Source of the DNA: Alphaproteobacteria bacterium UBA3768
GTDB lineage: Bacteria; Pseudomonadota; Alphaproteobacteria; CAAHEQ01; UBA3637
Length of the DNA stretch: 64,000 nt
Direction of reading: 5' to 3'
Assembly (NCBI GenBank): GCA_002372315.1
Contig: DFFU01000026.1
Span: forward strand, 1,230-65,229
Position numbers and translations under genes: made by a program
Notes under the pieces: generated by a model
Databases searched by the model: none
Seen by the model: only the letters and a program-made list of their open reading frames with translations
Told to the model about the DNA's origin: nothing
Part shown: positions 1 to 64,000 of the stretch, piece by piece
Layout of the letters: each line of letters starts with the position of its first letter
How positions within the stretch are numbered: position 1 is the first letter of the stretch

Positions 1-125
1 GACTCATGCCCATCATGGTGCGACGAATATACATGCGCTTTCCAACGTGTAAGTCCACAGGATTTGGGGTGCCATCTGCTAATCGACCACGAATATTTCC
101 TTGACTTTGGGATGTTTTTTTCATT
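1..125 (-). CDS. HTH XRE-family transcriptional regulator, N-terminal fragment (gene continues beyond window start)
   Basis: Reverse translation from 125 gives MKKTSQSQGNIRGRLADGTPNPVDLHVGKRMYIRRTMMGMS, the typical N-terminus of small XRE/Cro-type HTH proteins of alphaproteobacteria. It is incomplete, hence absent from the ORF track. Confidence 0.5.
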
Positions 126-216
126 TTGCCTCCTTGGTACAACTATTACGTTTATTTTACATAAAAGAATATGACTTGTCAATACATCTTTTTTGATTAT
201 TTTTTTGAATAAAGAA

Positions 217-245
217 TTGACTTATTGAAAAAAAAGTGTTAAAAT
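217..245 (+). promoter_or_regulatory. sigma70-like promoter TTGACT-17-TAAAAT upstream of rpoD
   Basis: TTGACT at 217-222, a 17-nt spacer, and TAAAAT at 240-245, about 35 nt upstream of the likely rpoD ATG at 281. Confidence 0.4.
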
Positions 246-280
246 ATACAAATAACGTTATTTTTTTAGGGTGGGTAATA

Positions 281-2227
281 ATGACATCAATCAATTTGGA
301 AAAAGAAACTTTGGATAATAATTCAGAAGTTCAAGATTCTCGTGCTTTGTTTGCGAATTTGATCGAACAAGGTAAAGAGCGTGGTTTTTTGGCGATAGAG
401 CATTTGCGTAAAGTTTTACCCCAAGAGGTTCAAACAGATGAAAAATGGGAACAATTGGTTTCAGCATTGACTGAAATGGGTATTAACTTAGTTGACAGCA
501 CGGATGACATTACGGATGTTATAGACAGAACAAATGTTGTTGAAGAAGATACCCCCACTGATAGTACTGATTCAGATACTAAAACAGAGCTTTCTATCAC
601 AATGCCAGGGATTAAAGATCCTGTCCGGATGTATTTACGTGAAATGGGATCAGTTGATTTACTTTCACGGGAAGGTGAAATTGCAATTGCAAAACGTATT
701 GCGGCTGGTTTTGGTGTGATGATGGATGGTTTGGCTGAATCTGCTTTGACAGCTCAACAATTAGCAGATTGGCATGCGGATTTATCCGAAGGACGCATCT
801 TGCTGCGTGAGGTCATTGATTTGGAGGCAGCGATGGAAGATGCGCCTAGAACTGCATTGGTAGGGACTGTTGATGTTGCTCCCCCCGTCCAAGATGCAAG
901 TGAAGAGGAAGACGAAGATTCCTCAGTTGCAGAAGAGGATGATGAAGACGACGGAATGCTTTCTTTGGATCAAATGGAAATCACACTGCTGCCTATTGTT
1001 TTGGATTCTTTATTTAAAATTGAACAAAATTTTAAAAAGTTCTTAAAGCTACAATCTGATTATATGATTAAAGTTGTTAAACAACAAAAAAATGATACAG
1101 CTTTAATCAATAAATATAAGTCTTTGCGTGCATCTTTGGTTGAAGATATCAAACAATTACATTTAAATCCTGTCCATTTGGATATGTTGGTCAATCGTAT
1201 CAACGATATCAATTCTGCCTTGATGATGCAGGAGGGGCGTCTGTTGCGTTTGGCAAGCAGTTGTAAAATTGATCGTGATGACTTTTTAAAGGTATATAAA
1301 GACCATGAAGGGGATTTAAATTGGTTGAAAAAGAAGGTTGTTTCAAAAAGCAAATCCTGGAATACATTTTATGATCAGTGCAGGCCTGAAGCAAGAGCCA
1401 TCTATGAAAGTATTTTGAATATTTCAAAAGAAACAGGAATGCCAATAGCGATCTATCGCAACTTGGTGAATATTGTGCGTAAAGGTCGTCAAGAAATGAA
1501 TAAGGCTAAGCAAGAAATGATTGAGGCAAATTTGCGCTTAGTGATTGCTATTTCTAAACGTTATATGCATCGAAATTTGCAATTTTTGGATTTGATTCAA
1601 GAGGGAAATATTGGCTTGATGAAGGCTGTAGATAAGTTTGAATATCAACGAGGTAATAAGTTTTCTACTTATGCAACATGGTGGATTCGTCAATCTATTA
1701 CGCGTGCGATTGCAGATCAGGCGAGAACGATTCGCATCCCCGTTCATATGATTGAAACGATTAATAAAATGTTACGTACTTCTCATCAAATGCAGATTGA
1801 AACAGGACATGAGCCAACTCCTGAAGAATTGGCTCCACGCTTAAATATGACCGCTGAAAAAATAAAAAAGGTTATGAAAATTGCCAAAGAACCGATTTCT
1901 TTGGAAACACCTGTTGGTGATGAAGAAGATACGCATTTAGGGGATTTTATTGAAGATAAAAATACAATTCAACCTTTGGAAGCGGCAATTCAGGCAAATT
2001 TGCGTCAGTCATGTACGGCGGTTTTATCAACATTGTCGCCACGTGAAGAGCGTGTGTTGCGTATGCGCTTTGGTATTGGTATGAATACAGACCACACTTT
2101 GGAAGAGGTGGGGGCTCAATTTGCTGTTACCCGTGAGCGTATTCGCCAGATTGAAGCTAAAGCATTACGTAAATTAAAACATCCGACCCGTTCACGTAAG
2201 TTGCGTACCTTCTTGGAAGATATGTAA
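281..2227 (+). CDS. rpoD: RNA polymerase sigma-70 factor RpoD
   Basis: Regions 1.1 to 4 are recognisable (acidic spacer DEDDGMLS, region 2 [15 protein letters not shown], region 4 [27 protein letters not shown]). Start is placed at the ATG at 281 (MTSINLEK) after a GGGTGGG Shine-Dalgarno; the track ORF begins at 236. Confidence 0.93.
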
Positions 2228-2300
2228 TTTTATTAATTGGCATTTTTCCCTTGACTTTATGAATTTAAGGTTTTAAACTAAATCCAAAACGGGGGATTTG

Positions 2301-4037
2301 ATGGAAAAAGTAAGTTTATCTTGTCAAAAATTTGATGGTATAGCTTTTGTGGAAGGGTTCGCCAAAGCTCAGGCGTTAGTTTTGCGTCCGTTAGAGCAGT
2401 ATACGCCTCAACGTTCCAATCATCAAGATCAAGAACGGACACGCTTTCTGGATGCTTGTTCTATTTTGAAAGAAGAGTTAGATTTAACTTTGACAGGTAA
2501 AATAGCTGATGAACAAAAAGCACTTTTGGAAACTTCGAAAATGCTATTGCTGGATCGTGGTTGGAATCGTCAGATTATTCAGATCATTGATCAAGGGTAT
2601 ACAGCAGAAACAGCTGTGCACCAAGCAACGCATCAAATAGTGGAACGTATTGGAAAAATTGAGGACGTTTACTTGCGTGAACGACTGAGCGATTTTAAAG
2701 ATTTGGCTGTTCGTATTTTACATATATTGGAACGACTAAAATCTGGCAAAAAATTAAAGGTCATTCCTAAACAAGTTATTTTGGTTGCACAAAGTTTAGG
2801 CCCCGCTGAATTGTTGGACTATGATTTATCAAAGATAAAGGGTATCGCCTTAGCAGAAGGAAGTCAGACGATGCATGTCACTATTGTAGCACGTGCCTAT
2901 GGAATTCCTTTATTGGGGGGAATTGAAAATATTTGTCAACAGGTTCAATCAGGAGATTTGTTAATCTTAGATGGGCAAAATGGTCGTCTTTATCAAAATC
3001 CATCCGATGAGGTGATTGATGAATTACATCGTTATCAAGCAAGCGAGCATAAAAGATTGTTGCAAGAGAATAAGAATAAAGATAATTTGGCGCAAACATT
3101 GGATGGACAAGTAATCGAATTGGGAATCAATTTAGGGTTAGCGGATGATTTGTTGGTTGCCAATGCTCCACCTTTTGATAAGGTGGGACTTTATCGAACA
3201 GAATTACCCTTTATGTTGGCAAAAGAATTACCAAATTGTTCAGAACAGGTAAGAACTTATCAAAAAGTTTTGGCACACGCCAAGGGGCGACCTGTCATTT
3301 TTAGGACCTTAGATGTCGGTTCAGATAAGGTTCTACCCTATGTGCATCATCAACCAGAGGAAAATCCAGCTATGGGTTGGCGTTCGACACGAATGACGCT
3401 AGATAGACGTGCTTTGTTGCGTACACAATTACGAGCATTGATTCGTGCAGTAGATGGTAAACCCTTATGGGTAATGTTTCCCATGATAGCAGACATAGGT
3501 GAATTTTTGGCATCAAAAAGAACATTAGAATTAGAACTAAAAAGTGCAGAAAAAAGAGGTGAAACATTACCATCGGAAGTCCACGTAGGGAGTATGTTGG
3601 AAATTCCGTCACTCATTTTTGGGTTGAAGAATTTCGTTCATTATTTCGATTTTATCTCAGTAGGCACAAATGATTTGATGCAATTTATGTTTGCGGCAGA
3701 TCGGGGAAATATCAATGTATCTTCTAGATATGATACGTTGAATGTTTCTTTTTTAATGGCGTTGGATTATATCCAAAAAACTTGTCGTCAAGCACATGTG
3801 CCGTGTTCAGTTTGTGGTGAAATGGCAGGACGTACATTAGAGGCAATGGCCCTGATTAGTTTGGGGTACACTTCTCTTTCTATGAATCCACATAGCTTAT
3901 TGCGGGTGAAAACAGCCTTGCTTGGAGTAAACCAAGAAGAATTGCAAAACTATATGGAACGATTATTGAAGACTGAACACCTTTCTGTGCGTACACAATT
4001 GATGGCTTATTTGCGTGATCATGAGGTTTTGTTTTAA
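2301..4037 (+). CDS. phosphoenolpyruvate--protein phosphotransferase (PTS Enzyme I, short PtsI/PtsP-type without GAF domain)
   Basis: 579 aa. Enzyme I N-terminal phosphohistidine region (GSQTMHVTIVARAYGIPLLGG) and a C-terminal PEP-utilising TIM barrel (ISVGTNDLMQF, CGEMAG). Confidence 0.85.
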   Translation: MEKVSLSCQKFDGIAFVEGFAKAQALVLRPLEQYTPQRSNHQDQERTRFLDACSILKEELDLTLTGKIADEQKALLETSKMLLLDRGWNRQIIQIIDQGYTAETAVHQATHQIVERIGKIEDVYLRERLSDFKDLAVRILHILERLKSGKKLKVIPKQVILVAQSLGPAELLDYDLSKIKGIALAEGSQTMHVTIVARAYGIPLLGGIENICQQVQSGDLLILDGQNGRLYQNPSDEVIDELHRYQASEHKRLLQENKNKDNLAQTLDGQVIELGINLGLADDLLVANAPPFDKVGLYRTELPFMLAKELPNCSEQVRTYQKVLAHAKGRPVIFRTLDVGSDKVLPYVHHQPEENPAMGWRSTRMTLDRRALLRTQLRALIRAVDGKPLWVMFPMIADIGEFLASKRTLELELKSAEKRGETLPSEVHVGSMLEIPSLIFGLKNFVHYFDFISVGTNDLMQFMFAADRGNINVSSRYDTLNVSFLMALDYIQKTCRQAHVPCSVCGEMAGRTLEAMALISLGYTSLSMNPHSLLRVKTALLGVNQEELQNYMERLLKTEHLSVRTQLMAYLRDHEVLF

Positions 4038-4046
4038 AGGAAAAAA

Positions 4047-4862
4047 ATGACAATTCTATTGGCTGATATAGGTGGAACTCATGCACGGTTTTCGTGTTTA
4101 AAATCAAATAAAATGACGCCCTTAATAAAAGTAAATTGTGGTGATTTTAAAACGCCATTGGAGCTGATTGAAAAATTTTTTGTGTCTGAGAAGATTCAAG
4201 GTATATATCTTTCTGTTGCAGGACCAGTTTATAAGGGAAAAGTTCAATGGACAAATCGTCCAAAATGGCAATTGTCAGAATCAGAATTAAAAAGAACTTT
4301 TAAAGTAAAAAAGGTATTAATTATCAATGATATGGTTGCGCAAGCTCATGGTTTAAAATTGCCTGAAAGGCAAAAGGCATTGTTAATGAATGTTGGTACA
4401 GGAATGGGGACTTCACTCATTTTAAATGGATGCATTTATCCATGTGAATTTGGATTAGTTTTAGATGAAAAGAAACGTAAAAAAGAATATTTACTTTCTG
4501 GTCAAGGTGTTTTACGCATTTATCATGATTTGGGTGGAAAAAAGGAGGTTTGCTCTGCAAAGCTTTTGGATGAAATGCGACAAAATAAGGATAAACATGC
4601 AATAAAAGCATATCAAAAATTTTATGAACTTTGGGGAAAAATTGCAGGGAATATTGCCACTGGATTAATGTTAAATCGTATCTATTTATGGGGTGGATTA
4701 GTTCCCAAAAATAAAAAAGATTTAAAAGATTTTTTAAAAACTTTTCATGACAAAAAATTACCTAAATTTAATCAAAAAATACAGGTTAAAATTGTCCGTG
4801 AAAAATCATTGGCCATTAAAGGGTTGAGGAATTTATCAATGAATAAATTCTCTCAATCATAG
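4047..4862 (+). CDS. glk: glucokinase-family sugar kinase
   Basis: N-terminal LADIGGTHARF (Glk VGDVGGTNARF), IINDMVAQAHG, and a GGL block near the C-terminus. At 271 aa it is shorter than E. coli Glk. Confidence 0.65.
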   Translation: MTILLADIGGTHARFSCLKSNKMTPLIKVNCGDFKTPLELIEKFFVSEKIQGIYLSVAGPVYKGKVQWTNRPKWQLSESELKRTFKVKKVLIINDMVAQAHGLKLPERQKALLMNVGTGMGTSLILNGCIYPCEFGLVLDEKKRKKEYLLSGQGVLRIYHDLGGKKEVCSAKLLDEMRQNKDKHAIKAYQKFYELWGKIAGNIATGLMLNRIYLWGGLVPKNKKDLKDFLKTFHDKKLPKFNQKIQVKIVREKSLAIKGLRNLSMNKFSQS

Positions 4863-5220
4863 CGGCGAACCCATTTCGGCGAGTAGGGGATAGGTTTTCT
4901 TCTAATCCTAACTTTTTAAATATTTCGGGCAAATTTAAAGCGCAAATTTCATCACGTGTTTTACCATTGACTAAAGTTAATAAAATGGCTTCTAGCCCCC
5001 GAACAATAACAGCATCACTGTTTGCTAGAAAGTAAAATTTATCCTCTTTTTTTTCACCTTTAATCCATACTTGAGATTGACATCCAACTACTTTATTGGT
5101 TTCATTACATTCTGACTCAGGTAAAGCAGACATCTGCTCGCCCAGCTCAATTACATAGCGATATTTATCTTCCCAATCTGTAAGGTAAGAAAAATTTTCA
5201 ATCAACTCTTTAGGTGTCAT
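4816..5220 (-). CDS. sufE: SufE-like Fe-S cluster assembly / cysteine desulfuration accessory protein
   Basis: 134 aa, SufE/YgdK-like, with the conserved Cys in the VVGCQSQVWI context. Its 3' end overlaps glk convergently by 47 bp. Confidence 0.7.
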   Translation of the reverse strand: MTPKELIENFSYLTDWEDKYRYVIELGEQMSALPESECNETNKVVGCQSQVWIKGEKKEDKFYFLANSDAVIVRGLEAILLTLVNGKTRDEICALNLPEIFKKLGLEENLSPTRRNGFAAMIERIYSLINSSTL

Positions 5221-5222
5221 TT

Positions 5223-5837
5223 TTAATTTTCTCCATAATGTCTCATAAGTCCCACTAATATTCCTTGAACTTCAACACGATCGTCTGTAAAAATACGTGT
5301 TTCATAGGCAGGATTTGCGGGTTCCAATGCAATAGAATGACCCCGCTTATGAAATTTTTTGAGTGTTACCTCATATTCGTCAACTAAAGCCACCACAATT
5401 TGACCATTATTGGCATTTTTTGCATGTTTGATGATAACCGTATCACCATTCATAATTCCAGCCCCAATCATTGAGTCTCCCTCAACTGTTAGTGCATAGT
5501 AGTCACCTTGACCCAACATATCATTTGGAACAGCAATTTTTTCACTTTCGTTGGCAATCGCTTCAATCGGTAATCCCGCTGCAATTTTTCCATACAGTGG
5601 CAGATAGGCACAATCATTCGCCGCAATTTCTTTAGCCTCTGGTAAGGCAAGACCTCTTGTTTGATGCGGTATACGGCTCAGTATACCTTGCTCCTCTAGC
5701 TCTTTAATCAATCGGTGAATACTTGATTTTGATTTTAAGTTCATAAAATCTTTCATTTCATCAAAACTGGGAGCATAGCCATTTTTTTTGCTATAATCCC
5801 GAATAAATTCCCATAAAATATGTTGTTTTGGTGTCAT
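5223..5837 (-). CDS. lexA: LexA repressor
   Basis: N-terminal wHTH followed by the S24 peptidase domain (VEGDSMIGAGIMNGD, catalytic Ser and Lys). SOS boxes lie immediately upstream. Confidence 0.95.
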   Translation of the reverse strand: MTPKQHILWEFIRDYSKKNGYAPSFDEMKDFMNLKSKSSIHRLIKELEEQGILSRIPHQTRGLALPEAKEIAANDCAYLPLYGKIAAGLPIEAIANESEKIAVPNDMLGQGDYYALTVEGDSMIGAGIMNGDTVIIKHAKNANNGQIVVALVDEYEVTLKKFHKRGHSIALEPANPAYETRIFTDDRVEVQGILVGLMRHYGEN

Positions 5838-5850
5838 ATAGAGCTCCTTT

Positions 5851-5905
5851 GTTCTACTTTTGTTCCAATATTAGAACAAAAGTAGAACATTGTCAAGTAA
5901 AAAAT
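5851..5905 (-). promoter_or_regulatory. lexA promoter with two alphaproteobacterial SOS boxes (GTTC-N7-GTTC) arranged as an inverted pair
   Basis: Box 1 is GTTCTACTTTTGTTC at 5851-5865 and box 2 is GAACAAAAGTAGAAC at 5874-5888. On the minus strand, TTGACA (revcomp of 5891-5896), a 17-nt spacer containing box 2, and TAATAT (revcomp of 5868-5873) form the promoter. Box 1 overlaps the predicted +1. Confidence 0.6.
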
Positions 5906-5908
5906 AAT

Positions 5909-7024
5909 TCATTTATTTTTAGCTGGTGGTATGGACATGAAATTTGTTTTTGGAAATCCTTTTTGGGCGATATTATAGTTTTTAAACTCATCAAGAAAAG
6001 TAACTTCCTTTATGGATTTTATCCAGTTTGGTAAAGAAATTTGTTGATTTTCATGATTTAATTCAATTTCCAATAATGCATTATTGGGTTCAGAGTCAAA
6101 GGTATCTAGCTCAAAATATTGTCCTTTATCAACAAAACACCAACGCGTTTTATTGATTATAGTTTCAGCTTCTGTCAATAAAGACATGTATTCATTTTGT
6201 GAAATTTTTCTTTCTTTTTCAATGCGTTTTAATGGTGAGAAGGATTGCTTTTCTGTATAAAAGTAGGTAAAACCATTTTCGTTTCCACGTGCTCGGATAC
6301 GCCTTTGGGTTGAACCATGGTTTGGTAGATACGCTTGAATAATTTTTTGAGCGACTGCACCATGTGCTGTTAGGTCTTTTTCATTAGGTTTTTGAATTAA
6401 AAATTTTCGTTCAATTTCTAAGGGGACAGGAATTCCTAAGACATCAAAAACACTATTGCATAGCCGATTGATTTTATCATGAAAATTAGTTGAATTATCA
6501 ATAATGCGCAAGTGAGGGTGTCCCACATAGGCTTGTTGCGTTTTTTCATCAGTCAAACGTGCAATATCTAAATTATTTTCGCGGCGCGCGGGATTATTTG
6601 CACAGGTGTAAAATTCTTCGGCTCCATTGGCGGCAGTTACCATATGAAAAACAGCATCGTATCTATTGCAGGCTTCATTCGGTTTAATGTTATGGAGTTT
6701 CAAGATATTTTCATAATCTTTGGAATCCATATAGGCTAAGCAGTCAGGAATTCCTCTGTCAAGTAAAATGACTGATTTGGAGTATAATTTGGCAGCCTCA
6801 TTCGCAATTTTTTCTTTGGTTAATTGCAGCTCTATCAGTAGTTTTTCATAGGGTAGGATACCAATTTCTGGTACATGAATTCCGGATAAAGTCATTTCCG
6901 TGGATGCCTCAGAAACTGTAATAACCTTATAGCCTTTTTCGTTAAGTCGCTGTTCTAGGGTGCTTAAACAAGTTGTTTTTCCCGCACAAGGACCTCCAGT
7001 AATAACAATTTGTGTTACAGACAT
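5909..7024 (-). CDS. P-loop AAA-family ATPase fused to a C-terminal CYTH (triphosphate tunnel) domain
   Basis: Walker A GGPCAGKTT near the N-terminus and the CYTH signature EIERKFL plus a later EIELNHE in the C-terminal half. Start is placed at MSVTQ with a strong SD AAGGAGG; the track ORF extends to 7138. Confidence 0.7.
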   Translation of the reverse strand: MSVTQIVITGGPCAGKTTCLSTLEQRLNEKGYKVITVSEASTEMTLSGIHVPEIGILPYEKLLIELQLTKEKIANEAAKLYSKSVILLDRGIPDCLAYMDSKDYENILKLHNIKPNEACNRYDAVFHMVTAANGAEEFYTCANNPARRENNLDIARLTDEKTQQAYVGHPHLRIIDNSTNFHDKINRLCNSVFDVLGIPVPLEIERKFLIQKPNEKDLTAHGAVAQKIIQAYLPNHGSTQRRIRARGNENGFTYFYTEKQSFSPLKRIEKERKISQNEYMSLLTEAETIINKTRWCFVDKGQYFELDTFDSEPNNALLEIELNHENQQISLPNWIKSIKEVTFLDEFKNYNIAQKGFPKTNFMSIPPAKNK

Positions 7025-7147
7025 TTTTTTCCTCCTTTTTTCTATTAAAAAAGGACGGTATTTAAACCGTCCTGCTAGATGTTTAAATGGGGTCATTTTA
7101 TCAGATATTGATAAAATATGTATTCTTTTTTTAAACATCGCGAAGTT

Positions 7148-7176
7148 ATACTATCTATGTTAGATGCAATTGTCAA
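7148..7176 (-). promoter_or_regulatory. sigma70-like promoter TTGACA-17-TAGTAT for the ATPase-CYTH gene
   Basis: Minus strand: TTGACA (revcomp of 7171-7176), 17 nt, TAGTAT (revcomp of 7148-7153). The 17-mer ATTGTCAAGTAAAAAAT is identical to the one in the lexA promoter at 5889-5905. Confidence 0.4.
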
Positions 7177-7224
7177 GTAAAAAATGGGCCGCCAAAGCGA
7201 CCCACAAAAATTTGAAAATAATTT

Positions 7225-7836
7225 TTATCTCTTTGAGAATTGGAATCTCTTACGGGCTTTGGAAAGACCAGGTTTCTTACGTTCAACCACACGGCTATCA
7301 CGTGTTAAGAATCCAGCCTTCTTTAAAGCGGTATGCAATTCGGGTTCAAACAAGTCCAAAGCACGACTGATACCATGGCGCAATGCATATGCTTGACCAG
7401 AAAGTCCACCACCAATAGCTGTGCAAACAACATCAAATTCACCCACACGATTTGTCACAACAAAAGGCTGGTTGATAATCATTTGTAACACAGGACGAGG
7501 GAAGTAATCTTTCATATCGCGATCATTGACGACGATTTTTCCTTTACCCAATTTAATGAAAACACGGGCAATGGCATTTTTCTTTTTACCAGTTGCTTGA
7601 CTGCGACCAAATTTATCCTTTTTGGGTTCACGTTTGGTGGCAACTTCTACTTTTACCTCTTTTGTTTCTTCCTTTGGTGTCTCAATTGTTTTTTCTTCAT
7701 TGACGACAGTTTTCAAGTCTTCCAAAGATTTCTTGGCAACCTTTGAAACTTTCTTTTCCACAACAGTTTTCGTTGTTTCTTTTTTGGCTGTTGTTTTCTT
7801 GGTTGTCTTTTTTTCTGTTTCTTTTTTTGCGACCAT
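7225..7836 (-). CDS. rpsI: 30S ribosomal protein S9 with a roughly 70-aa Lys/Glu/Thr-rich N-terminal extension
   Basis: The C-terminal 130 aa is canonical S9 ([17 protein letters not shown], ending ...[11 protein letters not shown]). The N-terminus [23 protein letters not shown]... is low-complexity. Confidence 0.9.
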
Positions 7837-8306
7837 TATTCACCTCTCTTGTTTTTGGGGTTTTTCTTGGCAATGTCCAACACGATTGGGTTTTGTGCGG
7901 CATGAGTATGTTCTGCCCCAGCAAAGACACGCAATTTTGTCATTTGTTGACGTCCTAATTTATTGCGAGAAATCATCTTTTTCACAGCGTTAATCAAAAC
8001 GCGTTCAGGGTGTTCAGCCAATTGAGCCTTTAAAGTGACATCCTTAATACCACCGATATAGCCAGTGTGATGATAGTAATGCTTCTGTTCTTCTTTTTTA
8101 CCTGTGACAGCGATTTTCGCAGCATTGATGACCACAACATAGTCGCCACAGTCTTGATTGGGGGTATAGCAGGCCTTATTCTTACCACGCAAAATGGTGG
8201 CAATTTGACTGGCCAAACGTCCCAAAACCAAATCAGTCGCATCAATCAAATACCATTTGATATCAGCGTCAGCTGGTTTGATATTTTGTGTTTGTTTTGT
8301 TGTCAT
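7836..8306 (-). CDS. rplM: 50S ribosomal protein L13
   Basis: 156 aa, L13 signature, in the conserved rplM-rpsI operon order. Its stop overlaps the rpsI start. Confidence 0.95.
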
Positions 8307-8403
8307 TTTTATTCCTTTTTGTTAAAAAACGTTTAAATTATATCAGATAAGATTAGTAATGTCAAGCAGTTTTTTGTGTGGTATTATAATACCAAATATA
8401 AAT

Positions 8404-9603
8404 CTATTCGTCTTTATTGGTTTTGAAATTGCCAGAGCCGGCATTACAGAAAAGTTTTTTTGTTACTTTATCAAACATACAAGGTTCGCCTGAGTATTGT
8501 GATGATTCAGGCGAAAGAACGGGGATGAAATCACGAATAAGTGTTCCGTTATGATATATTTTACAGTAATACATCTTGCCAACATAGTTTTTTTCCCTTG
8601 GATTTGCTTTAAATAAAAGTATATTAGAAAAAACGGTTTGTTTTGCTCTCAAAGTTCCTGTTGTAGTTACCCCATTTACAGTTAAACTTTTTATTAAAGT
8701 ATCTCCATTTGCTTCAGCACTTATATAAAAGTCGTTTGCACCAGAAAAAGTAGCAGAAGTAGTATTTACATCTGCTGGATTTGGTGCTTCTTTTGTATAA
8801 TTAAAAACATATTTTTGATATAAACCTAAAACATTTCCACCACCATTCAGAATATAATATCCAACTATATCTTGTTCTGCAGTTGGCATATCAGGTGTAT
8901 AAACGTGTGTTTCGTATTTTAAAGTCGTTGAAGTTGGCACATAACCCGTATCAATATACTGTGCTCCAGTGGATTCCAAATATTCCAGTTTTTCGCAGCC
9001 ATCTTGACAGGAGTGCGCTTCAAGATTACAAACCATACATTCATTTTCTTGATTACAATCCTCATTCGTTTCACACGCATGGGTAGGGGTAGCACAAGAC
9101 CCTATACAAATCCCTTGACTTTGACCATCCGCTATTTGACATACCCCACATACATTACAATCTAAATCGCTGTGACAAAATTTTGTGGAAACAGCACCTT
9201 CTAAATTTTTATGAAATGTCCATTCAAATTGATTCGTTACAACACACGTAAAGGGTATAATTTGGCTGGCCAAAGGCATCCCCTTATTTAACAGCTCCTG
9301 ACAAATGGATTGGGGAATATTGGATACAACCAATTTAAAGTAGTCCTGATTGACCTTTTGGGCAGACACAGGATATTTATCATCAATTTTATTGGAAAAA
9401 TCGGATAAAGCACATTCTGTCCGATCCATCATGACCATTTGAGCAGAACACGTATGTGCCATCATATTGATATCGTGTAAAATCGTGTTGGCATCATGGG
9501 AATTGACTATATGGCGATATCCCCATATCCCCACAACAGACAATATACCCACTATAGCCAATGTCCCCAACATCTCTGTTAAACTGCGCCCGCGCTCTGT
9601 CAT
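8404..9603 (-). CDS. prepilin-type (class III signal) N-terminal domain protein with a Cys-rich central region, 399 aa
   Basis: N-terminus MTERGRSLTEMLGTLAIVGILSVVGIWGY has the G/RSLTE processing motif with Glu at +5 and a hydrophobic helix. The central region has about 20 Cys (CNVCGVCQ..., CMVCNLEAHSCQDGC). Strong SD AAAGGAGG upstream. Confidence 0.6.
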   Translation of the reverse strand: MTERGRSLTEMLGTLAIVGILSVVGIWGYRHIVNSHDANTILHDINMMAHTCSAQMVMMDRTECALSDFSNKIDDKYPVSAQKVNQDYFKLVVSNIPQSICQELLNKGMPLASQIIPFTCVVTNQFEWTFHKNLEGAVSTKFCHSDLDCNVCGVCQIADGQSQGICIGSCATPTHACETNEDCNQENECMVCNLEAHSCQDGCEKLEYLESTGAQYIDTGYVPTSTTLKYETHVYTPDMPTAEQDIVGYYILNGGGNVLGLYQKYVFNYTKEAPNPADVNTTSATFSGANDFYISAEANGDTLIKSLTVNGVTTTGTLRAKQTVFSNILLFKANPREKNYVGKMYYCKIYHNGTLIRDFIPVLSPESSQYSGEPCMFDKVTKKLFCNAGSGNFKTNKDE

Positions 9604-9627
9604 GATAACCTCCTTTTAAAAATAAAA

Positions 9628-9662
9628 AATCCACTTTTTTAAAAGTGGACGGACGCTGAAAA
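9628..9662 (-). terminator. Rho-independent terminator on the minus strand immediately upstream of the pilin-like gene RBS
   Basis: Minus strand reads TCCACTTTT AAAA AAGTGGA followed by TTTTTTATTTTT. Confidence 0.5.
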
Positions 9663-9780
9663 ACTGTCATGTCGAGCAGTGCTACTTATTCAATATATTC
9701 AGTAGACCATCCGCCCGCAGGCGGTACTCCGACACGAACGGAATTTCAGTTCCGGCTTATGTGCAATGACATAAGCAGAG
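9640..9780 (-). ncRNA. candidate structured small RNA or riboswitch-like leader (promoter to terminator, about 140 nt)
   Basis: Minus-strand promoter TTGACA (revcomp of 9807-9812), 17 nt, TAAATT (revcomp of 9784-9789). It is followed by a relatively GC-rich segment with several hairpins (GCUUAUGU..ACAUAAGC, CGGAA..UUCCG, CCGCC UGCG GGCGG) and ends at the terminator at 9628-9662. Confidence 0.35.
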
Positions 9781-9880
9781 CCAATTTAAATCATTTTAGA
9801 TAAAATGTCAAATCAAAATTATTAAAAATTTTGTTGCATTATATAAAAAAATAGTTTAAGGTACTGAAAAAGGAGTTATC

Positions 9881-10576
9881 ATGAAGAAAAAAATAAACAG
9901 TGATTTTCCAGATTTGTCTTGGCGTCGTTACCTTGTGCCACCTGTTCATAAAGAGGGTTTAAAAATTTTAGGGGTTGTTTTGACTATCTCTATTGCATTT
10001 GGGTTCATTTCTGCATGGTTTGGGTTGCTTTTTGGCCCATTCTGTGTGTTTTCATTCTATTTCTTTCGTAATCCTGAACGTGTTGTTCCAACAGGTGAGA
10101 ATTTGATTTTGGCCCCTGCTGATGGTATCGTATGTAAAATAGAAGAAGTGGATACCCCTAAGGCTTTTAAAATGAAAGATAAAAAGTTGACACGTGTGAG
10201 TATTTTTATGAGTGTCTTTAATGTGCATGTGAATCGTGCACCTGTTTCGGGAAAAGTGACTGCTTTAAATTATCATCCAGGAAAGTTTGTCAGTGTTGCC
10301 GAAAAAGATAGTGAAGATAATGAACGTCAAGAAATTTTGTTGACAACTGACAACAAAGTTCAGTTAGCTTTTACACAAATTGCAGGTTTGGTAGCCCGTA
10401 GGATTTACTGTCCTTTAAAAGTAGGGGATGACTTGAAAGCAGGACAAGTCTTTGGGATGATTCGTTTTGGATCCAGATTAGATGTTTATTTGCCCAAAAA
10501 AGTAAAACCTGAAGTATTGGTAGGCCAAACAATGGTTGCAGGTGAAACTGTTATCGCAAAATTAGGTGAGGAGTAA
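9881..10576 (+). CDS. psd: phosphatidylserine decarboxylase proenzyme (small type)
   Basis: 231 aa with the C-terminal self-cleavage motif region FGSRLDV (GST-type), just upstream of pssA. Confidence 0.85.
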   Translation: MKKKINSDFPDLSWRRYLVPPVHKEGLKILGVVLTISIAFGFISAWFGLLFGPFCVFSFYFFRNPERVVPTGENLILAPADGIVCKIEEVDTPKAFKMKDKKLTRVSIFMSVFNVHVNRAPVSGKVTALNYHPGKFVSVAEKDSEDNERQEILLTTDNKVQLAFTQIAGLVARRIYCPLKVGDDLKAGQVFGMIRFGSRLDVYLPKKVKPEVLVGQTMVAGETVIAKLGEE

Positions 10577-11372
10577 AAAAATGACAAATAAAGAAGTAAA
10601 CCCGAAAATTATTTTTCCAAATGCAGTGACTATGTTGGCATTAGCGTTCGGTGTTTCCTCTATAAATATGTCTTTATGGGGGAACTGGAAAATGGCTGTT
10701 ATATTTATTATTTTGGCTGGTCTTTTCGACTTTCTAGATGGGAAAGTGGCGCGTTTATTGGGGGTTTCATCTAAATTTGGGGCTGAGTTGGATTCTTTAT
10801 CAGATTTTGTAAGTTTTGGTGTGGCGCCAGGATTATTGATGTATCAATGGAGCATGAATGCTCAATATCGTCTGATGGCTATGAATAATATAGCCTATAA
10901 ACCTATGGCGGTTGGGATTGCATGGTGTTTTATTTTGTTTTTAGCAATGTGTTGTGCGACACGATTGGCTCGATTTAATACAATGCTAGACGAAAAGCAA
11001 CCAGATTATTGGAAGCACTTTTTTATGGGGGTGCCGGCTCCTGCTGGTGGAGCTTTGGCGATGTTGCCTTTAATTTTATGGTTAGCTACAAATCAAACAT
11101 ATAGTTTTCTGCGTTCACCGTTGTTTGCTGGTACTTTTGTTGTATTTTCTGGTGTAATGATGGCTAGTAAAATTCCAACTTTTTGTTTAAAGCATATTCA
11201 TATTGATCGTGATTATGCGTGGATTTTACTTGTTTTTCTTCTTTTGTTGATTGCAGGCTTGATGACATATACGTGGATTGTGATGAGTGTTCTTGGTGTT
11301 TTTTATCTCTTATCAATCCCAGCTAGTATTTGCCTGTTTTTAAAACTAAAAAAGAAAGTATTGTCGAAATAA
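10566..11372 (+). CDS. pssA: CDP-diacylglycerol--serine O-phosphatidyltransferase
   Basis: CDP-alcohol phosphatidyltransferase motif DFLDGKVAR...GAELDSLSDFVSFGVAP, in a multi-TM protein. Confidence 0.9.
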   Translation: MRSKKMTNKEVNPKIIFPNAVTMLALAFGVSSINMSLWGNWKMAVIFIILAGLFDFLDGKVARLLGVSSKFGAELDSLSDFVSFGVAPGLLMYQWSMNAQYRLMAMNNIAYKPMAVGIAWCFILFLAMCCATRLARFNTMLDEKQPDYWKHFFMGVPAPAGGALAMLPLILWLATNQTYSFLRSPLFAGTFVVFSGVMMASKIPTFCLKHIHIDRDYAWILLVFLLLLIAGLMTYTWIVMSVLGVFYLLSIPASICLFLKLKKKVLSK

Positions 11373-11394
11373 AAAAGTAAGAAGGGGGGGGAGA

Positions 11395-11925
11395 ATGTTT
11401 CGAAAAATTTTATTTTGTATACTTTTGGGACTTCCCTTGGTTGTGAATGCCCAAAACACATTACGCAAAAAATCACCTGAAGCTATGAATAGAGTGCGTC
11501 AAATTTTGGACATGAAGGTTTTTCATGATAGAATGATTGTGAAAGATATTTTAAAGTCTATGCGTGATCAGGATGCGTCAGGTAGAACATCAGATCCAGA
11601 TTTGCTCAATGAAATGGGGCATGAAGGATTGTTTTCAAAAAAAGATTCTGATATAATTCGTAAAGAATCTGCACGTAAAGTTGTGCGTACCAGATTGATG
11701 AAAAAAACTTGGGAAGAACAGGAAAAAGAAATTGATGAAGATCCTTTTGAGGCTTTTATTGGTTTAATTGAAAATCAGGAAGTTCCCAATTTAAAAAAAG
11801 AGGAGTTGGATAGTCTCAATTCTGTGGATAAAACTGTAATACCTAGAACATTACAGATGTTGACAGAGTCAGGTCCAAGTGTTGGAGCAGAAGCGGTGTC
11901 TGTGACCTATGATGAAGTGCGCTAG
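11395..11925 (+). CDS. secreted hypothetical protein
   Basis: Signal peptide MFRKILFCILLGLPLVVNAQ, then charged low-complexity sequence with no recognisable domain. Confidence 0.45.
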   Translation: MFRKILFCILLGLPLVVNAQNTLRKKSPEAMNRVRQILDMKVFHDRMIVKDILKSMRDQDASGRTSDPDLLNEMGHEGLFSKKDSDIIRKESARKVVRTRLMKKTWEEQEKEIDEDPFEAFIGLIENQEVPNLKKEELDSLNSVDKTVIPRTLQMLTESGPSVGAEAVSVTYDEVR

Positions 11926-11930
11926 TTCGA

Positions 11931-12668
11931 ATGAAATATAAAAAAAATCTTAAAAGGTTGGCTCCTATAGTTGTTTTGGTACGGCCACAGTTGGCTCAAA
12001 ATATAGGGATGGTTGCACGGGCAATGATGAATTGTGGTTTATCAGAATTACGCTTGGTAAATCCGAAGCAATCCCAACTTTCAAAAGAAGCGATTTCCGC
12101 TTCATCAGGTGCGCAGAGTATTTTGGAACAAGCAAAAAAGTATAATTCATTATCCTTGGCTCTTTCGGATGTGAATTATACGTTTGCAACAACAGCACGT
12201 CAACGGGATATGGTTAAATCGGTTTGTTCTCCCGAAAGCGCTAATTTAAAAATAAATCAACTTCTAAAATCAAAACAAAAGGTTGCATTGATTTTTGGAC
12301 CGGAGCGTACTGGTTTGGAAAATGATGATCTTATTTTGGCCAACGCAATTTTATCTGTCAATTTAAATCCTGTTCACCCATCACTTAATTTAGCTCAAGC
12401 TGTTTTATTGATTGGTTGGAGTTGGTGGAACAGTCAAAATGATGTGATTGAAAATAAGAATTATTCTTTGGCCTCACATGACGAATTAGAACAATTTTTA
12501 ACTTTTTTGGAAAATACATTATCACAAAATGGTTATTTTCAATGGGCTGATAAAAAGCAGAGGATGATAAATAATATGCGAAACATCTTTGTACGCAATG
12601 AATTGACTTCATCCGAAATAAAAACATTGTACAGAATGATAAAAAAAATTTCTGGCAGAAAAATTTAG
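11931..12668 (+). CDS. trmJ: SpoU/TrmH-family RNA 2'-O-methyltransferase (TrmJ-like)
   Basis: N-terminus VVLVRPQLAQNIGMVARAMMNCGLSELRLVNP resembles E. coli TrmJ. Length 245 aa. Confidence 0.7.
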   Translation: MKYKKNLKRLAPIVVLVRPQLAQNIGMVARAMMNCGLSELRLVNPKQSQLSKEAISASSGAQSILEQAKKYNSLSLALSDVNYTFATTARQRDMVKSVCSPESANLKINQLLKSKQKVALIFGPERTGLENDDLILANAILSVNLNPVHPSLNLAQAVLLIGWSWWNSQNDVIENKNYSLASHDELEQFLTFLENTLSQNGYFQWADKKQRMINNMRNIFVRNELTSSEIKTLYRMIKKISGRKI

Positions 12669-12721
12669 TTTTTTTATTAAAAAGTACTTGTTTTTTTGAT
12701 GAAATTTGTGTATGAACATAA

Positions 12722-13804
<1,083 letters not shown>

Positions 13805-13821
13805 GTTGAAAGAGGTTGCCC

Positions 13822-14676
13822 ATGGAGAGCAAAGTCTTTCGTTTAAAACGTATAAGGGCACAGATAAGACGTTTGTTACCTCTTTTCTTTTTGTTTGTTG
13901 CGTTGCTCATCATGGTTTTGGTGCGTTCCGATTCCCCAGCTGTTACCGAGATTCGGACTATTCTATGGGAGTATATAACTCCTGTTGTTTCTGTTGTAAA
14001 ACGTCCCGTTCTCTGGATAAAAAGTGGTACAGAGGGAGTTAAGGATTTGATTTTCACTTATCAAAATAATATTGAGTTAAAACAAGAAAATCAAGATCTA
14101 AAAAAGTGGCAATTACAGGCCTTAAAATTACAAACAGAGAATATTGAATTAAAAAGACATTTTAATTATAAAATTTCAAATAAAGTAAAAGAAATAATGG
14201 CTGAAATTGTCTTAGATGAGGGAGGGGAATTTGGTCGTTCTTTTGTTGTGCAGGCTGGTCGTGAACAGGGTGTAAAAAAGGGAATGCTTGCATTTGGACC
14301 AGTTGGATTATTTGGGCGAATTACTCATGTTGGGAAAAAATATTCTCGTTTAATGCCCATGACTGACTATATGTCTCATGTCCCTGTCTATGTTGGGCAG
14401 GAAAAAAAAGTAGCCTTTTTGATTGGAGATAATACTGATAGGCCCTATTTGCAATTTACTGATGAAAAAGAATATGCACAAAAAAATGATATTGTCTTTT
14501 CATCCGGATATATGGGAATTTATCCATCTAATTTACCCATTGGTCGGGTTGATCAAGAAAATGAAAATGCTCCGCGTGTGCTATTATTTGAAAATATTAA
14601 CGGTTTAACATTTGTTCGGCTGATAGATTTTGGATTAACAGAAAATCTTTTAAGTGAAGATTTGGAGTCGCTGTGA
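13822..14676 (+). CDS. mreC: rod shape-determining protein MreC
   Basis: Lies between mreB and mreD, with an N-terminal TM segment and coiled coil. The ATG at 13822 has an AGAGG SD 6 nt upstream; the track starts at the TTG at 13816. Confidence 0.85.
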   Translation: MESKVFRLKRIRAQIRRLLPLFFLFVALLIMVLVRSDSPAVTEIRTILWEYITPVVSVVKRPVLWIKSGTEGVKDLIFTYQNNIELKQENQDLKKWQLQALKLQTENIELKRHFNYKISNKVKEIMAEIVLDEGGEFGRSFVVQAGREQGVKKGMLAFGPVGLFGRITHVGKKYSRLMPMTDYMSHVPVYVGQEKKVAFLIGDNTDRPYLQFTDEKEYAQKNDIVFSSGYMGIYPSNLPIGRVDQENENAPRVLLFENINGLTFVRLIDFGLTENLLSEDLESL

Positions 14677-15179
14677 AAACAAAATTATTGAAAAATTTTT
14701 TATACTATTTTTTCCCCATTTTATGGGCTATTTTGTTTGTTTGTATAGGGGTTATTCCAACACGCTTGTTTCAAAATTTTCATCAAAATATTCCGTTTAT
14801 TTTGGTTGTGATATTTTACTTTGCTTTATTTGGTTCTAACAGGTTGAATGTGTTGATTGTTTTTGGGCTTGGTTTATTGACAGATTTTCTATCCCCATCT
14901 GCTATATTGGGTTTAAATGCTTTTATATATGTTATAATGTTCTTTATGGCGCAATTGTTTAAAAGTTATCTATATAATCTTTCTTTTTGTCATTTATGGA
15001 TTATTTTTTGTATTTTAATGTTGTTTGTAGACATAGTATGGGTTTGGTTAGCACGATTTACAACAAATTTATGGGTAACACCATCATTTTGGTTTGTCCA
15101 ATATTTATTTACTTGCATGTTTTATCCGATTATTGTGTGGATAACTGCTAAGTTAAATCTATATACAAAGGATGTGTGA
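14673..15179 (+). CDS. mreD: rod shape-determining protein MreD
   Basis: 168-aa polytopic membrane protein after mreC, with overlapping start and stop. Confidence 0.8.
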   Translation: MKTKLLKNFLYYFFPILWAILFVCIGVIPTRLFQNFHQNIPFILVVIFYFALFGSNRLNVLIVFGLGLLTDFLSPSAILGLNAFIYVIMFFMAQLFKSYLYNLSFCHLWIIFCILMLFVDIVWVWLARFTTNLWVTPSFWFVQYLFTCMFYPIIVWITAKLNLYTKDV

Positions 15180-16996
15180 TGGTTGTATGGCGTTATGAAA
15201 AAAAGCATATCCTTACAAAAAGATTGATGGTTTTATCTAGTTTCTTTCTAATAGTGTTTATTATTTTAATTGGACGTTTATTTTATTTACAAATTATTTT
15301 GGGTGATAAATATTTCTTGATGGCCGAAAAAAATCGTTTATCTGTTCGTTTAACAATGCCAGATCGGGGAAGGATTTATGACCGAAATGGTGTGATATTA
15401 GCGGATAATACCAGTACTTTTCAAGCTGTTTTAATTAAGGAACAAGCCAAGGATTATAAAAAAGTATTAAAACGTTTTTCAATGATTATTAATTTAGACG
15501 AAGAGGAATTGGAACACATTCAAAAGGATTTAAAGCGCAAGCGTGATTTCATGTTGGTTCGTTTGAAAGATAATTTGTCGTCTGAGCAAGTTGCTTTGTT
15601 ATATCTTAATGCACCAGATTTACCAGGTGTACAAATAGAACGTGGAAAAATCCGGCGATATCGTGAAAAAGAACGCTATGCACACACATTGGGATATGTG
15701 TCTTTACTCACAGATTCTGATACCGATAAAAAAGATGATCCTTTGTTGGATTTGCCTGGCTACAGAATTGGGAAAACGGGTATTGAAAAAAGTCAAAATA
15801 ATTTGTTGAAAGGTGTTCCAGGTTATTTAAAAAGTGAAGTTAATGCATCGGGCCGTACAGTGCGGATTTTGGAAAAAGCAAATCCTGTACCAGGAAAAGA
15901 TATAAAATTGACTATTGATAATCGCTTACAAAAATTTGCATTATCAACTTTGGGTGAACATGCCGCCAGTGCCATTGTTATGGATGTAAATACAGGTGAA
16001 ATATTATCAATGGTTTCAGCTCCTTCATTTGATCCAAGTTTGTTCCTGGCGCCAATCAGTGTCAAAAACTGGGAAAAATTACGCGATGATAAACGTTCTC
16101 CACTTCAAAATAAAGCTTTGAATGGAACTTATTCACCTGGATCAATATTTAAACTTGTGGTAGCACTGGCGGGTTTAGAAAGCAAAACAATAAAACAGCA
16201 TACGACAATTAATTGTGCAGGGCATACTAAATTGGGCGAACAAAAGTTTCACTGTTGGAAGTCAACAGGGCATGGTCCCTTGGATTTAATAGGAGCTCTT
16301 GCAGCTTCATGCGATGTTTACTTTTATGAAATTTCTCAGCGTATTGGGGCGGAAAATATATTGAATACGGCTCGCAAATTGGGTTTTGGAGAAAAAACAG
16401 GGATAGAGATGGAAGGGGAAAGAGCAGGGATTGTTCCTTCTTTTGAATGGAAAAAGAAAAAATTTAATGATTCTTGGCGCATGGGGGATACTTTAAATTT
16501 AAGTATTGGTCAGGGTTTTTTAAATGTGACACCTCTTCAAATTGTTCGTGCTGTTGCTGCAATTGCAAATGGTGGAAAATTGATACAGCCTCATCTATTA
16601 AAAAGTACAAAAGCAAATGTTAAAAATTTGGATTTTGATCCTCAAAATTTAAATATTGTACGAACAGGTATGTTTCAAGTTGTTAATGAACCAGGAGCAA
16701 CAGCCTATGGGGCTCGTTTTAATTTGAATGGGATGAAAATGGCTGGTAAAACAGCCACAACACAGGTACGTCGTATAACTCAAGAGCAACGTGATAAAGG
16801 GCTGCTAAAGGAAAAAGATATTCCTTGGCAATATCGTGATCATGCCTTGTTTGCTGCCTATGCACCTACAGATGATCCTCGCTATGCCATTGTTGTGGTG
16901 GTGGAGCATGGTGGTGGTGGCAGCCGTGTCGCAGCGCCCATTGCATCAAAGATTTTACAAGAAACATTACGTTTAGATTTAGAAGGTGAGAAATGA
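15176..16996 (+). CDS. mrdA: penicillin-binding protein 2 (peptidoglycan D,D-transpeptidase MrdA)
   Basis: Transpeptidase motifs SxxK (SPGSIFK), SxN (SCDVYF) and KTG (AGKTATTQ). Position follows mreD. Confidence 0.9.
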   Translation: MMVVWRYEKKHILTKRLMVLSSFFLIVFIILIGRLFYLQIILGDKYFLMAEKNRLSVRLTMPDRGRIYDRNGVILADNTSTFQAVLIKEQAKDYKKVLKRFSMIINLDEEELEHIQKDLKRKRDFMLVRLKDNLSSEQVALLYLNAPDLPGVQIERGKIRRYREKERYAHTLGYVSLLTDSDTDKKDDPLLDLPGYRIGKTGIEKSQNNLLKGVPGYLKSEVNASGRTVRILEKANPVPGKDIKLTIDNRLQKFALSTLGEHAASAIVMDVNTGEILSMVSAPSFDPSLFLAPISVKNWEKLRDDKRSPLQNKALNGTYSPGSIFKLVVALAGLESKTIKQHTTINCAGHTKLGEQKFHCWKSTGHGPLDLIGALAASCDVYFYEISQRIGAENILNTARKLGFGEKTGIEMEGERAGIVPSFEWKKKKFNDSWRMGDTLNLSIGQGFLNVTPLQIVRAVAAIANGGKLIQPHLLKSTKANVKNLDFDPQNLNIVRTGMFQVVNEPGATAYGARFNLNGMKMAGKTATTQVRRITQEQRDKGLLKEKDIPWQYRDHALFAAYAPTDDPRYAIVVVVEHGGGGSRVAAPIASKILQETLRLDLEGEK

Positions 16997-18144
16997 GCTT
17001 TTTTAAAGATAGAAATTGCTATATGAAAGATTATAATTTATCGTTAATGGATAAAATTAAGGGTTTTGATTATATATATTTGTTTTTTATTTCTTTGGTG
17101 GTGTTTATTGGATTGGGGGTTTTATATTCTGTTGGAGGTCATTGGATCAGTAAACAATCTTTTCATTTTATTTTGAGTTTAGGTATTTTGATTGTAATCG
17201 CTTTTTCCAATTTGAGGTTATGGATGAAGTATGCTTATTGGATTTATGGCGCAGCCTTACTCATGTTATTGGCTGTTGATTTGGTTGGTTATACGGGGAT
17301 GGGAGCCCAACGTTGGTTAAATTTTGGTATTATGAAGGTACAACCATCCGAGGTTATGAAAATAGCTCTAGTACTTGCTTTAGCACGCTATTTTCATGGT
17401 GCTGATTTGGATGATATTCGTTCCATTAAATATACTATACCTCCTGTTTTAATGGTAGTTGTTCCAGTTTTATTGATTTTAAAACAGCCAGATTTAGGAA
17501 CGGCGATGATGTTGGTTTTTATGAGTGTGTCTGTTTTCTTTTTGGTTGGTGTTCAAATATGGAAATTTGTTGTGCTTGGATTGGCTGCATTGGGGACGTT
17601 TCCAATTATTTGGTCATTATTGCATGATTATCAAAAAAGACGTGTTTTGACCTTTTTAAATCCAGAAAAAGACCCTTTGGGTGCTGGATATCACATATCT
17701 CAATCCAAAATTACCTTAGGTTCAGGGGGATTTTGGGGAAAAGGTTTTATGCAAGGTACGCAAAGCCATTTGAACTTTATTCCCGAAAAACAAACAGATT
17801 TTATTTTCACGGTTTTTGCCGAAGAATTTGGATGGATAGGCTCTTTGGGGCTGATACTCTTATATATTATTTTGATTAGTTATGGTTTTGCGATTACCAT
17901 AAAATGCCAAAATTTTTTTGGTAAGGTTTTAGCGGCAGGCTTAACTGTTAACTTGGCACTTTATGTTTTTATCAATTTGGGGATGGTAATGGGGTTGATG
18001 CCCGTTGTCGGTGTGCCTTTGCCCATGATGAGTTATGGTGGTACAGCAATGATGACGTTGTTTATCAGTTTTGGTTTGATGGAATGTGTTAAAATAAATC
18101 ATGAAATGGTCATTGGCAGATTAGGGTCGATTGATGATGAATGA
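16993..18144 (+). CDS. rodA: peptidoglycan glycosyltransferase RodA (SEDS family)
   Basis: 383-aa multi-TM SEDS protein downstream of mrdA. Overlapping stop/start ATGA. Confidence 0.9.
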   Translation: MSFFKDRNCYMKDYNLSLMDKIKGFDYIYLFFISLVVFIGLGVLYSVGGHWISKQSFHFILSLGILIVIAFSNLRLWMKYAYWIYGAALLMLLAVDLVGYTGMGAQRWLNFGIMKVQPSEVMKIALVLALARYFHGADLDDIRSIKYTIPPVLMVVVPVLLILKQPDLGTAMMLVFMSVSVFFLVGVQIWKFVVLGLAALGTFPIIWSLLHDYQKRRVLTFLNPEKDPLGAGYHISQSKITLGSGGFWGKGFMQGTQSHLNFIPEKQTDFIFTVFAEEFGWIGSLGLILLYIILISYGFAITIKCQNFFGKVLAAGLTVNLALYVFINLGMVMGLMPVVGVPLPMMSYGGTAMMTLFISFGLMECVKINHEMVIGRLGSIDDE

Positions 18145-19726
18145 TATTGATAACATATTGGATAGTGCTTTTTTGGATTATAATCAGGGCAACTATAAAG
18201 CTGCGGAACAAAAAGCCCGTGAGGTTTTGATTATTTGTCCATCACATGGTGATTGTTTTTATCTGTTGGGCTTAATAGCCCATAAAAAAGGGATTTTTGC
18301 ACAGGCTTGTGATTTATTAAATTTGGCTGTCAAAAACTATCCTGATCAAATGAGTTATCGCTTGGCGTTGGCAGAAGTTTATCAGCATCATGGCGACTAT
18401 GATAAGGCTTTAGATATGTATCGTCCATTTGTACATATGCCAAATGTTCAGTTACAATTGGGCTGGATTGCTTTGGCTCAGCACCAAAATCAAAAAGCAA
18501 AAAAAATTTTTGAAAATTTATTATCTGGCGAATTGAGGGCTCAGGCTTATCGAGGTCTTGCTTTTTGTTATAAAGATAGAAAAAAATGGTATTACCTACA
18601 AAAAAGCTTTAACATTGATCGCAACTCATTTGTGGTTCAAGATATTGTTGCATACTTATTGCAGAGAAAAAATTACAAAAAAATCTCCTCTTATATGCCT
18701 TATTTGAAAAATGATCTGTTAAAGAGTAAGTATTTGATAGGAATCAAAGATTATAATGGGGCCAAAAATATTTTGGCGACCCTTGTTTTAAAAAATCCAT
18801 ATGATGTTGATGTTTTGACCTTAATGGGAGTATGTTCTGAAAATTTAAAAGATTATCCAATGTCTGAAAAATTTTATACGCAAGTGCTTGAATTGGATAA
18901 AAATAATTGGAATGCACACAAAGCATTGGCCCGTATTATGATGCGCCAAAAAAAATTACCCATTGCTTTGGAACATTATCAAGTTTTATGTCGTTTGAAT
19001 CCGCAAGATAAAGAAACATTATTGGCAATGGCAACAATATTGGAAGGGGTAGAGGACGAAGCTGAAGCGTTAGGGGTTTATTTTAGACTTCTTACTTTAA
19101 AGTGCAAGGGGTTAAATTATAAAATTAAAAATTGTATTGAGCGGCTTTATAAAAAAGATGCAAAATTGGCAAAACAATTTGCAAAAGGTTGGGTGAAATG
19201 TTATCCCCAAAATAAAATTGCACAAAAGTTATTGAAAATATTAGGGCTATTCTTGATATCTATGGGGATGATATTTCCTGTTCAAGCAGATTATTTTTCG
19301 CAAGACAAAAATTGGGATTTAGTTTGGCGTAATCGTATGGCTGGCATGGGACATGCGGAAAGTCAGTATGAATTAGCACAAATGTTTGAATTGGGAAAAG
19401 ATGTGCCTCAAGACATTGGCCAAGCGATTCATTATTATCAACTGTCAGCAGCGCAAGATTATTTTCCAGCTATGCTTAAATTGGGGGAAATTTTTCGCCA
19501 AGAAAACGCATATCAGGACAAAAAAAAATCATTGCAATGGTATACTTATGCAGCTCAAAAAGGTGAAGTTCAAGCGCAATTATATTTAGCAAATTTTTAC
19601 CAAGAAAAAGAACAATTTGATAAGAATCAGGCAAAATATTGGTTAGAAAAGGCCCTGAAACAGCTTTTTCCAAATACCACCGATTTAACCCAAGTTTCGC
19701 CAGATTATAAAAAATTATCTGAATAA
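18131..19726 (+). CDS. TPR-repeat / Sel1-repeat protein with an internal hydrophobic signal-like segment
   Basis: The N-terminal 350 aa is TPR-like. A segment KLLKILGLFLISMGMIFPVQA follows, then Sel1 repeats (GHAESQYELAQMFELGKDVPQD...). Confidence 0.65.
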   Translation: MMMNDIDNILDSAFLDYNQGNYKAAEQKAREVLIICPSHGDCFYLLGLIAHKKGIFAQACDLLNLAVKNYPDQMSYRLALAEVYQHHGDYDKALDMYRPFVHMPNVQLQLGWIALAQHQNQKAKKIFENLLSGELRAQAYRGLAFCYKDRKKWYYLQKSFNIDRNSFVVQDIVAYLLQRKNYKKISSYMPYLKNDLLKSKYLIGIKDYNGAKNILATLVLKNPYDVDVLTLMGVCSENLKDYPMSEKFYTQVLELDKNNWNAHKALARIMMRQKKLPIALEHYQVLCRLNPQDKETLLAMATILEGVEDEAEALGVYFRLLTLKCKGLNYKIKNCIERLYKKDAKLAKQFAKGWVKCYPQNKIAQKLLKILGLFLISMGMIFPVQADYFSQDKNWDLVWRNRMAGMGHAESQYELAQMFELGKDVPQDIGQAIHYYQLSAAQDYFPAMLKLGEIFRQENAYQDKKKSLQWYTYAAQKGEVQAQLYLANFYQEKEQFDKNQAKYWLEKALKQLFPNTTDLTQVSPDYKKLSE

Positions 19727-21019
19727 TTATTCTTTTTCTTTCTCTTTTCGATTTTCTTTGAAAAAACTACCCAAATAATGTTGAGTATATTTTCCTTTTC
19801 TATTTTCTGGTAATACGATTTGGCCATCGGGTCGAACAACGATTGGAAAAATTAAATTCGCACCTTCTTTATCCAAGAGTTTGGATGAAAATTGGTTGGC
19901 ACGTCCTCCCGCATGAATTTTTTCTTTTACGACAAGACAATCTTGAAATAATTCATCCGCAACAGAAGGGCCATCTTTTAAAAAGAGATGCGCAACATAA
20001 ACACCATAATGTCCAGGAACAGATTTAATCAAATCTACAGTATCCCTAAATTGTTTTATATTATGGGGCATATTTTCTTTTGGGGTATCGACAAAGGACA
20101 TATGGATGTCATCATTAGAACAAGCCTTTGCAATAGCTCTTTTTGAAATTTTATCAGTAATACCTTTTGTTTGGAAAAAGAAAGGTCTGTTATTGGATGT
20201 TAAAAAATTGGAAATATCACCAGCATCAACTCCCATAATTGGATCGTAATATTGGGCGCAATCAGAATCGTGATAAAAACGATCGAACTTTTCCAAACCT
20301 TGTTCTTTAAACGATTCTTCACCTTCACAGTATTTATACAATTTTTCCAATCCATCATAAAAGCATCTCCAAATAGGGTAGGGCATATGAGATAAATGTG
20401 GTTTAGCATCCGCAAAACAGTGGGAACAATTATTCTGGCAACCTGATGAAAGTTGGATAACTGGAAAAGCATATTTTTGTTGTCCATGAATATTAATCCC
20501 ATCAAAAAGTAATGCATCAGGTATTGAATTAAACTGCTCCAAACCTGGCCAAGTAATATAATATTTTAAATCCATTAAGAATTTATTACTGGTTTTCATG
20601 GCTAATTCGGCCATATCATCTGTGATTTCGTTGTGGCAAATAGCATGTAAAAGCCTTTTTAATGCCCAACGCCCACGCATAGAAAGTATATTTTCTTTAA
20701 AAGTTGGAATATGCTTGCTTGTTGTTAAAGGAATAGAACAATTTGAATAAGCGGTCAATACTTTGATGGCGTGTGAAATCGTATAGGCATTGATTTTATG
20801 ATGCAGGGAAATATTTGAAAAATTTGGGGAGTTTTTAATAATTTTGCGCATTTCAGGATGGATGCTCTCTTTGACATAAAAAGGTAACTCAGACCAACGA
20901 TCATAGGCTTGGCGCACAATTAAAGGCGAATAGATTTCAGAAAGCAAAAAAACATCCAAAACTTTGGGAACAATTTTGGGGTTGTCTTTGTTTTGCCAGA
21001 CAAATTCAAATATGTTCAC
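19727..21019 (-). CDS. hypothetical protein with radical-SAM-like CxxxCxxC motif
   Basis: 430 aa containing SSGCQNNCSHCF (C-x3-C-x2-C). No other assignable domain by eye. Confidence 0.45.
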   Translation of the reverse strand: MNIFEFVWQNKDNPKIVPKVLDVFLLSEIYSPLIVRQAYDRWSELPFYVKESIHPEMRKIIKNSPNFSNISLHHKINAYTISHAIKVLTAYSNCSIPLTTSKHIPTFKENILSMRGRWALKRLLHAICHNEITDDMAELAMKTSNKFLMDLKYYITWPGLEQFNSIPDALLFDGINIHGQQKYAFPVIQLSSGCQNNCSHCFADAKPHLSHMPYPIWRCFYDGLEKLYKYCEGEESFKEQGLEKFDRFYHDSDCAQYYDPIMGVDAGDISNFLTSNNRPFFFQTKGITDKISKRAIAKACSNDDIHMSFVDTPKENMPHNIKQFRDTVDLIKSVPGHYGVYVAHLFLKDGPSVADELFQDCLVVKEKIHAGGRANQFSSKLLDKEGANLIFPIVVRPDGQIVLPENRKGKYTQHYLGSFFKENRKEKEKE

Positions 21020-21159
21020 TATAACCTCCTGAAAACATTATAATTATAACATATTTATCTGATTTTGTCAATTTTAAAAATAATAGACAAAAATTTTTAT
21101 TGTCTTTGGTATTGTTTAATAACGCTTAGCAAACTTTTTATTCAGGTTTTTATTTCAGG

Positions 21160-21190
21160 TATAAAAAAACACCCCACAGGGGATGCTTTT
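21160..21190 (-). terminator. hairpin (CCCC ACA GGGG) flanked by A and T runs; terminator for the tRNA-Ser transcript
   Basis: Sequence aaaaaacaCCCCacaGGGGatgcttttttt. Confidence 0.4.
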
Positions 21191-21194
21191 TTTA

Positions 21195-21284
21195 TGGCGG
21201 AAGGGGAGAGATTCGAACTCTCGGTGGGGTTGCCCCCACGCCGGTTTTCAAGACCGGTGCCTTAAACCACTCGACCACCCTTCC
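21195..21284 (-). tRNA. tRNA-Ser (anticodon UGA), 90 nt with long variable arm and encoded CCA
   Basis: Revcomp GGAAGGGTGGTCGAGTGGTTTAAGGCACCGGTCTTGAAAACCGGCGTGGGGGCAACCCCACCGAGAGTTCGAATCTCTCCCCTTCCGCCA. Acceptor GGAAGGG/CCCTTCC, anticodon loop CTTGAAA. Confidence 0.9.
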
Positions 21285-21399
21285 TCGGGAAATATCCTTT
21301 GATTTAAAAGCAGGTGCATTTTATTCTAAAAAAACAAAAAAATCAAGTGCTTTTTTATTTAAAATGCGCTATGATAATGAAAGCGAATCGGGGAATATA

Positions 21400-22608
21400 A
21401 TGAAAAAATTTTTAAAATCAATATGTTGCGCAACTTTTATATCCATTATTTTATTGACACGGATTGCTTGTGCACAAGCAGATGAATTTAGAATGTGGCA
21501 AAATGATTTTGAAAAACAAGCATTGTCTGATGGGATTTCACAACAAACACTCAATAAATTTATGCCCAAAATGCAATTATTACCCCACCTAATTGAAACA
21601 GATTTAAAAAAGCCTGAGTATCTGCGTAATTTTTGGGATTATATTCAATCACGTTTAACAGTAGAAAAAGTTGAAAAAGCAAAACAATATAAACATAAAT
21701 ATTCAACATGGTTAAAGCGAGTGGCTGAAAAATATCATATTCCGCCTGAATATTTATTGGCTCTTTGGAGTATGGAAACAGACTTGGGATCTTTTGTCGG
21801 AAAAACACCTTTGATTAGTTCTTTGGGAACATTGGCTTATCATCCACGTCGCCGTAATTTTTTTACAAAAGAACTATTGGCGTATTTTCATATTCTAGAA
21901 AGTGAACCTTATCCACCTCAGTACGGGTCATGGGATGGTGGTTTTGGGCACTTTCAGTTTATGCCGACCACGTTTGTAGCCTATGCTGTGGACGCAGACA
22001 GTAATGGTACCAAAAGCCTGACAGGGAGTATTCCTGATTCTTTGGCATCTGCTGCGAATTATTTACATAAGATGGGATGGCATGGAGATGAACCTTGGGG
22101 GCATGAGGTCAAATTGCCCGAAAATTTTGATTGGAGTTTGATGGGACAAGATAAATCTGTTTCAGAATGGGAAATGTTGGGGATAAAGAGAAAAGATAAT
22201 GCTCAATTTTCAGAATCAGAAGAAAAAATTTTGGCAACTTTAAGGATACCTATGGGGATGGATGGTCCAGCTTTTTTGACGTACCCAAACTTTAAATTAA
22301 TTAATAGGTGGAATAAATTAGAATTATATGCCTTGACAACAGGCATTTTATCGGATATGATAGCAAATAGAAGGCAAATGCCAATGCGCCCTGTTGATTT
22401 TAGGCCATTGCGCACACAAGAGTTTCTGAGATTGCAACAAATCTTAGCTGATATGGGCTATTATGGGGGGGCAATTGATGGAATGTTGGGACCAAACATG
22501 CGGAAAGCGATTCGTATGTTCCAACGGGATAACAAGATGATAACAGACGGCTATCCTAATGGTGAAGTTTTGACAAAATTAAATATTTATAACAAGGAGT
22601 TAAAGTAA
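21400..22608 (+). CDS. lytic murein transglycosylase (MltB-like) with C-terminal peptidoglycan-binding domain
   Basis: Signal peptide MKKFLKSICCATFISIILL. Has the SLT domain 2 region (WSMETDLGSF) and a C-terminal PG_binding_1-like repeat (FQRDNKMITDGYPNGEVL). Confidence 0.8.
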   Translation: MKKFLKSICCATFISIILLTRIACAQADEFRMWQNDFEKQALSDGISQQTLNKFMPKMQLLPHLIETDLKKPEYLRNFWDYIQSRLTVEKVEKAKQYKHKYSTWLKRVAEKYHIPPEYLLALWSMETDLGSFVGKTPLISSLGTLAYHPRRRNFFTKELLAYFHILESEPYPPQYGSWDGGFGHFQFMPTTFVAYAVDADSNGTKSLTGSIPDSLASAANYLHKMGWHGDEPWGHEVKLPENFDWSLMGQDKSVSEWEMLGIKRKDNAQFSESEEKILATLRIPMGMDGPAFLTYPNFKLINRWNKLELYALTTGILSDMIANRRQMPMRPVDFRPLRTQEFLRLQQILADMGYYGGAIDGMLGPNMRKAIRMFQRDNKMITDGYPNGEVLTKLNIYNKELK

Positions 22609-23525
22609 TGAATAAATTTATTTATACCACTATTTTAAGTACAGTTTTGTTGGCCGGTTGTTCATCCAATGGTCCAATGTTTCACTCATGGGGGGATTAT
22701 GAAAATCAACGTACGGAAAATGCGGTGTATCGTGTGGAAGAACCTTATGAGGTGAAAGGTGTTTGGTATGTTCCTGCAGAACAAACAGAATATTCAGAAA
22801 AGGGATTGGCTTCTTGGTATATGCCAGCAGGGGATTCCGCTCTGACTGCCAACGGGGAAGTTTATGATGTGAATATTCCTTCGGCACGTCATAAAACTTT
22901 GCCTTTGCCAAGTATTGTCAAAATTACAAATTTGGAAAATAATAAAAGTATTATAGCGCGTGTCAATGATCGTGGCCCTATGGTTAACAATCGATTGATT
23001 GATGTTTCTCAAAGTGCTGCTAAAGAGTTAGAAATGCCTGTTTCTGGTACTGTTTTAGTTCAAGTAGATTTAATGCCTGAGGAAAGTGCTATTTTAAAGC
23101 AACAATTAGTAGAAGCGGGTCGTGTGTATCAAAGTGCAATGCCAGTCCCAACAACATCTGCTGATGATAAATTATTTACGATTGAAAAACCAGATGGAGT
23201 GATTTATAATGGTGAACAATTGGCCCCTGTGACGGCTCCAACATCTGTGGTGCAACCAGTGAAGACACAACAGAAAGCCAAAGTAGTTACTCCAGTTATG
23301 GAAGGTCCATCTGTTCAATTGGGAAGTTTTGCAAATCCACAAAATGCCCAAAGATTGCAAGGCAGATTGATGGCTGAATATCCTGTTCATATTGATACAA
23401 TTCAAAGAAATGGTCGTGTTTTGTCAGTCGTTAAAGTGGGGCCATTTGCCGATAAGCAACAGGCGAGTAAAGCTCTACAAGAGTTGAAACAATTGGGATA
23501 TAAAGATGCCTATATTGTGCGATAA
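22608..23525 (+). CDS. rlpA: septal ring lytic transglycosylase RlpA (DPBB domain + C-terminal SPOR domain)
   Basis: Lipobox LLAGCSS, a DPBB core (GLASWYMPAGDSALTANGEVYD) and a C-terminal SPOR-like domain (VQLGSFANPQNAQRL...). Confidence 0.85.
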   Translation: MNKFIYTTILSTVLLAGCSSNGPMFHSWGDYENQRTENAVYRVEEPYEVKGVWYVPAEQTEYSEKGLASWYMPAGDSALTANGEVYDVNIPSARHKTLPLPSIVKITNLENNKSIIARVNDRGPMVNNRLIDVSQSAAKELEMPVSGTVLVQVDLMPEESAILKQQLVEAGRVYQSAMPVPTTSADDKLFTIEKPDGVIYNGEQLAPVTAPTSVVQPVKTQQKAKVVTPVMEGPSVQLGSFANPQNAQRLQGRLMAEYPVHIDTIQRNGRVLSVVKVGPFADKQQASKALQELKQLGYKDAYIVR

Positions 23526-24645
23526 AAAAGTTTTGGTCTTTGGGCTTACAGCGATGCTAACGAGTATCGCTGTTGCCGGAGACTATACGACAAAAGCAAA
23601 ATATGCTTTGTTGATGGATTCGGACACAGGCTATGTTATGTTTGATAAAAATGCAGACGAACCGATGCATCCTGCATCCATGACGAAACTGATGACAGCA
23701 TATATGGTTGATGAAGCGGTTCAAAATGGAAAGTTTAAATTAAATGATGAATTTGAAGTTTCTGAAAATGCGTGGAGGAAAGGTGGGGCTGCAACGGGTG
23801 GTTCTACAATGTTTTTAAAACCTCATCAAAAAGTCCGTTTGGATGATTTGTTGAAAGGAATTATTGTCCAATCTGGTAATGATGCTTGTATTGTTGTAGC
23901 CGAAAATATGGCTGGAACAGAGGAAGCTTTTGCTGCTCAAATGACGCAAAAAGCCAAAAAATTGGGCATGAAGAATACAACCTTTAAAAATGCGACAGGC
24001 TTGCCTGATAAAGAGCATTTGATGAGTGCCAAGGATTTGGCTATTTTATCTCAGCATATTATTCATGATTTTCCTGAACAATATCAAATCTATTCCCAAA
24101 AAGAATTTTCATACAATGGAATTAGACAAGGCAATCGTAACCCACTTCTATATTCTTTAGAGGGGGCAGATGGTTTAAAGACAGGTCATACTTCACAGTC
24201 TGGCTATGGTTTAACGGCTTCGGTTAAAACTAAAGATGGGCGTCGTTTGATCATGGTTATAAACGGACTAAAAAGTATGAATGAACGTGCTGAGGAAGCT
24301 CGAAGATTGATGAATTGGGGATTGGCAAATTTTCAAAATTCTGATTTATTATCCATTAATAAACCTCTTGCTGAAGTGAATGTTTGGTTGGGAACGCAAA
24401 AAACGGTTCGTGCAGTACCTGCTAAAAATTTAATTCAAACACATGCACTAGTGGATGATATCAATGCTGTTTCTATTGTCCAATACCAACAACCGATTTT
24501 GGCACCTATTCAAAAAGGGCAAAAATTGGGAAAAATTATTACAACGCTATCGGACAATACAAAGGTTGAAACTGATTTAATTGCTGCGGAAGATGTTAAA
24601 AAATTGGGATTTTTCTCTAAAATAAAAGCATTATTTGGGGGGTAA
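23506..24645 (+). CDS. D-alanyl-D-alanine carboxypeptidase (PBP5/6 family)
   Basis: SxxK (ASMTKLMT), SGN (VQSGNDAC) and KTG (LKTGHTSQ) motifs, plus an N-terminal signal sequence. Confidence 0.85.
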   Translation: MPILCDKKVLVFGLTAMLTSIAVAGDYTTKAKYALLMDSDTGYVMFDKNADEPMHPASMTKLMTAYMVDEAVQNGKFKLNDEFEVSENAWRKGGAATGGSTMFLKPHQKVRLDDLLKGIIVQSGNDACIVVAENMAGTEEAFAAQMTQKAKKLGMKNTTFKNATGLPDKEHLMSAKDLAILSQHIIHDFPEQYQIYSQKEFSYNGIRQGNRNPLLYSLEGADGLKTGHTSQSGYGLTASVKTKDGRRLIMVINGLKSMNERAEEARRLMNWGLANFQNSDLLSINKPLAEVNVWLGTQKTVRAVPAKNLIQTHALVDDINAVSIVQYQQPILAPIQKGQKLGKIITTLSDNTKVETDLIAAEDVKKLGFFSKIKALFGG

Positions 24646-25275
24646 ATGTCTGGATTATTCATCACTTTTGAAGGTGGAGAAGGAGCTGGTAAATCTACCC
24701 AGATTCGATTACTAAAAGAGGCGTTGGAATCGCTTGGGAAGAATGTTTTGTTGACGCGAGAACCGGGGGGAAGTGAAGGTGCTGAAACGATTCGGCCTTT
24801 ATTGGTATCTGGAAATTCTGATTGGGATTCTTTAACGGAGGCTTTGCTATTTTCGGCTGCCAGACGCGATCATTTAGTACATAAGATATGGCCAGCGTTA
24901 AAGAGAGGAAGTGTTGTTTTATGTGATCGCTTCATGGACAGTACAATGGCGTACCAGGGCTATGGGCGTGGCGATAATAAATTGATTCAAACTCAATTGC
25001 AACAACTTTATCAAATGATTGCATCCGATTTTGTTCCTGATTTAACATTTATTTTGGATATTGATCCGATAATTGGTTTAAAACGTAGTTGTGATCGTGC
25101 AGGTAATACAGAAAGGCGCTTTGAGAATATGGACATTTCCTTTCATCAAAATTTACGACAAGCCTTTTTGAAGATTGCAAAAAATGATTCAAAACGTTAT
25201 CATATCATTTGTGCTGATCAATCCGTTGAAAACGTCCATCAACAAATTATGAAAGTGATGAATGAATATGTCTGA
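24646..25275 (+). CDS. tmk: thymidylate kinase
   Basis: MSGLFITFEGGEGAGKST P-loop and LID region. 209 aa. Confidence 0.95.
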   Translation: MSGLFITFEGGEGAGKSTQIRLLKEALESLGKNVLLTREPGGSEGAETIRPLLVSGNSDWDSLTEALLFSAARRDHLVHKIWPALKRGSVVLCDRFMDSTMAYQGYGRGDNKLIQTQLQQLYQMIASDFVPDLTFILDIDPIIGLKRSCDRAGNTERRFENMDISFHQNLRQAFLKIAKNDSKRYHIICADQSVENVHQQIMKVMNEYV

Positions 25276-26191
25276 GCAGTCACAAAAAATATCGCAACGG
25301 TTTTTAAAAGATAATACTGCCATGTCATGGTTGATTGTTGGCGGAAAAGGTTTAGGTAAAAGGGATTTAGTTGAATCTGTTGCTAAAGATTTGCTGGGAA
25401 CTAAAGGTATGACCTCTGGTTTTAAAATTTTAGAGTGTGGTTTGACAGAAGAAGCCAAAAAAAGGATTCAAAAAAATATTTTAGAAGGAAAAAGTGTTGA
25501 AAATGTTTCAGATGATGATAAAAAAAATGAAATAACTGTAGAGGATATTCGTGGTGGAATTAATTTTTTATCTCTAAAAACAACTTTAGCTTGCAAGATT
25601 TTAGTAATATCTTTGGCAGAGCAGATGAATATCAATGCTCAAAATGCACTGTTGAAAACATTGGAAGAACCTTTTGAAAAAACTCTTATATTCCTTTTAT
25701 CTGAAAATCCAGCAAAACTCTTACCGACTATTTTATCGCGATGTCAGAAGGTATATTTGCGCCCCAAAACCAAACAACAAATAGAGCATTGGATTGAGCA
25801 AAAATACCCTAGTGAAAAAAATCTTTCTTTGGTTGCAGAACTTTCACAAGGAATGCCAGGAATTGCTGATGAGATATGTGCTTATGATGGCCTAAGTTTG
25901 TATAGAAAACTGAATTGTTTTTTGGTGCCTATGAAACAGTTAAATATATCTGCTGTTTTGGATTTTTCTCAGGAAGTTTCAAAGGATAAATATCAGTGGC
26001 ATCTAAGCACTTACTTTATTTTGAAGTTTTTAAATGAACAATCCCAAAATAGTTCATTAATTGTGGGGCAAAAATTTATTCATATTTATCATTGGGTTGA
26101 ATCTTTGATACGCAAAACAGATATGCTTTATTTGGATAAAGCTCAAGTATTTTCTGATATAATCTTTAAAATAGCGGAGCAATTAAGATGA
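25262..26191 (+). CDS. holB: DNA polymerase III delta-prime subunit
   Basis: Conserved tmk-holB-tatD order. AAA-like clamp-loader fold with a degenerate Walker A (LIVGGKGLGK) and an SRC motif (ILSRCQKV). Confidence 0.8.
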   Translation: MNMSEQSQKISQRFLKDNTAMSWLIVGGKGLGKRDLVESVAKDLLGTKGMTSGFKILECGLTEEAKKRIQKNILEGKSVENVSDDDKKNEITVEDIRGGINFLSLKTTLACKILVISLAEQMNINAQNALLKTLEEPFEKTLIFLLSENPAKLLPTILSRCQKVYLRPKTKQQIEHWIEQKYPSEKNLSLVAELSQGMPGIADEICAYDGLSLYRKLNCFLVPMKQLNISAVLDFSQEVSKDKYQWHLSTYFILKFLNEQSQNSSLIVGQKFIHIYHWVESLIRKTDMLYLDKAQVFSDIIFKIAEQLR

Positions 26192-26970
26192 CAATAGATT
26201 CTCATTGTCATTTGGGACAAGATGACTATGAAATTCCTGTTCATCAGGTGATCCAGGAAGCATTTGATAATGGGGTTAATTGCATTATGGGAGTAGCTTG
26301 TGAGGCTAAAGATTGGTTGGAACTTTTGGATTTAATTCAGAAACAAGAAAATGTTTATGGTGCTATTGGATTACATCCCGAGTATGCTAATTATGATTAT
26401 ACAATGGATTTGATAAAACTATCTGATTTATTTAAGAAAAATTCAAATTTATTAGCTGTGGGTGAAATAGGTCTAGATTATCATGAAGCTCCACAAACTA
26501 TTGAAGCACAAAAAAAATTGTTTTATGAACAAATCAAAATTGCTAATCAATTAGAAAAACCTATTATGATTCACACACGTGATGCTGAAGAAGATACGAT
26601 TCGTTTTTTACAAAAAGCAAATAACGAACATCTGTTATCAAAAAAAGGTGTGATTCATTGTTTTACAGGAAGTGAGACAATGGCGCAGGAGGCATTAAAA
26701 TTGGGATTTTATATTTCAGCGTCAGGTGTTATCACTTTTAAATCTGCACAAAATTTAAGAGATATTTTTAAAAAAATTCCTTTGGATAGATTGATGGTTG
26801 AAACTGATGCCCCATGGTTGGCACCAACACCTTATCGTGGTCAAAAGAATAGGCCTGCTTATGTGCAAAAAACTTTGGAAAAATTGGCTGAAATCAAAGG
26901 AATTACCTCTCAAGAAATGGAAAAAATAACGGATGATAATTTTAAAAGGTTATATTTAGGAGTGAAATAA
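26188..26970 (+). CDS. tatD: TatD-family metal-dependent DNase/hydrolase
   Basis: DSHCHL at the N-terminus, with GEIGLDYH and HTRDA motifs. Confidence 0.85.
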   Translation: MTIDSHCHLGQDDYEIPVHQVIQEAFDNGVNCIMGVACEAKDWLELLDLIQKQENVYGAIGLHPEYANYDYTMDLIKLSDLFKKNSNLLAVGEIGLDYHEAPQTIEAQKKLFYEQIKIANQLEKPIMIHTRDAEEDTIRFLQKANNEHLLSKKGVIHCFTGSETMAQEALKLGFYISASGVITFKSAQNLRDIFKKIPLDRLMVETDAPWLAPTPYRGQKNRPAYVQKTLEKLAEIKGITSQEMEKITDDNFKRLYLGVK

Positions 26971-27719
26971 TGAAAATAACGATTTTAGGTTCTGGACCAT
27001 CCTATGGAATGCCTTCTTTGACCCGAGGTTTTGGGGAATGTGATCCTGATGAACCCAAAAATGTGCGCTTTCGCAGCGCGATTTTGTTATCTGATAAAGG
27101 GACTCAAATTTTATTTGATACACCACCAGAAATTCGGTTACAGTTGTTGACGATTAAAAATCGTAAATTAGATGCTTTATGCTATACACATTTGCATTAT
27201 GATCATACAGGTGGAGCGGATGATGTCAATAAAATGATTCAAGATCAAGGCAGGAGCTTGGATGTTTATGCACAAAAGCAAGATATGGACTATTTTAAAA
27301 AACATCAAGCCTACATTTTTAAAGATAAATATTATCATTTACACGAAGTAAAATTTTATAAATCATTTAAAGTCAATCATTTGTCTATTTTACCGATAAA
27401 ACAGTATCATGATGATATTTTGTCTGTTGGGTATAGAATAGGTAATATAGCTTATTCAACAGATGTACGGACATTGGATGAAAAGTCTTGGCAGTTATTA
27501 GAAGGAATTGATACTTGGATTTTGGGAGGAGTGGCCTATAAGGAAAATAAAAAGCATGTTTCAATGGATGAAGCGCTACATTGGATTGAAAAATTACAAC
27601 CTAAACGTGTTTTTTTAACCCATATTGGAGCCCATATGGATTATAAAAAGTTATGCCAAAAATTGCCAAAAAATATAAGGCCATGCTACGATGGAATGGT
27701 TATAAATATAAAAACTTGA
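26970..27719 (+). CDS. MBL-fold metallo-hydrolase
   Basis: HxHxDH motif (THLHYDHTGG). 249 aa. Confidence 0.7.
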   Translation: MKITILGSGPSYGMPSLTRGFGECDPDEPKNVRFRSAILLSDKGTQILFDTPPEIRLQLLTIKNRKLDALCYTHLHYDHTGGADDVNKMIQDQGRSLDVYAQKQDMDYFKKHQAYIFKDKYYHLHEVKFYKSFKVNHLSILPIKQYHDDILSVGYRIGNIAYSTDVRTLDEKSWQLLEGIDTWILGGVAYKENKKHVSMDEALHWIEKLQPKRVFLTHIGAHMDYKKLCQKLPKNIRPCYDGMVINIKT

Positions 27720-27768
27720 CAAAACTAAAAAAGTATGATAAAATAAGTATTATAAATAGGAGGGGTGT

Positions 27769-27864
27769 ATGTGGTTTGATGATTTGTTTTATCAATTTAG
27801 TGATGTTATTATTGGGGCTATTTTCTTGTTAGGCCTTAAATCGTTTGGTGATGACATAAAATAA
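27769..27864 (+). CDS. candidate small hydrophobic protein (31 aa) MWFDDLFYQFSDVIIGAIFLLGLKSFGDDIK
   Basis: Perfect AGGAGG SD at 27758-27763, 5 nt before the ATG at 27769, in an otherwise non-coding 210-bp intergenic region. Below the ORF-track size cutoff. Confidence 0.35.
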   Translation: MWFDDLFYQFSDVIIGAIFLLGLKSFGDDIK

Positions 27865-27931
27865 TTAAAAATTTTTGTTGCACTTGTCACAATATTTTGA
27901 TATGATATAGATATAGAACGAAAGGGAAACT

Positions 27932-28834
27932 ATGTCATTAGTTATGCATCAAAAAATTACACCACGTCAATCGGCGTTGAAAAGACGCCCAGAAACACGT
28001 GAAGAGAAGATGATTAATAGTCTTTCACCAATATTGAATTTAATGGTAAAAGCTGTGCGTCGTGCGTCTTCTTCTCTACTCAGAGATTTTCACGAAATAT
28101 CGCATCTACAGCTTAGTAAAAAAGGGCCGGGGGATTTTGTGTCTAGTGCAGACTTGATGGTTGAAAAAAAATTGATTGCGCTTTTGCAAGAGGCAAAGCC
28201 AGAATTTGGCATTTTATCAGAAGAATGTGGTGAAATTCCTGCTAAAAATGGTTCGCCTTACCGTTGGGTAATCGACCCCATAGATGGAACGACAAATTTT
28301 ATCCATGCAATTCCAACTTTTGCGATTTCTTTGGCATTGATGCGTGGGGACGAAGTTTTGGATGCTGTTATTTTTAATCCTGTAGTGAATGAACTTTATT
28401 ATGCTGAAAAGGGGCAGGGGGCTTTTGTGATGCGTCCGACTGGGGATGAACGTTTGCGAGTTTCTGTCAGAAACAATGCGGAAACAACTATAACTGCAAT
28501 TAATCCAGCTTTCTTAGCAACTTGTCCTGAAATTGTTGCCACTCTTTTAAAGAAAAATGCGGCGATCAGGATAAATGGAAGCACAACATTAGCGCTAGCC
28601 TCTGTCGCATCAGGGCAATTTGATGCATTTATGGAAAATCGCATTCATTTGTGGGATATTGTAACAGGCTATTTGCTGGTGAAAGAGGCTGGTGGAATTG
28701 TTCAGACATGGACGGGTAAAACATCTTTGACGGATATAATAGAGGAGGGAAGTTTTTTAGCGACGACGATGGATTTTCGTGACGAAATTATAAAAAAATT
28801 ACCTAAGACCAAAAAAAACTTGCAAAAGAAATAA
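27932..28834 (+). CDS. suhB: inositol monophosphatase family protein (SuhB-like)
   Basis: IMPase motifs (WVIDPIDGTTNF, WDIVTG). The true start may be the internal ATG at 28010 (MINSLSPILNLMVKAVRRA), matching SuhB N-termini. Confidence 0.85.
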   Translation: MSLVMHQKITPRQSALKRRPETREEKMINSLSPILNLMVKAVRRASSSLLRDFHEISHLQLSKKGPGDFVSSADLMVEKKLIALLQEAKPEFGILSEECGEIPAKNGSPYRWVIDPIDGTTNFIHAIPTFAISLALMRGDEVLDAVIFNPVVNELYYAEKGQGAFVMRPTGDERLRVSVRNNAETTITAINPAFLATCPEIVATLLKKNAAIRINGSTTLALASVASGQFDAFMENRIHLWDIVTGYLLVKEAGGIVQTWTGKTSLTDIIEEGSFLATTMDFRDEIIKKLPKTKKNLQKK

Positions 28835-28881
28835 AATCTGTGTATAATACGAAAATATTTTAATGAAAGTGAGAAAATAAA

Positions 28882-29067
28882 ATGGCAACACCAAAAAAGA
28901 AAACTTCTAAGTCTAAACGTGATATGCGTCGTTCACATGATGCCTTATCTGCAAATGCTGTTGTGGAATGTCCCAAATGTGGTGAGATGATGCGTCCACA
29001 TCATGTTTGTCCATCTTGCGGTACATACCGTAAAAAAGAAGTATTGGTTAAAAAGACAACCAAATAA
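28882..29067 (+). CDS. rpmF: 50S ribosomal protein L32 (zinc-ribbon form)
   Basis: [22 protein letters not shown] plus CPKCGE...CPSCG. In the rpmF-plsX arrangement. Confidence 0.9.
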
Positions 29068-29078
29068 GGATTTTTCCC

Positions 29079-30134
29079 TTGACAGGAAAAGAAACTTTGA
29101 TTCTTTCAATTGACGCAATGGGGGGCGATAACGCACCCCGTTCGGTGATCGAAGGCGTTTCTATTGTTGCAAAAGAACATCCTGGTGAACTCTTCTTTTT
29201 CTTGTTTGGGGATGAAAATAAGCTGATTCCAATTATTGATGAAGTCGGTTTAGATTCCAAGTGTTATAAAATTCATCATACGACTGATTTCGTACGTGCT
29301 GATGCAAAGCCAGCCCAAATCCTAAGGTCTGGACGCGAAACGAGTATGTGGAAATCTATTATGGCTGTACGTAATGGCTATGCAAAAGCTGTTATTTCTG
29401 CGGGTAATACAGGGGCTTTAATGGCTATGAGTAAGATTTGCTTGGGAACACTGCAAGGAATTGATAGACCTGCAATTGCTGGGATTTTGCCATCTGCAAC
29501 AGGTCCTATTGTAATGTTAGATCTAGGGGCCAACGCAAAATGTGATCCACAAAATTTAGTGGAATTTTCGTTGATGGGTGAGGTTTTATATCATGTTTTA
29601 TTTAACGAAGAAAGACCATCTATCGGACTATTGAATATTGGTTCTGAGGAAACAAAGGGACGCGAAGAAATTCGTGAAGCAGCGTCAATTTTACATGAAA
29701 TGGGTGATAAGATAAATTATCAAGGTTTTGTGGAAGGTAATGATATTTCTGCGGGAAAAACAAATGTAGTTGTATCTGATGGCTTTTCAGGAAATATTGC
29801 TTTAAAAACAATTGAGGGGGCTGCAAAATTTATTGCAAAAGCTTTGAAACAAGAAGTAAAAGGTTCCTGGATTTCAATGTTTGGTTTTTTGATGGCGCAT
29901 TCAAGTTTGTCAAAATTTAAAAAGAAATTTGATCCACGTATTTATAATGGTGCTATGTTTTTGGGATTAAAAGGGATTTCTGTTAAAAGTCATGGGGGAA
30001 CAGATGCCTATGGATTTTCCTGTGCCATTGAAGCAGCAATCAAAATGGCGCGTCAGGATATTTGTGAAAAAACAAAGTCTGAAATTGCTTCTGTACTGAA
30101 TATGTCTGCCTTGGATGATACAACGGCACCTTAA
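29079..30134 (+). CDS. plsX: phosphate acyltransferase PlsX
   Basis: LSIDAMGGDNAP N-terminus and a conserved PlsX core. TTG start in the track. Confidence 0.9.
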   Translation: MTGKETLILSIDAMGGDNAPRSVIEGVSIVAKEHPGELFFFLFGDENKLIPIIDEVGLDSKCYKIHHTTDFVRADAKPAQILRSGRETSMWKSIMAVRNGYAKAVISAGNTGALMAMSKICLGTLQGIDRPAIAGILPSATGPIVMLDLGANAKCDPQNLVEFSLMGEVLYHVLFNEERPSIGLLNIGSEETKGREEIREAASILHEMGDKINYQGFVEGNDISAGKTNVVVSDGFSGNIALKTIEGAAKFIAKALKQEVKGSWISMFGFLMAHSSLSKFKKKFDPRIYNGAMFLGLKGISVKSHGGTDAYGFSCAIEAAIKMARQDICEKTKSEIASVLNMSALDDTTAP

Positions 30135-30204
30135 AAAAAATAAAAAAACACTTGCATATTTTTAAAAATTGTTGCATGATATATTTTGATATAAGGAGAA
30201 AAAA

Positions 30205-30498
30205 ATGACTGAGAAAGTAAAAACTTTGGTTCGTTCGGATATTGCTGAGGCCATTCATCAAGAATTGGGATTTTCTCGTTCTGATGCATTTAAGATGATT
30301 GAAAAAACGTTTTCAATCATCGCTGCTGAATTAGCTACGCGGCGTAGTGTTAAGATTTCGGGATTTGCATCCTTTGAACCCTATTTGAAAAAAGAACGTG
30401 TTGGTCGTAATCCTAAGACGGGAAAGGAGTATCCTATCTCGCAACGTACTGTCTTGGCGTTTAAACCATCTCCTGTATTGAAAAAAAATAAAAAATAA
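30205..30498 (+). CDS. ihfA: integration host factor subunit alpha
   Basis: HU/IHF fold (GFGSFE-like FASFEPYLKKERVGRNPKTGKE). Followed by a MerR regulator, as is typical in alphaproteobacteria. Confidence 0.85.
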   Translation: MTEKVKTLVRSDIAEAIHQELGFSRSDAFKMIEKTFSIIAAELATRRSVKISGFASFEPYLKKERVGRNPKTGKEYPISQRTVLAFKPSPVLKKNKK

Positions 30499-30509
30499 GG
30501 TTCTAAACG

Positions 30510-30845
30510 GTGAAATCTGAAAACGCATATCGTACCATTGCTGAAGTTTCTGAATTGCTACAGGTTCAGCCATCTGTTTTGCGTTTTTGGGAAACCCAAT
30601 TTAAGCAAGTTAAGCCATTAAAACGCATGGGGCGACGTTATTACAGTACAGAAGATGTTGTTTTGTTGGCTCGTATACGTGATCTCTTGTATAAAGATTT
30701 TCTTACAATAAAAGGGGTTCAAAAGCGGCTAGCATCTCCAGATGATGTTCAATCTTTATCTCACGAAAAGATGCCTCGTCGTCCAGAGGATGCTTTTTTG
30801 GCTGAAATTTCAGATATTAAAGAAGAATTAGCGGAATATATATAG
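30510..30845 (+). CDS. MerR-family transcriptional regulator
   Basis: N-terminal MerR HTH (YRTIAEVSELLQVQPSVLRFWETQF), the conserved partner gene downstream of ihfA. Confidence 0.8.
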   Translation: MKSENAYRTIAEVSELLQVQPSVLRFWETQFKQVKPLKRMGRRYYSTEDVVLLARIRDLLYKDFLTIKGVQKRLASPDDVQSLSHEKMPRRPEDAFLAEISDIKEELAEYI

Positions 30846-30872
30846 AAAACTTTATGAGTTGAATTTAAAAAC

Positions 30873-31571
30873 TCACCTGTGCGGTTCGTTTTTTTCTGCT
30901 TTTTTCAAGATATAACCACGCCCCCAAACATTTTGAATATAATCTTCATCACCTGTTAGAGCTTTAATTTTTCGACGTATTTTGCATAAAAAAACGTCTA
31001 TTATTTTGCTATCTGGGGGCTCATCCATAATACCATAAAGTTGGTTAATAAAGTTATCTTTGCTAATAGTAGATCCTTGATTAAGTGCCAGTAATTCTAA
31101 TAATGCGTATTCTTTTGCTGTTAAAGGAATTAATTTATCGCCAATAGAGGCTATTTTGGTATTGATGTTGATATTCATTTTTCCAATGCGAATATTAGGA
31201 TCAGAAAAACCACAACTTCGGCGAATAAGCGCTTTAACACGTGCTAATAATTCGATTCGTTCATAGGGTTTTGTTAGATAGTCATCGGCCCCTAAATTTA
31301 AACACTCAGCCTTCTTTTCTGTTTGATTAATAGCTGATAAAATAAGAATAGGTGTATTATTTTTTTGCAGACGAACCTGCTTTAAAACATCTATACCCTT
31401 TATATCTGGTAGCATTAAATCAAGGATGATTAAATCATAGTCATATAATTTAATCAATTCCAAACCATCATGTCCTGTATGGGCAGACTCAGGAATCATT
31501 TGTTCTCTTTTTAACAGTAAGGCGATATTTTGGTTTGCAATCTTATCATCATCTATAATCAGTATATGCAT
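30873..31571 (-). CDS. ctrA: cell-cycle response regulator CtrA (OmpR family)
   Basis: MHILIIDDD with D51 (LDLMLPD), T/K motifs and a winged-helix C-terminus. Strong similarity to Caulobacter CtrA blocks (DYDLIxLDLxLPDxxGIDVL, GADDYxTKP). Confidence 0.85.
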   Translation of the reverse strand: MHILIIDDDKIANQNIALLLKREQMIPESAHTGHDGLELIKLYDYDLIILDLMLPDIKGIDVLKQVRLQKNNTPILILSAINQTEKKAECLNLGADDYLTKPYERIELLARVKALIRRSCGFSDPNIRIGKMNININTKIASIGDKLIPLTAKEYALLELLALNQGSTISKDNFINQLYGIMDEPPDSKIIDVFLCKIRRKIKALTGDEDYIQNVWGRGYILKKAEKNEPHR

Positions 31572-31587
31572 ATTTTTATCCTTCTTT

Positions 31588-31602
31588 TTAACTGTAAATT
31601 AA
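31588..31602. promoter_or_regulatory. CtrA-box-like motif TTAA-N7-TTAA (TTAACTGTAAATTAA)
   Basis: Located 17 nt upstream of the ctrA start, within the divergent region shared with the pilin-like gene at 31674. Confidence 0.4.
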
Positions 31603-31673
31603 GTTTCAAGAAAAATCAATAATTTTTTTTAAATATACTTGACAGTGAAAAATAAAAATGCTAATGAATAACT

Positions 31674-32207
31674 ATGACAATACGAAATTTGAAAAAACAT
31701 TTTATCTGTAATACGGCCGAATCAGGGCGTACTATGGTTGAGTTGATGGCTGTTTTGGCTATCATTGGTGTCCTTTCAGTTGGGGGATTTTGGTTGTTTA
31801 AAACTTCCAATCAAGAACGACAGGTTGATGATATTATTTATCACATGAATATACAGGTAGCACAGATTTATCCTGCATTGGAGCAAAATGGACAATTTTC
31901 TTCCAAAAAAGATTTAGATACCTTTTTGTTATCTTTTAAAAAAGAAGTGGGTGATTACATTTTGACCTTTCAATCCGATCCGAATGCAAGTGGAAACGAT
32001 TTTATGATGCAAGTAACAAAGGCCAATGGAGAACCTATTAAAGGGGGAATGTGTCGTAAGCTTATTTCCAAAATGTCAGAACTAAAAATGGCCCAAGATG
32101 TTTCTTTTTCATTGAAAGATGAAGAAATGGAAGATGGAACTATCCAAGATGTGATGGTACCTTTAAATGAAAGAATTATTGATTACAAATCGGTTTGTGG
32201 AGATTAA
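31674..32207 (+). CDS. prepilin-type N-terminal domain protein (pilin/pseudopilin-like), 177 aa
   Basis: MTIRNLKKHFICNTAESGRTMVELMAVLAIIGVLSVGGFW has G/RTMVE with Glu +5 and a hydrophobic helix, the same unusual Arg +1 as the 8404-9603 protein. Confidence 0.55.
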   Translation: MTIRNLKKHFICNTAESGRTMVELMAVLAIIGVLSVGGFWLFKTSNQERQVDDIIYHMNIQVAQIYPALEQNGQFSSKKDLDTFLLSFKKEVGDYILTFQSDPNASGNDFMMQVTKANGEPIKGGMCRKLISKMSELKMAQDVSFSLKDEEMEDGTIQDVMVPLNERIIDYKSVCGD

Positions 32208-32208
32208 A

Positions 32209-33270
32209 GTGAAAAAAATTTTTATACTTTGTTCTGTTTTGGCTGTTATATCATCGGCCCAAGCTGGCTATCGTATGACTCCGCGTGAAGCCATTTATTA
32301 TTGGGCAAGTCAGGGACATTTAAAAAATTTAAAAGCCTTGCAGAAATCTGGATATTCTTTAGATATGCCTGATTCAAGGGGGTATCAAGCGATTTGTGAA
32401 GCCGTGGAAAGAAAAAATGTTAAAGCTTTTAGAACATTAAAAAAAGCTGGAGCAAAAATGAATGTTTTTTGCCTGTACAATGTTTCTCAAGAACAACGTC
32501 AAGAATTTGAAAAAAGTTACAATGCCTTGTCTCCCGTCATACCAGTGATGACAGAGGATATGCTTAAAGAAGATGGTGCGGAAGCTACAGATGCAAAAAC
32601 TGTATCTCAGGATTTAGGAGTAAAGGTTTCAAATACAGATTTTTTAGACACATCGAACATTACCATTTCGCAGAATGAAAGTTCGGAAAATCTTCACTCA
32701 AAAGATGAGACTGAAAGCATTGTTTTTAAGCCTTATATATCTGCGGGTTTATTTTATGGTACTTCAAAATCAAGTCTAATGGTTTCTGGTCAACAAAAGG
32801 GCAAATATCATGTTTCAGATAAGGTTCCTGGGATGATGCTGGCATTTGGAGCAAAGATTTTTAATTTTAGAACGGAATTGGCATTTCAAGGGCACGCAGA
32901 AGCCACTGATAAAGTGATTGATAATGCAGTTAAAAATCGGTTGCAAACGTATGCTGGTTTTATCAATGCTTTTTATGATATTCCAACGGGCATAGCATTG
33001 ACGCCATATGTTGGTGCTGGTATTGGTATGGCTCATAATAAAACAACACTATCTGATAATGTGATAAAATACAGTAACTCAAATTGGTCTTTTGCGTGGC
33101 AGTTGGCTTTGGGATTAAATTATCCTTTGACAGAAAATTTGATCGCTGATTTAGGATATCGTTATACTGATTATGGACGTGTTAATTTGGTCAATGAAAA
33201 TGGAATCAAGTATAAGAATGATGATATAAGAATGCATAATATAATGCTTGGACTTAGGTATGAAATGTGA
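32209..33270 (+). CDS. outer-membrane beta-barrel protein (OmpA-like / opacity-porin family)
   Basis: GTG start after a GGAGA SD; signal peptide KKIFILCSVLAVISSAQA; alternating amphipathic beta-strands with aromatic girdle residues in the C-terminal 180 aa. Confidence 0.6.
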   Translation: MKKIFILCSVLAVISSAQAGYRMTPREAIYYWASQGHLKNLKALQKSGYSLDMPDSRGYQAICEAVERKNVKAFRTLKKAGAKMNVFCLYNVSQEQRQEFEKSYNALSPVIPVMTEDMLKEDGAEATDAKTVSQDLGVKVSNTDFLDTSNITISQNESSENLHSKDETESIVFKPYISAGLFYGTSKSSLMVSGQQKGKYHVSDKVPGMMLAFGAKIFNFRTELAFQGHAEATDKVIDNAVKNRLQTYAGFINAFYDIPTGIALTPYVGAGIGMAHNKTTLSDNVIKYSNSNWSFAWQLALGLNYPLTENLIADLGYRYTDYGRVNLVNENGIKYKNDDIRMHNIMLGLRYEM

Positions 33271-33325
33271 TTTGAACTGGAGAAGGACTACTCATTTTTT
33301 GCTTGAATCTTATATAGATAAATTG

Positions 33326-33360
33326 AAATAATCGTTGATTTTTATTTTTTTATTTGATAT
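33326..33360 (+). promoter_or_regulatory. near-consensus sigma70 promoter TTGATT-17-TGATATAAT (extended -10) driving a roughly 170-nt structured leader of aspS
   Basis: TTGATT, a 17-nt spacer, then TATAAT preceded by TG. The downstream leader contains hairpins AACCC UUCG GGUU and GUCAGG..GCGAA CGAAA UUCGC..CCUGAC. Confidence 0.45.
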
Positions 33361-33546
33361 AATGAAGCTCGCTTTGATCCTGCTGACACAGGGGAGCGTA
33401 AGGGAAGAAAGGCTTTTTAGGCTGATTAGAACCCTTCGGGTTGCGCCCGTAACAGCGTGCTTAAGGGGATTCATAGGATCCTGAAGTCAGGTGGCACAGC
33501 GAACGAAATTCGCCCTGACGCTTAACAAAAAGAAAAAGGAAATATT

Positions 33547-35313
33547 ATGCAAACTTACAGAACAAAATTATGTGGCGAACTACGCTCCACAGATGCAGGG
33601 AAAGAAGTCATTCTTTCGGGATGGGTTCAAACCAAACGTGATCATGGAAATTTATTATTTGTGGATTTACGTGATAATGATGGTATCACACAATGTGTTG
33701 TGGATGTAAATGCACCCTGTTTTAAAGAATTGGAAAAGGCACGTCCTGAATCCGTTATTCGTGTGGAAGGGAAGGTTGTCCTACGTGATCAGGCCACTAT
33801 CAATCCCAAAATGCCTACGGGCGAAATTGAATTGGTTGTGAACAATGTAAAAACATTGGGAGAGGCGCAAGTTTTGCCATTTTTGATTACAGCTGATTCA
33901 TCAGAATTATCAGAAGAACAACGTTTAACTTATCGTTTCTTGGATTTGCGCCGTAGTAAACCCCATGCCAATATCTTAATGCGTAATCGTCTGAATAAAT
34001 TTGTAAGAGATGCGATGTGGAATATGGGATTTACGGAATTTCAAACACCGATTTTAACTTCATCAAGTCCAGAAGGTGCTCGGGACTATTTAGTGCCATC
34101 TCGTGTTCATAAGGGGGAATTTTATGCTTTACCACAATCTCCACAACAATTTAAGCAATTACTGATGGTGGCAGGTTTTGATCGGTATTTTCAATTGGCG
34201 CCTTGTTTTCGTGATGAGGACAGTCGTGCTGATCGTTCGCCAGGTGAATTTTATCAAATTGACTGGGAAATGTCTTTTGTAACTCAAGAAGAAATTATGG
34301 AAGTTGGGGAAAAACTGATCAGTGCTATTTTCAAAGAATTTGCCCCAGAAGCTATCTGTTCACAGGCTCCTTTCCAACGCATTCCATATGATGAAGCAAT
34401 GTTGACCTATGGGACAGATAAACCAGATTTGCGTAATCCACTTAAAATTATCGATGTCTCGGAGGTTTTTGCGGGTTCTGAATTTGGTATTTTCGCCAAT
34501 ACTGTGGCCGAAGGTGGTTTTGTGCGTGCTATTCGTGCTCCTAAATCGGCTGATAAACCTCGCAGTTGGTTTGATAAATTAAATGCCTTTGCCGTTGAAA
34601 ATGAAATGGGTGGCTTGGGCTATATCGTTCGTACGGCAGAGGGCAACAAAGGGCCTATCGCCAAGAAGTTGGACGAAGCCCGCCTCAACAAATTATTTGA
34701 ATTGACTGGCTTGGAAGTTGGCGACAGTGTGTTCTTTGTCTGTGGTAAAGGCGAAAAAACAGCCCTTTTTGCTGGTAAAGTCCGCAACTTATTGGGCAAG
34801 GAATTAGATCTTTTTGAAAAGAATGCTTTTCGTTTTTGTTGGGTCGTGGATTTCCCATTTTATGAAATGGATCCAGACACAGGAAAGCCGATGTTCAGCC
34901 ACAACCCGTTCTCTATGCCTCAGGGCGAATTGGAAGCTTTGCAAAACAAAGATCCTTTAACTATTAAGGCCTATCAATTTGATATGGTGGGGAACGGCTT
35001 GGAAATGCTGTCAGGGGCCATTCGTAACCACAGACCTGATGTGATGTTTAAGGCCTTTGAAATTGCAGGCTATGGTAAAGAAGTTGTAGAGGCTAAATTT
35101 GGAGGTATGTTAAATGCCTTTAAGTATGGTGCTCCTCCACATGGTGGAGCAGCCTTCGGATTTGACCGCATTGTGATGATGTTGGAGCATGAAGACTTTA
35201 TTCGTGAAGTTATTGCGTTTCCATTCAATCAACAGGCACAAGACCTTTTGATGCATGCGCCGTCCGTAGTTACAGAGCAACAACTGCGTGAAGTGCATAT
35301 TAAGTTGCGCTAA
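33547..35313 (+). CDS. aspS: aspartate--tRNA ligase
   Basis: Class II aaRS motifs ([28 protein letters not shown]) and an N-terminal OB-fold anticodon-binding domain. 588 aa. Confidence 0.95.
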
Positions 35314-35375
35314 ATAACGATTATGGGGCAGGGGGCAAGTACTTCCTGTCCTTTTTATTTTTAAGGAGAATATTG

Positions 35376-36161
35376 ATGTACATTGACTTTATTGCAGATT
35401 ATGGTTCAACAACAGGACAAGATGATTTGGCTTTTTCGGAAGTCAATATCAAGCTATGTGAAGAATTTGATGCTTTGAATATGCCTTTTCCAATGATAAA
35501 AAATCTTTCAGTTGGCCCATTTAATACAATAGAAACGGGTTTTGTTGTTGCTCAGATTGCCCAAAACTCAAAATTGGGAAAGAAGCATATTGTTTATCAT
35601 AATACTGCTCCCAGAAAAGATGAACTGTCAGCACGTGAAAATAATGCTGGTGAATTTTTGGCTGTTTGTGAGTTGGCAAATGGTGTTCGGATTATTGGGG
35701 TCTATGGTGGTTATACTTTTTCATTTCTTGATGCGCCAGTTTATAAGGTTAAATGTGCTTATGATGGTTCACAATTTCGTTCACGTGATGTGTTCCCAAA
35801 ATGTGTTGCTAGCCTTGCCCAATGTGTTGATAAGCCCCTTTCTGATTGGTCGCTGTTGGGGGAGAAAGTGAACAATATACCAAAGGTTCCTGAAAATATA
35901 ATTTTAAGCGTTGATGGATATGGTAATATAAAAACAAATATTCAAATTTCAGATAATATAAAATCCGTTATAATCAATGATATTAAAGAGAATTTAAAAG
36001 TTGGTCAAGGTATTTTTGATATCAATGATGGTGATTTAGTATTGGCTCCAGGTTCTTCTGGATGGAAAGGAAATTTTTTAACAGAAATATGTTTGCGTGG
36101 TGGTTCTGCATCTCAGTTATTTAATAATCCTAAAGCAGGAGATAAAATTAGCTTAAGATAA
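35376..36161 (+). CDS. DUF62 / SAM hydroxide adenosyltransferase (fluorinase/chlorinase-like) family protein
   Basis: N-terminal FIADYG and C-terminal VDGYGNIKTNI blocks resemble the family signature (LTDFG ... IDHFGNLITNI). Confidence 0.55.
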   Translation: MYIDFIADYGSTTGQDDLAFSEVNIKLCEEFDALNMPFPMIKNLSVGPFNTIETGFVVAQIAQNSKLGKKHIVYHNTAPRKDELSARENNAGEFLAVCELANGVRIIGVYGGYTFSFLDAPVYKVKCAYDGSQFRSRDVFPKCVASLAQCVDKPLSDWSLLGEKVNNIPKVPENIILSVDGYGNIKTNIQISDNIKSVIINDIKENLKVGQGIFDINDGDLVLAPGSSGWKGNFLTEICLRGGSASQLFNNPKAGDKISLR

Positions 36162-36172
36162 AGGGTTATTTC

Positions 36173-37081
36173 ATGAAAATTAATTTGGATAAAACAAAAA
36201 TACGTGATGAAGAAGGCCCGATTTTTTTATATCATTCCAGTTTGGTATCAGATATAAAAAATTTTTTGCCATTATCTCATTTTGGAACAATTGTGGCGGC
36301 TCAAATGCGTGGGACACATCAAATATATAAGTATTTTGGTTTTGATGCTCCGTATCCTATACCAAAGCAATTACCAGATTTTATACTAAAACGCCTTACT
36401 CAAACGAAAAAACAACCTCAAATTTTCACATATAAAGTGCATTTGGGAATCAAAAATCCTTTGACAATTCCTGATTTGGTCGATCATTCTTTGAATCAAT
36501 ATTATCAATGGTTTAATGGAAAATATGTACCCAAAACGAAATTTCTAACACATGAAGAGTTGCGTGGTGGTATGGGATCGGAAAATACAGAATATAAAAA
36601 AAAGTTAACACAATTTATTTTTGTGGATCCATTTACCCGAACGATAGAGGATTTAAAAAAAGAGCTGACTGCAGAATCAATATATCCCAATAATATGGAT
36701 TTTGATCATACATCCTCAAAATTTCCATATTACTTAAAGCCTGTTATTGAAACAGCGAAAAAAATTCCATTTAAACTTGCAGAATGTGTATGTTTTCAAA
36801 GACTTATTAGATTTATGGAAAAAGAAGGTTATGATAGCTTTTCTTATGAAAACCAATGTGAAGATCCAGGAAATAAAAGTTATATTATATTTCGTCCTCA
36901 GCAAGTTTTTTTTGAAAATGCTCCAGAAATAGAACACATAATTCCAGAATCACTTGAAAAAAAGAATCTTTTAAACGCTATTGAGCGTGCTTTTTTCTCT
37001 TTGGGAAAAGCACCTTGCGATCGGGTAGAAAAGTACAGATTACTAGGGCACCGCTTGTCTACATTAAAAAATATGGAATAA
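36173..37081 (+). CDS. hypothetical protein
   Basis: 302-aa ORF with chromosomal-type codon usage and no recognisable domain. Confidence 0.45.
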   Translation: MKINLDKTKIRDEEGPIFLYHSSLVSDIKNFLPLSHFGTIVAAQMRGTHQIYKYFGFDAPYPIPKQLPDFILKRLTQTKKQPQIFTYKVHLGIKNPLTIPDLVDHSLNQYYQWFNGKYVPKTKFLTHEELRGGMGSENTEYKKKLTQFIFVDPFTRTIEDLKKELTAESIYPNNMDFDHTSSKFPYYLKPVIETAKKIPFKLAECVCFQRLIRFMEKEGYDSFSYENQCEDPGNKSYIIFRPQQVFFENAPEIEHIIPESLEKKNLLNAIERAFFSLGKAPCDRVEKYRLLGHRLSTLKNME

Positions 37082-37125
37082 TATTTAAGGAAGAATTAAA
37101 GTACTTATAAATAAATGCAACAAGA

Positions 37126-37201
37126 TGGTGGGTGCGACAGGGATTGAACCTGTGACCCCTACCGTGTGAAGGTAATGCTCTTCCTCTGAGCTAAGCACCC
37201 C
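37126..37201 (-). tRNA. tRNA-Val(CAC)-like gene, variant copy (attL side of island)
   Basis: The 3' 56 nt are identical to the tRNA-Val at 54619-54693. The D-arm differs (GCTTAGCTCAGAGGAAGAGC) and base pair 7-66 is a T.C mismatch. It has its own TTGACT-17-TATAAT promoter (revcomp of 37218-37246). Confidence 0.65.
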
Positions 37202-37647
37202 AAGTTCAACTGAAAGCATTATACAATAAAGGTTTTATAAAGTCAATAGGCAAAAATAGGAAAATTGAAAAATACTTTTTAAACCCTCTAAAATACCCCT
37301 AAATCTGTTTCAACTGTTGAAAAAATGTTGAAAAATGGTTCTGTTGAAAAAATATAAGAAGAGAAAATAAACAGATACCATCTCACATATCTTAAATTAT
37401 CTCACTTTTTCCAACACAAGAAAGGTTTCTGATACCCCCCTTTCTTGTGTATTTTTATGGGTTATGGCATCTTTCCCCCCACAAATTAACTGAAAGGGAA
37501 AGTATGACTAACAAGAAAGATTATCTCACATTTTCCAACATAATCTCAAATCCTCTAAAAAGCAGGATGAAATGTATGGTTGCCAAATATCTAAATAACA
37601 AGTTTTTCCATATACTTTCCAAGCATTTTAACTGAAAGGATTTTACA

Positions 37648-38943
37648 ATGGCAACAAAATTAAATCAAGTAATCACACTAAATCAAAAAGCAGTGGAAAA
37701 CTTACCAGTTCCACAAGAAAAGAGTGTCATATACTATGACACCAAAGAAGAGAAATTGTATCTCTTGGTAAGTAAAACAGGAACAAAAACATTTTACCTG
37801 TTATCAAGAGTGAAAAGCAGAGTGGCAAGAATTAAAATTGGCAGATTTCCTGACATTAAAGTTGAAAAGGCAAGAGAAATTGCCCAACAATTAAAAAGTT
37901 CTATTGCCACAGGTAATGACCCAGAGAAGAACAAACTTGCTCTTAAAGGGGATATTACCTTCAAGGAACTTTTTGATATGTATATTGAAAAGTATGCCAA
38001 AGACAACCTAAAATCTTGGAAGATTGGGCAGTATGTAATCAACAAACATTGCCAAAAGTTCTTCAACAGAAAATTGACAACCATAACCAACAAGGAACTC
38101 AAAGAGTTCATTGAGGAAGTGGCAACCAACAGCACTGATACTGCCAACACATTGCTGAAAAAACTGAAAGGCATTTTTAACAAAGGCATTGAATGGGAAA
38201 TCTACAAGGGGGACAACCCTGTCAATAACATCAAATCATACAAAGAAAACAGAAGAGATAGGTTCTTACAACCTATTGAACTGGGTGATTTCTTTGATGT
38301 CTTAAAGGATGAACCAGAGGATTTGAGGGATATTGTCATCCTTGGATTAAACACAGCAGCAAGAAAAAGCAATATTCTGTCTATGGAATGGAATGAACTG
38401 GACCTTGCTAACAATCTTTGGAGAATACCTGCCCATAAATCCAAAAATGGTGATGTAATGATTATTCCATTGTTGGATGAGGCAAAGAATGTTTTATTAA
38501 AAAGGAAAAGTGAAGATTTCCAAAGAAAATATCATTGTCATACAAGACAAGGAGAGAAACTAAAAAATCTTTTTGCCACTTATGTTTTCCCTTCTGTTAG
38601 GAATAAAGAAGGACACTTAATGGGATTTAGAAGGTTATGGGATGCTTTCAGAAAGCACTTTTTTGAGAAGTGTAAGTTATCAAAAGGTGATTTGGTTTTC
38701 CATGATTTAAGAAGAACTCTTGCTTCATTTGAAGCACTGACTGGGCAATATTCTTTACAGATTATTGGAAAATCATTAGGGCATAAATCTACTGCTTCAA
38801 CAGAAATCTATGCCAGATTACTAACAGAACCAGTTAGAGCATCCATGAATGCTGCCACAGATTTGATGAAAAAACAGATGGATTTTCCAACATTATCTCA
38901 AAAGGTAGAAGATTATCCAAGGTTATCCAAGAACAATGAGTAA
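37648..38943 (+). CDS. int: tyrosine-type site-specific integrase (phage integrase family)
   Basis: C-terminal catalytic box HDLRRTLASFEAL...GHKSTASTEIYARL (R, H-x-x-R, Y). N-terminal SAM-like/arm-binding domain. Adjacent to the tRNA-derived att site. Confidence 0.9.
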   Translation: MATKLNQVITLNQKAVENLPVPQEKSVIYYDTKEEKLYLLVSKTGTKTFYLLSRVKSRVARIKIGRFPDIKVEKAREIAQQLKSSIATGNDPEKNKLALKGDITFKELFDMYIEKYAKDNLKSWKIGQYVINKHCQKFFNRKLTTITNKELKEFIEEVATNSTDTANTLLKKLKGIFNKGIEWEIYKGDNPVNNIKSYKENRRDRFLQPIELGDFFDVLKDEPEDLRDIVILGLNTAARKSNILSMEWNELDLANNLWRIPAHKSKNGDVMIIPLLDEAKNVLLKRKSEDFQRKYHCHTRQGEKLKNLFATYVFPSVRNKEGHLMGFRRLWDAFRKHFFEKCKLSKGDLVFHDLRRTLASFEALTGQYSLQIIGKSLGHKSTASTEIYARLLTEPVRASMNAATDLMKKQMDFPTLSQKVEDYPRLSKNNE

Positions 38944-39013
38944 AAATGCTTATGGGTCAATGACTTATTTGAAGAAATGAAATAAGATATTTGACATAGA
39001 AAGGAGTAGAAAA

Positions 39014-39199
39014 ATGACTAAATTACTTACACCAGAAGAAACAGCAGAACTACTGAATGTTTCAATCAAATTACTCAATGATTGGAGATACAATCAGAAG
39101 GTAAATCTCCCCTATGTCAAAATTGGGAAATTGGTGAGATACAAATTGTCTGATGTTGAACAATTCATACAAGGATGTTGTGTTCAAATGAGTTTTTAA
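39014..39199 (+). CDS. AlpA-family phage/island transcriptional regulator or excisionase (HTH)
   Basis: 61 aa, LLTPEETAELLNVSIKLLNDWRYNQKVNLPYVKIGKLVRYKLSDVEQFI, the classic AlpA/Xis pattern. Confidence 0.65.
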   Translation: MTKLLTPEETAELLNVSIKLLNDWRYNQKVNLPYVKIGKLVRYKLSDVEQFIQGCCVQMSF

Positions 39200-39328
39200 G
39201 AAATGCCACTTAAAAGGTGGTTGCCAGAGAACTGGCAAAAAATCAAGGCAGGTGTCTTGTAGTTGTAAATGGAAGGAGCAACTTAAAAGAAGTCCAACCA
39301 AAGAAAGTATAACTGAAAGGTTTTTAAT

Positions 39329-40126
39329 ATGAAAAAGAATAACAAATATAAAAAACAAATGAGAAGAAAAAAAACAAATGCTGAAAAGAAGTTAGCACAT
39401 ACTAACTGCTTAAATCAGAAGGAAAATCTTACTTCAAGTATTGAGGAAGGAGAACAAGGTGGAAAAATACGTGTTTGTCATAGTATGATTCCTGCCTGGG
39501 GCACATCTGAAGATGAACAACTTGCCAAAGAAGTATTCCTTTTTTCAGAAGTATTTGACATGTTCCAATCTGACAAAATGGTGAATTTTGTAATTATGAA
39601 AATTACTTTTTTGGGTAAGGATGATGATATTAGTGATGCTATTGAAAAATTAAAAAGTTTTTCATCAACTCTCTCACCAAGTTTTTCTATAAGTGAAAAA
39701 GCTGTTGCTGATGGAGTATTCTTTGGTGGTTTTAATAAGCAAAGTAAGAGAGAGCACATTAGGTTAAGTAATGATGAATTATCTATTCAAATGGATGAAA
39801 CATTTGATGTTGGGGAATTATTTGGACTTAATCTAAATCAAGTTGAAAAGGTTTGTTTCACACTTCCAAAAGATTGCTCTAAAAAATTAAAAAAACAAAC
39901 TCACTTATTGAGGTCTTGTCTTTTGGGAATGATGTATGATAATGAGTTTAATATTTCAGAAATCTCTATTTCTTGTGAAAATCAAGCAGTTCTTATTGAC
40001 ATGATGAAAATGGAGAAAAAATTACCTTTCCCTCTACTGACTGAATTAAGCAAAGATTATGATGGGAAAATCATTGCTACAATCTCTAAAACATTTGGTT
40101 TAGGTGCTTTTAAGAAAGCAGCATAA
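39329..40126 (+). CDS. hypothetical protein (island cargo)
   Basis: 265 aa, preceded by the AACTGAAAGG motif. No recognisable domain. Confidence 0.4.
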   Translation: MKKNNKYKKQMRRKKTNAEKKLAHTNCLNQKENLTSSIEEGEQGGKIRVCHSMIPAWGTSEDEQLAKEVFLFSEVFDMFQSDKMVNFVIMKITFLGKDDDISDAIEKLKSFSSTLSPSFSISEKAVADGVFFGGFNKQSKREHIRLSNDELSIQMDETFDVGELFGLNLNQVEKVCFTLPKDCSKKLKKQTHLLRSCLLGMMYDNEFNISEISISCENQAVLIDMMKMEKKLPFPLLTELSKDYDGKIIATISKTFGLGAFKKAA

Positions 40127-40203
40127 ATCCAAAAAGTTGTATGTGGTTGGAGCAACTTAAAAGAAGTCCAACCAAGTAAATCTTACAGAAAAGGAGTAAA
40201 AAT

Positions 40204-40503
40204 ATGTGTAAGACAGCAAAAACCTTTGAAGGAGGGTTAAATCCTTCAAATAACAATGTTTCAACTTCAAAAGAAGAAAGAAACAAGACCCAAAAGTGGT
40301 TGGAAAATTGGATAAACAACTCATCTGCTTCCAATGATGAAAAATCAAAGGTCAAGCAATGGTTGGAAGATTGGGTTAAAGATACACCAACTGCTAATGA
40401 AAGTAAATCCAAAACAAAGGAATGGTTGGAAAAATGGTGCTCCAATAACAACCAAAATCCAACAAAACAATTCCTTGAATGTTGGATAAAGGATTGTGCC
40501 TAA
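40204..40503 (+). CDS. small tandem-repeat protein (about 4 x 21-aa K-x-K-x-WLE-x-W units)
   Basis: KTQKWLENWINN / KVKQWLEDWVKD / KTKEWLEKWCSN / TKQFLECWIKDCA. Confidence 0.4.
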   Translation: MCKTAKTFEGGLNPSNNNVSTSKEERNKTQKWLENWINNSSASNDEKSKVKQWLEDWVKDTPTANESKSKTKEWLEKWCSNNNQNPTKQFLECWIKDCA

Positions 40504-40606
40504 AATTAGGCAGATACTGCCTATGCTATATGTGTAGGCAGTATCCTTTCTAAAAATTACATTTTTTAATCATAAATACATTTGTAGTGAAAAAGGAGAA
40601 AATAAT

Positions 40607-41185
40607 ATGACAGATTTAACAATTACTCAAAGACATATTTTAGAATTTATTAGGTTCAAAACAAATAAGGGTTTTCCCTTTTATGGAAGTAATGAGTATG
40701 TTGCCAATGCTTTGGAAATAAAGGAAAGTTCAGCAAAAGTTCTTATCAACAAACTAATCAAGGATAATTATTTAATAAAATCCAGTGATATTAAGCATAA
40801 AAGAATTTTATCTTTATCTGGTAAGGAATATCCAAGAATGCCTTGGGTAAATATGTCAGATGTCAATAAATGGGAAATTCAAAAGAAAAGAGATGAATAC
40901 CTCAAAGAATATGAAACTGCTGATAAATGGGGTTATAAACTTCAAGCAGAAAATGATATTCTTCAAAAAAGATGTGGTGATTTACAAAGGAACTATGATG
41001 AGTTAAAAAAGGTATATGATGGGTTATCTAAACAATTACAAGAAACCTTTGTTCCTCAATATCAAGCAATGGCACAAAGAGTTAAAGGTTTGGAAAAATT
41101 ACTAAAAGAGCAATATGGTCTTACAGATAAGCAAATAAGTGTTATGTTAAAACCAGTAAGTATTCCTATTGGAGAATATTGTTGA
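40607..41185 (+). CDS. hypothetical protein with N-terminal winged-helix-like domain and C-terminal coiled coil
   Basis: ITQRHILEFIRFKTNKGFPFYGSNEYVANALEIKESSAKVLINKLIKDNYL, then heptad-rich sequence. Confidence 0.4.
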   Translation: MTDLTITQRHILEFIRFKTNKGFPFYGSNEYVANALEIKESSAKVLINKLIKDNYLIKSSDIKHKRILSLSGKEYPRMPWVNMSDVNKWEIQKKRDEYLKEYETADKWGYKLQAENDILQKRCGDLQRNYDELKKVYDGLSKQLQETFVPQYQAMAQRVKGLEKLLKEQYGLTDKQISVMLKPVSIPIGEYC

Positions 41186-41633
41186 GAGTTTTTAACTCCA
41201 TATTCTTACAATATTCATCTTTGGCAATATACATAAAGTCCCAACCTAATAATTTTCTCTGTTTCTTATCTTCTGTTGAGTAAAAATCTTTGTATTGGTT
41301 CAATAATTCTTTTATTTCTGCTTTTAATTCATCACTTGCTTCATCATTGTCATCAACATAGGTATAGCAAGAGCATCCATTAACATCCAAATAATTGGGG
41401 TCTCCACCTAATTCAAGCAGATATTTAACACTATCTGCTTTTAATGTAAATTGGCAACATAGTTGAAGTAAAGAAGACAAGTTCATAGTAATGGGTTCAT
41501 TTATGTATTCTATGGTGCTTATAATCTCATCCATCTTTTTAGGATTACTCATAACATCTACCATATTCTTATATCTAATTTCTACATTTAAGTTGGCAGT
41601 TTTATTATTACCTAATATTTTAATTAAAAACAT
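41166..41633 (-). CDS. hypothetical protein with one ankyrin-like repeat
   Basis: LLQLCCQFTLKADSVKYLLELGGDPNYLDVNGCSCYTYV. Confidence 0.3.
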   Translation of the reverse strand: MFLIKILGNNKTANLNVEIRYKNMVDVMSNPKKMDEIISTIEYINEPITMNLSSLLQLCCQFTLKADSVKYLLELGGDPNYLDVNGCSCYTYVDDNDEASDELKAEIKELLNQYKDFYSTEDKKQRKLLGWDFMYIAKDEYCKNMELKTLNNILQ

Positions 41634-41712
41634 TTCAAACCTCTTTTCTATATCATAAATATTTATTAGTTTTAGGTTAAACTATGTAATTTTTTAACCT
41701 TTTAATACAGGT

Positions 41713-41857
41713 GGAAATGACTATTGCCACTTTTTTTGTAGAGGAAATGACTATTGCCACCATTCTTTGATATAGGAATCAGTATTACTCTCATTGAGAA
41801 TGAATGTTTCAATTATTGAAAATGAGTATTACCATTAGAGGAAATGAATATTGCCAC
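41713..41857. repeat. iteron-like array: 3 good plus 3 degenerate copies of an 18-bp repeat GGAAATGA(C/A)TATTGCCAC at 21-33 bp spacing
   Basis: Copies at 41713-41730, 41743-41760 and 41840-41857 are identical or differ at one position. Degenerate copies lie at 41776-41790, 41797-41815 and 41818-41836. Confidence 0.5.
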
Positions 41858-42313
41858 CCCATTTTGGGATATGCCTTATTTTATAAGGGGTTTGATGGTG
41901 TTTTTTCTTCCTATAATAGTATTATAATAGAATTAAAAAAGAACTATTATAATAGTTCTTTTTCTTCTTTTTGTATAATAGCAAACTTGTTTAATGGGGA
42001 ATAATAGAGGTAGTTAAATAAAGGGAGATTAAATAACCCAAATTAAACAAGCAAATAAGTTAGTCCAATTAAAAAGGAAAATAATATGGGGATATTAAAC
42101 AAGGGAAAATAATATAGGGGCATTAGTCAGGTAAAATAATGAAACTGGAATAATGGAAACTGGGTGATGTGGGGTTGTTCTGCTGGGGTAGTTTTTTTGT
42201 GAGGGGACACCTCTAAATGAGATAAATAGTTATGAGTAATTTTGAACTCTTTTTTCATTACAAACCCCACCATTTCTGGTGGGGATTTTTATGAAAAATA
42301 ATTAAAATATTTT

Positions 42314-42345
42314 TGACTTTCTATGGGTAAATATGGTATAATATA
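42314..42345 (+). promoter_or_regulatory. sigma70-like promoter TTGACT-18-TATAAT upstream of the restriction gene region
   Basis: tttgactttctatgggtaaatatggtataat. Confidence 0.4.
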
Positions 42346-42351
42346 AATACA

Positions 42352-42465
42352 ATAAAAGAGAAATAAAACATCATCTTTTTTTGTTTTATCTAATATAATT
42401 TTCATTGTCATAAAACCAAGTTAATTGTTTTACCTGCCAGTAAAATGGCAGGTTTTTAGTATTTT
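42352..42465 (+). ncRNA. candidate short transcript or leader (about 110 nt) ending in a Rho-independent terminator (CCTGCCA gtaaaa TGGCAGG + U-run at 42431-42465)
   Basis: A promoter immediately upstream and an intrinsic terminator about 105 nt before the restriction-gene ATG at 42573. A second hairpin+T-run (CCCCACC atttct GGTGGGG) at 42266-42295. Confidence 0.3.
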
Positions 42466-42572
42466 TTTATATGAGATGTCAAAATCTGCCATCCTAAAAA
42501 CTTTTTAGTTTGCTTTTTTTATCATAATAGTTTAACATATCCCAATGATTAAATCAACACAAGGGAGTTGTT

Positions 42573-45500
42573 ATGACCAAACCAATAGTTTCATTTAATG
42601 ATGTTTTATCCAAGTTTAGAGCAGAAGCATTCTCTGAAAGGGATAAAGGGTTCAGATTTGAAAAACTGATGAAGAAATATCTTCAAATTGAACCTCAATA
42701 CAAAAACATCTTAAAGACAGTGTGGTTATGGAATGAGTTTCCATTTAGAAATGATTTTAGTGGAAAAGATACAGGAATTGACTTGGTTGCTCAAACAGTT
42801 GAAGGAGATTACTGGGCAATTCAATGTAAATGTTTCAGAGAGGATGCTTATATTGACAAATCAGGTGTTGATAGTTTCTTATCCACATCCAGTAAAAGTT
42901 TCATGGGAGAAGATGGTAAAAGCAAACAATTTACCCAAAGATTATGGATTTCTACAACAAATCATTGGAATAGTGAAGCAGAAGAAACCATTAAAAACCA
43001 AAATCCCCCACTTCACAGGATTAGTTTAACAGATTTACAAAACACATCTGATTACATTGACTGGGATGAATTGGTCAATGGTATGGAAACAAGTGCCTTA
43101 AAAGAGAAAAAACATCCCAGAGACCACCAAATCCAAGCAATCAACAACTTCCATGAACATTTTAAAAATGCTGATAGAGGTAAGTTGATTATGGCATGTG
43201 GGACAGGTAAGACCTATACATCCTTAAAGATTGCTGAAAATGAAACTGATGGGAAAGGAACAATCCTGTTTTTAGTGCCATCTATTGCTTTATTGGGTCA
43301 AACTTTAAGAGAATGGAGTGCCCAAGCAGAAAAACCCATTTATCCTATCTGTATCTGTTCTGATGCTACTGTTGGACAGGATGAAGATGATGATATAAGT
43401 GTAGTTGATTTAGCATTACCTGCCAGCACAAATGTGAGAAGCATTGTCAATCAGTTTGAAGTTGCTAAAAAGAACCAGAAGGGAATGATAGTTGTATTCT
43501 CAACTTACCAATCCATAGATGTTATTTCCAAAGCACAAGCAGAATTAAATAAAAGACAGAAGGATAACTGTATCTTTGACTTGATTATCTGTGATGAAGC
43601 ACACAGAACCACTGGAATTATCTTAAAGGATAAAGAAAAAGGTGGTTATGATGAAAAATCCTTTACCAAAGTCCATGACAATAAATGGGTTGAAGCAAAG
43701 AAAAGATTGTATATGACAGCAACTCCAAGATTGTATAAGGAAGATGCCAAGAAAAAAGCAGAAGAAGGTGATGCTATACTTTGTTCAATGGATGATGAAG
43801 CAATTTATGGACAAGAAGTTTATAGAATTGGATTTGGTGAAGCAGTTGATAAGAGGTTGTTATCAGATTACAAGGTCTTGGTTTTAACATTAAAAGAAGA
43901 ACAAATCCCAGCAGCATTTAGAAGTATCATCAACTCTGGTAAGAAAGATAAAGAAATTACCACAGATGATGTCAGTAAGTTGATTGGATGTATAAATGCT
44001 CTGTCTAAAAGGGTTATAGAAGCAGATAAAGAGTTCAATGATGATAGAGCACCCATGAGGAAAGCAGTTGCTTTCTGCCAAAGCATTAAAGCATCCAAAA
44101 TGATTACTGGGATGTTTAATGAGCATAAAGATACCTATTACAATTCTCTCCCACAGGAAGAAAGAGAAAAGTTGGTGGGTGTAGAAGCAAAGCATATAGA
44201 TGGAACAATGGGAGCAAGTCAAAGAGATGAATTATTGACTTGGTTAAAAGATACCCCAGAAGATGGTAAAGAATGCCATATTTTAACCAATGTGAAGTGT
44301 TTGTCAGAAGGTGTTGATGTGCCATCACTGGATGCTGTGATGTTCTTGGCAGCAAGAAACAGTCAGGTTGATGTGGTCCAATCTGTTGGAAGAGTTATGA
44401 GAACAGCACCTGATAAGAAGTATGGATACATCATTATTCCTGTAATGATACCAGAAGGAATTAAACCAGAAGAAGCATTGGAGGATAACAAAAGATATGC
44501 TGTTATTTGGACAGTATTGAATGCTTTAAGAGCACATGATGACAGATTTGATGCTGAAATCAACAAAATCAACTTGAATAAGAAGAAAGGTGATAGAATA
44601 AAAGTCATTGGTGTTGGTAATGGTGAAGATGATGGGGATGGTAGTGGAAAACCAACCAGTAGAGACACCCAATTAGAAAGACAATTGACTTTACCATTAG
44701 CAGAATTACAAGAATTACAAAATGTGATTTATGCCAAAATGGTTCAAAAGGTTGGCAGTAAGAGATATTGGGTTCAATGGGCACAAGATGTTGCCAAGAT
44801 TGCTCAAAGATATATTGTTAAAATCAACCATCTAATTGAAACAGATACTAAATCACAAGAAGTATTCAATAAGTTCTTAAAAGGTTTAAGAAAGAACATC
44901 AACCCATCTGTATCCAAAGATGAAGCAATCCAAATGTTGGCACAGCATTTGATTACCCAACCTGTGTTTGAAGCATTGTTTGAAAATTATTCATTTGTAT
45001 CCAACAACCCTGTATCTAAATCCTTACAAAAGATGGTGGATTTATTGGAAAAGCAAGCAATGGATGAAGAAGGTGAGAAGACCCTTCATAAGTTCTATGA
45101 ATCTGTTAAAGAGAGAGTTAAAGGGATTGACAATGCTGATGGCAGACAGAAGATTATTATTGAACTGTATGATAAGTTCTTCAAAACTGCTTTCCCAAAG
45201 GTTGTGGAACAGTTGGGAATTGTCTATACACCAATAGAAGTAGTTGATTTTATAAACAATTCTGTTGCCCAAGTATTGAAAAAAGAGTTTAACAGGAACT
45301 TGTCTGATGAAAATATTCATATCCTTGACCCATTTACAGGGACAGGAACATTTATTACGAGGTTGATTCAAACTGGTTTAATTGATAAGGAAGCATTACC
45401 AAGAAAGTATGCCAAAGAACTTCATGCCAATGAGATTGTGCTGTTGGCATATTACATTGCTTCAATCAATATTGAAAATGCTTACCATGATGCTGTGGGT

Positions 45501-47465
45501 ATGGAAAATGGTTATAAGTCATTTGATGGTATTTGTTTGACAGATACCTTCCAATTGGGGGAAACAGATGAAGCAACCAACCTGTTTGATGAAATGCTCC
45601 CACAAAACTCTGAAAGAGTGATGGAACAAAAGAAATTACCTGTCAGGGTAATCATTGGGAATCCACCTTATTCCATTGGTCAGAAGTCAGCAAATGATAA
45701 TGCCCAAAACCAATCTTATCCAAAATTGGATAGAAGAGTTGAAGAAACTTATGCTAAATATTCCAATGCTGCTTTGAACAAAGGATTATATGATAGTTAT
45801 ATCAAAGCATTCAGGTGGTCATCTGATAGAATTGATGAAAAGAATGGAGGTATAATTGCCTTTGTATCAAATGGTAGTTGGATTGATGGGCAATCTATGG
45901 ATGGTTTAAGAAAAGCATTTGAAAAAGAGTTTAATTCCATATATGTCTTTAATATGAGAGGAAATACCAGAACAAGTGGAGAAACAGCAAGAAAAGAAGG
46001 GGGACAAACATTTGGAAGTGGATGTAGAACAACTGTTGCTATCACAATCTTGGTTAAAAATCCAAAAGTTGAAACAGAAAAAGCAACCATCTATTATACA
46101 CAAGTTCCTGATTATCAAAGTAGAGAGGACAAATTAGCATTATTAGCACACTATAAGGATATTACCAATAGTAGGATACAATTTAAGGTCCTAAAACCCA
46201 ATGAACATGGGGATTGGTTAAATCAAAGAAGTGATTTATTCAGTTCCTTCATACCCGTTGAACCTGATAAAAAGTTCAATCTTAAATCAACAAGTATGTT
46301 TAATTTAAATGTTATTGGAGTAGCAACTAATAGAGATGCCTGGGTGTATAATTATTCACAAAGAAATTTGGAAAGTAATGTGAGAAAAATGGTTGATTTT
46401 TATAATGAACAAAGAAAAGGGTATCAAACAGCATTACAAAAAAACAACTTGTTGAAAGTTGAGGATTTTATTGATATAGACCCAAAGAAAATTAGTTGGA
46501 CAAGAAGTTTAAGAAATCAAGTTAAAAATAACAAAGAAAATACATATCAGTCAGATGTTTATTATGAAGGTTGTTACAGACCATATTGTAAGCAACATTT
46601 GTATTATGAAAACTCATTTATTGAAAGTCCTGGTTTAAGTAAGCAATTATTCCCAACATCACAGCATAAAAATATGTGTATTGCTGTATCTGGCATTGGT
46701 GCTGGAAAAGATTTCTCAACTTTAATTGTAAATCAAGTTCCTTGCTTGGATATGGTTGAGAAAGGTCAATGCTTTCCACTCTATTACTATGAAAAGAATG
46801 AAGGGAATATTGGAACATTGTTTGATGATGGGAAAGACCAATATATCAGAAGAGATGGTATAACTGACTTTATCTTGGAACAATGTAGAACTAGATATGG
46901 ACATAAAGTATCCAAAGAGGATATCTTCTATTATGTCTATGGATTATTACATTCCAATGATTACAGAACCCAATTTGCTGCTGATTTGAAGAAAATGTTA
47001 CCCAGAATACCATTAGTGGATATTCCAAATGATTTCTTTGAGTTTAGTAAGGCAGGAAGACAATTGGCAGAACTTCATTTGAACTATGAAACTGTGCCTG
47101 CTTATCCAGATGTAGAGGTTATTGGTGAAGAAAAAGGAAACTTCCATGTGGATAAGATAACATTTGCCAAAAAGGATGGTGAAGTTGATAAAACAACCTT
47201 GATTTACAATTCTTCCATCAAAATTACCAATATCCCATTAGAAGCATATGACTATGTTGTCAATGGAAAGTCAGCAATAGAATGGATTATGGACAGATAC
47301 CAAGTCAAAGTTGATAAGGATAGTGGTATCAAAAATGACCCAAATGACTGGGGATTAGAACATAATAATCCCAGATACATCTTGGATCTGATTTTATCAG
47401 TTATAACAGTCAGTATGGCAACCAATGAAATAGTTAAAAAATTACCAAAGTTGGATTTGAAATAA
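42573..47465 (+). CDS. Type ISP-like single-polypeptide restriction-modification enzyme: Mrr-type PD-(D/E)xK nuclease + SF2 DEAH helicase-like motor + gamma-class N6-adenine methyltransferase + C-terminal target-recognition region (1630 aa)
   Basis: aa 60-90 GIDLVAQ...YWAIQCKCF (Mrr catalytic core). Walker A ACGTGKT (aa about 208), DEAH box LIICDEAHRT (aa about 341), motif VI QSVGRVMR (aa about 603). MTase motif I DPFTGTGTF (aa about 919) and motif IV NPPY (aa about 1030). GGIIAFVSNGSW and YVFNMRGN blocks typical of Eco57I/LlaGI-like MTases. AGA/AGG-rich island codon usage. Confidence 0.8.
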   Translation: MTKPIVSFNDVLSKFRAEAFSERDKGFRFEKLMKKYLQIEPQYKNILKTVWLWNEFPFRNDFSGKDTGIDLVAQTVEGDYWAIQCKCFREDAYIDKSGVDSFLSTSSKSFMGEDGKSKQFTQRLWISTTNHWNSEAEETIKNQNPPLHRISLTDLQNTSDYIDWDELVNGMETSALKEKKHPRDHQIQAINNFHEHFKNADRGKLIMACGTGKTYTSLKIAENETDGKGTILFLVPSIALLGQTLREWSAQAEKPIYPICICSDATVGQDEDDDISVVDLALPASTNVRSIVNQFEVAKKNQKGMIVVFSTYQSIDVISKAQAELNKRQKDNCIFDLIICDEAHRTTGIILKDKEKGGYDEKSFTKVHDNKWVEAKKRLYMTATPRLYKEDAKKKAEEGDAILCSMDDEAIYGQEVYRIGFGEAVDKRLLSDYKVLVLTLKEEQIPAAFRSIINSGKKDKEITTDDVSKLIGCINALSKRVIEADKEFNDDRAPMRKAVAFCQSIKASKMITGMFNEHKDTYYNSLPQEEREKLVGVEAKHIDGTMGASQRDELLTWLKDTPEDGKECHILTNVKCLSEGVDVPSLDAVMFLAARNSQVDVVQSVGRVMRTAPDKKYGYIIIPVMIPEGIKPEEALEDNKRYAVIWTVLNALRAHDDRFDAEINKINLNKKKGDRIKVIGVGNGEDDGDGSGKPTSRDTQLERQLTLPLAELQELQNVIYAKMVQKVGSKRYWVQWAQDVAKIAQRYIVKINHLIETDTKSQEVFNKFLKGLRKNINPSVSKDEAIQMLAQHLITQPVFEALFENYSFVSNNPVSKSLQKMVDLLEKQAMDEEGEKTLHKFYESVKERVKGIDNADGRQKIIIELYDKFFKTAFPKVVEQLGIVYTPIEVVDFINNSVAQVLKKEFNRNLSDENIHILDPFTGTGTFITRLIQTGLIDKEALPRKYAKELHANEIVLLAYYIASINIENAYHDAVGMENGYKSFDGICLTDTFQLGETDEATNLFDEMLPQNSERVMEQKKLPVRVIIGNPPYSIGQKSANDNAQNQSYPKLDRRVEETYAKYSNAALNKGLYDSYIKAFRWSSDRIDEKNGGIIAFVSNGSWIDGQSMDGLRKAFEKEFNSIYVFNMRGNTRTSGETARKEGGQTFGSGCRTTVAITILVKNPKVETEKATIYYTQVPDYQSREDKLALLAHYKDITNSRIQFKVLKPNEHGDWLNQRSDLFSSFIPVEPDKKFNLKSTSMFNLNVIGVATNRDAWVYNYSQRNLESNVRKMVDFYNEQRKGYQTALQKNNLLKVEDFIDIDPKKISWTRSLRNQVKNNKENTYQSDVYYEGCYRPYCKQHLYYENSFIESPGLSKQLFPTSQHKNMCIAVSGIGAGKDFSTLIVNQVPCLDMVEKGQCFPLYYYEKNEGNIGTLFDDGKDQYIRRDGITDFILEQCRTRYGHKVSKEDIFYYVYGLLHSNDYRTQFAADLKKMLPRIPLVDIPNDFFEFSKAGRQLAELHLNYETVPAYPDVEVIGEEKGNFHVDKITFAKKDGEVDKTTLIYNSSIKITNIPLEAYDYVVNGKSAIEWIMDRYQVKVDKDSGIKNDPNDWGLEHNNPRYILDLILSVITVSMATNEIVKKLPKLDLK

Positions 47466-48862
47466 TGGATATAAATGACTTTCTAACAGATTTACTTAAA
47501 AAAGATTTCAAAAAGAAATCTAAAGGAAAGTCAGCATCCAGTGCCATCAACGCCATTAAAACTGTATCAAGTCCTATGGAAGATAAGGATTATAAGTTAG
47601 ATAAGGCACAAGAAGAACTGTTTGACTTGATTGAAAACACCCATACAAATGTATTCATTCAAGGTCAGGCAGGAACAGGAAAATCAACTTTTATCAACCA
47701 CTTAAAGAAATATTCTGATAAAAGGATCAGAATTGTCTGTCCAACAGCAGTTGCTGCCATCAATGTTGGTGGAACAACCATACATTCTTTATTCAAATTA
47801 CCATTCTCTGATTTTTTTATCTTTGATGATCTATTAAAAGAAAAAAGACAGAAACTTAAATCCATCTTGAATAAGACAGATTTACTCATAATTGATGAAG
47901 TTTCTATGGTTAGACCAGATATGTTGGATATTATAGACCTGCTATCCAGACAAGCAAAAGGTAAGGATGAACCATTTGGTGGATTACAGATGCTTCTGAT
48001 AGGTGATTTATGCCAATTACCGCCAGTAATTAAATCCAATGCTTACCATATCTTTAAGGAAGCATATGGACATAGAAATCCATATTTCTTTGATGCCAAC
48101 TCTTATAAAGCAGGAAACTTTGAAAAAATTGAACTGACAAAGGTTTATAGACAATCTGACAAAGAATTATTGAAAAATCTTATCAGGGTTAGGGAAAACA
48201 AAGAGGTTGATGAAGCAGTTGAATACTTTAATACCTGTAAGATTGATGATGAAGATGTCCTCAATACTGCTATGACTATCACTCCTTATAAACAAGTAGC
48301 AGAAAACATCAACCAAAAGAGATTGGGAGAATTAGAAACTCCTGTTCATACTTATGTTTGCCAAACCAAAGGAACATTTGATGAAGCAAAGGAATGTCCT
48401 TCTCCCAGAGTTTTAACATTAAAAGAAGGTGCTTTGGTTATCTTTAATAAGAATAACCCACCGTCTTGGATAAATGGAACAAGTGGAATTATTGAGAAAT
48501 TGGAAGATGATGCTATTACTGTAAAGGTCTTAAAAACTGGTGAAAGTGTTGCTGTTAAAAGAGAAGAATGGAAAAGTTATCAGTATGATTATGACAGAGA
48601 AACAGGAACTGTTGTTGAAAAAGAAGTTGGGACATTTATTCAATTCCCATTACAACTGGGATATGCTCTGACTATTCATAAAGCACAAGGTAAAACTTTG
48701 GATAAAGTTGTAATAGACCTGAATAGAGGAGCATTTGCTCATGGTCAATTATATGTTGCTTTAAGTAGAACCAGAAAGAAAGCAGATATTCATTTAACTA
48801 AAAGAATTGATGTATCTGATATTATTATGGATGATAGAATTGTTGAGTTTATGGGGAAATAA
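47465..48862 (+). CDS. PIF1/RecD-like SF1B DNA helicase
   Basis: Walker A GQAGTGKST, Walker B LLIIDEVSMV, the PIF1 signature PFGGLQMLLIGDLCQLPPV, and C-terminal LTIHKAQGKTLDKVVIDL. The start codon overlaps the upstream stop (ATAATGG). Confidence 0.8.
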   Translation: MDINDFLTDLLKKDFKKKSKGKSASSAINAIKTVSSPMEDKDYKLDKAQEELFDLIENTHTNVFIQGQAGTGKSTFINHLKKYSDKRIRIVCPTAVAAINVGGTTIHSLFKLPFSDFFIFDDLLKEKRQKLKSILNKTDLLIIDEVSMVRPDMLDIIDLLSRQAKGKDEPFGGLQMLLIGDLCQLPPVIKSNAYHIFKEAYGHRNPYFFDANSYKAGNFEKIELTKVYRQSDKELLKNLIRVRENKEVDEAVEYFNTCKIDDEDVLNTAMTITPYKQVAENINQKRLGELETPVHTYVCQTKGTFDEAKECPSPRVLTLKEGALVIFNKNNPPSWINGTSGIIEKLEDDAITVKVLKTGESVAVKREEWKSYQYDYDRETGTVVEKEVGTFIQFPLQLGYALTIHKAQGKTLDKVVIDLNRGAFAHGQLYVALSRTRKKADIHLTKRIDVSDIIMDDRIVEFMGK

Positions 48863-48863
48863 G

Positions 48864-49676
48864 ATGCTAAAAGTTGGAACAAGAGAAGAAATTAAACAAT
48901 TCTTAAAGGAACATAATACAGGATTTTATGTGTATATCCTGTATCATCCAAACAAAACCCCATTCTATGTAGGTAAAGGAAAAGGAAAAGGAAATAGAGT
49001 ATTTCAGCATGAATATGAAGTAGAACATTCCCAGTATAATAATCCATATAAAATCAACACAATTAAAAAAATATACAGATTGGGGGGAACTGTTGGATAT
49101 GGTATTGACAATATCTTTGAACAGGAAGCAGATGCCTTTGCCAGAGAAAGAGAATTAGTAAAACAAATTGGGAGACCCCCATTAACCAATTTAACTGATG
49201 GAGGAGAAGGTGCTGTCAATTTAGACCTTATCTCAAAACAAAAACATAATGATACTCTTTGGGGAGATACTGGGGATAATCCAAGAAGTATTATAAACAG
49301 AACCTTCCAAGAATTAGCACCAGTAAAATCTGTGCCTATAAAACCACTCCAACAGTTCAAAGCAGTCCATCTAACTCCTCATCCAAAGGCAAGAAATTAT
49401 AGTCCAAGAGAAGCAGCAGCACTCTTTATCAGTTCTGTCTTTAATGGGGTTTTAATTGAAGAAGGAGCAATTATTCCAAGATTGGTCAATATCAAAGGGG
49501 TAGATGGAATTATAGAAAATGGAGTTGGAAGAGATATTTTAGTTGCTGGTTGGGCAACCATTATTCCAAATGATGACCCAACATTAGAACAATTCCAACT
49601 AACTAAAAGTGGTAAGGATGCTATCCAAAGATACATCAAGGATTTACCAAAAGAAGTGCTCAACAGGTATATGTAA
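48864..49676 (+). CDS. GIY-YIG nuclease domain protein
   Basis: N-terminus GFYVYILYHPNKTPFYVGKGKGKGNRVFQHEYE matches GIY...YIG...R...H spacing, and a Glu follows about 40 aa later (FEQEADAF). The ATG at 48864 comes right after the helicase stop; the track ORF begins at 48807. Confidence 0.65.
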   Translation: MLKVGTREEIKQFLKEHNTGFYVYILYHPNKTPFYVGKGKGKGNRVFQHEYEVEHSQYNNPYKINTIKKIYRLGGTVGYGIDNIFEQEADAFARERELVKQIGRPPLTNLTDGGEGAVNLDLISKQKHNDTLWGDTGDNPRSIINRTFQELAPVKSVPIKPLQQFKAVHLTPHPKARNYSPREAAALFISSVFNGVLIEEGAIIPRLVNIKGVDGIIENGVGRDILVAGWATIIPNDDPTLEQFQLTKSGKDAIQRYIKDLPKEVLNRYM

Positions 49677-49687
49677 AGGAGAATAAT

Positions 49688-49894
49688 ATGGGATTTTTTA
49701 GTGAATTATTTGGTGCTATTATGAACCAGAACAATAATTATGGAGATCAAAATTACCATAGAGGAGAACCCACAGCAGAAGATTACATTAGGTCTGGTGA
49801 AATAGAAAAAGACAACTATGATGATGGCAAAAGGAACACCATAGATGAGGATGGTGGTTTGTCTGATAGTTGGGACAAAGAGGATAGAGAATAA
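49688..49894 (+). CDS. small acidic hypothetical protein (68 aa)
   Basis: ORF with an SD (AAGGAGAA) directly after the GIY-YIG gene. Asp/Glu-rich. Confidence 0.3.
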   Translation: MGFFSELFGAIMNQNNNYGDQNYHRGEPTAEDYIRSGEIEKDNYDDGKRNTIDEDGGLSDSWDKEDRE

Positions 49895-50503
49895 TTAAAG
49901 GTTTCCTATCCCCACTTTCTTCAAATATCTACACATAGTTGTTGGATGAACTCCCATTATCTTGGATATTTTTGCTTGTGATATACCTTTATCAAGCAAT
50001 TTTTTTATCTTCTGTCTGCTCTTGGATAGTTTTAATTCTCTTGTCTTTGAACCCAATGGTCTTCCTAATTTTACATTCTGTTCTTTTAATTTATTTAATG
50101 CCATTCTAATTCTGGTGGAGATGTGGTCTCTTTCAATTTCAGCAGCAAGACCAAAGGTATATGCCATTATTTTGGATTGTAAATCATTCTTAAAGTTATA
50201 ATTCTCTTTAATACTGATAATTTTAATATCTTTATTAATAGCATCCTGTAAAATACCTGCCAGTTCATAAAGATTTCTTGCTAACCTACTAATCTCTGTA
50301 ATAATAATGGTATCCCCAGCAACTGCTGTTTCCATCAACTTACCTAATTCTCTTTTACTCAAAGGTTTTCTACTGCTAATGTTTTCCTCTATCCATCTAT
50401 CCACTTTAATCCTGTTGTTTTTAGCATATTCAACAATAGCAAAGTGTTGGTTGGAACAGGTTTGTTTCTTTTCCATAGAACACCTACAATATCCATAAAT
50501 CAT
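49895..50503 (-). CDS. serine recombinase (resolvase/invertase family)
   Basis: N-terminal catalytic domain IYGYCRCSMEKKQ (Ser nucleophile), the SRLARN motif, and a C-terminal HTH (ISQAKISKIMGVHPTTMCRYL). Confidence 0.85.
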   Translation of the reverse strand: MIYGYCRCSMEKKQTCSNQHFAIVEYAKNNRIKVDRWIEENISSRKPLSKRELGKLMETAVAGDTIIITEISRLARNLYELAGILQDAINKDIKIISIKENYNFKNDLQSKIMAYTFGLAAEIERDHISTRIRMALNKLKEQNVKLGRPLGSKTRELKLSKSRQKIKKLLDKGISQAKISKIMGVHPTTMCRYLKKVGIGNL

Positions 50504-50742
50504 AATTCACCTCTTTTTATTTTATTTATTGAAAATACAAGATTTTTTGTTGTAAGAAGTGTTAGCAAATAATCATTTGTTTTCTCAATGACTTATACAA
50601 TTCCTAATTACAACAAGATACAAATTGCCACATATTCCTTATTTTTCAATATATTCAATGGAATAATGAGGTGTTTTAGATACCTCTTTTTTATCTAAAA
50701 AAGTATTTGCTTTTTAACAAATGTTTTTGTAATATTCTGGGT

Positions 50743-51195
50743 ATGACTAAAACTTGTTGCTTTTTTGGTAATGCTACTATCTGGAATGTGAAGGAAATTG
50801 CTGATAAAATTAGGAAAGCAGTAGTTGATTTAATAACCAATAAGCAAGTTGATACTTTCTTGGTTGGGATTAAAGGTGAGTTTGAAACATTATCACATAA
50901 AATATTACAGGAAATAAGATTAGATTATCCAAATATTAAAATTATGCTGGTAATTGCTTATGAAAGAGACCTTCATAAATGTGGTTATCACTTTGATGAC
51001 TTTTATTATCCACCATTAGCAGAAGTTGGGTATAGGGGATGGAGCATTGCTAAAAGGAATGATTGGATTGTAGAACAAACAGATTATGTGATTGCTTGTA
51101 ATCAGTATCAAGGTAGAGCATACAACTATTGTAAAAAAGCAAAAAACAAAGGAAAAACCATTATTGAGATAGGAAAACAAGATGAACCTGTTTAA
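50743..51195 (+). CDS. SLOG-superfamily protein (DUF1273/YpsA-like)
   Basis: VDTFLVGIKGEFETLSHKILQEIRLDYPNIKIMLVIAYE ... DYVIAC ... KTIIEI matches the YpsA-like Rossmannoid pattern. Confidence 0.45.
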   Translation: MTKTCCFFGNATIWNVKEIADKIRKAVVDLITNKQVDTFLVGIKGEFETLSHKILQEIRLDYPNIKIMLVIAYERDLHKCGYHFDDFYYPPLAEVGYRGWSIAKRNDWIVEQTDYVIACNQYQGRAYNYCKKAKNKGKTIIEIGKQDEPV

Positions 51196-51364
51196 TTTTT
51201 TTAAGAAGAAACCTGAAAGCACATTAGATAAAGCATTAAAGGAAGTTGAAAGAGTTGGTAAGCAACAACCAGTAAAGGGAGTTGAGGCATTGGATGAATA
51301 TTTCAAAGCACATCCCTATAAAATGAAAAAGATAAAAAGTAAAAAAAGAACTAAAAAGCAATAA
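51182..51364 (+). CDS. small basic hypothetical protein (60 aa)
   Basis: ORF overlapping the end of the SLOG gene. Lys-rich C-terminus. Confidence 0.25.
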   Translation: MNLFNFFKKKPESTLDKALKEVERVGKQQPVKGVEALDEYFKAHPYKMKKIKSKKRTKKQ

Positions 51365-51412
51365 ATTACATCTTTTAACCAATAAATACTTATACCAACA
51401 AAGGATATAAGT

Positions 51413-51826
51413 ATGATGGATTATGATGATGTAGATATAGTGTTAGAAAACTTACCACTTTTATTACAAAATAAGGATAAGATATTAAATAATAAAACTT
51501 ATTCAAAATGTAAAATAAGAGGTTCAGGTATATTTTTTAAGAATAAAAACATCTATATTGGTTTTACATTAGGCAATTTGCTTAAATTATGGTCCAGTCC
51601 TTGTTCCTGTTGGAAGTTTAGTAAGTATTATACCTATAAGATGACCTTGTTTGGCAATGGTGAAGCAGATATATTCTCCAAAGCAGTTGATGGTTCTTAT
51701 CAGCAATCTTTAATAGATGGGGATTTAATTGTTCCACATATTGAAGATGCTGTAAGAATAGGTGAAATGGTGCTAATTCCAAAATGTATAGATGATGTAA
51801 TTAAAGAATTAAAGGAAAGTAGATGA
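51413..51826 (+). CDS. hypothetical protein
   Basis: 137-aa ORF whose stop overlaps the next start (ATGA). Confidence 0.4.
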   Translation: MMDYDDVDIVLENLPLLLQNKDKILNNKTYSKCKIRGSGIFFKNKNIYIGFTLGNLLKLWSSPCSCWKFSKYYTYKMTLFGNGEADIFSKAVDGSYQQSLIDGDLIVPHIEDAVRIGEMVLIPKCIDDVIKELKESR

Positions 51827-52257
51827 AATTTGATTTTAGTGAGATAAAGAAGTTTTTACAGGAAAAAGCAGATATTGCCAAAGTGGTATCTATATCACCA
51901 TCATTTGGTAGTGAATTTACCACAGATTTAAGTAATGCTACACTTATACCAAAGAAAAAAGAACCAACTATGAGTGATGAAGAACTACAATTCCTTGAAT
52001 TATGCCAAAAACTTTTAAGAAAACTTGGTTTCATAAAAACAAGTTATGACTTTTCAGAGCAATTCATGGGTAAGAGTAAGCATTATTATTCAATGCTTTT
52101 AAGTGAAGGTAGGCAATGTTCCATAGATGGATTACACAATTTAATTAAAAATATTGAAACATTGAATGATGTTCCTGCCACTTCATCAAAATATTTGGAT
52201 GATTTAATAGAAAAAGGAAATAAACTTTTAACCAAAAGGTTGCTGAAATACTTTTAA
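51823..52257 (+). CDS. hypothetical protein
   Basis: 144-aa ORF translationally coupled to 51413-51826. Confidence 0.4.
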   Translation: MKFDFSEIKKFLQEKADIAKVVSISPSFGSEFTTDLSNATLIPKKKEPTMSDEELQFLELCQKLLRKLGFIKTSYDFSEQFMGKSKHYYSMLLSEGRQCSIDGLHNLIKNIETLNDVPATSSKYLDDLIEKGNKLLTKRLLKYF

Positions 52258-52412
52258 TTTTACTTTTATTTTCAAAATTCTCATACAGCAACTTGGTTGT
52301 TCCTCATAATTCAATAATTATGGGGAATTTTTATTGTAAAATCAGAGTTTAGTTGGACCATACATAAAAAAAGTGTAAAAACAGAGTTAAATGTATTGAC
52401 AATTTTACAATT

Positions 52413-53015
52413 TTGCGATATTGTAATGCGACTTTTAAGAGTTCAAATTTACAAAAAAAGGAGCATTCAATGGATTTTGGGTATAAAAGAGTATCAACCA
52501 TAGACCAATCAACCGAAAGACAATTGGAAGGAATTAAACTGGACCGAGTTTTTGAAGATAAACTATCTGGTAAGGATAGGAATAGACCACAATTGGACTT
52601 GCTGTTGTCAATTTTAAGAGAAGGAGACACAATCCACATTCATAGTATGGATAGGTTAGCAAGGAACACCAGAGACCTACTCAATTTGGTGGAAGAAATT
52701 ACAGGAAAGAATTGTAAAGTCATCTTTCACACAGAACATCTGTCCTTTGAACCTAATAAAACAGACCCATACCAACAGTTGATGATGACAATGTTGGGAG
52801 CAGTAGCACAATTGGAGAGAAGTTTAATCCTTCAAAGACAGAAGGAGGGGATTGCCATTGCCAAGAGTAAAGGAAGATTTAAGGGAGGGAAAAGTAAGTT
52901 ATCAGCAGAACAGGTGCTGGAATTAAAGGAATTATCCAAAACCAACTCAATTACATCTCTGGCAAAAAAGTTTGGTATCACCAGACCTACTTGCTATGCT
53001 TATTTGAAAGGATAA
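52413..53015 (+). CDS. serine recombinase (resolvase/invertase, Hin/Gin-like)
   Basis: FGYKRVSTIDQ catalytic Ser, the DRLARN motif, and a C-terminal HTH (ITSLAKKFGITRPTCYAYL). Confidence 0.85.
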   Translation: MRYCNATFKSSNLQKKEHSMDFGYKRVSTIDQSTERQLEGIKLDRVFEDKLSGKDRNRPQLDLLLSILREGDTIHIHSMDRLARNTRDLLNLVEEITGKNCKVIFHTEHLSFEPNKTDPYQQLMMTMLGAVAQLERSLILQRQKEGIAIAKSKGRFKGGKSKLSAEQVLELKELSKTNSITSLAKKFGITRPTCYAYLKG

Positions 53016-53017
53016 TC

Positions 53018-53272
53018 TTATTGGCAGGTTAGTAGAAGGTATTTCTCTGTAATTACCTTTTCTCTTTCTTTGACTTCAAACTTAATGTGATGGTTCATAA
53101 ATGTAATCTCCCCAGATTTATGTTCCTTATCATCATCCTTAAAATCATTATAATTAGCAATTAGTTGTTCAAGTTGCCACATTTCCTTACTATTAAATAA
53201 AGGGAAATCTGGGGGTGAATAGACCTTTGTAAATTGTTTCCTAATCTTATCATTTTCTTTTGATGGTTTCAT
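53018..53272 (-). CDS. hypothetical protein (84 aa)
   Basis: ORF on the minus strand between a resolvase and the pentapeptide-repeat gene. Confidence 0.3.
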   Translation of the reverse strand: MKPSKENDKIRKQFTKVYSPPDFPLFNSKEMWQLEQLIANYNDFKDDDKEHKSGEITFMNHHIKFEVKEREKVITEKYLLLTCQ

Positions 53273-53385
53273 AAGAACCTCCTGTAAAGATTAGATATCA
53301 AAATCCCCCTAAAATAAAGCAGGGGGATGATATTTTCAGTGAATCCAATATAAATGTTGGAATATTTGAGATAATCTTGGATTAT

Positions 53386-54468
53386 TTAAGAATTTTTACA
53401 TTCTTCTTCAAATCTTCTTTTGAACTCCATTACTTCTGAAAGTGGATACTTCAAAGGTTTATGTCCTTTGTTGGATGGTGTTGGCATCCAAAGAAACTCA
53501 CCTTTCTCTGCTTTATGCTTTGCCAGTGTTTTTCTTTTCCTGAATGAAGCAGGACCAATTCCAACAATTTCACACATCTCTTTTTCCAACACCACATCTG
53601 GGATTAGATTAGGGGAAATCTGATTGTTTGAAGGAGGTAATCCCATCATCTTTCTTCTTTTTTCCATTTCCTCTGTTTCAGGTGGAAGAAGAGATTTATA
53701 TTTCATAACATTCTTTTGAACTTCTTTCATCATCTCTGACATTACATATAAATTAGAGTGTTCAAGACAATAGATGAACTCTTGTAATCCATCTATAAGT
53801 TCTTTTTCCATCTTATGTTCTTGATTATACCACCAATCAACATTGTAGAACAAACTTCTTAAACCAAACTTGACATCCCCAAATCTAAAACAACCAGAAA
53901 ACTTGGTATCTTGGCAATTAAAATCCAAACCATTGAGATGATAAAAACTTGTCATTCCTAAAAGTTCAGATTGCTTAAATGCTATTGTGCTATGGTATTC
54001 TTTATTTCCATTTCCACTAATTAGCACTTTTGAAAGAGCATTGGTTATAATGTTGTTGAAATCAGCATAACCATTAAAATCACAGGTATCCAAAGTCAAA
54101 TTGCCAGAAAACTTTGATTTATTAAAACTGAAATCACAATTAAAAGAGCATTCCTTAAAGGTAGTATTGCCATTAAAAGAGCAACCCTCAAATGTAAATG
54201 GAATATTACAATTTTTGTTTTTAATGTTCAAATCAGTAAAGTGGCAATTTTTGAATAAGATTTTGTTATAATTAGTGAGTTTATCAGTAAGACCTTCATA
54301 TTGACCACCTAATAAATCAGCAACTACTTTTGAGTTTGTTTTGAAATCTTTATTTTGAATAAAAAATAACTTCTTACTTTTCATAGATTGTCTTAAAGCA
54401 TCATACTCATCCCCTGTAAAAGTATCATCTTTTCTGCCTTCTGGTCTTTCTCTGATTATAACTGCCAT
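53386..54468 (-). CDS. pentapeptide-repeat protein fused to a C-terminal AlpA/MerR-like HTH-type domain
   Basis: The central region has F-centred pentapeptide repeats (GCSFN GNTTF KECSF NCDFS ... TCDFN). The C-terminus EIVGIGPASFRKRKTLAKHKAEKGEFLWMPTPSNKGHKPLKYPLSEVMEFK resembles an AlpA-type DNA-binding domain. Confidence 0.45.
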   Translation of the reverse strand: MAVIIRERPEGRKDDTFTGDEYDALRQSMKSKKLFFIQNKDFKTNSKVVADLLGGQYEGLTDKLTNYNKILFKNCHFTDLNIKNKNCNIPFTFEGCSFNGNTTFKECSFNCDFSFNKSKFSGNLTLDTCDFNGYADFNNIITNALSKVLISGNGNKEYHSTIAFKQSELLGMTSFYHLNGLDFNCQDTKFSGCFRFGDVKFGLRSLFYNVDWWYNQEHKMEKELIDGLQEFIYCLEHSNLYVMSEMMKEVQKNVMKYKSLLPPETEEMEKRRKMMGLPPSNNQISPNLIPDVVLEKEMCEIVGIGPASFRKRKTLAKHKAEKGEFLWMPTPSNKGHKPLKYPLSEVMEFKRRFEEECKNS

Positions 54469-54618
54469 AGTTGCCTCCTTTGAGCATTTTTATGGGTAGC
54501 ATTATACACCAAAATTACCTCCAAAAGCAATCCAAATGTTGAAAATATGTTGAAAAAAAATAGTCCAAAAGTTCATCACTTTTAGACCTCTTATAAGTTA
54601 TTGATTTTATTGAAAAAA

Positions 54619-54693
54619 TGGTGGGTGCGACAGGGATTGAACCTGTGACCCCTACCGTGTGAAGGTAATGCTCTCCCGCTGAGCTACGCACCC
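54619..54693 (-). tRNA. tRNA-Val (anticodon CAC), canonical copy (attR side)
   Basis: Revcomp GGGTGCGTAGCTCAGCGGGAGAGCATTACCTTCACACGGTAGGGGTCACAGGTTCAATCCCTGTCGCACCCACCA. Perfect acceptor stem. TTGACA-17-TAGAAT promoter upstream (revcomp of 54711-54739). Confidence 0.9.
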
Positions 54694-54747
54694 AAGTTCA
54701 ATGCTCGTATTCTAACTGAAATTTTTCTGATTGTCAAGAAGAATTTT

Positions 54748-55251
54748 TTACCTTGATTGGTATTTTTTGTAAAATTTGTTTCCAGACAGTAAAACCAAAT
54801 CTTCTGCAGGTCCTATATAATGTCTAAAACCATCAATAATTTTTGTCCTAGGGCCGAATATTCCTTTTGAAAAGCCCTCAGGGGCTATTGAGGTACAAAA
54901 ACTTTTCAGGTAATACTCAACTAAATTGGGATAACTGCTGGCCCAAGCCGATAGAGCTGAAATTGTGCAAATAGCTTTCTTTACTTCTTTTGCTTTTTCC
55001 GGATGTGAAATCATTTTATCTAAGCATGAACGTAGCAATCCTAAAGAGGTGTATTGATAATTTAAGTGATAGTAAGTTTGAGTTTTTTTACACTTGTTAT
55101 TTCGTGATAAACTTCCGCCAACATAAATGGCCCTGATGATATCTTGTCTTTTTTCTGAACTTAATTCGGGACTTGATAAAGCAAAATCTTGTAATGTCAG
55201 CAAAGCCTGAGCAAACAATCTTTTTTTTAATATTTTATCTTTATAGCTCAT
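54748..55251 (-). CDS. hypothetical protein (167 aa)
   Basis: ORF translationally coupled to the upstream gene at 55253-55708. Confidence 0.4.
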   Translation of the reverse strand: MSYKDKILKKRLFAQALLTLQDFALSSPELSSEKRQDIIRAIYVGGSLSRNNKCKKTQTYYHLNYQYTSLGLLRSCLDKMISHPEKAKEVKKAICTISALSAWASSYPNLVEYYLKSFCTSIAPEGFSKGIFGPRTKIIDGFRHYIGPAEDLVLLSGNKFYKKYQSR

Positions 55252-55252
55252 T

Positions 55253-55708
55253 TTATATTTCCTTGTGGCTATATGTAAAAATGGAATAAAGTTGGGCTAA
55301 GGGCTCCTTCTTCCTGGGATTAGTAAATGTATCCTTTGGCCAATGGGCAAGTTCCGCTGGATACAATTCTTGGCAGAATTGATGGATTTGGCGCATGTGT
55401 GTTGGTCGGCATAATATCGCAACCGGAACGAAATCTTGGATAGCCTTCCCAAGATACTGTTGCCCCTTAAGACCCCAGTAAAGTTGATCATCTTTATCAT
55501 TATAAAAACGTTCAGATAAAGCACTCATCAGGTAATCTTCGGCTACTTTCTTATCCCCAAATTTTGCTTCTCTGATACCTTTAAGTAATTGCATAACTAA
55601 CATTTGTTTGGCATTTTCATTCCACTTGGTTGAAAAGTACTTAAAAGTATTTAATGCCTTATTAAAACGAATATTCATTTTCATGGAAGAGGGGGAACTT
55701 TGAGACAT
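55253..55708 (-). CDS. hypothetical protein (151 aa)
   Basis: First gene of a two-gene unit between tRNA-Asn and tRNA-Val. Confidence 0.4.
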   Translation of the reverse strand: MSQSSPSSMKMNIRFNKALNTFKYFSTKWNENAKQMLVMQLLKGIREAKFGDKKVAEDYLMSALSERFYNDKDDQLYWGLKGQQYLGKAIQDFVPVAILCRPTHMRQIHQFCQELYPAELAHWPKDTFTNPRKKEPLAQLYSIFTYSHKEI

Positions 55709-55773
55709 TTTTTGCTCCTATAAAACAAAAAAAGGGAGACGTCAGTTTGCTTCTGAAATCCCCCTTTTTTAAT

Positions 55774-55848
55774 TGGCTCCAGCGGTAGGGCTCGAACCTA
55801 CGACCAATCGGTTAACAGCCGATTGCTCTACCACTGAGCTACGCTGGA
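55774..55848 (-). tRNA. tRNA-Asn (anticodon GUU)
   Basis: Revcomp TCCAGCGTAGCTCAGTGGTAGAGCAATCGGCTGTTAACCGATTGGTCGTAGGTTCGAGCCCTACCGCTGGAGCCA. A hairpin+T-run terminator follows at 55730-55770. Confidence 0.9.
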
Positions 55849-55907
55849 AACAGTGGCCATTATAACAAAAAATTTTGCATATTGCAAGAACTTTTTATTA
55901 TTTTCTT

Positions 55908-55982
55908 TGGAGGCCGGTACCGGAATCGAACCGATATAAAAGGATTTGCAGTCCTCTGCATAAGCCATTCTGCCAACCGGCC
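55908..55982 (-). tRNA. tRNA-Cys (anticodon GCA)
   Basis: Revcomp GGCCGGTTGGCAGAATGGCTTATGCAGAGGACTGCAAATCCTTTTATATCGGTTCGATTCCGGTACCGGCCTCCA. Confidence 0.9.
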
Positions 55983-56144
55983 ATCAAAAGATAACCCTAT
56001 ATTTACCCGATTTTTTTTATTAAGTCAAGTAAAAAAATAACTTTTTTACATTGAATGTTTTTACTTGCATTTTTTATGTGGTTATAATATAATCAGTATG
56101 CATTGATAGACAATTACAATATTCCTTTTTCAAATGGAGGGAAC

Positions 56145-59100
56145 ATGAGATATTCAAAAACAACCATCAAAGAATTGAACAGATTGTACCGCCATGTTTT
56201 AAAAAAATGTTTTATCTTAAATGTTTTTGGTATTTTATGGACGATGCCGACATATGCAGCTGATGATGTCATATTAAGTGATATTATAAATCAGCAAAAA
56301 ATTGTGTCGGATTCTGATGTTGCAAAAATTAATTCCGAAATTAACATTTATTCAACGAACGAAACTACACCATCTGCTTTACAAGCAAATCAAGTTGAAA
56401 TTTCTGGGAAATTAAATGTGGGAAATGGTTCTGATGCTACTTCTCAGACCCTTTCTAGCATAATTGTTCCAGAAGTGACAGTTTGGCATCATGATGAGCA
56501 TGTCAGTTATTGGAATTATGAACGTGGATCAATTAAAGTTTTATCTGGAGGAGAACTCAATTTAACGGCTACTGGGTTGAATTCTACAAAGATAACTGGT
56601 AGATCGGGCGAAGGCTTTGATTGGTATAACCCTGCTTTGGAGGTTAGTGAAGGGGCTATTTTGAACATAGAGGCATCAAATTTGCCGTCTGATGCTTATA
56701 ATGGTGATTCAGATTTTATAGATGATTGGAATATTGATTATGGTGTGTCTCTTCAAACTGCATCAGCTGTCATCAATGGGGCACTTAATATTACTGCTAC
56801 CGATAATTTAGTTCATTGGACAACAGGTCGTGAGGGTATAACGCTTGGGACAAATGCAATTTTTAATATAAATCTGAAAACTTCAGAAGTTCCGATGGAT
56901 TTAAAAATCCATGCGGGGGGAGCTTTTGTATCAGGTTCAAATTCAAAAATTAATTTGAATTCAAATTCTGCAATATCGGCAGATAGTGAAAGTTCTGATA
57001 TAGAGATTGGGGCAGCAAAAATTGATTTATCTGGGCAAATTGCGGCTATATCTTCTGATATTTCTTCAATTGCAGGATATGCAATAGAAGATGGTGGGGT
57101 TGTAATTCCGACAATCCAAATTGGGCATAATGAAAACCCCAGAAGCACATTGAATATGACCTTTTCTGATATGGGCATTATAGCAGCCACAGATCATTAT
57201 TATCAAATGATGGATGAAGAGGATAAAGAAGAACTTTTATCTGTTAAATCTAATCCTGAAATATTTTTGTCAGAGTTAAGAGGAACACTTTATATGATTA
57301 AGGGTGTTAAGTTGTCCGATGATGTTATGGTTTCTTCTGTGGCTGGTACACAAGAAAAATATGTTTGGGCTGAAAAACAGGAAAATGGTGAATGGCAAGA
57401 AACCCTATATGATAATAGCGCAGATGGATTTTGGGATAGAGTAAAAAATTATATCCAAAGCATGAACAATGACCAGTTGATTCAGATGAATGATAATCTT
57501 GTGACCGCTGTTCGTGGTTTTGAAACAGATGGTATTCATTTTGAAAATGCGGATGTTACCCTTGAAAACGGAGTTGAAGTAGCCAATAAATTATCGGGTG
57601 ACATTGTTGCTGACGAATCAAACATCACTTTAAATGGTTCTAATGAAGAAGAAGGACGTATTTTCTCAACTATTATTAATCATTCTGGTGCGACCGGTGA
57701 TATTGCTTTTAATGATTCAACTATTACGATGAATGACGATACATCCCTTGTACGTGGTATATATGAATGGGATGAAACTGTTGCTGATGGAATAGATGTT
57801 ATACAGCATAACTTGGGTATTGCCAGCTCTCAAGGGGATATCGGTTTTGATACTTCTACATTAAATATGAACGGAACTTCTTCGTTAGTTTTATCGGATA
57901 CGAATGGACGAATTGTCGCCAAAGATAATTCTATCATCAATATTAATGGTGACAATGTATTTTCTTTGAAAAATGTTATAGATGGGGAAGGTGCTGGTGC
58001 TGTTTTCTTGAAAGAATCGACTCTGAATATTGCCAAAGGAGCTTCCTTAACCTTAAATACTCAGTTAAAAGGATATATAGATGAGCATGGTAAGGAATGG
58101 GCACCAGCCATTCACGGGGATGCAGATTCTGTTATTAACTTAGAAGGGACATTGAAAGGCAGTGTTTCCACAGCTGGATTGTTGGCGTTCACGGATAAAG
58201 ATGCCTTTATTGATGGGGATATTTTATCTGTAGGAACATTAGATATTACACCTATTTCTGGTGAAATTAGTGATATTGTCAGTGGTCAGATTATAGGTGT
58301 TGATAATTTATCCTTAACAGGGAATAAAGAATATACATTGAACAAAGCCATATTTAGTACGTCTGATGACGATGTTGCTTATGTTATGTCGTCTGTCATC
58401 ATGGATAATTTTAAGCAAATTATGAAATTAACTTCCAATGAAAAAGAATACTACACCACTGATGGGCGAACAACCCTGACACCTATAGATAATCAAATGG
58501 GCGCACTTTCTGTGGTTGATGGGGCAACCTTATCTAGCGACAAAACATTTTATGCCGATTCGGTTGTTTTGGATAATGGTGCTTCACTGAATATGACAAA
58601 TATTTCAAGTATTGAAAATTTGACCATTAAAAATGGTTCTCAAGGGAAATTTAATTGTGCACTATCGGCTCATTCTGTTTTATTGGAAGGAAAAAATAGT
58701 GGTTTAGAGCTGGGGGGAACACCCCTGGATTTCAGCCTTATTTCAGGGACTTTTAGTGTTCTAAATGGGGCCACCCTAAAGACTGAGAATGGGCCTTCAT
58801 TCATGCTTGGTACTATAGTATTGGATCATGCAACATGGAATGGCAATAATATTGCAGAAGTTAACCTTGCTGAAATTTCATCTGATAACTCTGTTTTAAA
58901 TTTGAATAATTCAAAATTTTCTCATGGCCTAGAGACAGTGATGAATATTCGCAATTCTAAAGTGACTCTTTCCAATTCTGATTTTGGATTAGCTGAGACA
59001 AATTTTGATCATACAACTTTGGTATCCACAAACTCAGTGATTGGAAATCGTCCAATAACTCTTGTCAATGCGCGTTATCTCACAGATGAAGGTGATATTA

Positions 59101-62100
59101 TACCAGCATTTGCTGTTCTGGGGAGCGGCGAAGCCTTTGATTCCAAAATGCTCATCAAAAATAGCCATATCACTTTAAACGGCAATTCTGCTTTGGAAAG
59201 TTCTAGTATATTTAATGACTATCAGCTGGGAGCCATAGCTATTACACCTACTTATTTTAAAGAAAATGCTGCCAAATGGGTGGGAATGTTGAGTGAATCC
59301 CCTATGGACTGGATAGAGGATCCACAAGGGTATGTGGATGGGTTGACTACATTTGCAAATAACATTGAATTGGATAATACGACTATTATGCTGAATGGTA
59401 CCTCATCAATAATCAATAACTCATTGTCTTTGACGAATGCTGAAGGTGAAAGTACTGGTAATGTCAATTTGGTTGATTCTGAATTAAATGTCAATGGCAA
59501 TAATACGATCCGCACCACTGGTGTGGTCAATTTGGCAAACAGTACCTTAAATATTGCCCAAGGTTCAAAATTAACGCTTGAACGTAACGAGATAGAGGGA
59601 TCAGACGGGCTTGCCACTATTTATGGTGATGCTGATTCTGTTATTGATATCTCTGGAAGGTTAAATGGTAATGTCAATACACTAGGTGAATTAAAATTCT
59701 CAAGTGATACAGCATTTGTTAATGGGGATATTCAGGCCGCTGAATTAAATGTGGCAGATGGGACAACTTGGTCATTGGATAGAAGCAAAAGTTTTTCGGC
59801 CGACAAAATTAATATAGAGCGAGGAGGAACAATAGACATTATAGCCAAAAACAGAGATGCTAATTTATCGACAGAAGTCATTGATGTTGCTGGAACTTTA
59901 AATGTTGGAAATACCCAATCCGTCACACAGAAATTACTTTCTTCCATTGCGGGAACTGTAAACGTTCTTGATGGTGGGGTAATGAATCTAAATGCTACAG
60001 GAAATCAAAATACACGTTTTTCACATCAAAATGGAGTCAATGGAGAATTTTCTGAAAATAATCTTACAATAAATAAAGGTGGCCAATTCAATGTAGTTTC
60101 TTCAAATTTGCCAATAAACTATAATTCTTACAGTGGTGATGATACTGAAATAGGTGCTTTTTTAGAAACAGGGGATGTTTTGGCGAATGGGCAGATTCAT
60201 TTAGTGACAAATAACAATATAATCAACTGGCAAGCGAATAATTTTACTTTGGGTGAAACTGGAAAGTTGATTGTAATCAACAAAGATCCCAAAAAACAGG
60301 ATGTGGATATAAATATAAATGTTGGTAATTTTACCTCAGATAAAGGATCCGAAATTCAATTACTTTCAGATGAAACTGCTGATATTGGATTGACGGCGGA
60401 TACAATGAATCTGTCTGGGAATATTAAAATGAATAGTGCTTCCGCATTTGCTTTTGGGTCTTCTTTTAATGCTGATAATGCTCTAATTGATTTAACCTAT
60501 TCAGATATCGGAATGAATAGATATGCTGATAATTATTTTGATTTAATGGATGAAGAAAACCAAAGAGAAAGAATTCTACAGCTCAAGCAAAATATTGCAA
60601 ATGGGAATCTTTTATACGAAATTTATGGAATTTTATCTAAAAATTCGTCCGTTCGGATAACTGATAATCTTTCTGTTTCCCATAATTCTCAAACAGGACA
60701 ATACTCCTTCAATAATGAAGATCAAATGATGGAGTATAACGATTTTGAACAAGAACTACAAAAACGATTATCTTCGTTGAAATCTACTTCAAAATTAAAA
60801 CAATTGCATGACAATTTATTAGATTATAGAAGAGCAAGGATAGCAGATATGACAATCCGAAATTCAATTATAAATGCTGAATATGCTTCTGAAATATATA
60901 ATGAATTGTCTGGTGATATGAATATTTTATCATCAGAAATCAATTTGAAAAAAGGAAAAAAGTATACCTCTATCATAAATCATCAAGGGCGAATGGGGGA
61001 TATTTATTTTGGTAAAGATAATGATTCCATAAGATCAAGTTTAGTTAATTTGCATGACAATACTGGTATTATAAAGGGGTTGTTTTACTGGGATGAAAAG
61101 GGGATGAGATTATCTCCGAATGTGAAGGTATCTGAAGGGTCAATTATATTTGATAATAATTCAACATTGAACATGTATGGGACATCATATTTGGCGCTTT
61201 CTGACACAAATGGACGAATCGTTGCGAAAAATGGTTCAACCATTAATATAAATGGAAATAACACGTTTCATTTGATAAATTCTATACAAGGGAAAGGGGC
61301 TGGTTCTATTTTCTTGGGTGATGAAAGTGGTGATATAGATAATAAAACGACCTTAAATATTGCATCCAACAGTTCTTTGAGCCTTTTAACTCAGAATAAT
61401 GAGGGGTATAATGATGGAACAGAACAATACTTGCCCATTATTTATGGCTATGAAAATTCTGTTATAAATATAGCGGGAACATTAAAAGGTAGTGTATCCA
61501 CAGATGGATTGTTGAAATTTTCTAGTAAAAAGGCCAAAATAAATGGCGATATTTTAAAATTGGGAGCTTTGGAATTTGCTACTGCTGGTGGTGAGATCAG
61601 CAATTTTATTTCAGGTAAATTATATAACCTCAATGAACTTAATTTGGCGGGTAAAGATAGATATACTTTGAATAAAGGTGTATTTGCTGTCAACGATGAT
61701 GATATAGCATGCGAAATTTGGAACAGCGCTTATCCAAAAGAAAGGAATATTGTAAAGCTAACAGAAGGAGAATATAATAGTTTAATTGATCCCACATATA
61801 TGATAACTGATTTTAAATTGAAGCCAGTGGATAATCAATTCAAACTTATCTCATTAAAAGAGGGGGCTTCATTTTCAAGCAATAAATCACTTTATGCCGA
61901 TTCAGTAATTGTTGATAATGCAAATTTCATAATGACACAACCATTCGGATTTGAAAATTTGTCGTTGAACAATGATGCTAAAATGACTTTAACATCAAAT
62001 AATTCATATTTTCTATTTCCATTTCCATATACATCAGAGATTCATATGGATCATTCGACTTTGAATCTTACTTCTGCACTGATTGGGAATAATGTTATTT

Positions 62101-64000
62101 CTGCCCAAAATAACTCTATTTTAATGACAAAAAATACAGAGCTAACAGGATGGAATACCTTCAGTTTGGATAACTCTCAATGGACATCAAATAATGATGA
62201 TATAGGGATAAATTCACTTCAAATACATGATTCGGATTGGACAGATAATTCCAGTTTGATAATGCTTTCTCCTAATTCCAGTGAAAACTCTATAATAATT
62301 ACAGGACAATCCAATGTGACCTTAAATAATACAAGTACGGTGCGCAGAAATTATATGGGTAGTGGGACTGGAAGTGGTGGTGATAATTATACTAACAGTA
62401 TTCAAATTATGAATGAAGATAACAATCATCCACAAATCACCTTAAATAAAGGTACCGATTTTAATGCACTGAAATTCATGGCTACAGGAACAAAAATAAC
62501 AGCCAATGATGCCTCTTTTGGGGCAGGGGGGATAGCCATTTCAGAAACACTCCTTTCGCCCGAAATGAATGCTGCGATGGATTTAAAAGGACTCTCTCTG
62601 CTTTATAGTACTGCACCTTGGTCCCCAATTGATTTTAGTATTTATGATAGCAATTTAACTTTAAATGGTACTTCATCCTTAAAATTTTCCACAGGCTATG
62701 TACGTGGTGATTTGGTATCAGGAAAAGGAACCTATACGGATCTGACACCCGAGTATATGCGTAAGAATTATACTTATTTATTAAGGGAATTTAACAAGCG
62801 ATATGATGAAGATTTGGCAGAAAATTATATTGATGATTTGTATTCCAGTGCAAATGCCAATATAGATTTAGATAATACCCAAATCACCCTAAATGGTATT
62901 TCATCCATTATCAATGACTCTTTATCAACTGAAACAGAGAAGGGAAATGTAAATTTAACAAATGATTCCATTTTATTGGTAAAAGGTAAAAATACAATTC
63001 GTACCACGAAAGATGTGTATTTGAAGGATAGTACTTTGGATATTGCGAAAGGTGCAACTTTAACGGTTCAATCTGGTTACAATGAATCCAGAAATAAATA
63101 TATGGATGACACTATTTATTTGGATAATGCTATATTGAAACTTTCCGGAACTTTAAATGGTTCTTTAAAAGGGACAGTCAGCTCTTTAACGCTATCCTCT
63201 GGATTTAAATATACGGGTGATATTAATTTTGATAACAGCGAAATCAGCGGTTTTGGTGTGTCAGGTGTCACAAATGTAAGGGCCATTTTGCCAATTTTGG
63301 ATATGTATGAAGAAATGGGTGGAACTAGTATTCAAACATTTACAATGACTGATAGGTCTGCCCTTAATTTATCCACTATATCTGATTTAATTGGTAATGC
63401 CGATGAGATGAGAGTTGAAAATAATTCCACTTTAACTGTTGATGCGAATGCAGAATTAAACAGATTTATTGGCAAGTTATCCACAATCAAAATCAATAAA
63501 AATGTAGAAATGGATGTATCTGAGATTGATTTAAAAGATTCTTCATTAACAATAAATGGAGATATTTCAACCGCAAGTGGTGAAACATACATAAATACCA
63601 ATTCATTGACAATGGATAATTCTAATAAGCCTCAAGCGATGAGTCTCACACTTTCAAATGCAGGTATATTTGTTGAAAATGGTGATGTAAATTTAAAAAA
63701 TACGAATTTAAATATTTTAGGTAGTGCCAGAAATATGGATCCAACGGCATTAGAAGCAGAAGGGGAACTTCGTATTTTTAATGATCCCAATACAAGGGCT
63801 ACAATAAATATTTCTAATGCAGATATTGCGGCTTCAAATATAGCATTAACAAATACCTCATTACTCATGTCAGGGAGTATAGACAAATATACGAAAGAAC
63901 CAATGAATGGTGTAGCAACAAATGAACTGTCTATTGATAATTCAGGAAATAACAGAGCACAGATATCGTTATCAAGGTTATATATTGATGGGAACACAAA
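56145..64000 (+). CDS. giant secreted repeat protein, autotransporter/adhesin-like (>2618 aa in window, 3' end beyond window)
   Basis: The ATG at 56145 follows a GGAGGG SD and the reading frame stays open to the window end. The N-terminus MRYSKTTIKELNRLYRHVLKKCFILNVFGILWTMPTYAADD resembles an extended signal peptide region (ESPR, N-x-x-YR motif). Repeats of the TLNGTSS / INGNNT / DNxTIxLNG type are typical of beta-helical passenger domains, and there is a large internal duplication. Confidence 0.65.
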   Translation, partial: MRYSKTTIKELNRLYRHVLKKCFILNVFGILWTMPTYAADDVILSDIINQQKIVSDSDVAKINSEINIYSTNETTPSALQANQVEISGKLNVGNGSDATSQTLSSIIVPEVTVWHHDEHVSYWNYERGSIKVLSGGELNLTATGLNSTKITGRSGEGFDWYNPALEVSEGAILNIEASNLPSDAYNGDSDFIDDWNIDYGVSLQTASAVINGALNITATDNLVHWTTGREGITLGTNAIFNINLKTSEVPMDLKIHAGGAFVSGSNSKINLNSNSAISADSESSDIEIGAAKIDLSGQIAAISSDISSIAGYAIEDGGVVIPTIQIGHNENPRSTLNMTFSDMGIIAATDHYYQMMDEEDKEELLSVKSNPEIFLSELRGTLYMIKGVKLSDDVMVSSVAGTQEKYVWAEKQENGEWQETLYDNSADGFWDRVKNYIQSMNNDQLIQMNDNLVTAVRGFETDGIHFENADVTLENGVEVANKLSGDIVADESNITLNGSNEEEGRIFSTIINHSGATGDIAFNDSTITMNDDTSLVRGIYEWDETVADGIDVIQHNLGIASSQGDIGFDTSTLNMNGTSSLVLSDTNGRIVAKDNSIININGDNVFSLKNVIDGEGAGAVFLKESTLNIAKGASLTLNTQLKGYIDEHGKEWAPAIHGDADSVINLEGTLKGSVSTAGLLAFTDKDAFIDGDILSVGTLDITPISGEISDIVSGQIIGVDNLSLTGNKEYTLNKAIFSTSDDDVAYVMSSVIMDNFKQIMKLTSNEKEYYTTDGRTTLTPIDNQMGALSVVDGATLSSDKTFYADSVVLDNGASLNMTNISSIENLTIKNGSQGKFNCALSAHSVLLEGKNSGLELGGTPLDFSLISGTFSVLNGATLKTENGPSFMLGTIVLDHATWNGNNIAEVNLAEISSDNSVLNLNNSKFSHGLETVMNIRNSKVTLSNSDFGLAETNFDHTTLVSTNSVIGNRPITLVNARYLTDEGDIIPAFAVLGSGEAFDSKMLIKNSHITLNGNSALESSSIFNDYQLGAIAITPTYFKENAAKWVGMLSESPMDWIEDPQGYVDGLTTFANNIELDNTTIMLNGTSSIINNSLSLTNAEGESTGNVNLVDSELNVNGNNTIRTTGVVNLANSTLNIAQGSKLTLERNEIEGSDGLATIYGDADSVIDISGRLNGNVNTLGELKFSSDTAFVNGDIQAAELNVADGTTWSLDRSKSFSADKINIERGGTIDIIAKNRDANLSTEVIDVAGTLNVGNTQSVTQKLLSSIAGTVNVLDGGVMNLNATGNQNTRFSHQNGVNGEFSENNLTINKGGQFNVVSSNLPINYNSYSGDDTEIGAFLETGDVLANGQIHLVTNNNIINWQANNFTLGETGKLIVINKDPKKQDVDININVGNFTSDKGSEIQLLSDETADIGLTADTMNLSGNIKMNSASAFAFGSSFNADNALIDLTYSDIGMNRYADNYFDLMDEENQRERILQLKQNIANGNLLYEIYGILSKNSSVRITDNLSVSHNSQTGQYSFNNEDQMMEYNDFEQELQKRLSSLKSTSKLKQLHDNLLDYRRARIADMTIRNSIINAEYASEIYNELSGDMNILSSEINLKKGKKYTSIINHQGRMGDIYFGKDNDSIRSSLVNLHDNTGIIKGLFYWDEKGMRLSPNVKVSEGSIIFDNNSTLNMYGTSYLALSDTNGRIVAKNGSTININGNNTFHLINSIQGKGAGSIFLGDESGDIDNKTTLNIASNSSLSLLTQNNEGYNDGTEQYLPIIYGYENSVINIAGTLKGSVSTDGLLKFSSKKAKINGDILKLGALEFATAGGEISNFISGKLYNLNELNLAGKDRYTLNKGVFAVNDDDIACEIWNSAYPKERNIVKLTEGEYNSLIDPTYMITDFKLKPVDNQFKLISLKEGASFSSNKSLYADSVIVDNANFIMTQPFGFENLSLNNDAKMTLTSNNSYFLFPFPYTSEIHMDHSTLNLTSALIGNNVISAQNNSILMTKNTELTGWNTFSLDNSQWTSNNDDIGINSLQIHDSDWTDNSSLIMLSPNSSENSIIITGQSNVTLNNTSTVRRNYMGSGTGSGGDNYTNSIQIMNEDNNHPQITLNKGTDFNALKFMATGTKITANDASFGAGGIAISETLLSPEMNAAMDLKGLSLLYSTAPWSPIDFSIYDSNLTLNGTSSLKFSTGYVRGDLVSGKGTYTDLTPEYMRKNYTYLLREFNKRYDEDLAENYIDDLYSSANANIDLDNTQITLNGISSIINDSLSTETEKGNVNLTNDSILLVKGKNTIRTTKDVYLKDSTLDIAKGATLTVQSGYNESRNKYMDDTIYLDNAILKLSGTLNGSLKGTVSSLTLSSGFKYTGDINFDNSEISGFGVSGVTNVRAILPILDMYEEMGGTSIQTFTMTDRSALNLSTISDLIGNADEMRVENNSTLTVDANAELNRFIGKLSTIKINKNVEMDVSEIDLKDSSLTINGDISTASGETYINTNSLTMDNSNKPQAMSLTLSNAGIFVENGDVNLKNTNLNILGSARNMDPTALEAEGELRIFNDPNTRATINISNADIAASNIALTNTSLLMSGSIDKYTKEPMNGVATNELSIDNSGNNRAQISLSRLYIDGNT

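Follow-up and report, generated by a model that had tools for sequence, protein, structure and literature searches.

Two genes in the 64,000-nt stretch of DNA analysed here (the window) encode members of a family of pilin-like proteins with Arg at position +1, and the reading we favor, with a probability of about 0.7, is that both belong to a pilin family assembled by a type IVb machine, the larger (399 aa) bearing a lectin-type head and gated by an RNA, the smaller (177 aa) serving as a small subunit. In the proposed mechanism, the prepilins would enter the inner membrane through a hydrophobic alpha1N helix, a putative prepilin peptidase would cut the short leader peptide after Gly, and the type IVb machine of the lineage (TcpQ, secretin, PilO, BfpD-like ATPase, platform protein, Bundlin/PilS major pilin and second ATPase) would build the mature proteins into a filament. 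In the 399-aa protein, a disulfide-rich stalk would join the pilin module to a LamG/ConA-like head of lectin type, and transcription of its gene would be gated by a leader RNA whose intrinsic terminator is in competition with a long-range closing helix.

The gene for the 399-aa protein (positions 8404-9603, minus strand) is preceded by a strong ribosome binding site, AAAGGAGG, and its product begins with the leader peptide MTERG (9589-9603, minus strand), the last residue of which is Gly(-1), followed by RSLTEMLGTLAIVGILS. For the 177-aa protein (31674-32207, plus strand), an 18-aa leader peptide, MTIRNLKKHFICNTAESG (31674-31727), ends in AESG, and the mature part, RTMVELMAVLAIIGVLS, starts R-T-M-V-E. 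Both leader peptides are short, hydrophilic and terminated by Gly, and both mature proteins have Arg at +1 and Glu at +5, with Glu +5 in a hydrophobic stretch (RSLTEMLGTLAIVGILSVVGIWGY in the 399-aa protein, RTMVELMAVLAIIGVLSVGGFWLF in the 177-aa protein) as in type IV pilins. The hydrophobic, Phe/Met-like +1 residue of type IV pilins, however, is replaced by Arg in the two window proteins and almost all of their relatives. This residue is usually N-methylated in type IV pilins, and we know of no characterised pilin that carries Arg at +1. When the N-terminus was searched for as a DNA pattern, only these two genes matched within the window (0.00 matches expected).

Profile searches placed both proteins near type IV pilins. 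With TIGR02532, the 177-aa protein scored 21.5 bits, above the cutoff of 16.3, while the 399-aa protein scored 13.2, under it. The Pfam N_methyl score of the 177-aa protein was 17.3 against a threshold of 21.2, and neither window protein gave a Pfam match, Bundlin (PF05307) and PilS (PF08805) included. Searches of PDB profiles with both families returned almost solely type IV pilins; these matches were weak (E 0.01-2), and the pilin alignments were in register, with Gly on Gly, Arg on Phe and Glu on Glu. The trio G(-1), R(+1), E(+5) was retained in 55 of 56 direct homologues and, in a search that did not require Arg, in 145 of the 146 best matches. That search gave a family of at least 2,222 cluster representatives at 50% identity (E<=1e-3), and 118 of the 120 genome tiles matching the N-terminus pattern were from gut or rumen alphaproteobacterial MAGs. 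Judged from these matches, Arg +1 is a signature of the family and specific to gut and rumen Alphaproteobacteria. The preliminary description, which had proposed two ORFs with a class III signal and Arg at +1, is borne out by the sequence and by conservation across homologues, and this evidence supports the conclusion that both proteins are type IV pilin-like and that the atypical Arg is real and conserved.

The 399-aa protein is modular. Its pilin module (residues 6-140; 9184-9588, minus strand), defined from an AF2 model, hhalign and the PDB profile matches, contains the hydrophobic alpha1N and the long alpha1 helix, and its beta-sheet head carries the conserved residues Cys101 and Cys120. 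In the AF2 model the helix spans residues 5-59 and the sheet residues 77-131 (pLDDT 66-84 there), and a LamG-like sandwich follows. Alignment of the N-terminal domain with the Bundlin/PilS-type pilins of the lineage by hhalign gave a probability of 99.8%, and 87.7% when the first 30 residues were removed. The module is followed by a Cys-rich linker (residues 141-205; 8989-9183, minus strand) with 12 Cys, the columns of which are conserved in our alignment A2. The figure of about 20 Cys within a block of about 60 aa that had been given for this protein was overstated, as we counted 12 in a 61-aa block (residues 143-203) and 19 in the whole protein. The C-terminal part (residues 206-399; 8407-8988, minus strand) is a LamG/ConA/pentraxin-like beta-sandwich, for which Foldseek against the PDB returned LamG, neurexin and CRP/pentraxin domains (E 2e-4 to 1e-3, TM ~0.5). 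Pilin module, linker and independently folding domain in the AF2 model together give the layout of a modular pilin. The rplM gene lies 97 nt downstream of the 399-aa gene.

Conservation in the head is confined to its edges (EYLESTGxQYIDTG ... LIRDFIPV ... CMFDKVxKKLFCNxGxG), while the core is hypervariable. Neither Pfam nor PHROGs assigned a family to the 399-aa protein or to other carriers of the head domain. The domain is also found without a pilin module in other proteins, and it occurs in a 595-aa triple-repeat, phage tail-fibre-like protein adjoining a phage lysozyme gene. For another relative, of 444 aa, with an N-terminus that may be PilX-like, a phage origin was considered and rejected, given that its gene lies between mutS2 and minD with no phage or pilus genes nearby. 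In the same assembly as the window gene, ERZ12302850, a second copy of the 399-aa gene is present, with an N-terminal part 94% identical and a head 44% identical. The existence of two or more copies with a near-identical pilin module and differing heads suggests that head specificity is being diversified. An origin of the variants from a shufflon or from cassettes was rejected, since the locus has no suitable inverted or direct repeats and no recombinase, and the variants are separate gene copies. The earlier suggestion that the 399-aa protein is unlike a major pilin and more like a minor pilin or adhesin gains support from the AF2 layout, the LamG-like sandwich and the hhalign match to bundlin-type pilins. 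On these models the best reading of the protein is that of a minor or modular pilin with an adhesin-type head, through which it probably displays, at or along the pilus, a domain that binds a ligand or a glycan.

We also noted a structured 5' leader RNA of ~160 nt in front of the 399-aa gene (9626-9783, minus strand), predicted by folding and a covariance model and missed in the preliminary description. A sigma-70-like promoter, TTGACA-17-TAAATT, lies before it (9783-9811, minus strand) and is also found upstream of the second gene copy. The core of the RNA is a three-way junction with a long-range closing helix, and the loop of a 5' hairpin pairs just 5' of the 3' strand of this helix. That 3' strand is overlapped by an intrinsic terminator (9629-9650, followed by a T run), and an alternative hairpin covaries with the closing helix. 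Folding gave an MFE of -60.3 kcal/mol (z -4.44), and the leaders of the window and of the second copy differ by six compensatory pairs. Using a 91-position covariance model of the core for a wider search, we obtained 23 matches at E<1e-3, of which 21 are directly upstream of, and on the same strand as, genes for proteins with Gly-Arg-Ser across the predicted cleavage site, at distances of 36-288 nt. In the alignment of the leaders, pairing is kept in 96.5% of cells, with covariation at 11 of the 15 pairs. An exact Watson-Crick test found a long-range 6-mer partner in 20 of the 23 sequences, where 2.5 were expected; for the same long-range pairing, a "longest helix" statistic was uninformative, as G-U pairs raise the background in AT-rich sequence. 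Attenuators and riboswitches are characterised by a covarying structure, by a terminator that cannot form together with a conserved helix and by placement in cis ahead of one class of gene; the leader shows these features and looks like a probable transcription switch ahead of the 399-aa gene.

Two members of the leader family resemble sRNA-Xcc1 (RF02221), with full-length matches of 36.0 bits (L025) and 33.8 bits (L086) against a gathering threshold of 53; the window leader gave no RF02221 match at E<=10, and most other copies do not match either. Since sRNA-Xcc1 has been described as trans-acting (PMC2996969) and a promoter and a terminator flank the leader, the RNA might instead be an independent small RNA of this type that acts in trans from its own promoter and terminator. 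We consider this unlikely given that 21 of 23 matches stand on the same strand just ahead of genes with the Gly-Arg-Ser N-terminus, and that the overlap of the terminator with the covarying closing helix, together with the covarying alternative hairpin, is the layout of an attenuator.

The machinery that would assemble these proteins is encoded elsewhere in the lineage. Relatives carry a type IVb cluster of genes for TcpQ, a secretin, PilO, a platform protein, a pilin and two ATPases, one of them BfpD-like, and CAG:495-type and rumen MAGs have this cluster in conserved gene order. Small paralogues with the Gly-Arg-Ser N-terminus that are encoded beside the cluster match Pfam models, PilS with 59.9 bits and Bundlin with 50.9 bits; these pilins are 200-220 aa long, and their genes adjoin those for PilO, T2SSE, T2SSF, TcpQ and the secretin. 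This supports the existence in the lineage of pilus machinery of the type IVb kind beside paralogues with the same N-terminus. Within the window, tblastn with the E. coli Gsp/Hof proteins and the lineage cluster proteins, as well as Pfam annotation, revealed no pilus machinery, in agreement with what had been noted for this stretch. The ORF-poor stretch at 56-64 kb of the window is one giant ORF, with no rRNA there. An ATPase search aimed at the window's own assembly returned mostly CAG:495-like sequences. A Peptidase_A24 gene was detected neither in the window nor, in two relatives, at distances of up to 10 kb from the cluster. GspO tblastn and a scan for GxGDxK likewise gave no peptidase among the window ORFs and in ~1.1 Mb of lineage DNA, which is a small part of any genome and not evidence of absence.

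The breadth of the family leaves room for a different use of this machinery. Members range from 150 to >1,600 aa with up to 112 Cys, and their genes are dispersed among housekeeping genes, outside the pilus cluster. For members of >1,600 aa with >100 Cys, passage through the secretin within a filament is hard to reconcile. Moreover, in type IV filaments the amine of the first residue pairs with Glu5 of the neighboring subunit in the hydrophobic core, and a charged Arg +1 in that core would count against the pilin reading. The pilin-derived N-terminus could instead be a handle, with the type IVb-like machine working in secretion or display, as a T2SS-like pseudopilus piston or in export of the TCP-dependent kind, and the hundreds of proteins that bear it being membrane-anchored or exported cargo rather than subunits. 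The size and heterogeneity of the family, the scatter of its genes and the likeness of the very large Cys-rich ectodomains to surface proteins are consistent with this. We nevertheless regard cargo as rather unlikely, because the cluster-adjacent members are bona fide Bundlin/PilS-type pilins, Glu5 is strictly retained even in large members, which fits docking of subunits in a filament, and the grafting of adhesive domains onto modular pilins has precedent (PMC9934059, PMC10191384).

The 177-aa protein belongs to a small family (20 matches), in which 19 homologues have Gly-Arg and one has Gly-His across the predicted cleavage site. Its AF2 model shows a long alpha1 helix followed by beta-strands at low confidence (pLDDT 65); a fold search with this model gave nothing significant, the model being too weak to inform, and hhalign of the family's head with the pilin heads of the lineage found no signal past alpha1 (probability <4%). 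We read it as a small pilin-like subunit, probably a minor pilin.

The gene is divergent from one for a ctrA-like response regulator (30873-31571, minus strand), for which the NCBIfam CtrA equivalog was the clear best match (1.1e-84, 283.7 bits, under the cutoff of 350). The intergenic region contains a TTAA-N7-TTAA sequence that fits the CtrA-box consensus, TTAACTGTAAATTAA (31588-31602), 17 nt from the ctrA start codon, 72 nt from the ATG of the 177-aa gene and ~45 nt upstream of the -35 element of that gene. The latter is part of a promoter-like TTGACA-17-TAATGA (31639-31667, plus strand), with TTGACA kept in the relative; the gap of 6 nt between this element and the ATG points to a 5' UTR that is very short or missing. 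Both half-sites of the box are kept in one relative of ~80% nucleotide identity (L004, L006), with a different spacer. Full boxes were also about twofold enriched upstream of family genes (16 against 8.0 +/- 3.0, a value reached in 3 of 500 simulations). The window as a whole, however, holds eight such boxes where 8.07 are expected, a chance frequency at which the mere presence of the one at 31588-31602 is not significant. The part of the preliminary description that placed a divergent ctrA and a CtrA box next to this gene stands, while the link to CtrA control as in Caulobacter, and with it putative CtrA control of the 177-aa gene, is only suggestive.

One could go further and see in the 177-aa protein the CtrA-activated major pilin of a pilus under cell-cycle control, similar to Caulobacter PilA. 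The conserved box between the divergent genes, its enrichment upstream of family genes and the 18-aa leader peptide, a usual length for type IVb major pilins, would fit such a role. The box is nearer ctrA than the 177-aa gene, however, and may serve autoregulation of ctrA, which explains it equally well. Together with the chance number of boxes in the window, the different, Bundlin/PilS-type paralogue found as the cluster-adjacent pilin, and the small size of a family whose distant members do not adjoin ctrA, this makes a major pilin improbable, and we retain the reading of the 177-aa protein as a minor subunit.

That the N-termini are ordinary uncleaved Sec signal-anchors whose class III likeness is merely compositional is very improbable, as the sub-cutoff TIGR02532 score of the 399-aa protein and the missing prepilin peptidase in the window and ~1.1 Mb of lineage DNA are set against near-invariant Gly-1, Arg+1 and Glu+5 in a family of thousands, pilin matches in register and paralogues with Bundlin/PilS heads adjoining type IVb machinery.

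Beyond the pilin reading, we tentatively put forward a bolder combination, the odds of which we place well below even: that the leader is a new riboswitch-type ON switch and, at the same time, that Arg +1 reflects a distinct chemistry of maturation or assembly. The RNA would then be a distant relative of sRNA-Xcc1, with a pseudoknotted three-way junction as its aptamer; a ligand would stabilise the closing helix and so block formation of the terminator, and the switch would govern the pilus-borne adhesins of gut Alphaproteobacteria, a large repertoire in which heads are swapped. Arg +1 might call for a non-canonical leader peptidase of its own, or Arg1 and Glu5 might form a salt bridge in place of the one that the N-terminal amine makes with Glu5. 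Were the switch of this kind, RNAs of the sRNA-Xcc1 type would generally be cis-regulatory rather than trans-acting small RNAs; were the chemistry distinct, either option would set these type IV filaments apart as a new subclass.

Even without this combination, thousands of Arg +1 pilin-like proteins would provide a natural test of the role of the +1 residue in cleavage, methylation, membrane extraction and packing. These Alphaproteobacteria are common and uncultured in human and animal gut communities, and to our knowledge little is known about how they attach; our literature searches on these pilins in gut Alphaproteobacteria returned nothing relevant. Lectin-headed modular pilins, with heads common to phage receptor-binding proteins, suggest a hypothesis for recognition of host, glycans or other cells. 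The leader would add a class of regulatory RNA tied to pilus adhesins and may change the reading of sRNA-Xcc1.

Parts of this arrangement have counterparts in known systems. As in the c-di-GMP riboswitch upstream of Clostridioides difficile pilA1 (PMC6200980, PMC6366702), a structured RNA and a terminator precede a type IV pilin gene; the window leader, however, had no Rfam match and no similarity to GEMM-I or GEMM-II. With the model of sRNA-Xcc1, which is described as acting in trans and as belonging to integron cassettes and mobile elements, L025 and L086 align end to end and have in common two hairpins, their loops rich in AAUA, enclosed by the closing helix. In contrast to sRNA-Xcc1, the core found here is part of a longer leader, which also has a terminator, an alternative hairpin and a helix of the pseudoknot type, and it is located in cis before genes with the Gly-Arg-Ser N-terminus. 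The 177-aa gene resembles the CtrA-activated pilA of Caulobacter in being an alphaproteobacterial pilin-like gene with an upstream TTAA-N7-TTAA box that adjoins ctrA, but Caulobacter pilA is of the Tad/Flp kind (type IVc), whereas the setting here is type IVb-like and the putative box is nearer ctrA.

The cluster of the relatives, with TcpQ, secretin, PilO, BfpD-like ATPase, platform protein and Bundlin/PilS, is like those of the type IVb pili TCP, BFP, CFA/III and the R64 thin pilus. The +1 residue of type IVb pilins varies (Met, Leu, Ser or Trp), and their minor pilins include TcpB, CofB and PilV, of which CofB has a lectin domain and R64 PilV has variable C-terminal ends. The peptidases TcpJ, BfpP and PilU are encoded in their own type IVb clusters, whereas the lineage cluster has no peptidase gene. 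The shufflon of R64 PilV, with C-terminal segments inverted by Rci, has no equivalent at the 399-aa locus, which lacks silent cassettes, suitable repeats and a recombinase. A further difference from these systems is that the Arg +1 family has expanded, its members forming thousands of clusters at 50% identity, and that its genes are dispersed.

The closest likeness of the 399-aa protein is to PilC of Streptococcus sanguinis, which joins a pilin module to a ConA-like lectin module (PMC9934059), and also to PilB; the shared features are a class III signal, a short pilin module, a linker and a grafted beta-sandwich of the ConA/LamG superfamily. PilC is part of a type IVa pilus of a monoderm with Phe-type processing, in contrast to the type IVb-like context and Arg +1 of the 399-aa protein, whose linker is disulfide-rich and whose head has no Pfam model and is common to phage tail-fibre-like proteins. 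The expected role of the 399-aa protein, as in PilC, would be that of an adhesin at the tip or along the shaft of the pilus.

The 399-aa protein (8404-9603, minus strand) starts MTERGRSLTEMLGTLAIVGILSVVGIWGY and the N-terminal part of the 177-aa protein (31674-32207, plus strand) reads ...NTAESGRTMVELMAVLAIIGVLSVGGFWLF. If cut after the Gly, both would begin R(+1)-S/T(+2)-x-x-E(+5) and continue into a hydrophobic stretch. A degenerate DNA pattern for this G|R-S/T-x-x-E N-terminus matched the window (34.9% G+C) twice, at these two genes, compared to 0.00 matches expected. The NCBIfam model for the prepilin-type N-terminal domain, TIGR02532 (cutoff 16.3), scored 21.5 for the 177-aa protein and 13.2, below cutoff, for the 399-aa protein, for which no Pfam match was detected. 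Profiles built from the homologues of each protein and compared with PDB sequences matched almost only type IV pilins, weakly (E 0.01-2), in the register Gly/Gly, Arg/Phe1 and Glu/Glu5.

We found 227 homologues for the 399-aa protein at E<=1e-3 and 20 for the 177-aa protein, from uncultured gut and rumen Alphaproteobacteria. Among the 56 that include the N-terminus, 55 have G-R and the remaining one G-H. The preliminary description had reported two prepilin-type proteins with Arg at +1, and these are real. Using only the first 60 residues as a phmmer query, with Arg not required, a search of 1.84 billion cluster representatives returned 2,222 representatives at E<=1e-3; the best 150 matches included 146 new sequences with the N-terminal motif, with G-R in 145/146 and Ser at +2 in 143/146. 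The DNA pattern was also scanned against one genome per species, where at least 120 tiles matched. Of the 120 tiles listed, 118 were gut or rumen alphaproteobacterial MAGs (Proteobacteria bacterium CAG:495, 'Candidatus Enterousia', UBA, RGIG and SIG bins, and a few bins under other names), while the other two were chance matches in ybeY of Nitrospiraceae. The proteins with the G|R-S N-terminus in these tiles range from ~150-260 aa up to >1,600 aa with 112 Cys. Across ~1.1 Mb of lineage DNA, Arg was present in every class III-like N-terminus and no G|F-type class III N-terminus was seen. Arg at +1 is a family signature, and both proteins fall within a large branch of type IV pilin-like proteins, the Arg+1 branch, that is apparently undescribed.

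As the preliminary description had stated, there are no pilus assembly genes in the 64-kb window, by either tblastn or Pfam. In relatives, tblastn with E. coli GspE and HofB detected ATPase genes in eight tiles, adjoining small G|R-S genes. Pfam analysis of the ATPase-bearing tiles, together with precomputed Pfam annotation of two longer contigs (L135, CAG:495-type, and L139, from rumen), gave a conserved gene set comprising a 521-572 aa protein without assigned identity, TcpQ, Secretin, PAP_PilO, a 446-478 aa coiled-coil protein, a 560-aa T2SSE (JGI name bfpD), T2SSF, a pilin-like protein without cleavage motif and a G|R-S pilin of 215-223 aa (PilS 59.9 bits, Bundlin 50.9 bits). A second T2SSE of ~330 aa is found in L135 and several genome tiles, with none called in L139. 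This set makes up a type IVb-like pilus cluster (components listed in PMC10191384), and in gut Alphaproteobacteria the Arg+1 branch is tied to this type IVb-like machine. Within 10 kb of the cluster there is no Peptidase_A24 gene, and neither GspO tblastn nor a GxGDxK scan of the window and ~1.1 Mb of lineage DNA revealed a prepilin peptidase. Divergent from the cluster and upstream of it are small genes matching the TrbC/VirB2 pilin model (L135 1613-2786, L139 2501-2854) and a gene for a >1,000-aa protein.

The 399-aa protein was modelled with AlphaFold2 from 33 homologues (mean pLDDT 73). The predicted layout is a helix (residues 5-59) packed against a β-sheet (77-131), followed by a Cys-rich stretch and finally a β-sandwich (pLDDT 87-95 at the conserved edges). 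The block of about 20 Cys in roughly 60 residues reported earlier was a miscount: 12 fall within residues 143-203, and the whole protein has 19. By hhalign, the N-terminal domain matched lineage Bundlin/PilS-type pilins with 99.8% probability over 117 columns, and still with 87.7% (E 3e-6) without the first 30 residues, via a strand-Cys-helix motif. Foldseek with the β-sandwich, the head, returned LamG, neurexin LNS, pentraxin and sialidase lectin domains (E 2e-4 to 1e-3, TM ~0.5 on the targets). Its edges are conserved (EYLESTGTQYIDTG ... LVRDFIPV ... CMFDKVxKKLFCNxGxG) around a hypervariable core. Two copies of the head domain are also present in a 444-aa protein that is very common, and three tandem copies in a 595-aa protein whose gene lies immediately 5´ of one for a phage lysozyme, on a phage-like contig. 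We read the 399-aa protein as a modular, lectin-headed pilin, and the main part of the earlier reading as a minor or adhesin-type pilin holds, with a pilin module joined to a LamG-like head.

A second copy of the 399-aa protein, P0002, is encoded on another contig of similar coverage in the same assembly (ERZ12302850 NODE_173, L138 10001-11203), between rpmJ/groESL and recR, and its gene is the only one in L138 in which a G|R-S motif was found. Identity to the 399-aa protein is 94% over the N-terminal 206 residues and 44% over the head; the corresponding values for P0003 are 91% and 33%. Since the same stalk is found with different heads, and neither repeats nor a recombinase of a shufflon were found at the 399-aa locus, the organism seems to maintain multiple copies of one pilin stalk that differ in their heads. 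In its most variable part, the head of the 399-aa protein shares 59-70% identity with segments of two tandem-domain proteins from a 3,295-bp Logan contig, P0054 and P0058, more than with the head of P0002, which hints that head segments may be exchanged between different protein architectures. Also noted were large proteins (597-1,128 aa) rich in Cys, with a weak match to TNFR_ELAPOR1 (L004 7418-9211, L005 6641-8599, L138 3934-7320); in relatives, one such protein sits between the MerR gene and ctrA, a slot that is empty in the window.

The 177-aa protein has a small family, in which the close members (63-74% identity) are likewise divergent from ctrA; those at 34-39% identity are located between queH and rpsA instead. 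Its leader peptide is 18 aa long, and two Cys (127 and 175) are conserved; a weak structure model (pLDDT 65) had no PDB match, and hhalign found only the α1 helix in common with other pilins. From its N-terminus, it is probably a minor, small pilin-like subunit. The gene that overlaps its 3´ end (32167-33270, plus strand) encodes a fusion of an ankyrin-repeat N-terminal part to an outer-membrane β-barrel (OMP_b-brl, Opacity, Rickettsia Adr-like), a neighbourhood conserved in relatives.

The CtrA box proposed to be shared by ctrA and the 177-aa gene is present (TTAACTGTAAATTAA, TTAA-N7-TTAA, 31588-31602), and a relative with ~80% nucleotide identity keeps both half-sites and the downstream TTGACA, with a different spacer. 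Such boxes occur in the window at chance frequency (8 observed, 8.07 expected), and this one is nearer to ctrA, 17 nt from its start and ~45 nt upstream of the -35 element of the pilin gene; given these distances, it may serve ctrA autoregulation. Upstream of G|R-S genes, 16 full boxes were found in 126 regions compared to 8.0 +/- 3.0 in first-order Markov simulations (3/500 reach 16). A link of the box to the pilin gene is possible. Another TTAA-N7-TTAA (8322-8336) lies directly upstream of the rplM start, and a perfect TTGACA-17-TATAAT promoter (8365-8337, minus strand) just 3´ of the 399-aa stop codon. Elsewhere in the window, ~37100-56000 is an integrated mobile element between tRNA genes, carrying a phage-type integrase, a 1,630-aa Type ISP restriction-modification enzyme (42573-47465), a PIF1-like helicase, a GIY-YIG protein, two resolvases and a pentapeptide-repeat protein. 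An ORF running past the window end (56088-64000, plus strand; at least 2,637 aa, only 3 Cys), with an N-terminus resembling a signal peptide (…FILNVFGILWTMPTYAADD), probably encodes a very large surface or secreted protein.

An addition to the preliminary description is a leader RNA 5´ of the 399-aa gene: a promoter, a ~160-nt structured leader and a terminator (9626-9811, minus strand). The promoter (TTGACA-17-TAAATT, 9811-9783) is followed by a G+C-rich stretch and then, just 5´ of the RBS, a terminator-like hairpin with a T run (9650-9629). The folding energy of the 182-nt leader is -60.3 kcal/mol compared to -42.3 +/- 4.1 for shuffles (z -4.44), and the P0002 leader, 84% identical, has six differences that are compensatory changes in predicted pairs. 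In ~1.1 Mb of lineage DNA, a core covariance model gave 23 matches (E<1e-3), of which 20 are on the same strand as a G|R-S gene and 36-288 nt before its Gly-Arg codons; one more precedes a variant G|R-S gene missed by the regular expression (21/23 in all). About 15% of G|R-S genes have the leader (32% of large, 11% of small ones). In the 23-sequence alignment, 96.5% of paired cells can pair compared to 19-50% with partners slid, and 11/15 pairs change on both sides. One strong match (L046 5565-5656) is followed not by a G|R-S gene but by another G+C-rich hairpin region, after which comes a gene whose product has an ordinary Sec signal peptide, and a weak match of the first RNA model (E 0.023) lies upstream of one TrbC/VirB2-type gene.

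In the leader, a conserved long-range closing helix (GGNNGGAWG / CWUCCNNCC) and the 5´ arm of the terminator overlap by approximately four pairs. Just upstream of the 5´ strand of this helix, a segment repeats the sequence of the 3´ strand and covaries with it, such that an alternative hairpin is possible. For the 6-mer directly preceding the 3´ strand, an exact Watson-Crick partner is found further upstream in 20/23 sequences compared to 2.5 expected, with 13 distinct 6-mers among these pairings; in sequences inspected by eye, the partner is usually in the loop of a 5´ hairpin. The layout is that of a putative transcription attenuator or ON-type riboswitch, in which formation of the closing helix and the loop pairing would exclude the terminator. 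The 399-aa gene sits behind a covarying leader RNA that is a putative switch.

The window copy of the leader had no Rfam match; two other copies gave end-to-end alignments to RF02221 sRNA-Xcc1, with scores (34-36 bits) that fall short of its gathering score of 53. sRNA-Xcc1, an RNA of integron cassettes and mobile elements, was described as trans-acting (PMC2996969), and one copy was placed upstream of a phage gene (bioRxiv 10.1101/2020.03.17.996009). For leader-RNA control of a pilin gene there is a precedent in the c-di-GMP riboswitch of C. difficile pilA1 (PMC6200980), and the closest characterised analogue of the 399-aa protein is S. sanguinis PilC; this modular pilin binds host glycans through its ConA-like lectin module (PMC9934059).

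Follow-up and report, generated by a model that had tools for sequence, protein, structure and literature searches.

A conserved structured RNA, putatively a two-state transcription attenuator, in the 5′ leader of multi-copy pilin-like genes of uncultured Alphaproteobacteria

The 64-kb stretch of alphaproteobacterial DNA analysed here (hereafter the window; 64,000 nucleotides) contains a short G+C-rich intergenic region, located on the minus strand between a promoter and a gene coding for a pilin-like protein, which raises the question of whether an RNA transcribed from this region controls the gene and, if so, by what means. The original prediction envisaged a promoter, an RNA of at least four hairpins, a terminator and a ribosome binding site in succession, and proposed either an attenuation-type leader or an independent sRNA. 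The gene (8404..9603, minus strand) codes for a 399 amino acid protein in which an N-terminal signal and a long helix are followed by a Cys-rich linker and then, at the C-terminus, a β-sandwich. Its N-terminal motif, G|RSLTE, carries Glu at +5, and the protein scores 13.2 bits against TIGR02532, which is under the 16.3-bit cut-off. In the AlphaFold2 model (pLDDT 76) a helix spanning residues 6-59 (54 residues) is packed on a β-sheet domain. Foldseek comparison of the C-terminal domain produced weak ConA/LamG-like matches only (best E = 2e-3), and no pilin structure was matched at significance. None of the 227 homologues of the protein contains a Pfam domain. The multi-copy pilin-like proteins with lectin-like C-terminal domains are probably adhesins.

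Homologues of the leader are present in 13 further distinct loci in metagenome-assembled genomes of uncultured Alphaproteobacteria, apparently inhabitants of the gut or rumen, and each precedes a paralogue of the pilin-like gene. Several leader/pilin-like gene pairs occur per genome and their genomic neighbourhoods differ, with psd/rplM, ychF, rpmJ/groES, rlmN, parC, aspS, dnaX and xseA among the neighbouring genes. Irrespective of these neighbours, the leader is always located 20-38 nt 5′ of the pilin-like ORF. Nucleotide identity among the leaders is 62-88%, against only 19-67% identity among the proteins encoded downstream; conservation of the leader equals that of rplM (76%), whereas the downstream coding sequence shows only 47% identity. 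A role as the leader of the divergent psd gene was rejected, as six psd loci (56-61% identity) without a pilin-like gene also lack the RNA. No further leader copies were found within the 64-kb window by blastn, nor was a leader found before homologue family P0037 or the small pilin-like gene of the window, and a pattern scan of metagenomes added a single locus. The paralogous leaders of the same genome (e.g. L004, L018 and L020) were missed by nhmmer and were marginal with a covariance model. Across leader types, the closed-state covariance model (R1) gave scores of 9-17 bits for L015, L019, L030 and L014, which fall in the noise range for whole-leader homology. A match resembling one of the leader hairpins, H5, in L006 (9575-9638) was dismissed as noise since it is situated inside an ORF on the opposite strand.

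A σ70-type promoter was predicted at TTGACA-17-TAAATT and is present at 9811-9783 (minus strand), with the -35 hexamer TTGACA at 9811-9806, a 17-nt spacer and the -10 hexamer TAAATT at 9788-9783, matching 10/12 consensus positions. In 13/13 related leaders, a -35 element (TTGACA/TTGACT/TTGCAA) and a TAnnnT -10 element are found at an equal distance from the first hairpin, H1. Transcription is predicted to start near 9776, approximately 7 nt past the TAAATT box. At the other end of the leader, a G+C-containing stem-loop followed by a U-rich tract, the hallmark of an intrinsic terminator, occupies 9650-9618 (minus strand). The anticipated stem-loop exists, with 9 pairs, in the form of GTCCACTTTT-AAAA-AAGTGGAT (9650-9629, 4-nt loop), and its 3′ tail, UUUUUUAUUUUU, is a U6-A-U5 tract (9628-9618) rather than the U8 originally described. 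A terminator is found in every related leader, the weakest being that of L017 (tail UGUUUC). The Shine-Dalgarno sequence AAGGAGG (9615-9609) and the ATG start codon (9603-9601) of the pilin-like gene follow on the same strand (9601..9615), with the ATG 26 nt past the terminator stem, in keeping with the expected distance of about 25 nt. Since this distance is only 20-38 nt across all 13 leaders, there is no space for a second promoter. Furthermore, as psd, the upstream gene, is divergent and there is no same-strand gene upstream, the terminator can act on this leader alone. The locus thus shows the layout of an attenuation leader: a promoter of its own, a terminator between the predicted transcription start and the ORF, and no alternative promoter from which the ORF could be transcribed. 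Only three terminator-like hairpins in the window are followed within 55 nt by a Shine-Dalgarno sequence and ORF start, one of which is merely the end of aspS. That the promoter-RNA-terminator-Shine-Dalgarno arrangement exceeds chance is evident from its recurrence, with covariation, in the 13 further loci.

The RNA between the promoter and the pilin-like gene is approximately 155 nt long (9776-9620, minus strand) and G+C-rich: the G+C content at 9641-9770 is 50%, whereas the window as a whole has 35% and the intergenic DNA on either side 18-24%. The predicted fold of RNA 9790-9620 has an energy of -57 kcal/mol; dinucleotide shuffles give -38.9 ± 3.5 (z = -5.1), none of 200 being as good. The original description of G+C-rich, multi-hairpin RNA holds to this extent, but the fold is not simply one of four independent hairpins, comprising instead three local hairpins (H1, H4 and H5), two long-range helices (P1 and H3) and the terminator. 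The first hairpin, H1 (9755..9776, minus strand; GCUUAUGU-CAUUGC-ACAUAAGC), appears in the minimum free energy (MFE) fold and shows compensatory changes in 4/8 pairs. P1 joins a 5′ strand, CGGA-A-CUGAAA (9754-9744), to a 3′ strand, UUUCAG-CG-UCCG (9650..9661), both on the minus strand, in a long-range helix of 11 pairs, five of which have compensatory changes. The UUCCG that follows the 5′ strand (9743-9739, the two together spanning 9739..9754) can pair locally with CGGAA as a transient hairpin, H2; in length-by-length folding H2 appears transiently and is then displaced by P1. Enclosed within P1 is a covariation-supported multi-branch domain (9668..9736, minus strand), closed by H3 (CGUGUCG 9736-9730 with CGACAUG 9674-9668; compensatory changes in eight of nine pairs) and containing H4 (CCGCC 9724-9720 with GGCGG 9715-9711; stem invariant, loop variable) and H5 (9708-9678; compensatory changes in six of eight pairs). 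Over the whole closed state, compensatory changes are observed in 24/51 pairs among eight close copies, a count matched by 0/500 shuffles, and 95.8% of cells are paired with the closed-state partners, as compared to 34-48% when the partners are slid. Shuffle tests of the P1 duplex and longest helix were mostly not significant leader by leader, and the support for P1 comes instead from covariation and from the MFE folds, in which P1 adjoins the terminator in 12/13 leaders. The comparison of related loci proposed with the original prediction has thus revealed both conservation and covariation.

A strongly favoured, terminated closed state would also suit a stand-alone trans-acting sRNA, of which the ~155-nt terminated transcript is the product and from which the pilin-like gene receives incidental read-through only. 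The H5 loop, GAAUAUAUUGAAUA (9700-9687), an AU-rich sequence of 14 nt which is identical in 7/8 close copies, could serve such an sRNA as a seed or protein site, and the Brt RNAs of Bartonella, which are similarly arranged, are abundant short RNAs for which a trans role has been proposed (PMC5387305). We nevertheless regard a purely trans-acting product as unlikely. Without exception, the RNA is joined to a pilin-like ORF, which it follows into unrelated neighbourhoods, and a free-standing sRNA gene needs neither. The only near-matches found for the H5 loop within the window are 13-mers at chance level (E = 0.15), one in the same sense within an ORF and one in an AT-rich spacer. A combined cis and trans role is possible.

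The original prediction recognised no known riboswitch class in this sequence, and the Rfam 15 scan of the whole window bears this out, with no family matched at the gathering threshold. At E ≤ 10 on 9560-9900 (341 nt) the sole match is to a snoRNA model (E = 0.78), and the c-di-GMP-I, c-di-GMP-II, T-box and other Rfam riboswitch models do not match the leader. c-di-GMP riboswitches precede type IV pilin genes, such as pilA1 of Clostridioides difficile; these share with the leader the placing of a pilin gene under a 5′ leader with an intrinsic terminator, but differ from it in fold and phylum. A T-box was rejected by inspection as well as by Rfam. ANTAR-regulated leaders contain two tandem hexaloop hairpins with A at position 1 and G at position 4, the second of which overlaps the terminator (PMC3369931). 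By inspection, only H2 of the leader has a hexaloop (CUGAAA), without A1 or G4, and no hairpin other than the long-range stems adjoins the terminator, and this class was likewise rejected. A leader-peptide attenuator was rejected on inspection of the alignment, as the AUGs in H1 lack a Shine-Dalgarno sequence and their frames and lengths vary among copies due to 1-2-nt indels. A metabolite- or ion-sensing riboswitch, in which the P1-enclosed junction is an aptamer and a ligand shifts the balance between the closed and alternative states, has in its favour a riboswitch-like architecture, in that P1 closes a junction of several helices and its 3′ strand also belongs to the expression platform. 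Conserved unpaired nucleotides of the close copies, moreover, cluster in two places, the junction and the H5 loop. The failure of every Rfam riboswitch model even at E ≤ 10, however, makes such a reading distinctly unlikely, as does the retention of the helices, but of little junction sequence, in the UBA3637 paralogous leaders (L004, L018 and L020), which are thus unlike copies of one aptamer class. In addition, the genes concerned code for surface proteins, with no metabolic link pointing to a ligand. No published description of the leader was found in a literature search, and the RNA is an uncatalogued, covariation-supported family with a predicted cis-regulatory function.

A second pairing in the leader overlaps the terminator. 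The 3′ strand of H4 forms part of segment e (GGGCGGAUG; 9708..9716, minus strand), which is complementary to segment g (CGUCCGUCC; 9647..9655, minus strand), and the latter extends over the three nucleotides with which the terminator stem begins; e would thus serve as the 5′ strand of an alternative outer stem. In the window copy e:g is a 9-bp duplex of -15.9 kcal/mol (shuffle p = 0.04), and a complement of 9-11 bp exists in 13/13 leaders (shuffle p 0.000-0.04), overlapping the terminator by 2-4 nt in every one. A strong partner was obtained only for the probe across the P1/terminator boundary (z = -2.2 to -4.6), the flanking probes giving z near 0. The stem is invariant, and hence without covariation, among the eight close copies; across leader types, in alignments that were model-fitted or hand-guided, 98.5% of cells are paired with 2-6 pair types at 5/9 positions. 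Segment e has a local partner of similar strength in every leader type, as in an anti-antiterminator layout, and the e:g pairing, which excludes the closed fold, is kept in all leader types. Divergent leaders are recovered by alternative-fold models: one built from the close copies only identifies L030 (E = 4e-5) and L015 (E = 0.03), and the cross-type model the held-out leader L004 (359-450; E = 1e-7). A pure sRNA offers no role for this conserved complementarity over the terminator base. The original proposal of an attenuation-type leader or sRNA therefore gains support from the conservation, the 24/51 covarying pairs and the terminator-overlapping pairing, with its sRNA alternative weakened; conditional read-through is a prediction from sequence, and ligand sensing, as by a riboswitch in the strict sense, a conjecture.

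With moderate confidence, we suggest that the leader is a cis-acting, default-off, two-state transcription attenuator in the 5′ leader of the pilin-like mRNA, a reading in which we infer the transcription start, termination itself, read-through under certain conditions and the kind of effector. In the off state, H1 would form first, followed by P1 enclosing the branched H3/H4/H5 domain, with the terminator forming beside P1, such that transcripts would stop at the U-tract to give the ~155-nt RNA and the gene would be off. In the on state, GGGCGGAUG would quit H4 and pair with CGUCCGUCC, giving a three-way junction in which these two strands provide the outer stem, and H5 and a small CUG...CAG hairpin the other arms. 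To this stem P1 would lose its 3′ end and the terminator stem its three basal nucleotides, so that the terminator would be blocked and RNA polymerase could enter the gene. The intact terminator hairpin has a predicted energy of -9.4 kcal/mol, as compared to -0.2 with the basal pairs removed. The nested alternative fold lies 7.6-22 kcal/mol above the closed state, and a purely thermodynamic switch was rejected, as the nested antiterminated fold has a probability of approximately zero at equilibrium by nearest-neighbour energies. Given the clear advantage of the closed state in stability, read-through would have to depend on an effector, which would stabilise the three-way junction or block the 5′ competitor strands. 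A macromolecule (protein or RNA) is in our view a more likely effector than a metabolite, since the same-genome paralogous leaders keep the architecture but few core nucleotides. The two mutually exclusive, conserved folds provide a clean system for the study of attenuation.

The terminator could also be overcome by a factor acting on the polymerase itself, whereby a Q-like or specialised NusG protein, or a put-like RNA, makes the polymerase terminator-resistant and conserved sequences such as GGNNGGA, which is retained across four leader types, are loading or pause signals instead of forming one side of a switch. Lambdoid late leaders have the same layout of a strong promoter, a short terminated leader and then the gene, and in gut Bacteroides specialised NusG paralogues with locus-specific leaders control surface structures. 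We consider factor-driven processive antitermination very unlikely, however, as no factor gene was identified or linked to the loci, the neighbourhoods of which all differ, and as it leaves unexplained the covariation of the GGNNGGA partner, the constant inclusion of the terminator basal nucleotides and the covarying competitor helices P1 and H3.

Under the attenuator reading, the three-way junction formed by e:g bears a distant resemblance to sRNA-Xcc1 (RF02221), an 88-nt sRNA of Xanthomonas campestris seen on Northern blots (PMC2996969), which as the nearest Rfam relative lends some weight to a trans-acting product. Elements of this family are located in integron cassettes upstream of symE (bioRxiv 10.1101/2025.06.18.660453), and also just 5′ of other ORFs, as in Pasteurella, where a KilA-N gene follows 40 nt downstream. 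The phage S1249 (Aggregatibacter) harbors a bona fide Xcc1 element between a Q-like antiterminator gene and ant, a co-localization consistent with processive antitermination, while no Xcc1 homologues were found in E. coli genomes. The alternative fold of the leader contains the three-way junction of RF02221. Its G/C-rich outer stem (GGNNGG...) has 9 bp and is followed by a hairpin with A/U-rich loops of the GAAUA type. Next come a second hairpin, which is short, and a linker (UUYUNAR), before the outer stem is completed by its 3′ strand and followed by AC plus a U-run. Against RF02221, the paralogous leader L030 reaches 33.2 bits (E = 2.5e-4, 251 nt searched), whereas genuine Xcc1 elements score 66 and 69 bits; the window copy has no match at E ≤ 10. 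Membership of RF02221 was rejected, as no leader reaches the 53-bit gathering score and L014 and L019 have no match. In the reverse comparison, two genuine Xcc1 elements are the best non-leader matches of a leader-only model, with exact coordinates, and leader-built models place both correctly, though at E = 0.03-0.9 only. In contrast to Xcc1, the leaders have an extra 5′ part of ~70 nt (H1, the 5′ strands of P1 and H3, and CCGCC), through which the Xcc1-like domain adopts another structure, one supported by covariation. An overlap between the outer stem and a canonical terminator exists in the leaders, but not in the Xcc1 elements examined. Furthermore, the leaders are chromosomal and precede pilin-like genes of Alphaproteobacteria, while Xcc1 elements are carried by phages, plasmids and integrons of Beta- and Gammaproteobacteria. 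This sub-threshold likeness may reflect either homology or convergence. Tentatively, and with considerable doubt, the leaders may form a dedicated RNA switch system with the Xcc1-like junction as the sensor, where binding of a partner would flip each paralogous leader from the terminated to the read-through state and, as the leaders within a genome have diverged, permit a selective choice of surface adhesin paralogue by paralogue; the widespread sRNA-Xcc1 elements of phages, plasmids and integrons might then be cis gates of their downstream genes, instead of or besides trans sRNAs. Through this distant link to a poorly understood family, a role in cis can be put to the test for the Xcc1 elements located 5′ of phage, plasmid and integron-cassette ORFs.

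The leader represents a covariation-backed, putatively cis-regulatory RNA family from uncultured Alphaproteobacteria, with multi-copy pilin-like proteins as its target. Compared by architecture alone, it resembles the Brt1-9 RNAs located upstream of the trp1-9 genes of Bartonella and described as genus-specific (PMC5387305). Both are alphaproteobacterial, structured RNAs (~200 nt) in several copies per genome, are found directly 5′ of a paralogous gene, have a terminator-like structure at the 3′ end and have been proposed as riboswitch-like attenuators, possibly also acting as sRNAs in trans. The genes downstream of Brt1-9, however, encode helix-turn-helix regulators rather than pilin-like surface proteins, and expression data exist for the Brt RNAs without covariation analysis, whereas the leaders have covariation and are known from sequence alone. 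The B. subtilis pyr (PyrR) and trp (TRAP, PMC3064811) leaders and terminator-type riboswitch platforms follow the same three-element logic as is proposed here, in which g belongs to both the terminator and the antiterminator (e:g), and e is held in a local hairpin (d:e, here H4). Of the defining protein-binding motifs, the leader has neither the (G/U)AG repeats, the PyrR binding loop nor the ANTAR dual hexaloops, and it differs from these three-element attenuators (anti-antiterminator, antiterminator and terminator) in that a second competitor, P1, also holds g, and in that the putative antiterminator is no simple hairpin but the stem that closes a three-way junction.

A promoter (TTGACA at 9811-9806 and TAAATT at 9788-9783, with a 17-nt spacer), a structured G+C-rich RNA, a terminator and an SD and start codon follow one another on the minus strand, as the original prediction held. 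G+C content reaches 50% at 9641-9770, whereas the window as a whole has 35% and the spacer around this stretch 18-24%, and the leader RNA folds at -57 kcal/mol (z = -5.1 against dinucleotide shuffles). The terminator (GUCCACUUUU-AAAA-AAGUGGAU; 9650-9629, minus strand) is followed by a U6-A-U5 tract rather than the U8 initially described, and the SD (AAGGAGG; 9615-9609) precedes the ATG (9603) of a 399-codon ORF on the same strand. The gene upstream of the leader, psd (9881-10576), is encoded on the opposite strand, and the predicted terminator would therefore act only on transcripts of the leader promoter. Only three terminator-like hairpins precede an SD and ORF start in the 64-kb window, and as such the arrangement is no general habit of the genome. 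An Rfam scan of the whole window at gathering thresholds returned five tRNAs only and no family for the leader, while a permissive scan of 9560-9900 gave no relevant match at E ≤ 10, in agreement with the initial impression that no recognisable riboswitch class is present. Full-text literature searches likewise found no description of such a leader.

Other leader-like sites can be observed in the window. A T-box-like leader that has lost nearly all of Stem I is located at 33365-33520 (plus strand), upstream of aspS (33547-35313), where it matches RF00230 (39.2 bits; gathering: 93; E = 1.8e-7 on 331 nt) and retains the T-box antiterminator sequence AGGUGGCAC..CG. A weak RF00230 match (34.3 bits) is also found upstream of aspS in a related MAG (L015 1019-1172, minus strand). 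T-boxes would not be expected in Alphaproteobacteria. Furthermore, a terminator-like hairpin (AGGACGG-UUUAAAUA-CCGUCCU, with a U5 run) at 7052-7073 (minus strand) is located just past the rpsI terminator (7205-7184) and a promoter-like TTGACA near 7175, 28 nt before the SD/ATG (7024) of an AAA_28/CYTH-domain gene. It may represent a second short attenuator; were translation to start at the upstream ATG (7138) instead, the hairpin would fall within the ORF.

The translated product of the 399-codon ORF has a prepilin-like N-terminus (G|RSLTE, Glu at +5) and scores 13.2 bits against TIGR02532 (cut-off: 16.3). Its AlphaFold2 model (mean pLDDT 76) places an N-terminal helix of 54 residues against a beta sheet, followed by a Cys-rich linker and, at the C-terminus, a beta sandwich with weak ConA/LamG-like matches (best E = 2e-3). 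None of its 227 homologues contains a Pfam domain, and the few with a source name all derive from Alphaproteobacteria MAGs. "Pilin-like" is used here as a plausible description, and "lectin-like adhesin" would be a weak inference. A second pilin-like gene in the window (31674-32207, plus strand; 177 aa), divergent to the adjoining OmpR-type response regulator (30873-31571, minus strand), reaches 21.5 bits against TIGR02532 and so passes its cut-off. No structured leader precedes this gene, whose promoter is a plain TTGACA one, and plain promoters without a leader are also found in the P0037 homologue family.

Searches via psd, a DNA pattern and downstream-protein homologues retrieved related loci, which gave eight distinct close copies (type A), namely that of the window, itself on a 195-kb contig of an uncultured alphaproteobacterial MAG, and those of loci L003, L004, L011, L012, L013, L026 and L027. 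A pilin-like ORF begins 26-38 nt 3′ of the RNA in all of these but L003, which shows no ORF because the contig stops right after the terminator. The neighbouring genes vary (psd/rplM, ychF, rpmJ-groES, rlmN and others), and the RNA was not found at six psd loci without a pilin-like gene. The leaders share 62-88% identity and the downstream proteins 19-67%; between the window and L004, identity is 76.5% for the leader, 75.8% for rplM, 67.5% for psd and 47% for the pilin-like CDS. At L012 (2451-2503), a paralogous locus on another contig of the same sample, the terminator-to-start stretch (~48 nt) and first 15 codons are identical to window 9601-9650, with the remaining leader 83% and the proteins 67% identical, a pattern that gene conversion or recent recombination at the gene 5′ end may explain.

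RNAalifold and MFE folds yield a closed fold with a hairpin (H1) in its 5′ part and a long-range helix, P1, pairing CGGA-A-CUGAAA (9754-9744) with UUUCAG-CG-UCCG (9661-9650, minus strand). Inside P1, helix H3 closes two hairpins, H4 (stem CCGCC/GGCGG) and H5 (loop: GAAUAUAUUGAAUA), and the terminator stands directly 3′ of P1. Aligned by the model, the eight close copies have standard pairs in 95.8% of cells; shifting the partners by 1-3 columns lowers this to 34-48%. Compensatory changes occur in 24/51 pairs (H3: 8/9; H5: 6/8; P1: 5/11; H1: 4/8), and none of 500 shuffles attained these pairing and covariation values. The conservation and covariation whose absence was to refute the original prediction are both found. 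The H4 stem, the outer CGGA:UCCG of P1 and the terminator are invariant. Folding length by length, a local CGGAA/UUCCG hairpin forms first and is later replaced by P1, which adjoins the terminator in the MFE fold of 12/13 leaders, covering all types.

The same design recurs in diverged leaders upstream of homologous pilin-like genes at L014, L019, L030, L015, L017 and L004 359-450: a sigma-70-type promoter, a 190-260-nt structured leader and a terminator, with the SD/start codon 20-33 nt beyond it in the five measured. The L019 leader is also present in L020 and L021 and that of L015 in L016, while L018 contains just the 3′ part of the L017 leader. These leaders are too divergent for detection by nhmmer. 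At least four leader loci, on separate contigs or positions, are found in one MAG, GCA_002373615 (UBA3637). The paralogue at L004 359-450 (minus strand), from MAG UBA3637, directly follows rpsI and has its own TTGACA promoter; its ORF, cut off by the contig end, opens with AAPRMTKNKQC tandem repeats and palindromic G+C-rich inserts. Long G+C-rich N-terminal extensions also precede the pilin signal at L004 2701 and L011 499, and these may be extra untranslated leader rather than coding sequence. A bacterial small SRP RNA in a related MAG (L019 1115-1212, minus strand) scores 38.1 bits against an Rfam gathering threshold of 40, which shows that the housekeeping RNAs of this lineage have diverged far enough to escape default thresholds.

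A competing stem is conserved across these types. Segment e (GGGCGGAUG; 9716-9708), the H4 3′ strand plus AUG, is complementary to segment g (CGUCCGUCC; 9655-9647), which runs from the end of the 3′ strand of P1 into the terminator stem, taking in its first three nucleotides. This complementarity is kept in every leader by differing sequences: GGGUGGAUG and CAUCCACUC for e and g in L015, GGCUGGAAG and CUUCCAGUC in L014 and L019, GGUUGGACG and CGUCCAGCC in L030, GGUCGGGGAG and CUCUCCGGCC in L017, and GGUUGGAAG and CUUCCAACC in the second L004 copy. The stem is 98.5% paired across types, with two to six pair types at 5/9 positions, and is unusually strong in 13/13 leaders (p = 0.000-0.04; dinucleotide shuffles of the leader interior). 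Only a 12-nt probe across the P1/terminator boundary finds a strong partner (z = -2.2 to -4.6); z falls close to 0 when the probe is moved 6-12 nt upstream or 12 nt downstream. The terminator hairpin, at -9.4 kcal/mol when intact, retains only -0.2 kcal/mol once its four basal pairs are removed, and each leader type offers e a local partner of similar strength (H4 or equivalent). The overlap of e:g with the terminator base, together with this local partner, suggests a layout of anti-antiterminator (H4, aided by P1), antiterminator (e:g) and terminator. A purely trans-acting sRNA, which would fit a stable terminated product and the invariant H5 loop, is unlikely, as it leaves unexplained both the obligatory fusion to pilin-like ORFs and the complementarity over the terminator.

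Nearest-neighbour parameters give the closed state as the MFE and put the nested alternative fold at +7.6 to +22 kcal/mol, or +3 to +20 kcal/mol on nascent RNA lacking the terminator 3′ arm, with an equilibrium probability of ~0 at all transcript lengths. We propose that the leader is probably a default-off transcription attenuator. The majority of transcripts would stop at the U-tract, giving an RNA of ~155 nt, and read-through would depend on the alternative fold, a three-way junction, being stabilised, or the 5′ competitor strands being occupied, by some effector. We favour a macromolecular effector because the paralogous leaders of one genome keep helices but few junction nucleotides, unlike copies of a single metabolite aptamer. 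The P1-closed junction would suit a metabolite riboswitch, yet with paralogues lacking a conserved core this reading is weakened and slightly less credible than a trans-acting sRNA.

The L030 leader resembles sRNA-Xcc1 (RF02221: 33.2 bits; gathering: 53; E = 2.5e-4 on 251 nt; permissive scan), with the 9-bp outer stem of the family aligning to e:g. When the alternative fold (e:g, H5 and, in the H3 3′-strand region, a small CUG...CAG hairpin) was modelled on the eight close copies alone, the model matched L030 (32.6 bits; E = 4e-5) and L015 (E = 0.03) and placed L019 and L014 at the correct coordinates. A cross-type model whose training set contained neither the window nor L004 nor any Xcc1 sequence recovers the window (84.9 bits) and the L004 359-450 leader (43.1 bits; E = 1e-7). 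After the L004 reverse-strand image, its next-best matches are genuine Xcc1 elements of Pasteurella multocida (L033) and Neisseria gonorrhoeae (L034), which score 66.4 and 68.8 bits to RF02221 and are matched at their exact positions, though only at E of 0.03 and 0.4. RF02221 detects neither the window copy (permissive scan) nor L014 and L019; membership was therefore rejected and the leader is not filed in this family.

Genuine Xcc1 elements are located directly 5′ of ORFs in mobile elements (L035 1501-1574, L033 1185-1268 and L034 1185-1270), with a conserved terminator-like motif (GUGAUUUUUUU-GUAUCUGUAA) ~60 nt upstream of all three. In Aggregatibacter phage S1249 (L035) the element is flanked by a Q-like antiterminator gene and ant; on a P. 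multocida plasmid (L033) it is located 40 nt upstream of a KilA-N gene. This placement suggests a cis-regulatory, late-leader role for the "sRNA" family. The phage arrangement, and the succession of promoter, short terminated leader and gene, would also accord with factor-driven processive antitermination of the pilin-like genes, the least probable of the readings weighed here, which does not account for the covarying partner strand.

The alternative fold of the leader and Xcc1 have in common an outer stem with GGNNGG, a hairpin whose loops are of the GAAUA type, a second hairpin that is short and covaries across types (CUG:CAG, CUA:UAG, UUA:UAA), a UUYUNAR linker, and AC and U's past the stem. 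This likeness could stem from either distant homology or convergence. The leader may also act both in cis and in trans, as has been suggested for the Brt RNAs of Bartonella (PMC5387305), a reading compatible with everything seen. Judged from comparative sequence evidence, this is a real, conserved and uncatalogued cis-leader, combining a predicted intrinsic terminator with a conserved competing fold, and its predicted architecture places it among attenuators, with a distant structural link of its own to sRNA-Xcc1.

Follow-up and report, generated by a model that had tools for sequence, protein, structure and literature searches.

The window, that is, the whole stretch of 64,000 nucleotides that was analyzed, contains two full-length tRNA-Val(CAC) genes with 17,418 bp between them, and the element that they delimit measures about 17.5 kb (Table 1). 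Two tRNA-Val copies in the same orientation with an identical 56-bp 3' segment had been described in the first-pass annotation; ARAGORN and Rfam call both genes, each on the minus strand, and the exact identity runs over 57 nt, comprising 56 nt of tRNA and one further base. This block is part of a direct repeat of 79 nt with 95% identity and a spacing of 17,493 bp. The gene found at the empty site of two related genomes, L006 and L017, is identical to the right copy at all 75 nt. The left copy carries the host gene sequence in its 3' 56 nt, as had been claimed, but is more than a 3' fragment: the gene is full-length and hybrid, with 5' 19 nt, leader, and promoter that belong to the island. The island-borne 19 nt differ by three substitutions, two of which abolish its two CpGs, and one substitution in this copy produces the acceptor-stem mismatch U7-C66. 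Acceptor-stem mismatches are seen in the left tRNA copies of both the window and the sister island L055.

Table 1. Features of the tRNA-Val(CAC) element, in window coordinates
Feature	Position	Strand	Remarks
Left 57-bp exact repeat	37125..37181	-	tRNA-Val positions 20-76 plus 1 nt
Hybrid tRNA-Val(CAC), left copy	37126..37200	-	ARAGORN; Rfam 56.0 bits
Sigma-70-like promoter TTGACT-17-TATAAT, island-borne	37218..37246	-	11/12 match; points at hybrid tRNA
Three TGTTGAAAA repeats, left arm	37315..37350	+	Candidate arm-type integrase binding sites
P4-type tyrosine integrase (int), 431 aa	37648..38943	+	Pfam Arm-DNA-bind_3, Int_N, Phage_integrase
AlpA/excisionase-like HTH_17 protein, 61 aa	39014..39199	+	Domain match
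265-aa ORF	39329..40126	+	No family match
Trp-rich repeat protein, 99 aa	40204..40503	+	Kept 3' of alpA in sister islands
HTH_36 protein, 192 aa	40607..41185	+	Weak Pfam match
155-aa ORF	41166..41633	-	No family match
Iteron-like direct repeats, ~18 nt, GGAAATGAnTATTGCCAC	41709..41871	+
Promoter-like TTGACT-18-TATAAT, then terminator-like hairpin ~90 nt on	42313..42453	+	Upstream of Type ISP gene
Type ISP restriction-modification enzyme, 1630 aa	42573..47465	+
PIF1/Dda-like SF1B helicase, 465 aa	47465..48862	+	Start overlaps Type ISP stop
GIY-YIG domain protein	48807..49676	+	Weak matches: PD-T4-3, a homing-endonuclease family
Small serine recombinase, Mpi-like DNA invertase	49895..50503	-	217 bits, under curated cut-off of 272
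Small cargo ORFs	50707..52257	+	Including ORFs of 60 and 137 aa
SLOG/YpsA-like protein	50707-51195	+	Weak match
DUF6626 protein	51823-52257	+
Second small serine recombinase	52413..53015	+
Pentapeptide-repeat protein, 360 aa	53386..54468	-
Two TGTTGAAAA repeats, right arm	54537..54556	+	Candidate arm-type sites
Terminator-like hairpin with T-run, island-borne	54562..54588	-	30 nt downstream of right tRNA
Right 57-bp exact repeat	54618..54674	-	Identical to left block
tRNA-Val(CAC), right copy	54619..54693	-	ARAGORN; Rfam 65.1 bits
Host promoter of right tRNA, TTGACA-17-TAGAAT	54737-54709

The tyrosine integrase and AlpA-like genes lie just inside the left repeat, as first annotated, and 448 bp separate the left tRNA copy from the int start. 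Inspection by eye of the integrase translation shows the Arg, His-x-x-Arg, His, and Tyr motifs. The AlpA-like protein, 100% identical in L055, L062, and L063, is probably an excision or directionality factor. The TGTTGAAAA repeats, concentrated at both island ends (five of nine matches in the window) and identical in the left arms of L062 and L055, are probably the arm sites of the integrase. The att site of the island would lie within a complete island-borne tRNA-Val gene that brings along promoter, leader, 5' part, terminator, and 57 bp of host-identical sequence, so that integration by the P4-type integrase would yield two full-length tRNA genes. The crossover must fall inside the 57-bp identity block. 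Transcription of the right copy, native in sequence, would then start from the host promoter and stop at the island terminator, and the hybrid left copy would be transcribed from the island promoter, with leader and 5' part also supplied by the island. This promoter is kept in L062 and L055; the left tRNA copy of L062 is at odds with a simple fixed-crossover model.

The cargo appears, from its domains, to be defense-oriented, with the Type ISP enzyme, the coupled SF1B helicase, and the GIY-YIG protein. The Type ISP enzyme combines in a single polypeptide an Mrr-like nuclease, an SF2 helicase/translocase, a coupler, an N6-adenine methylase, and a C-terminal specificity (target-recognition) domain (E-values of 4e-113 for Type_ISP_C, 1e-48 for the coupler, and 8e-43 for Mrr_cat_2), and its pairing with the helicase is kept in L065, L067, L070, L077, and L114. 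Both serine recombinases carry a Resolvase domain. These genes, the pentapeptide-repeat protein, and the small Trp-rich repeat protein agree with the cargo first listed, except for the label "ankyrin-like" given to the 155-aa ORF, which finds no support in Pfam, PHROG, or NCBIfam. The HTH_36 protein, with a 36%-identical homolog in the tRNA-Val(GAC) islands L056-L060, is possibly a replication or regulatory protein, and may make up a replication module with the iteron-like repeats. The promoter-hairpin unit upstream of the Type ISP gene could specify a small RNA or leader. No conjugation, mobilization, or packaging gene was found by Pfam in all ORFs of at least 60 aa treated as genes, or by PADLOC, PHROGs, and NCBIfam in subsets of them, and the same searches gave no relaxase, coupling protein, type IV secretion, or oriT match by ICE/IME criteria. 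The PIF1-like protein gave the sole TraA-related matches, which lie in its helicase domain and far under the cut-off. Pfam and PHROGs gave no primase, terminase, or capsid-related match in the island, and IMG/VR contained no relatives of it.

The target site was compared with related genomes. Two related species (L006 and L017; AspS 92% identical) have only one tRNA-Val here, flanked by the same genes and without an insert, in the order aspS, two genes, tRNA-Val, tRNA-Asn, and tRNA-Cys. The homology of L017 with the right flank starts at 54616, the tRNA 3' end, and the two ORFs that follow the tRNA on the right belong to the host and are present in both species. A contig from another sample, L062, contains the island end at 94.5% DNA identity beside a different tRNA-Val variant and flank; this near-identical left end in another setting indicates that the element has moved. 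In L055, a third context, tRNA-Val(CAC) is occupied by an island whose integrase is 83% identical. The difference in composition from the flanks is sharp, with edges exactly at the repeats. Together, the empty sites, compositional boundaries, and moved copy bear out the island first proposed, and the best explanation of the locus is a 17.5-kb integrative genomic island in the 3' part of tRNA-Val(CAC) of an uncultured gut or rumen alphaproteobacterium.

The linkage of island and host rests on metagenome assembly across the 57-bp repeat, which is near typical assembler k-mer sizes, and an independent Logan contig, L002, ends at 37154, 30 nt into the shared block. An artefact in which the island of another organism was joined through shared tRNA-Val sequence is nevertheless very improbable. 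It requires two coordinated mis-joins in correct orientation, and the break in L002 would equally be expected if that sample contains the island and hence the block twice. The island also has a tRNA-Val-derived att site, its relatives in independent samples adjoin tRNA-Val in related hosts, and its integrase family is common among Alphaproteobacteria MAGs.

CpG is almost absent from the island, with 10 observed versus about 447 expected (observed/expected 0.02, versus 0.81 and 0.63 in the flanks), and is missing in all three codon phases as well as in intergenic DNA. The GC content of the island is 0.32 versus 0.36. Four of the ten CpGs cluster at 52416-52545, the 5' end of the second serine recombinase. 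Complete loss of CpG exceeds the demands of palindromic 4-bp sites, and this counts against an explanation by Type II restriction. About 15 short palindromes are removed besides CpG. RGCY, TGCA, GTAC, GATC, CTAG, CTNAG, AGNCT, GTNAC, and GANTC are near-absent; among 4-bp palindromes with G/C, CATG is partly depleted and all eleven others are near zero across 17.4 kb. The AT-rich hexamers AAATTT, TTTAAA, ATTAAT, and TATATA are depleted, too. The avoided words form a discrete, palindromic set, and TGNCA, CANTG, TAATTA, AATATT, and TTATAA are unaffected. A small cluster of leftover avoided sites lies in the 265-aa ORF, which is missing from the near-identical islands L062 and L063.

Codon choice follows the same words. 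Arginine is encoded by AGA or AGG in 194 of 196 cases (99%) in the island, compared to 23% in 33 flanking genes, where CGT (46%) and CGC (14%) are used. Island alanine codons after a purine are GCA (119), GCT (1), and GCC (0), and after a pyrimidine GCT (75), GCC (37), and GCA (0); host alanine codons do not depend on the preceding base. In 300 synonymous-codon shuffles, CG was expected 170 times (8 observed), RGCY 86 (1), TGCA 59 (0), GATC 36 (3), CTNAG 29 (0), and AGNCT 31 (0). The depletion goes beyond what composition and codon usage explain, and non-target words are spared. The codon signature of the first-pass annotation is thus real, but the AGA/AGG bias is a by-product of the removal of CpG and short palindromes, not a donor codon dialect.

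A recent arrival from a donor genome devoid of CpG and these palindromes, with no selection on the island itself, would leave a similar imprint, and islands are usually donor-like in composition; ISP-bearing relatives in other hosts are likewise AT-rich and CpG-poor. Such inheritance is improbable here. The int-alpA modules of the window and L055 are separated by 280 substitutions and retain 0 and 1 avoided sites, where random placement of these substitutions gives about 50, so that selection appears to be ongoing; the purge has held through two island lineages in different hosts. Each related element has its own portfolio of avoided motifs: non-palindromic CpG persists in the cargo of L055, and RGCY and TGCA persist in L065, L068, and L069. 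Within otherwise depleted ISP genes there are CpG-normal mosaic patches, and the island-borne part of the tRNA lost exactly its two CpGs at the price of a stem mismatch. To our knowledge, no bacterial genome has a CpG observed/expected ratio near 0.02.

The loss of CpG may have a cause of its own, distinct from the combined effect of many Type II sites that contain CG. One candidate is Type IV restriction dependent on methyl-CpG, acting after the element had passed through hosts that methylate CpG; another is a CG-specific nuclease or defense not yet described. Such a separate cause is consistent with the depletion of every NCGN context, palindromic or not, with the ten leftover CpGs, which share no context, and with L055, where the int-alpA module is CpG-free and the cargo is not. 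We regard it as a minority possibility, though one of some weight. Against it stands a continuum among relatives, from the L055 cargo, in which ACGT, TCGA, CCGG, GCGC, and CGCG number zero and non-palindromic NCGN tetramers are at expectation, through L068, which keeps CG only in CGA/TCG context, to the window, where all CpG is affected. This graded loss fits an accumulation of several specificities; moreover, host CpG is normal.

The nucleases of the island itself were considered as well. Avoidance of motifs lest its own Type ISP or GIY-YIG enzymes cut the island would accord with the absence of AGCC (0 observed versus 48 expected), since the Type ISP enzyme is a full-length homolog of LlaBIII and LlaGI and the LlaBIII site, TnAGCC, contains AGCC. 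However, the host chromosome, where all motifs have normal density, would be cut too, the restriction cargo of L055 differs while the purge is the same in int-alpA and beyond, and RGCY is not avoided in L065, L068, and L069, which have homologous ISP enzymes. Type I and Type IIG sites are, in addition, generally not avoided (PMC6286503). Self-protection is therefore very improbable.

The element is likely a defense island that integrates at tRNA genes and is strongly selected for escape from many Type II restriction systems. Selection would act on entry into new hosts as unmodified double-stranded DNA, and the motif pattern suggests many Type II-like systems as the selective agents. We know of no characterized enzyme for AGNCT. 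Across 278 kb of sequence from 18 relatives, the host clade shows weak avoidance of eight of the island-avoided motifs, with values of 0.10 for CTAG, 0.22 for GASTC, 0.36 for GTAC, 0.37 for CTNAG, 0.43 for GTNAC, 0.51 for AGCT, 0.56 for AGNCT, and 0.61 for GATC. It does not avoid CpG, AGCC, GGCC, or TGCA, and those pressures would thus come from elsewhere in the host range of the element. Integrated elements are normally methylated by the host and show little site elimination (PMC6286503), so that frequent transfer to new hosts must be assumed.

In comparison to known tRNA-integrating islands and satellites (P4-like and Gram-negative PICI-type, with DUF4102/Arm-DNA-bind_3 integrases and AlpA-like regulators), the island shares the int-alpA module at one end, insertion in the tRNA 3' part, tRNA-derived direct repeats, arm-type repeats, an empty site in close relatives, and defense-rich cargo. 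In contrast to them, no primase/replicase, capsid-redirecting, or packaging gene is recognized, int and the native tRNA copy are at opposite ends, no INPHARED phage integrase exceeds 28% identity to the integrase of the island, and a whole tRNA gene is carried (promoter, 5' half, and terminator), resulting in two full-length genes. The attP of Haemophilus phage HP1 includes the whole tRNA sequence, and there, too, homology of attP and attB reaches past the minimal tRNA 3' segment, but the extra part here (5' half, leader, and promoter) is a diverged CpG-free paralog instead of an identical copy. The Type ISP enzyme aligns collinearly with LlaGI and LlaBIII (PDB 5FFJ and 4XQK) from residue 7 to residue 1629, and none of the Pfam domains is missing (Mrr_cat_2, ResIII/Helicase_C, ISP_coupler, methylase, and Type_ISP_C). 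It differs from them in translational coupling to a PIF1/Dda-like helicase, followed by a GIY-YIG gene, and in the small serine recombinases that flank the ISP gene in related islands.

Site avoidance is exemplified by phage T7, the GATC-free Staphylococcus phage K, and the depletion of 6-bp palindromes in IncP-1/RP4 plasmids. As in such phages and plasmids, discrete palindromic Type II-like targets are removed from the island through synonymous, context-dependent codon choice, and the set partly matches the motifs avoided by the host clade. The avoidance in the island is, however, far broader and deeper, encompassing 4-bp palindromes, four 5-bp N-spaced palindromes, hexamers, and the whole of CpG. 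In surveys, elimination was found mainly in virulent phages and little in temperate or integrated elements, and plasmids were without excess avoidance of 4-bp palindromes (PMC6286503, PMC10359461). The kind of element is thus known, and the depth of its restriction-site loss is exceptional for an integrated element; the best reading is an unusually extreme restriction evasion, in which almost all CpGs and short restriction-cut palindromes are gone.

Five tRNA genes were located in the window by ARAGORN, two of them tRNA-Val(CAC) genes scoring 56.0 bits (left copy) and 65.1 bits (right copy) in Rfam, which over 36.5-56.5 kb detected nothing beyond four tRNAs. A direct repeat of 79 nt with 95% identity and a spacing of 17,493 bp was reported by the repeat finder. 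The identical 56-bp 3' segments noted in the first-pass annotation were recovered as an exact match of 57 nt (37125-37181 and 54618-54674), i.e., 56 nt plus one base, and the copies differ at three positions, 37182, 37185, and 37194, all within the 5' 19 nt. Scanning with AspS, one genome per species, identified about 20 uncultured gut or rumen Alphaproteobacteria MAGs with 85-96% identity. In the related species L006 and L017 (AspS 92%), aspS is followed by a 261-aa gene, about 0.9 kb, a single tRNA-Val(CAC), tRNA-Asn, and tRNA-Cys. Their tRNA-Val is the same as the right window copy over all 75 nt, and the upstream leader matches too. Nucleotide homology of L017 to the right side of the window begins at 54616, at the 3' end of the right tRNA, and is 1.4 kb long, and the two ORFs beyond it are host genes found in both species. 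This collinearity therefore makes the 17.4 kb between the tRNA copies an insertion relative to the sister species; the genomic island proposed at tRNA-Val is real, and the empty site expected in related genomes was seen in both. Mis-assembly through the 57-bp repeat was considered, and specific evidence counts against it. Two sister islands, L055 and L062, with integrase identities of 83% and 98%, respectively, adjoin other tRNA-Val genes.

The left flank is variable. No family match was obtained for the 302-aa gene that separates the conserved 261-aa gene from the tRNA 3' end; its protein was found on a 195-kb metagenome contig and a short contig of another sample. The gene has no counterpart in L006 and L017, where about 0.9 kb of unrelated sequence is present, and therefore this position on the downstream side of tRNA-Val is variable also in genomes lacking the island. 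The independent Logan contig L002 (SRR5322936), 100% identical over the left flank, ends at its position 3648 (window 37154), exactly 30 nt into the 57-bp shared block. A k=31 graph branches at this point if there is a second block copy with a different neighbor, and the break is thus consistent with a sample that contains the island or a further tRNA-Val locus. On the right side, an ORF of more than 2,637 aa begins just past tRNA-Cys and runs off the window end; its sole Pfam signal is a sub-threshold bactofilin-like stretch, and it probably encodes a giant host protein of the surface or repeat type.

The left tRNA-Val copy is a hybrid with an altered 5' part (GGGTGCT..AGAGGAA versus native GGGTGCG..AGCGGGA), and a U7-C66 mismatch arises from these substitutions. 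Two of the three remove exactly both CpGs of the 5' part, which are located at 54677 and 54687 in the right copy. A near-consensus promoter (TTGACT-17-TATAAT) precedes the left copy on the tRNA strand and matches in geometry the host promoter (TTGACA-17-TAGAAT) serving the right copy, and a terminator-like hairpin lies within the island, 30 nt downstream of the right copy. Therefore, the circular form would bear an entire tRNA-Val transcription unit enclosing the crossover, and integration would leave two complete units behind. The crossover must fall somewhere within the 57-bp block. Five of the nine matches of the nonamer TGTTGAAAA in the 64 kb lie at the island ends, nine matches were never attained by shuffles, and these copies are plausible candidates for arm-type integrase sites. 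Integration upstream of the tRNA, with a left copy consisting wholly of host DNA, was prompted by L062, whose left copy shows complete pairing and a differing leader. It was disfavored, since the left copies of the window and L055 are chimeric with acceptor-stem mismatches (two in L055), and the right copy, its leader, and its promoter are collinear with their uninterrupted counterparts in L006 and L017. The L062 left copy possibly went through gene conversion.

The island genes, identified by Pfam, PADLOC, PHROGs, NCBIfam, and PDB sequence searches, are listed below with the other features. No relaxase, secretion, primase, terminase, or capsid families were detected among them. The whole island had no megablast match among PLSDB plasmids or INPHARED phages, and no IMG/VR relatives of the integrase, helicase, pentapeptide, and HTH_36 proteins were found.

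Coordinates of the island, its boundary elements, and flanking genes in the window
Feature	Position	Strand
aspS	33547-35313	
302-aa gene	36173-37081	
tRNA-Val(CAC), left copy	37126-37200	minus
Promoter of left tRNA-Val copy	37246-37218	minus
TGTTGAAAA, three copies	37315-37350	
P4-type tyrosine integrase with arm-binding domain	37648-38943	
HTH_17/excisionase-like protein (AlpA-like), 61 aa	39014-39199	
Four small ORFs, one a weak HTH_36 protein	39329-41633	
K-x-W-L-E-x-W repeat protein, 99 aa	40204-40503	
Spacer, 940 bp	41634-42572	
Iteron-like repeats	41709-41871	
Bidirectional hairpin	42265-42284	
Promoter-hairpin unit	42313-42453	
Type ISP restriction-modification enzyme, 1630 aa, collinear with LlaBIII and LlaGI	42573-47465	
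PIF1/Dda-like helicase, translationally coupled	47465-48862	
GIY-YIG protein	48807-49676	
Mpi-like small serine invertase	49895-50503	minus
Small ORFs including SLOG-like and DUF6626 proteins	50707-52257	
Second small serine recombinase	52413-53015	
Pentapeptide-repeat protein	53386-54468	minus
TGTTGAAAA, two copies	54537-54556	
Terminator-like hairpin	54588-54562	minus
tRNA-Val(CAC), right copy	54619-54693	minus
Host promoter of right tRNA-Val copy	54737-54709	minus
Two host ORFs	54748-55708	
ORF >2,637 aa	56088-64000	

The 940-bp spacer bears three to four copies of the 18-nt iteron-like repeat GGAAATGAnTATTGCCAC, adjoining the weak HTH_36 gene, and these may form a replication origin of the excised form. 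The Type ISP gene is directly preceded by a near-consensus promoter (TTGACT-18-TATAAT, with a TG upstream) and, about 90 nt farther on, a terminator-like hairpin; this unit had no Rfam match and may represent a small RNA or a leader with a regulatory role, and a bidirectional hairpin is also present nearby. Along its entire length, the first serine recombinase matched the model of the Bacteroides 'master DNA invertase Mpi' at 217 bits, short of the cut-off of 272, and no convincing invertible segment bounded by inverted repeats was found near its gene. An invertible or transposable segment between the two serine recombinases was rejected, as the sole flanking inverted repeat has a perfect core of 10 nt, at chance level for 17 kb. 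A protein with four or five K-x-W-L-E-x-W repeats, without a match in any library, comes after alpA in all sister islands (L055 4345-4542, L062 2651-2854).

The island contains 10 CpGs in 17,418 bp, an observed/expected ratio of 0.02, compared to 0.81 and 0.63 in the flanks, and the CpG-free zone is bounded exactly by the tRNA copies. The distinct codon signature described in the first-pass annotation holds as an observation, with AGR making up 194 of 196 island Arg codons versus 23% in 33 host genes, but its cause is at the dinucleotide level and it is a word signature. Reassigned or unassigned CGN codons in a donor were ruled out, since CpG is equally missing outside codon positions 1-2 (two CpGs), at positions 2-3 (three), across codon boundaries (3 versus 171 expected), and in intergenic sequence (2 versus 66 expected). 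When all 3-, 4-, and 5-mers were scanned without bias, only the avoided words came up, and their counts were normal in the host flanks. AATT, TTAA, TAATTA, AATATT, TTATAA, CANTG, and TGNCA were at or above expectation in the island. Deamination of methyl-CpG as a purely mutational cause is insufficient, since TG and CA are barely raised, recoding of Arg to AGR requires transversions, and a dozen non-CpG motifs were purged too.

Word counts in the island and after synonymous-codon shuffling
Word	Island observed	Island expected	Shuffle mean	Observed in shuffle test
CG			170	8
RGCY	1	111	86	1
TGCA	0	51	59	0
GTAC	0	51		
CTAG	1	51		
GATC	4	51	36	3
CATG	17	51		
CTNAG	0	51	29	0
AGNCT	0	51	31	0
GTNAC	2	51		
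GANTC	6	51		
AAATTT	3	26		
TTTAAA	3	26	20	2
ATTAAT	1	26		
TATATA	0	26		

Four of the 10 CpGs fall within 130 bp (52416-52545) in the 5'-terminal part of the gene for the second serine recombinase, and other leftover avoided sites cluster in orf265 (39470-40000) and the ISP methylase region (45099-45659). These clusters look like recent recombination patches in which the purge is pending.

The word depletion was compared with 300 synonymous-codon shuffles preserving the proteins and the island's own codon frequencies, under which control hexamers did not change. Unlike the host, the island selects its Ala codons entirely by context: GCA (119), GCT (1), and GCC (0) after a purine, and GCT (75), GCC (37), and GCA (0) after a pyrimidine. 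The Ser codon AGC occurs 13 times before a purine and never otherwise. Between the window and L055, the integrase-alpA module differs by 280 substitutions, with 0 and 1 avoided sites, respectively, whereas random placement of these very substitutions creates about 50 (minimum of 34 in 500 trials); therefore, the purge is actively maintained. The rival that the island inherited its composition from a donor was considered here, and specific evidence speaks against it. As a practical rule, a striking island codon signature can reflect selection on DNA words and not necessarily donor codon usage.

The set of avoided words is graded among relatives and specific to each element. The integrase-alpA module of L055 is CpG-free, and in its cargo non-palindromic CpG tetramers are at expectation, while ACGT, TCGA, CCGG, GCGC, CGCG, GATC, GTAC, CTAG, CATG, CTNAG, GTNAC, and GANTC are absent (0 versus 5 to 21 expected), a pattern that points to palindrome-reading enzymes. 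Type ISP homologues, 71-85% identical, were located by protein search in other islands and hosts, with CpG observed/expected ratios of 0.06 to 0.8 in the ISP gene; in these islands GATC, GTAC, CATG, and CTNAG were eliminated, and RGCY and TGCA were not. The strongly CpG-depleted L068 island (5345-20000) lies at tRNA-Leu(CAG) in a host with about 50% GC, has a large serine recombinase as integrase, and carries an ankyrin protein, a small serine recombinase, ISP (72% aa identity), a second small serine recombinase, an OLD-family nuclease, and Fic. In the ISP-bearing contigs L065, L067, and L077, the homologue is placed between two small serine recombinase genes and followed by a PIF1-like helicase. 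A CpG-normal patch of 0.5-1.5 kb interrupts the otherwise CpG-depleted ISP genes of L069 (12500-14000), L114 (2500-3500), L077 (12500-13000), and L067 (7000-7500), about 2.5-4 kb into the gene, at the methylase and the start of the specificity domain, which suggests domain swapping with CpG-normal alleles. In more distant tRNA-Val(GAC) islands of the same integrase family (L056, 47%), only GTAC, GTNAC, CTNAG, and AGNCT are avoided. The host clade (278 kb) weakly avoids CTAG, GASTC, GTAC, CTNAG, GTNAC, AGCT, AGNCT, and GATC, and not CpG, AGCC, GGCC, or TGCA. Separately, GGTCTC/GAGACC is absent from the 46 kb of host flanks (1-37125 and 54694-64000; 9.4 expected) and CGTCTC occurs once (9.8 expected), with six GGTCTC sites in the island; this dearth may reflect a host-specific Type IIS-like restriction pressure.

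The avoided set consists of discrete palindromic or degenerate-palindromic words, is reached through synonymous changes, is kept up by purifying selection, is in part common to the host clade, and varies from one related element to another; this pattern matches the expectation for avoidance of Type II restriction targets. Protection against the island's own nucleases would be another source of such pressure, and this rival, too, has specific evidence against it. Avoidance of Type II targets implies that the island would frequently enter non-modifying hosts as double-stranded DNA. The total loss of CpG could result from numerous CG-containing specificities acting together, an explanation favored by the graded series among relatives, or could come from a separate CpG-directed pressure. 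If the reading as Type II avoidance is right, Type II restriction forms a dominant, highly diverse barrier within the uncultured gut or rumen alphaproteobacterial community, the word list predicts restriction-modification specificities, some possibly new, and elements of this sort offer natural templates for vectors that evade restriction in hard-to-manipulate gut microbes.

Since the loss of CpG in every context, the full loss of RGCY, and the loss of AGNCT exceed the known bacterial Type II prototypes, the island might be a negative imprint of an undescribed restriction landscape, and its family a natural restriction-proof chassis spreading defense genes across hosts, an idea we consider rather unlikely. 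To our knowledge, RGCY specificity occurs only in chlorovirus CviJI, and we know of no Type II prototype for AGNCT. On this idea, the losses would mean DNA surveillance at the level of dinucleotides or degenerate sites in gut bacteria.

The element belongs to an ordinary kind, that of tRNA islands carrying a P4-type integrase and defense cargo. It is set apart by the near-total loss of CpG and about 15 restriction-type words, which this integrated element of 17.4 kb holds near zero despite substantial sequence divergence, and, as a second distinguishing feature, by an att site that probably sits in a complete paralogue of the target tRNA gene purged of CpG. Restriction-site avoidance as such is textbook knowledge. 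The literature searched offered no precedent in the form of a natural bacterial mobile element or island free of CpG or of palindromes. Near-complete site elimination is mostly seen in virulent phages and little in temperate or integrated elements (PMC6286503), plasmids show no extra avoidance of 4-bp palindromes (surveys PMC6286503 and PMC10359461), and one survey remarks that large elements have difficulty avoiding short targets (PMC10359461). In contrast to the surveyed integrated elements with their weak avoidance (PMC6286503 and PMC10359461), the island described here is an outlier.
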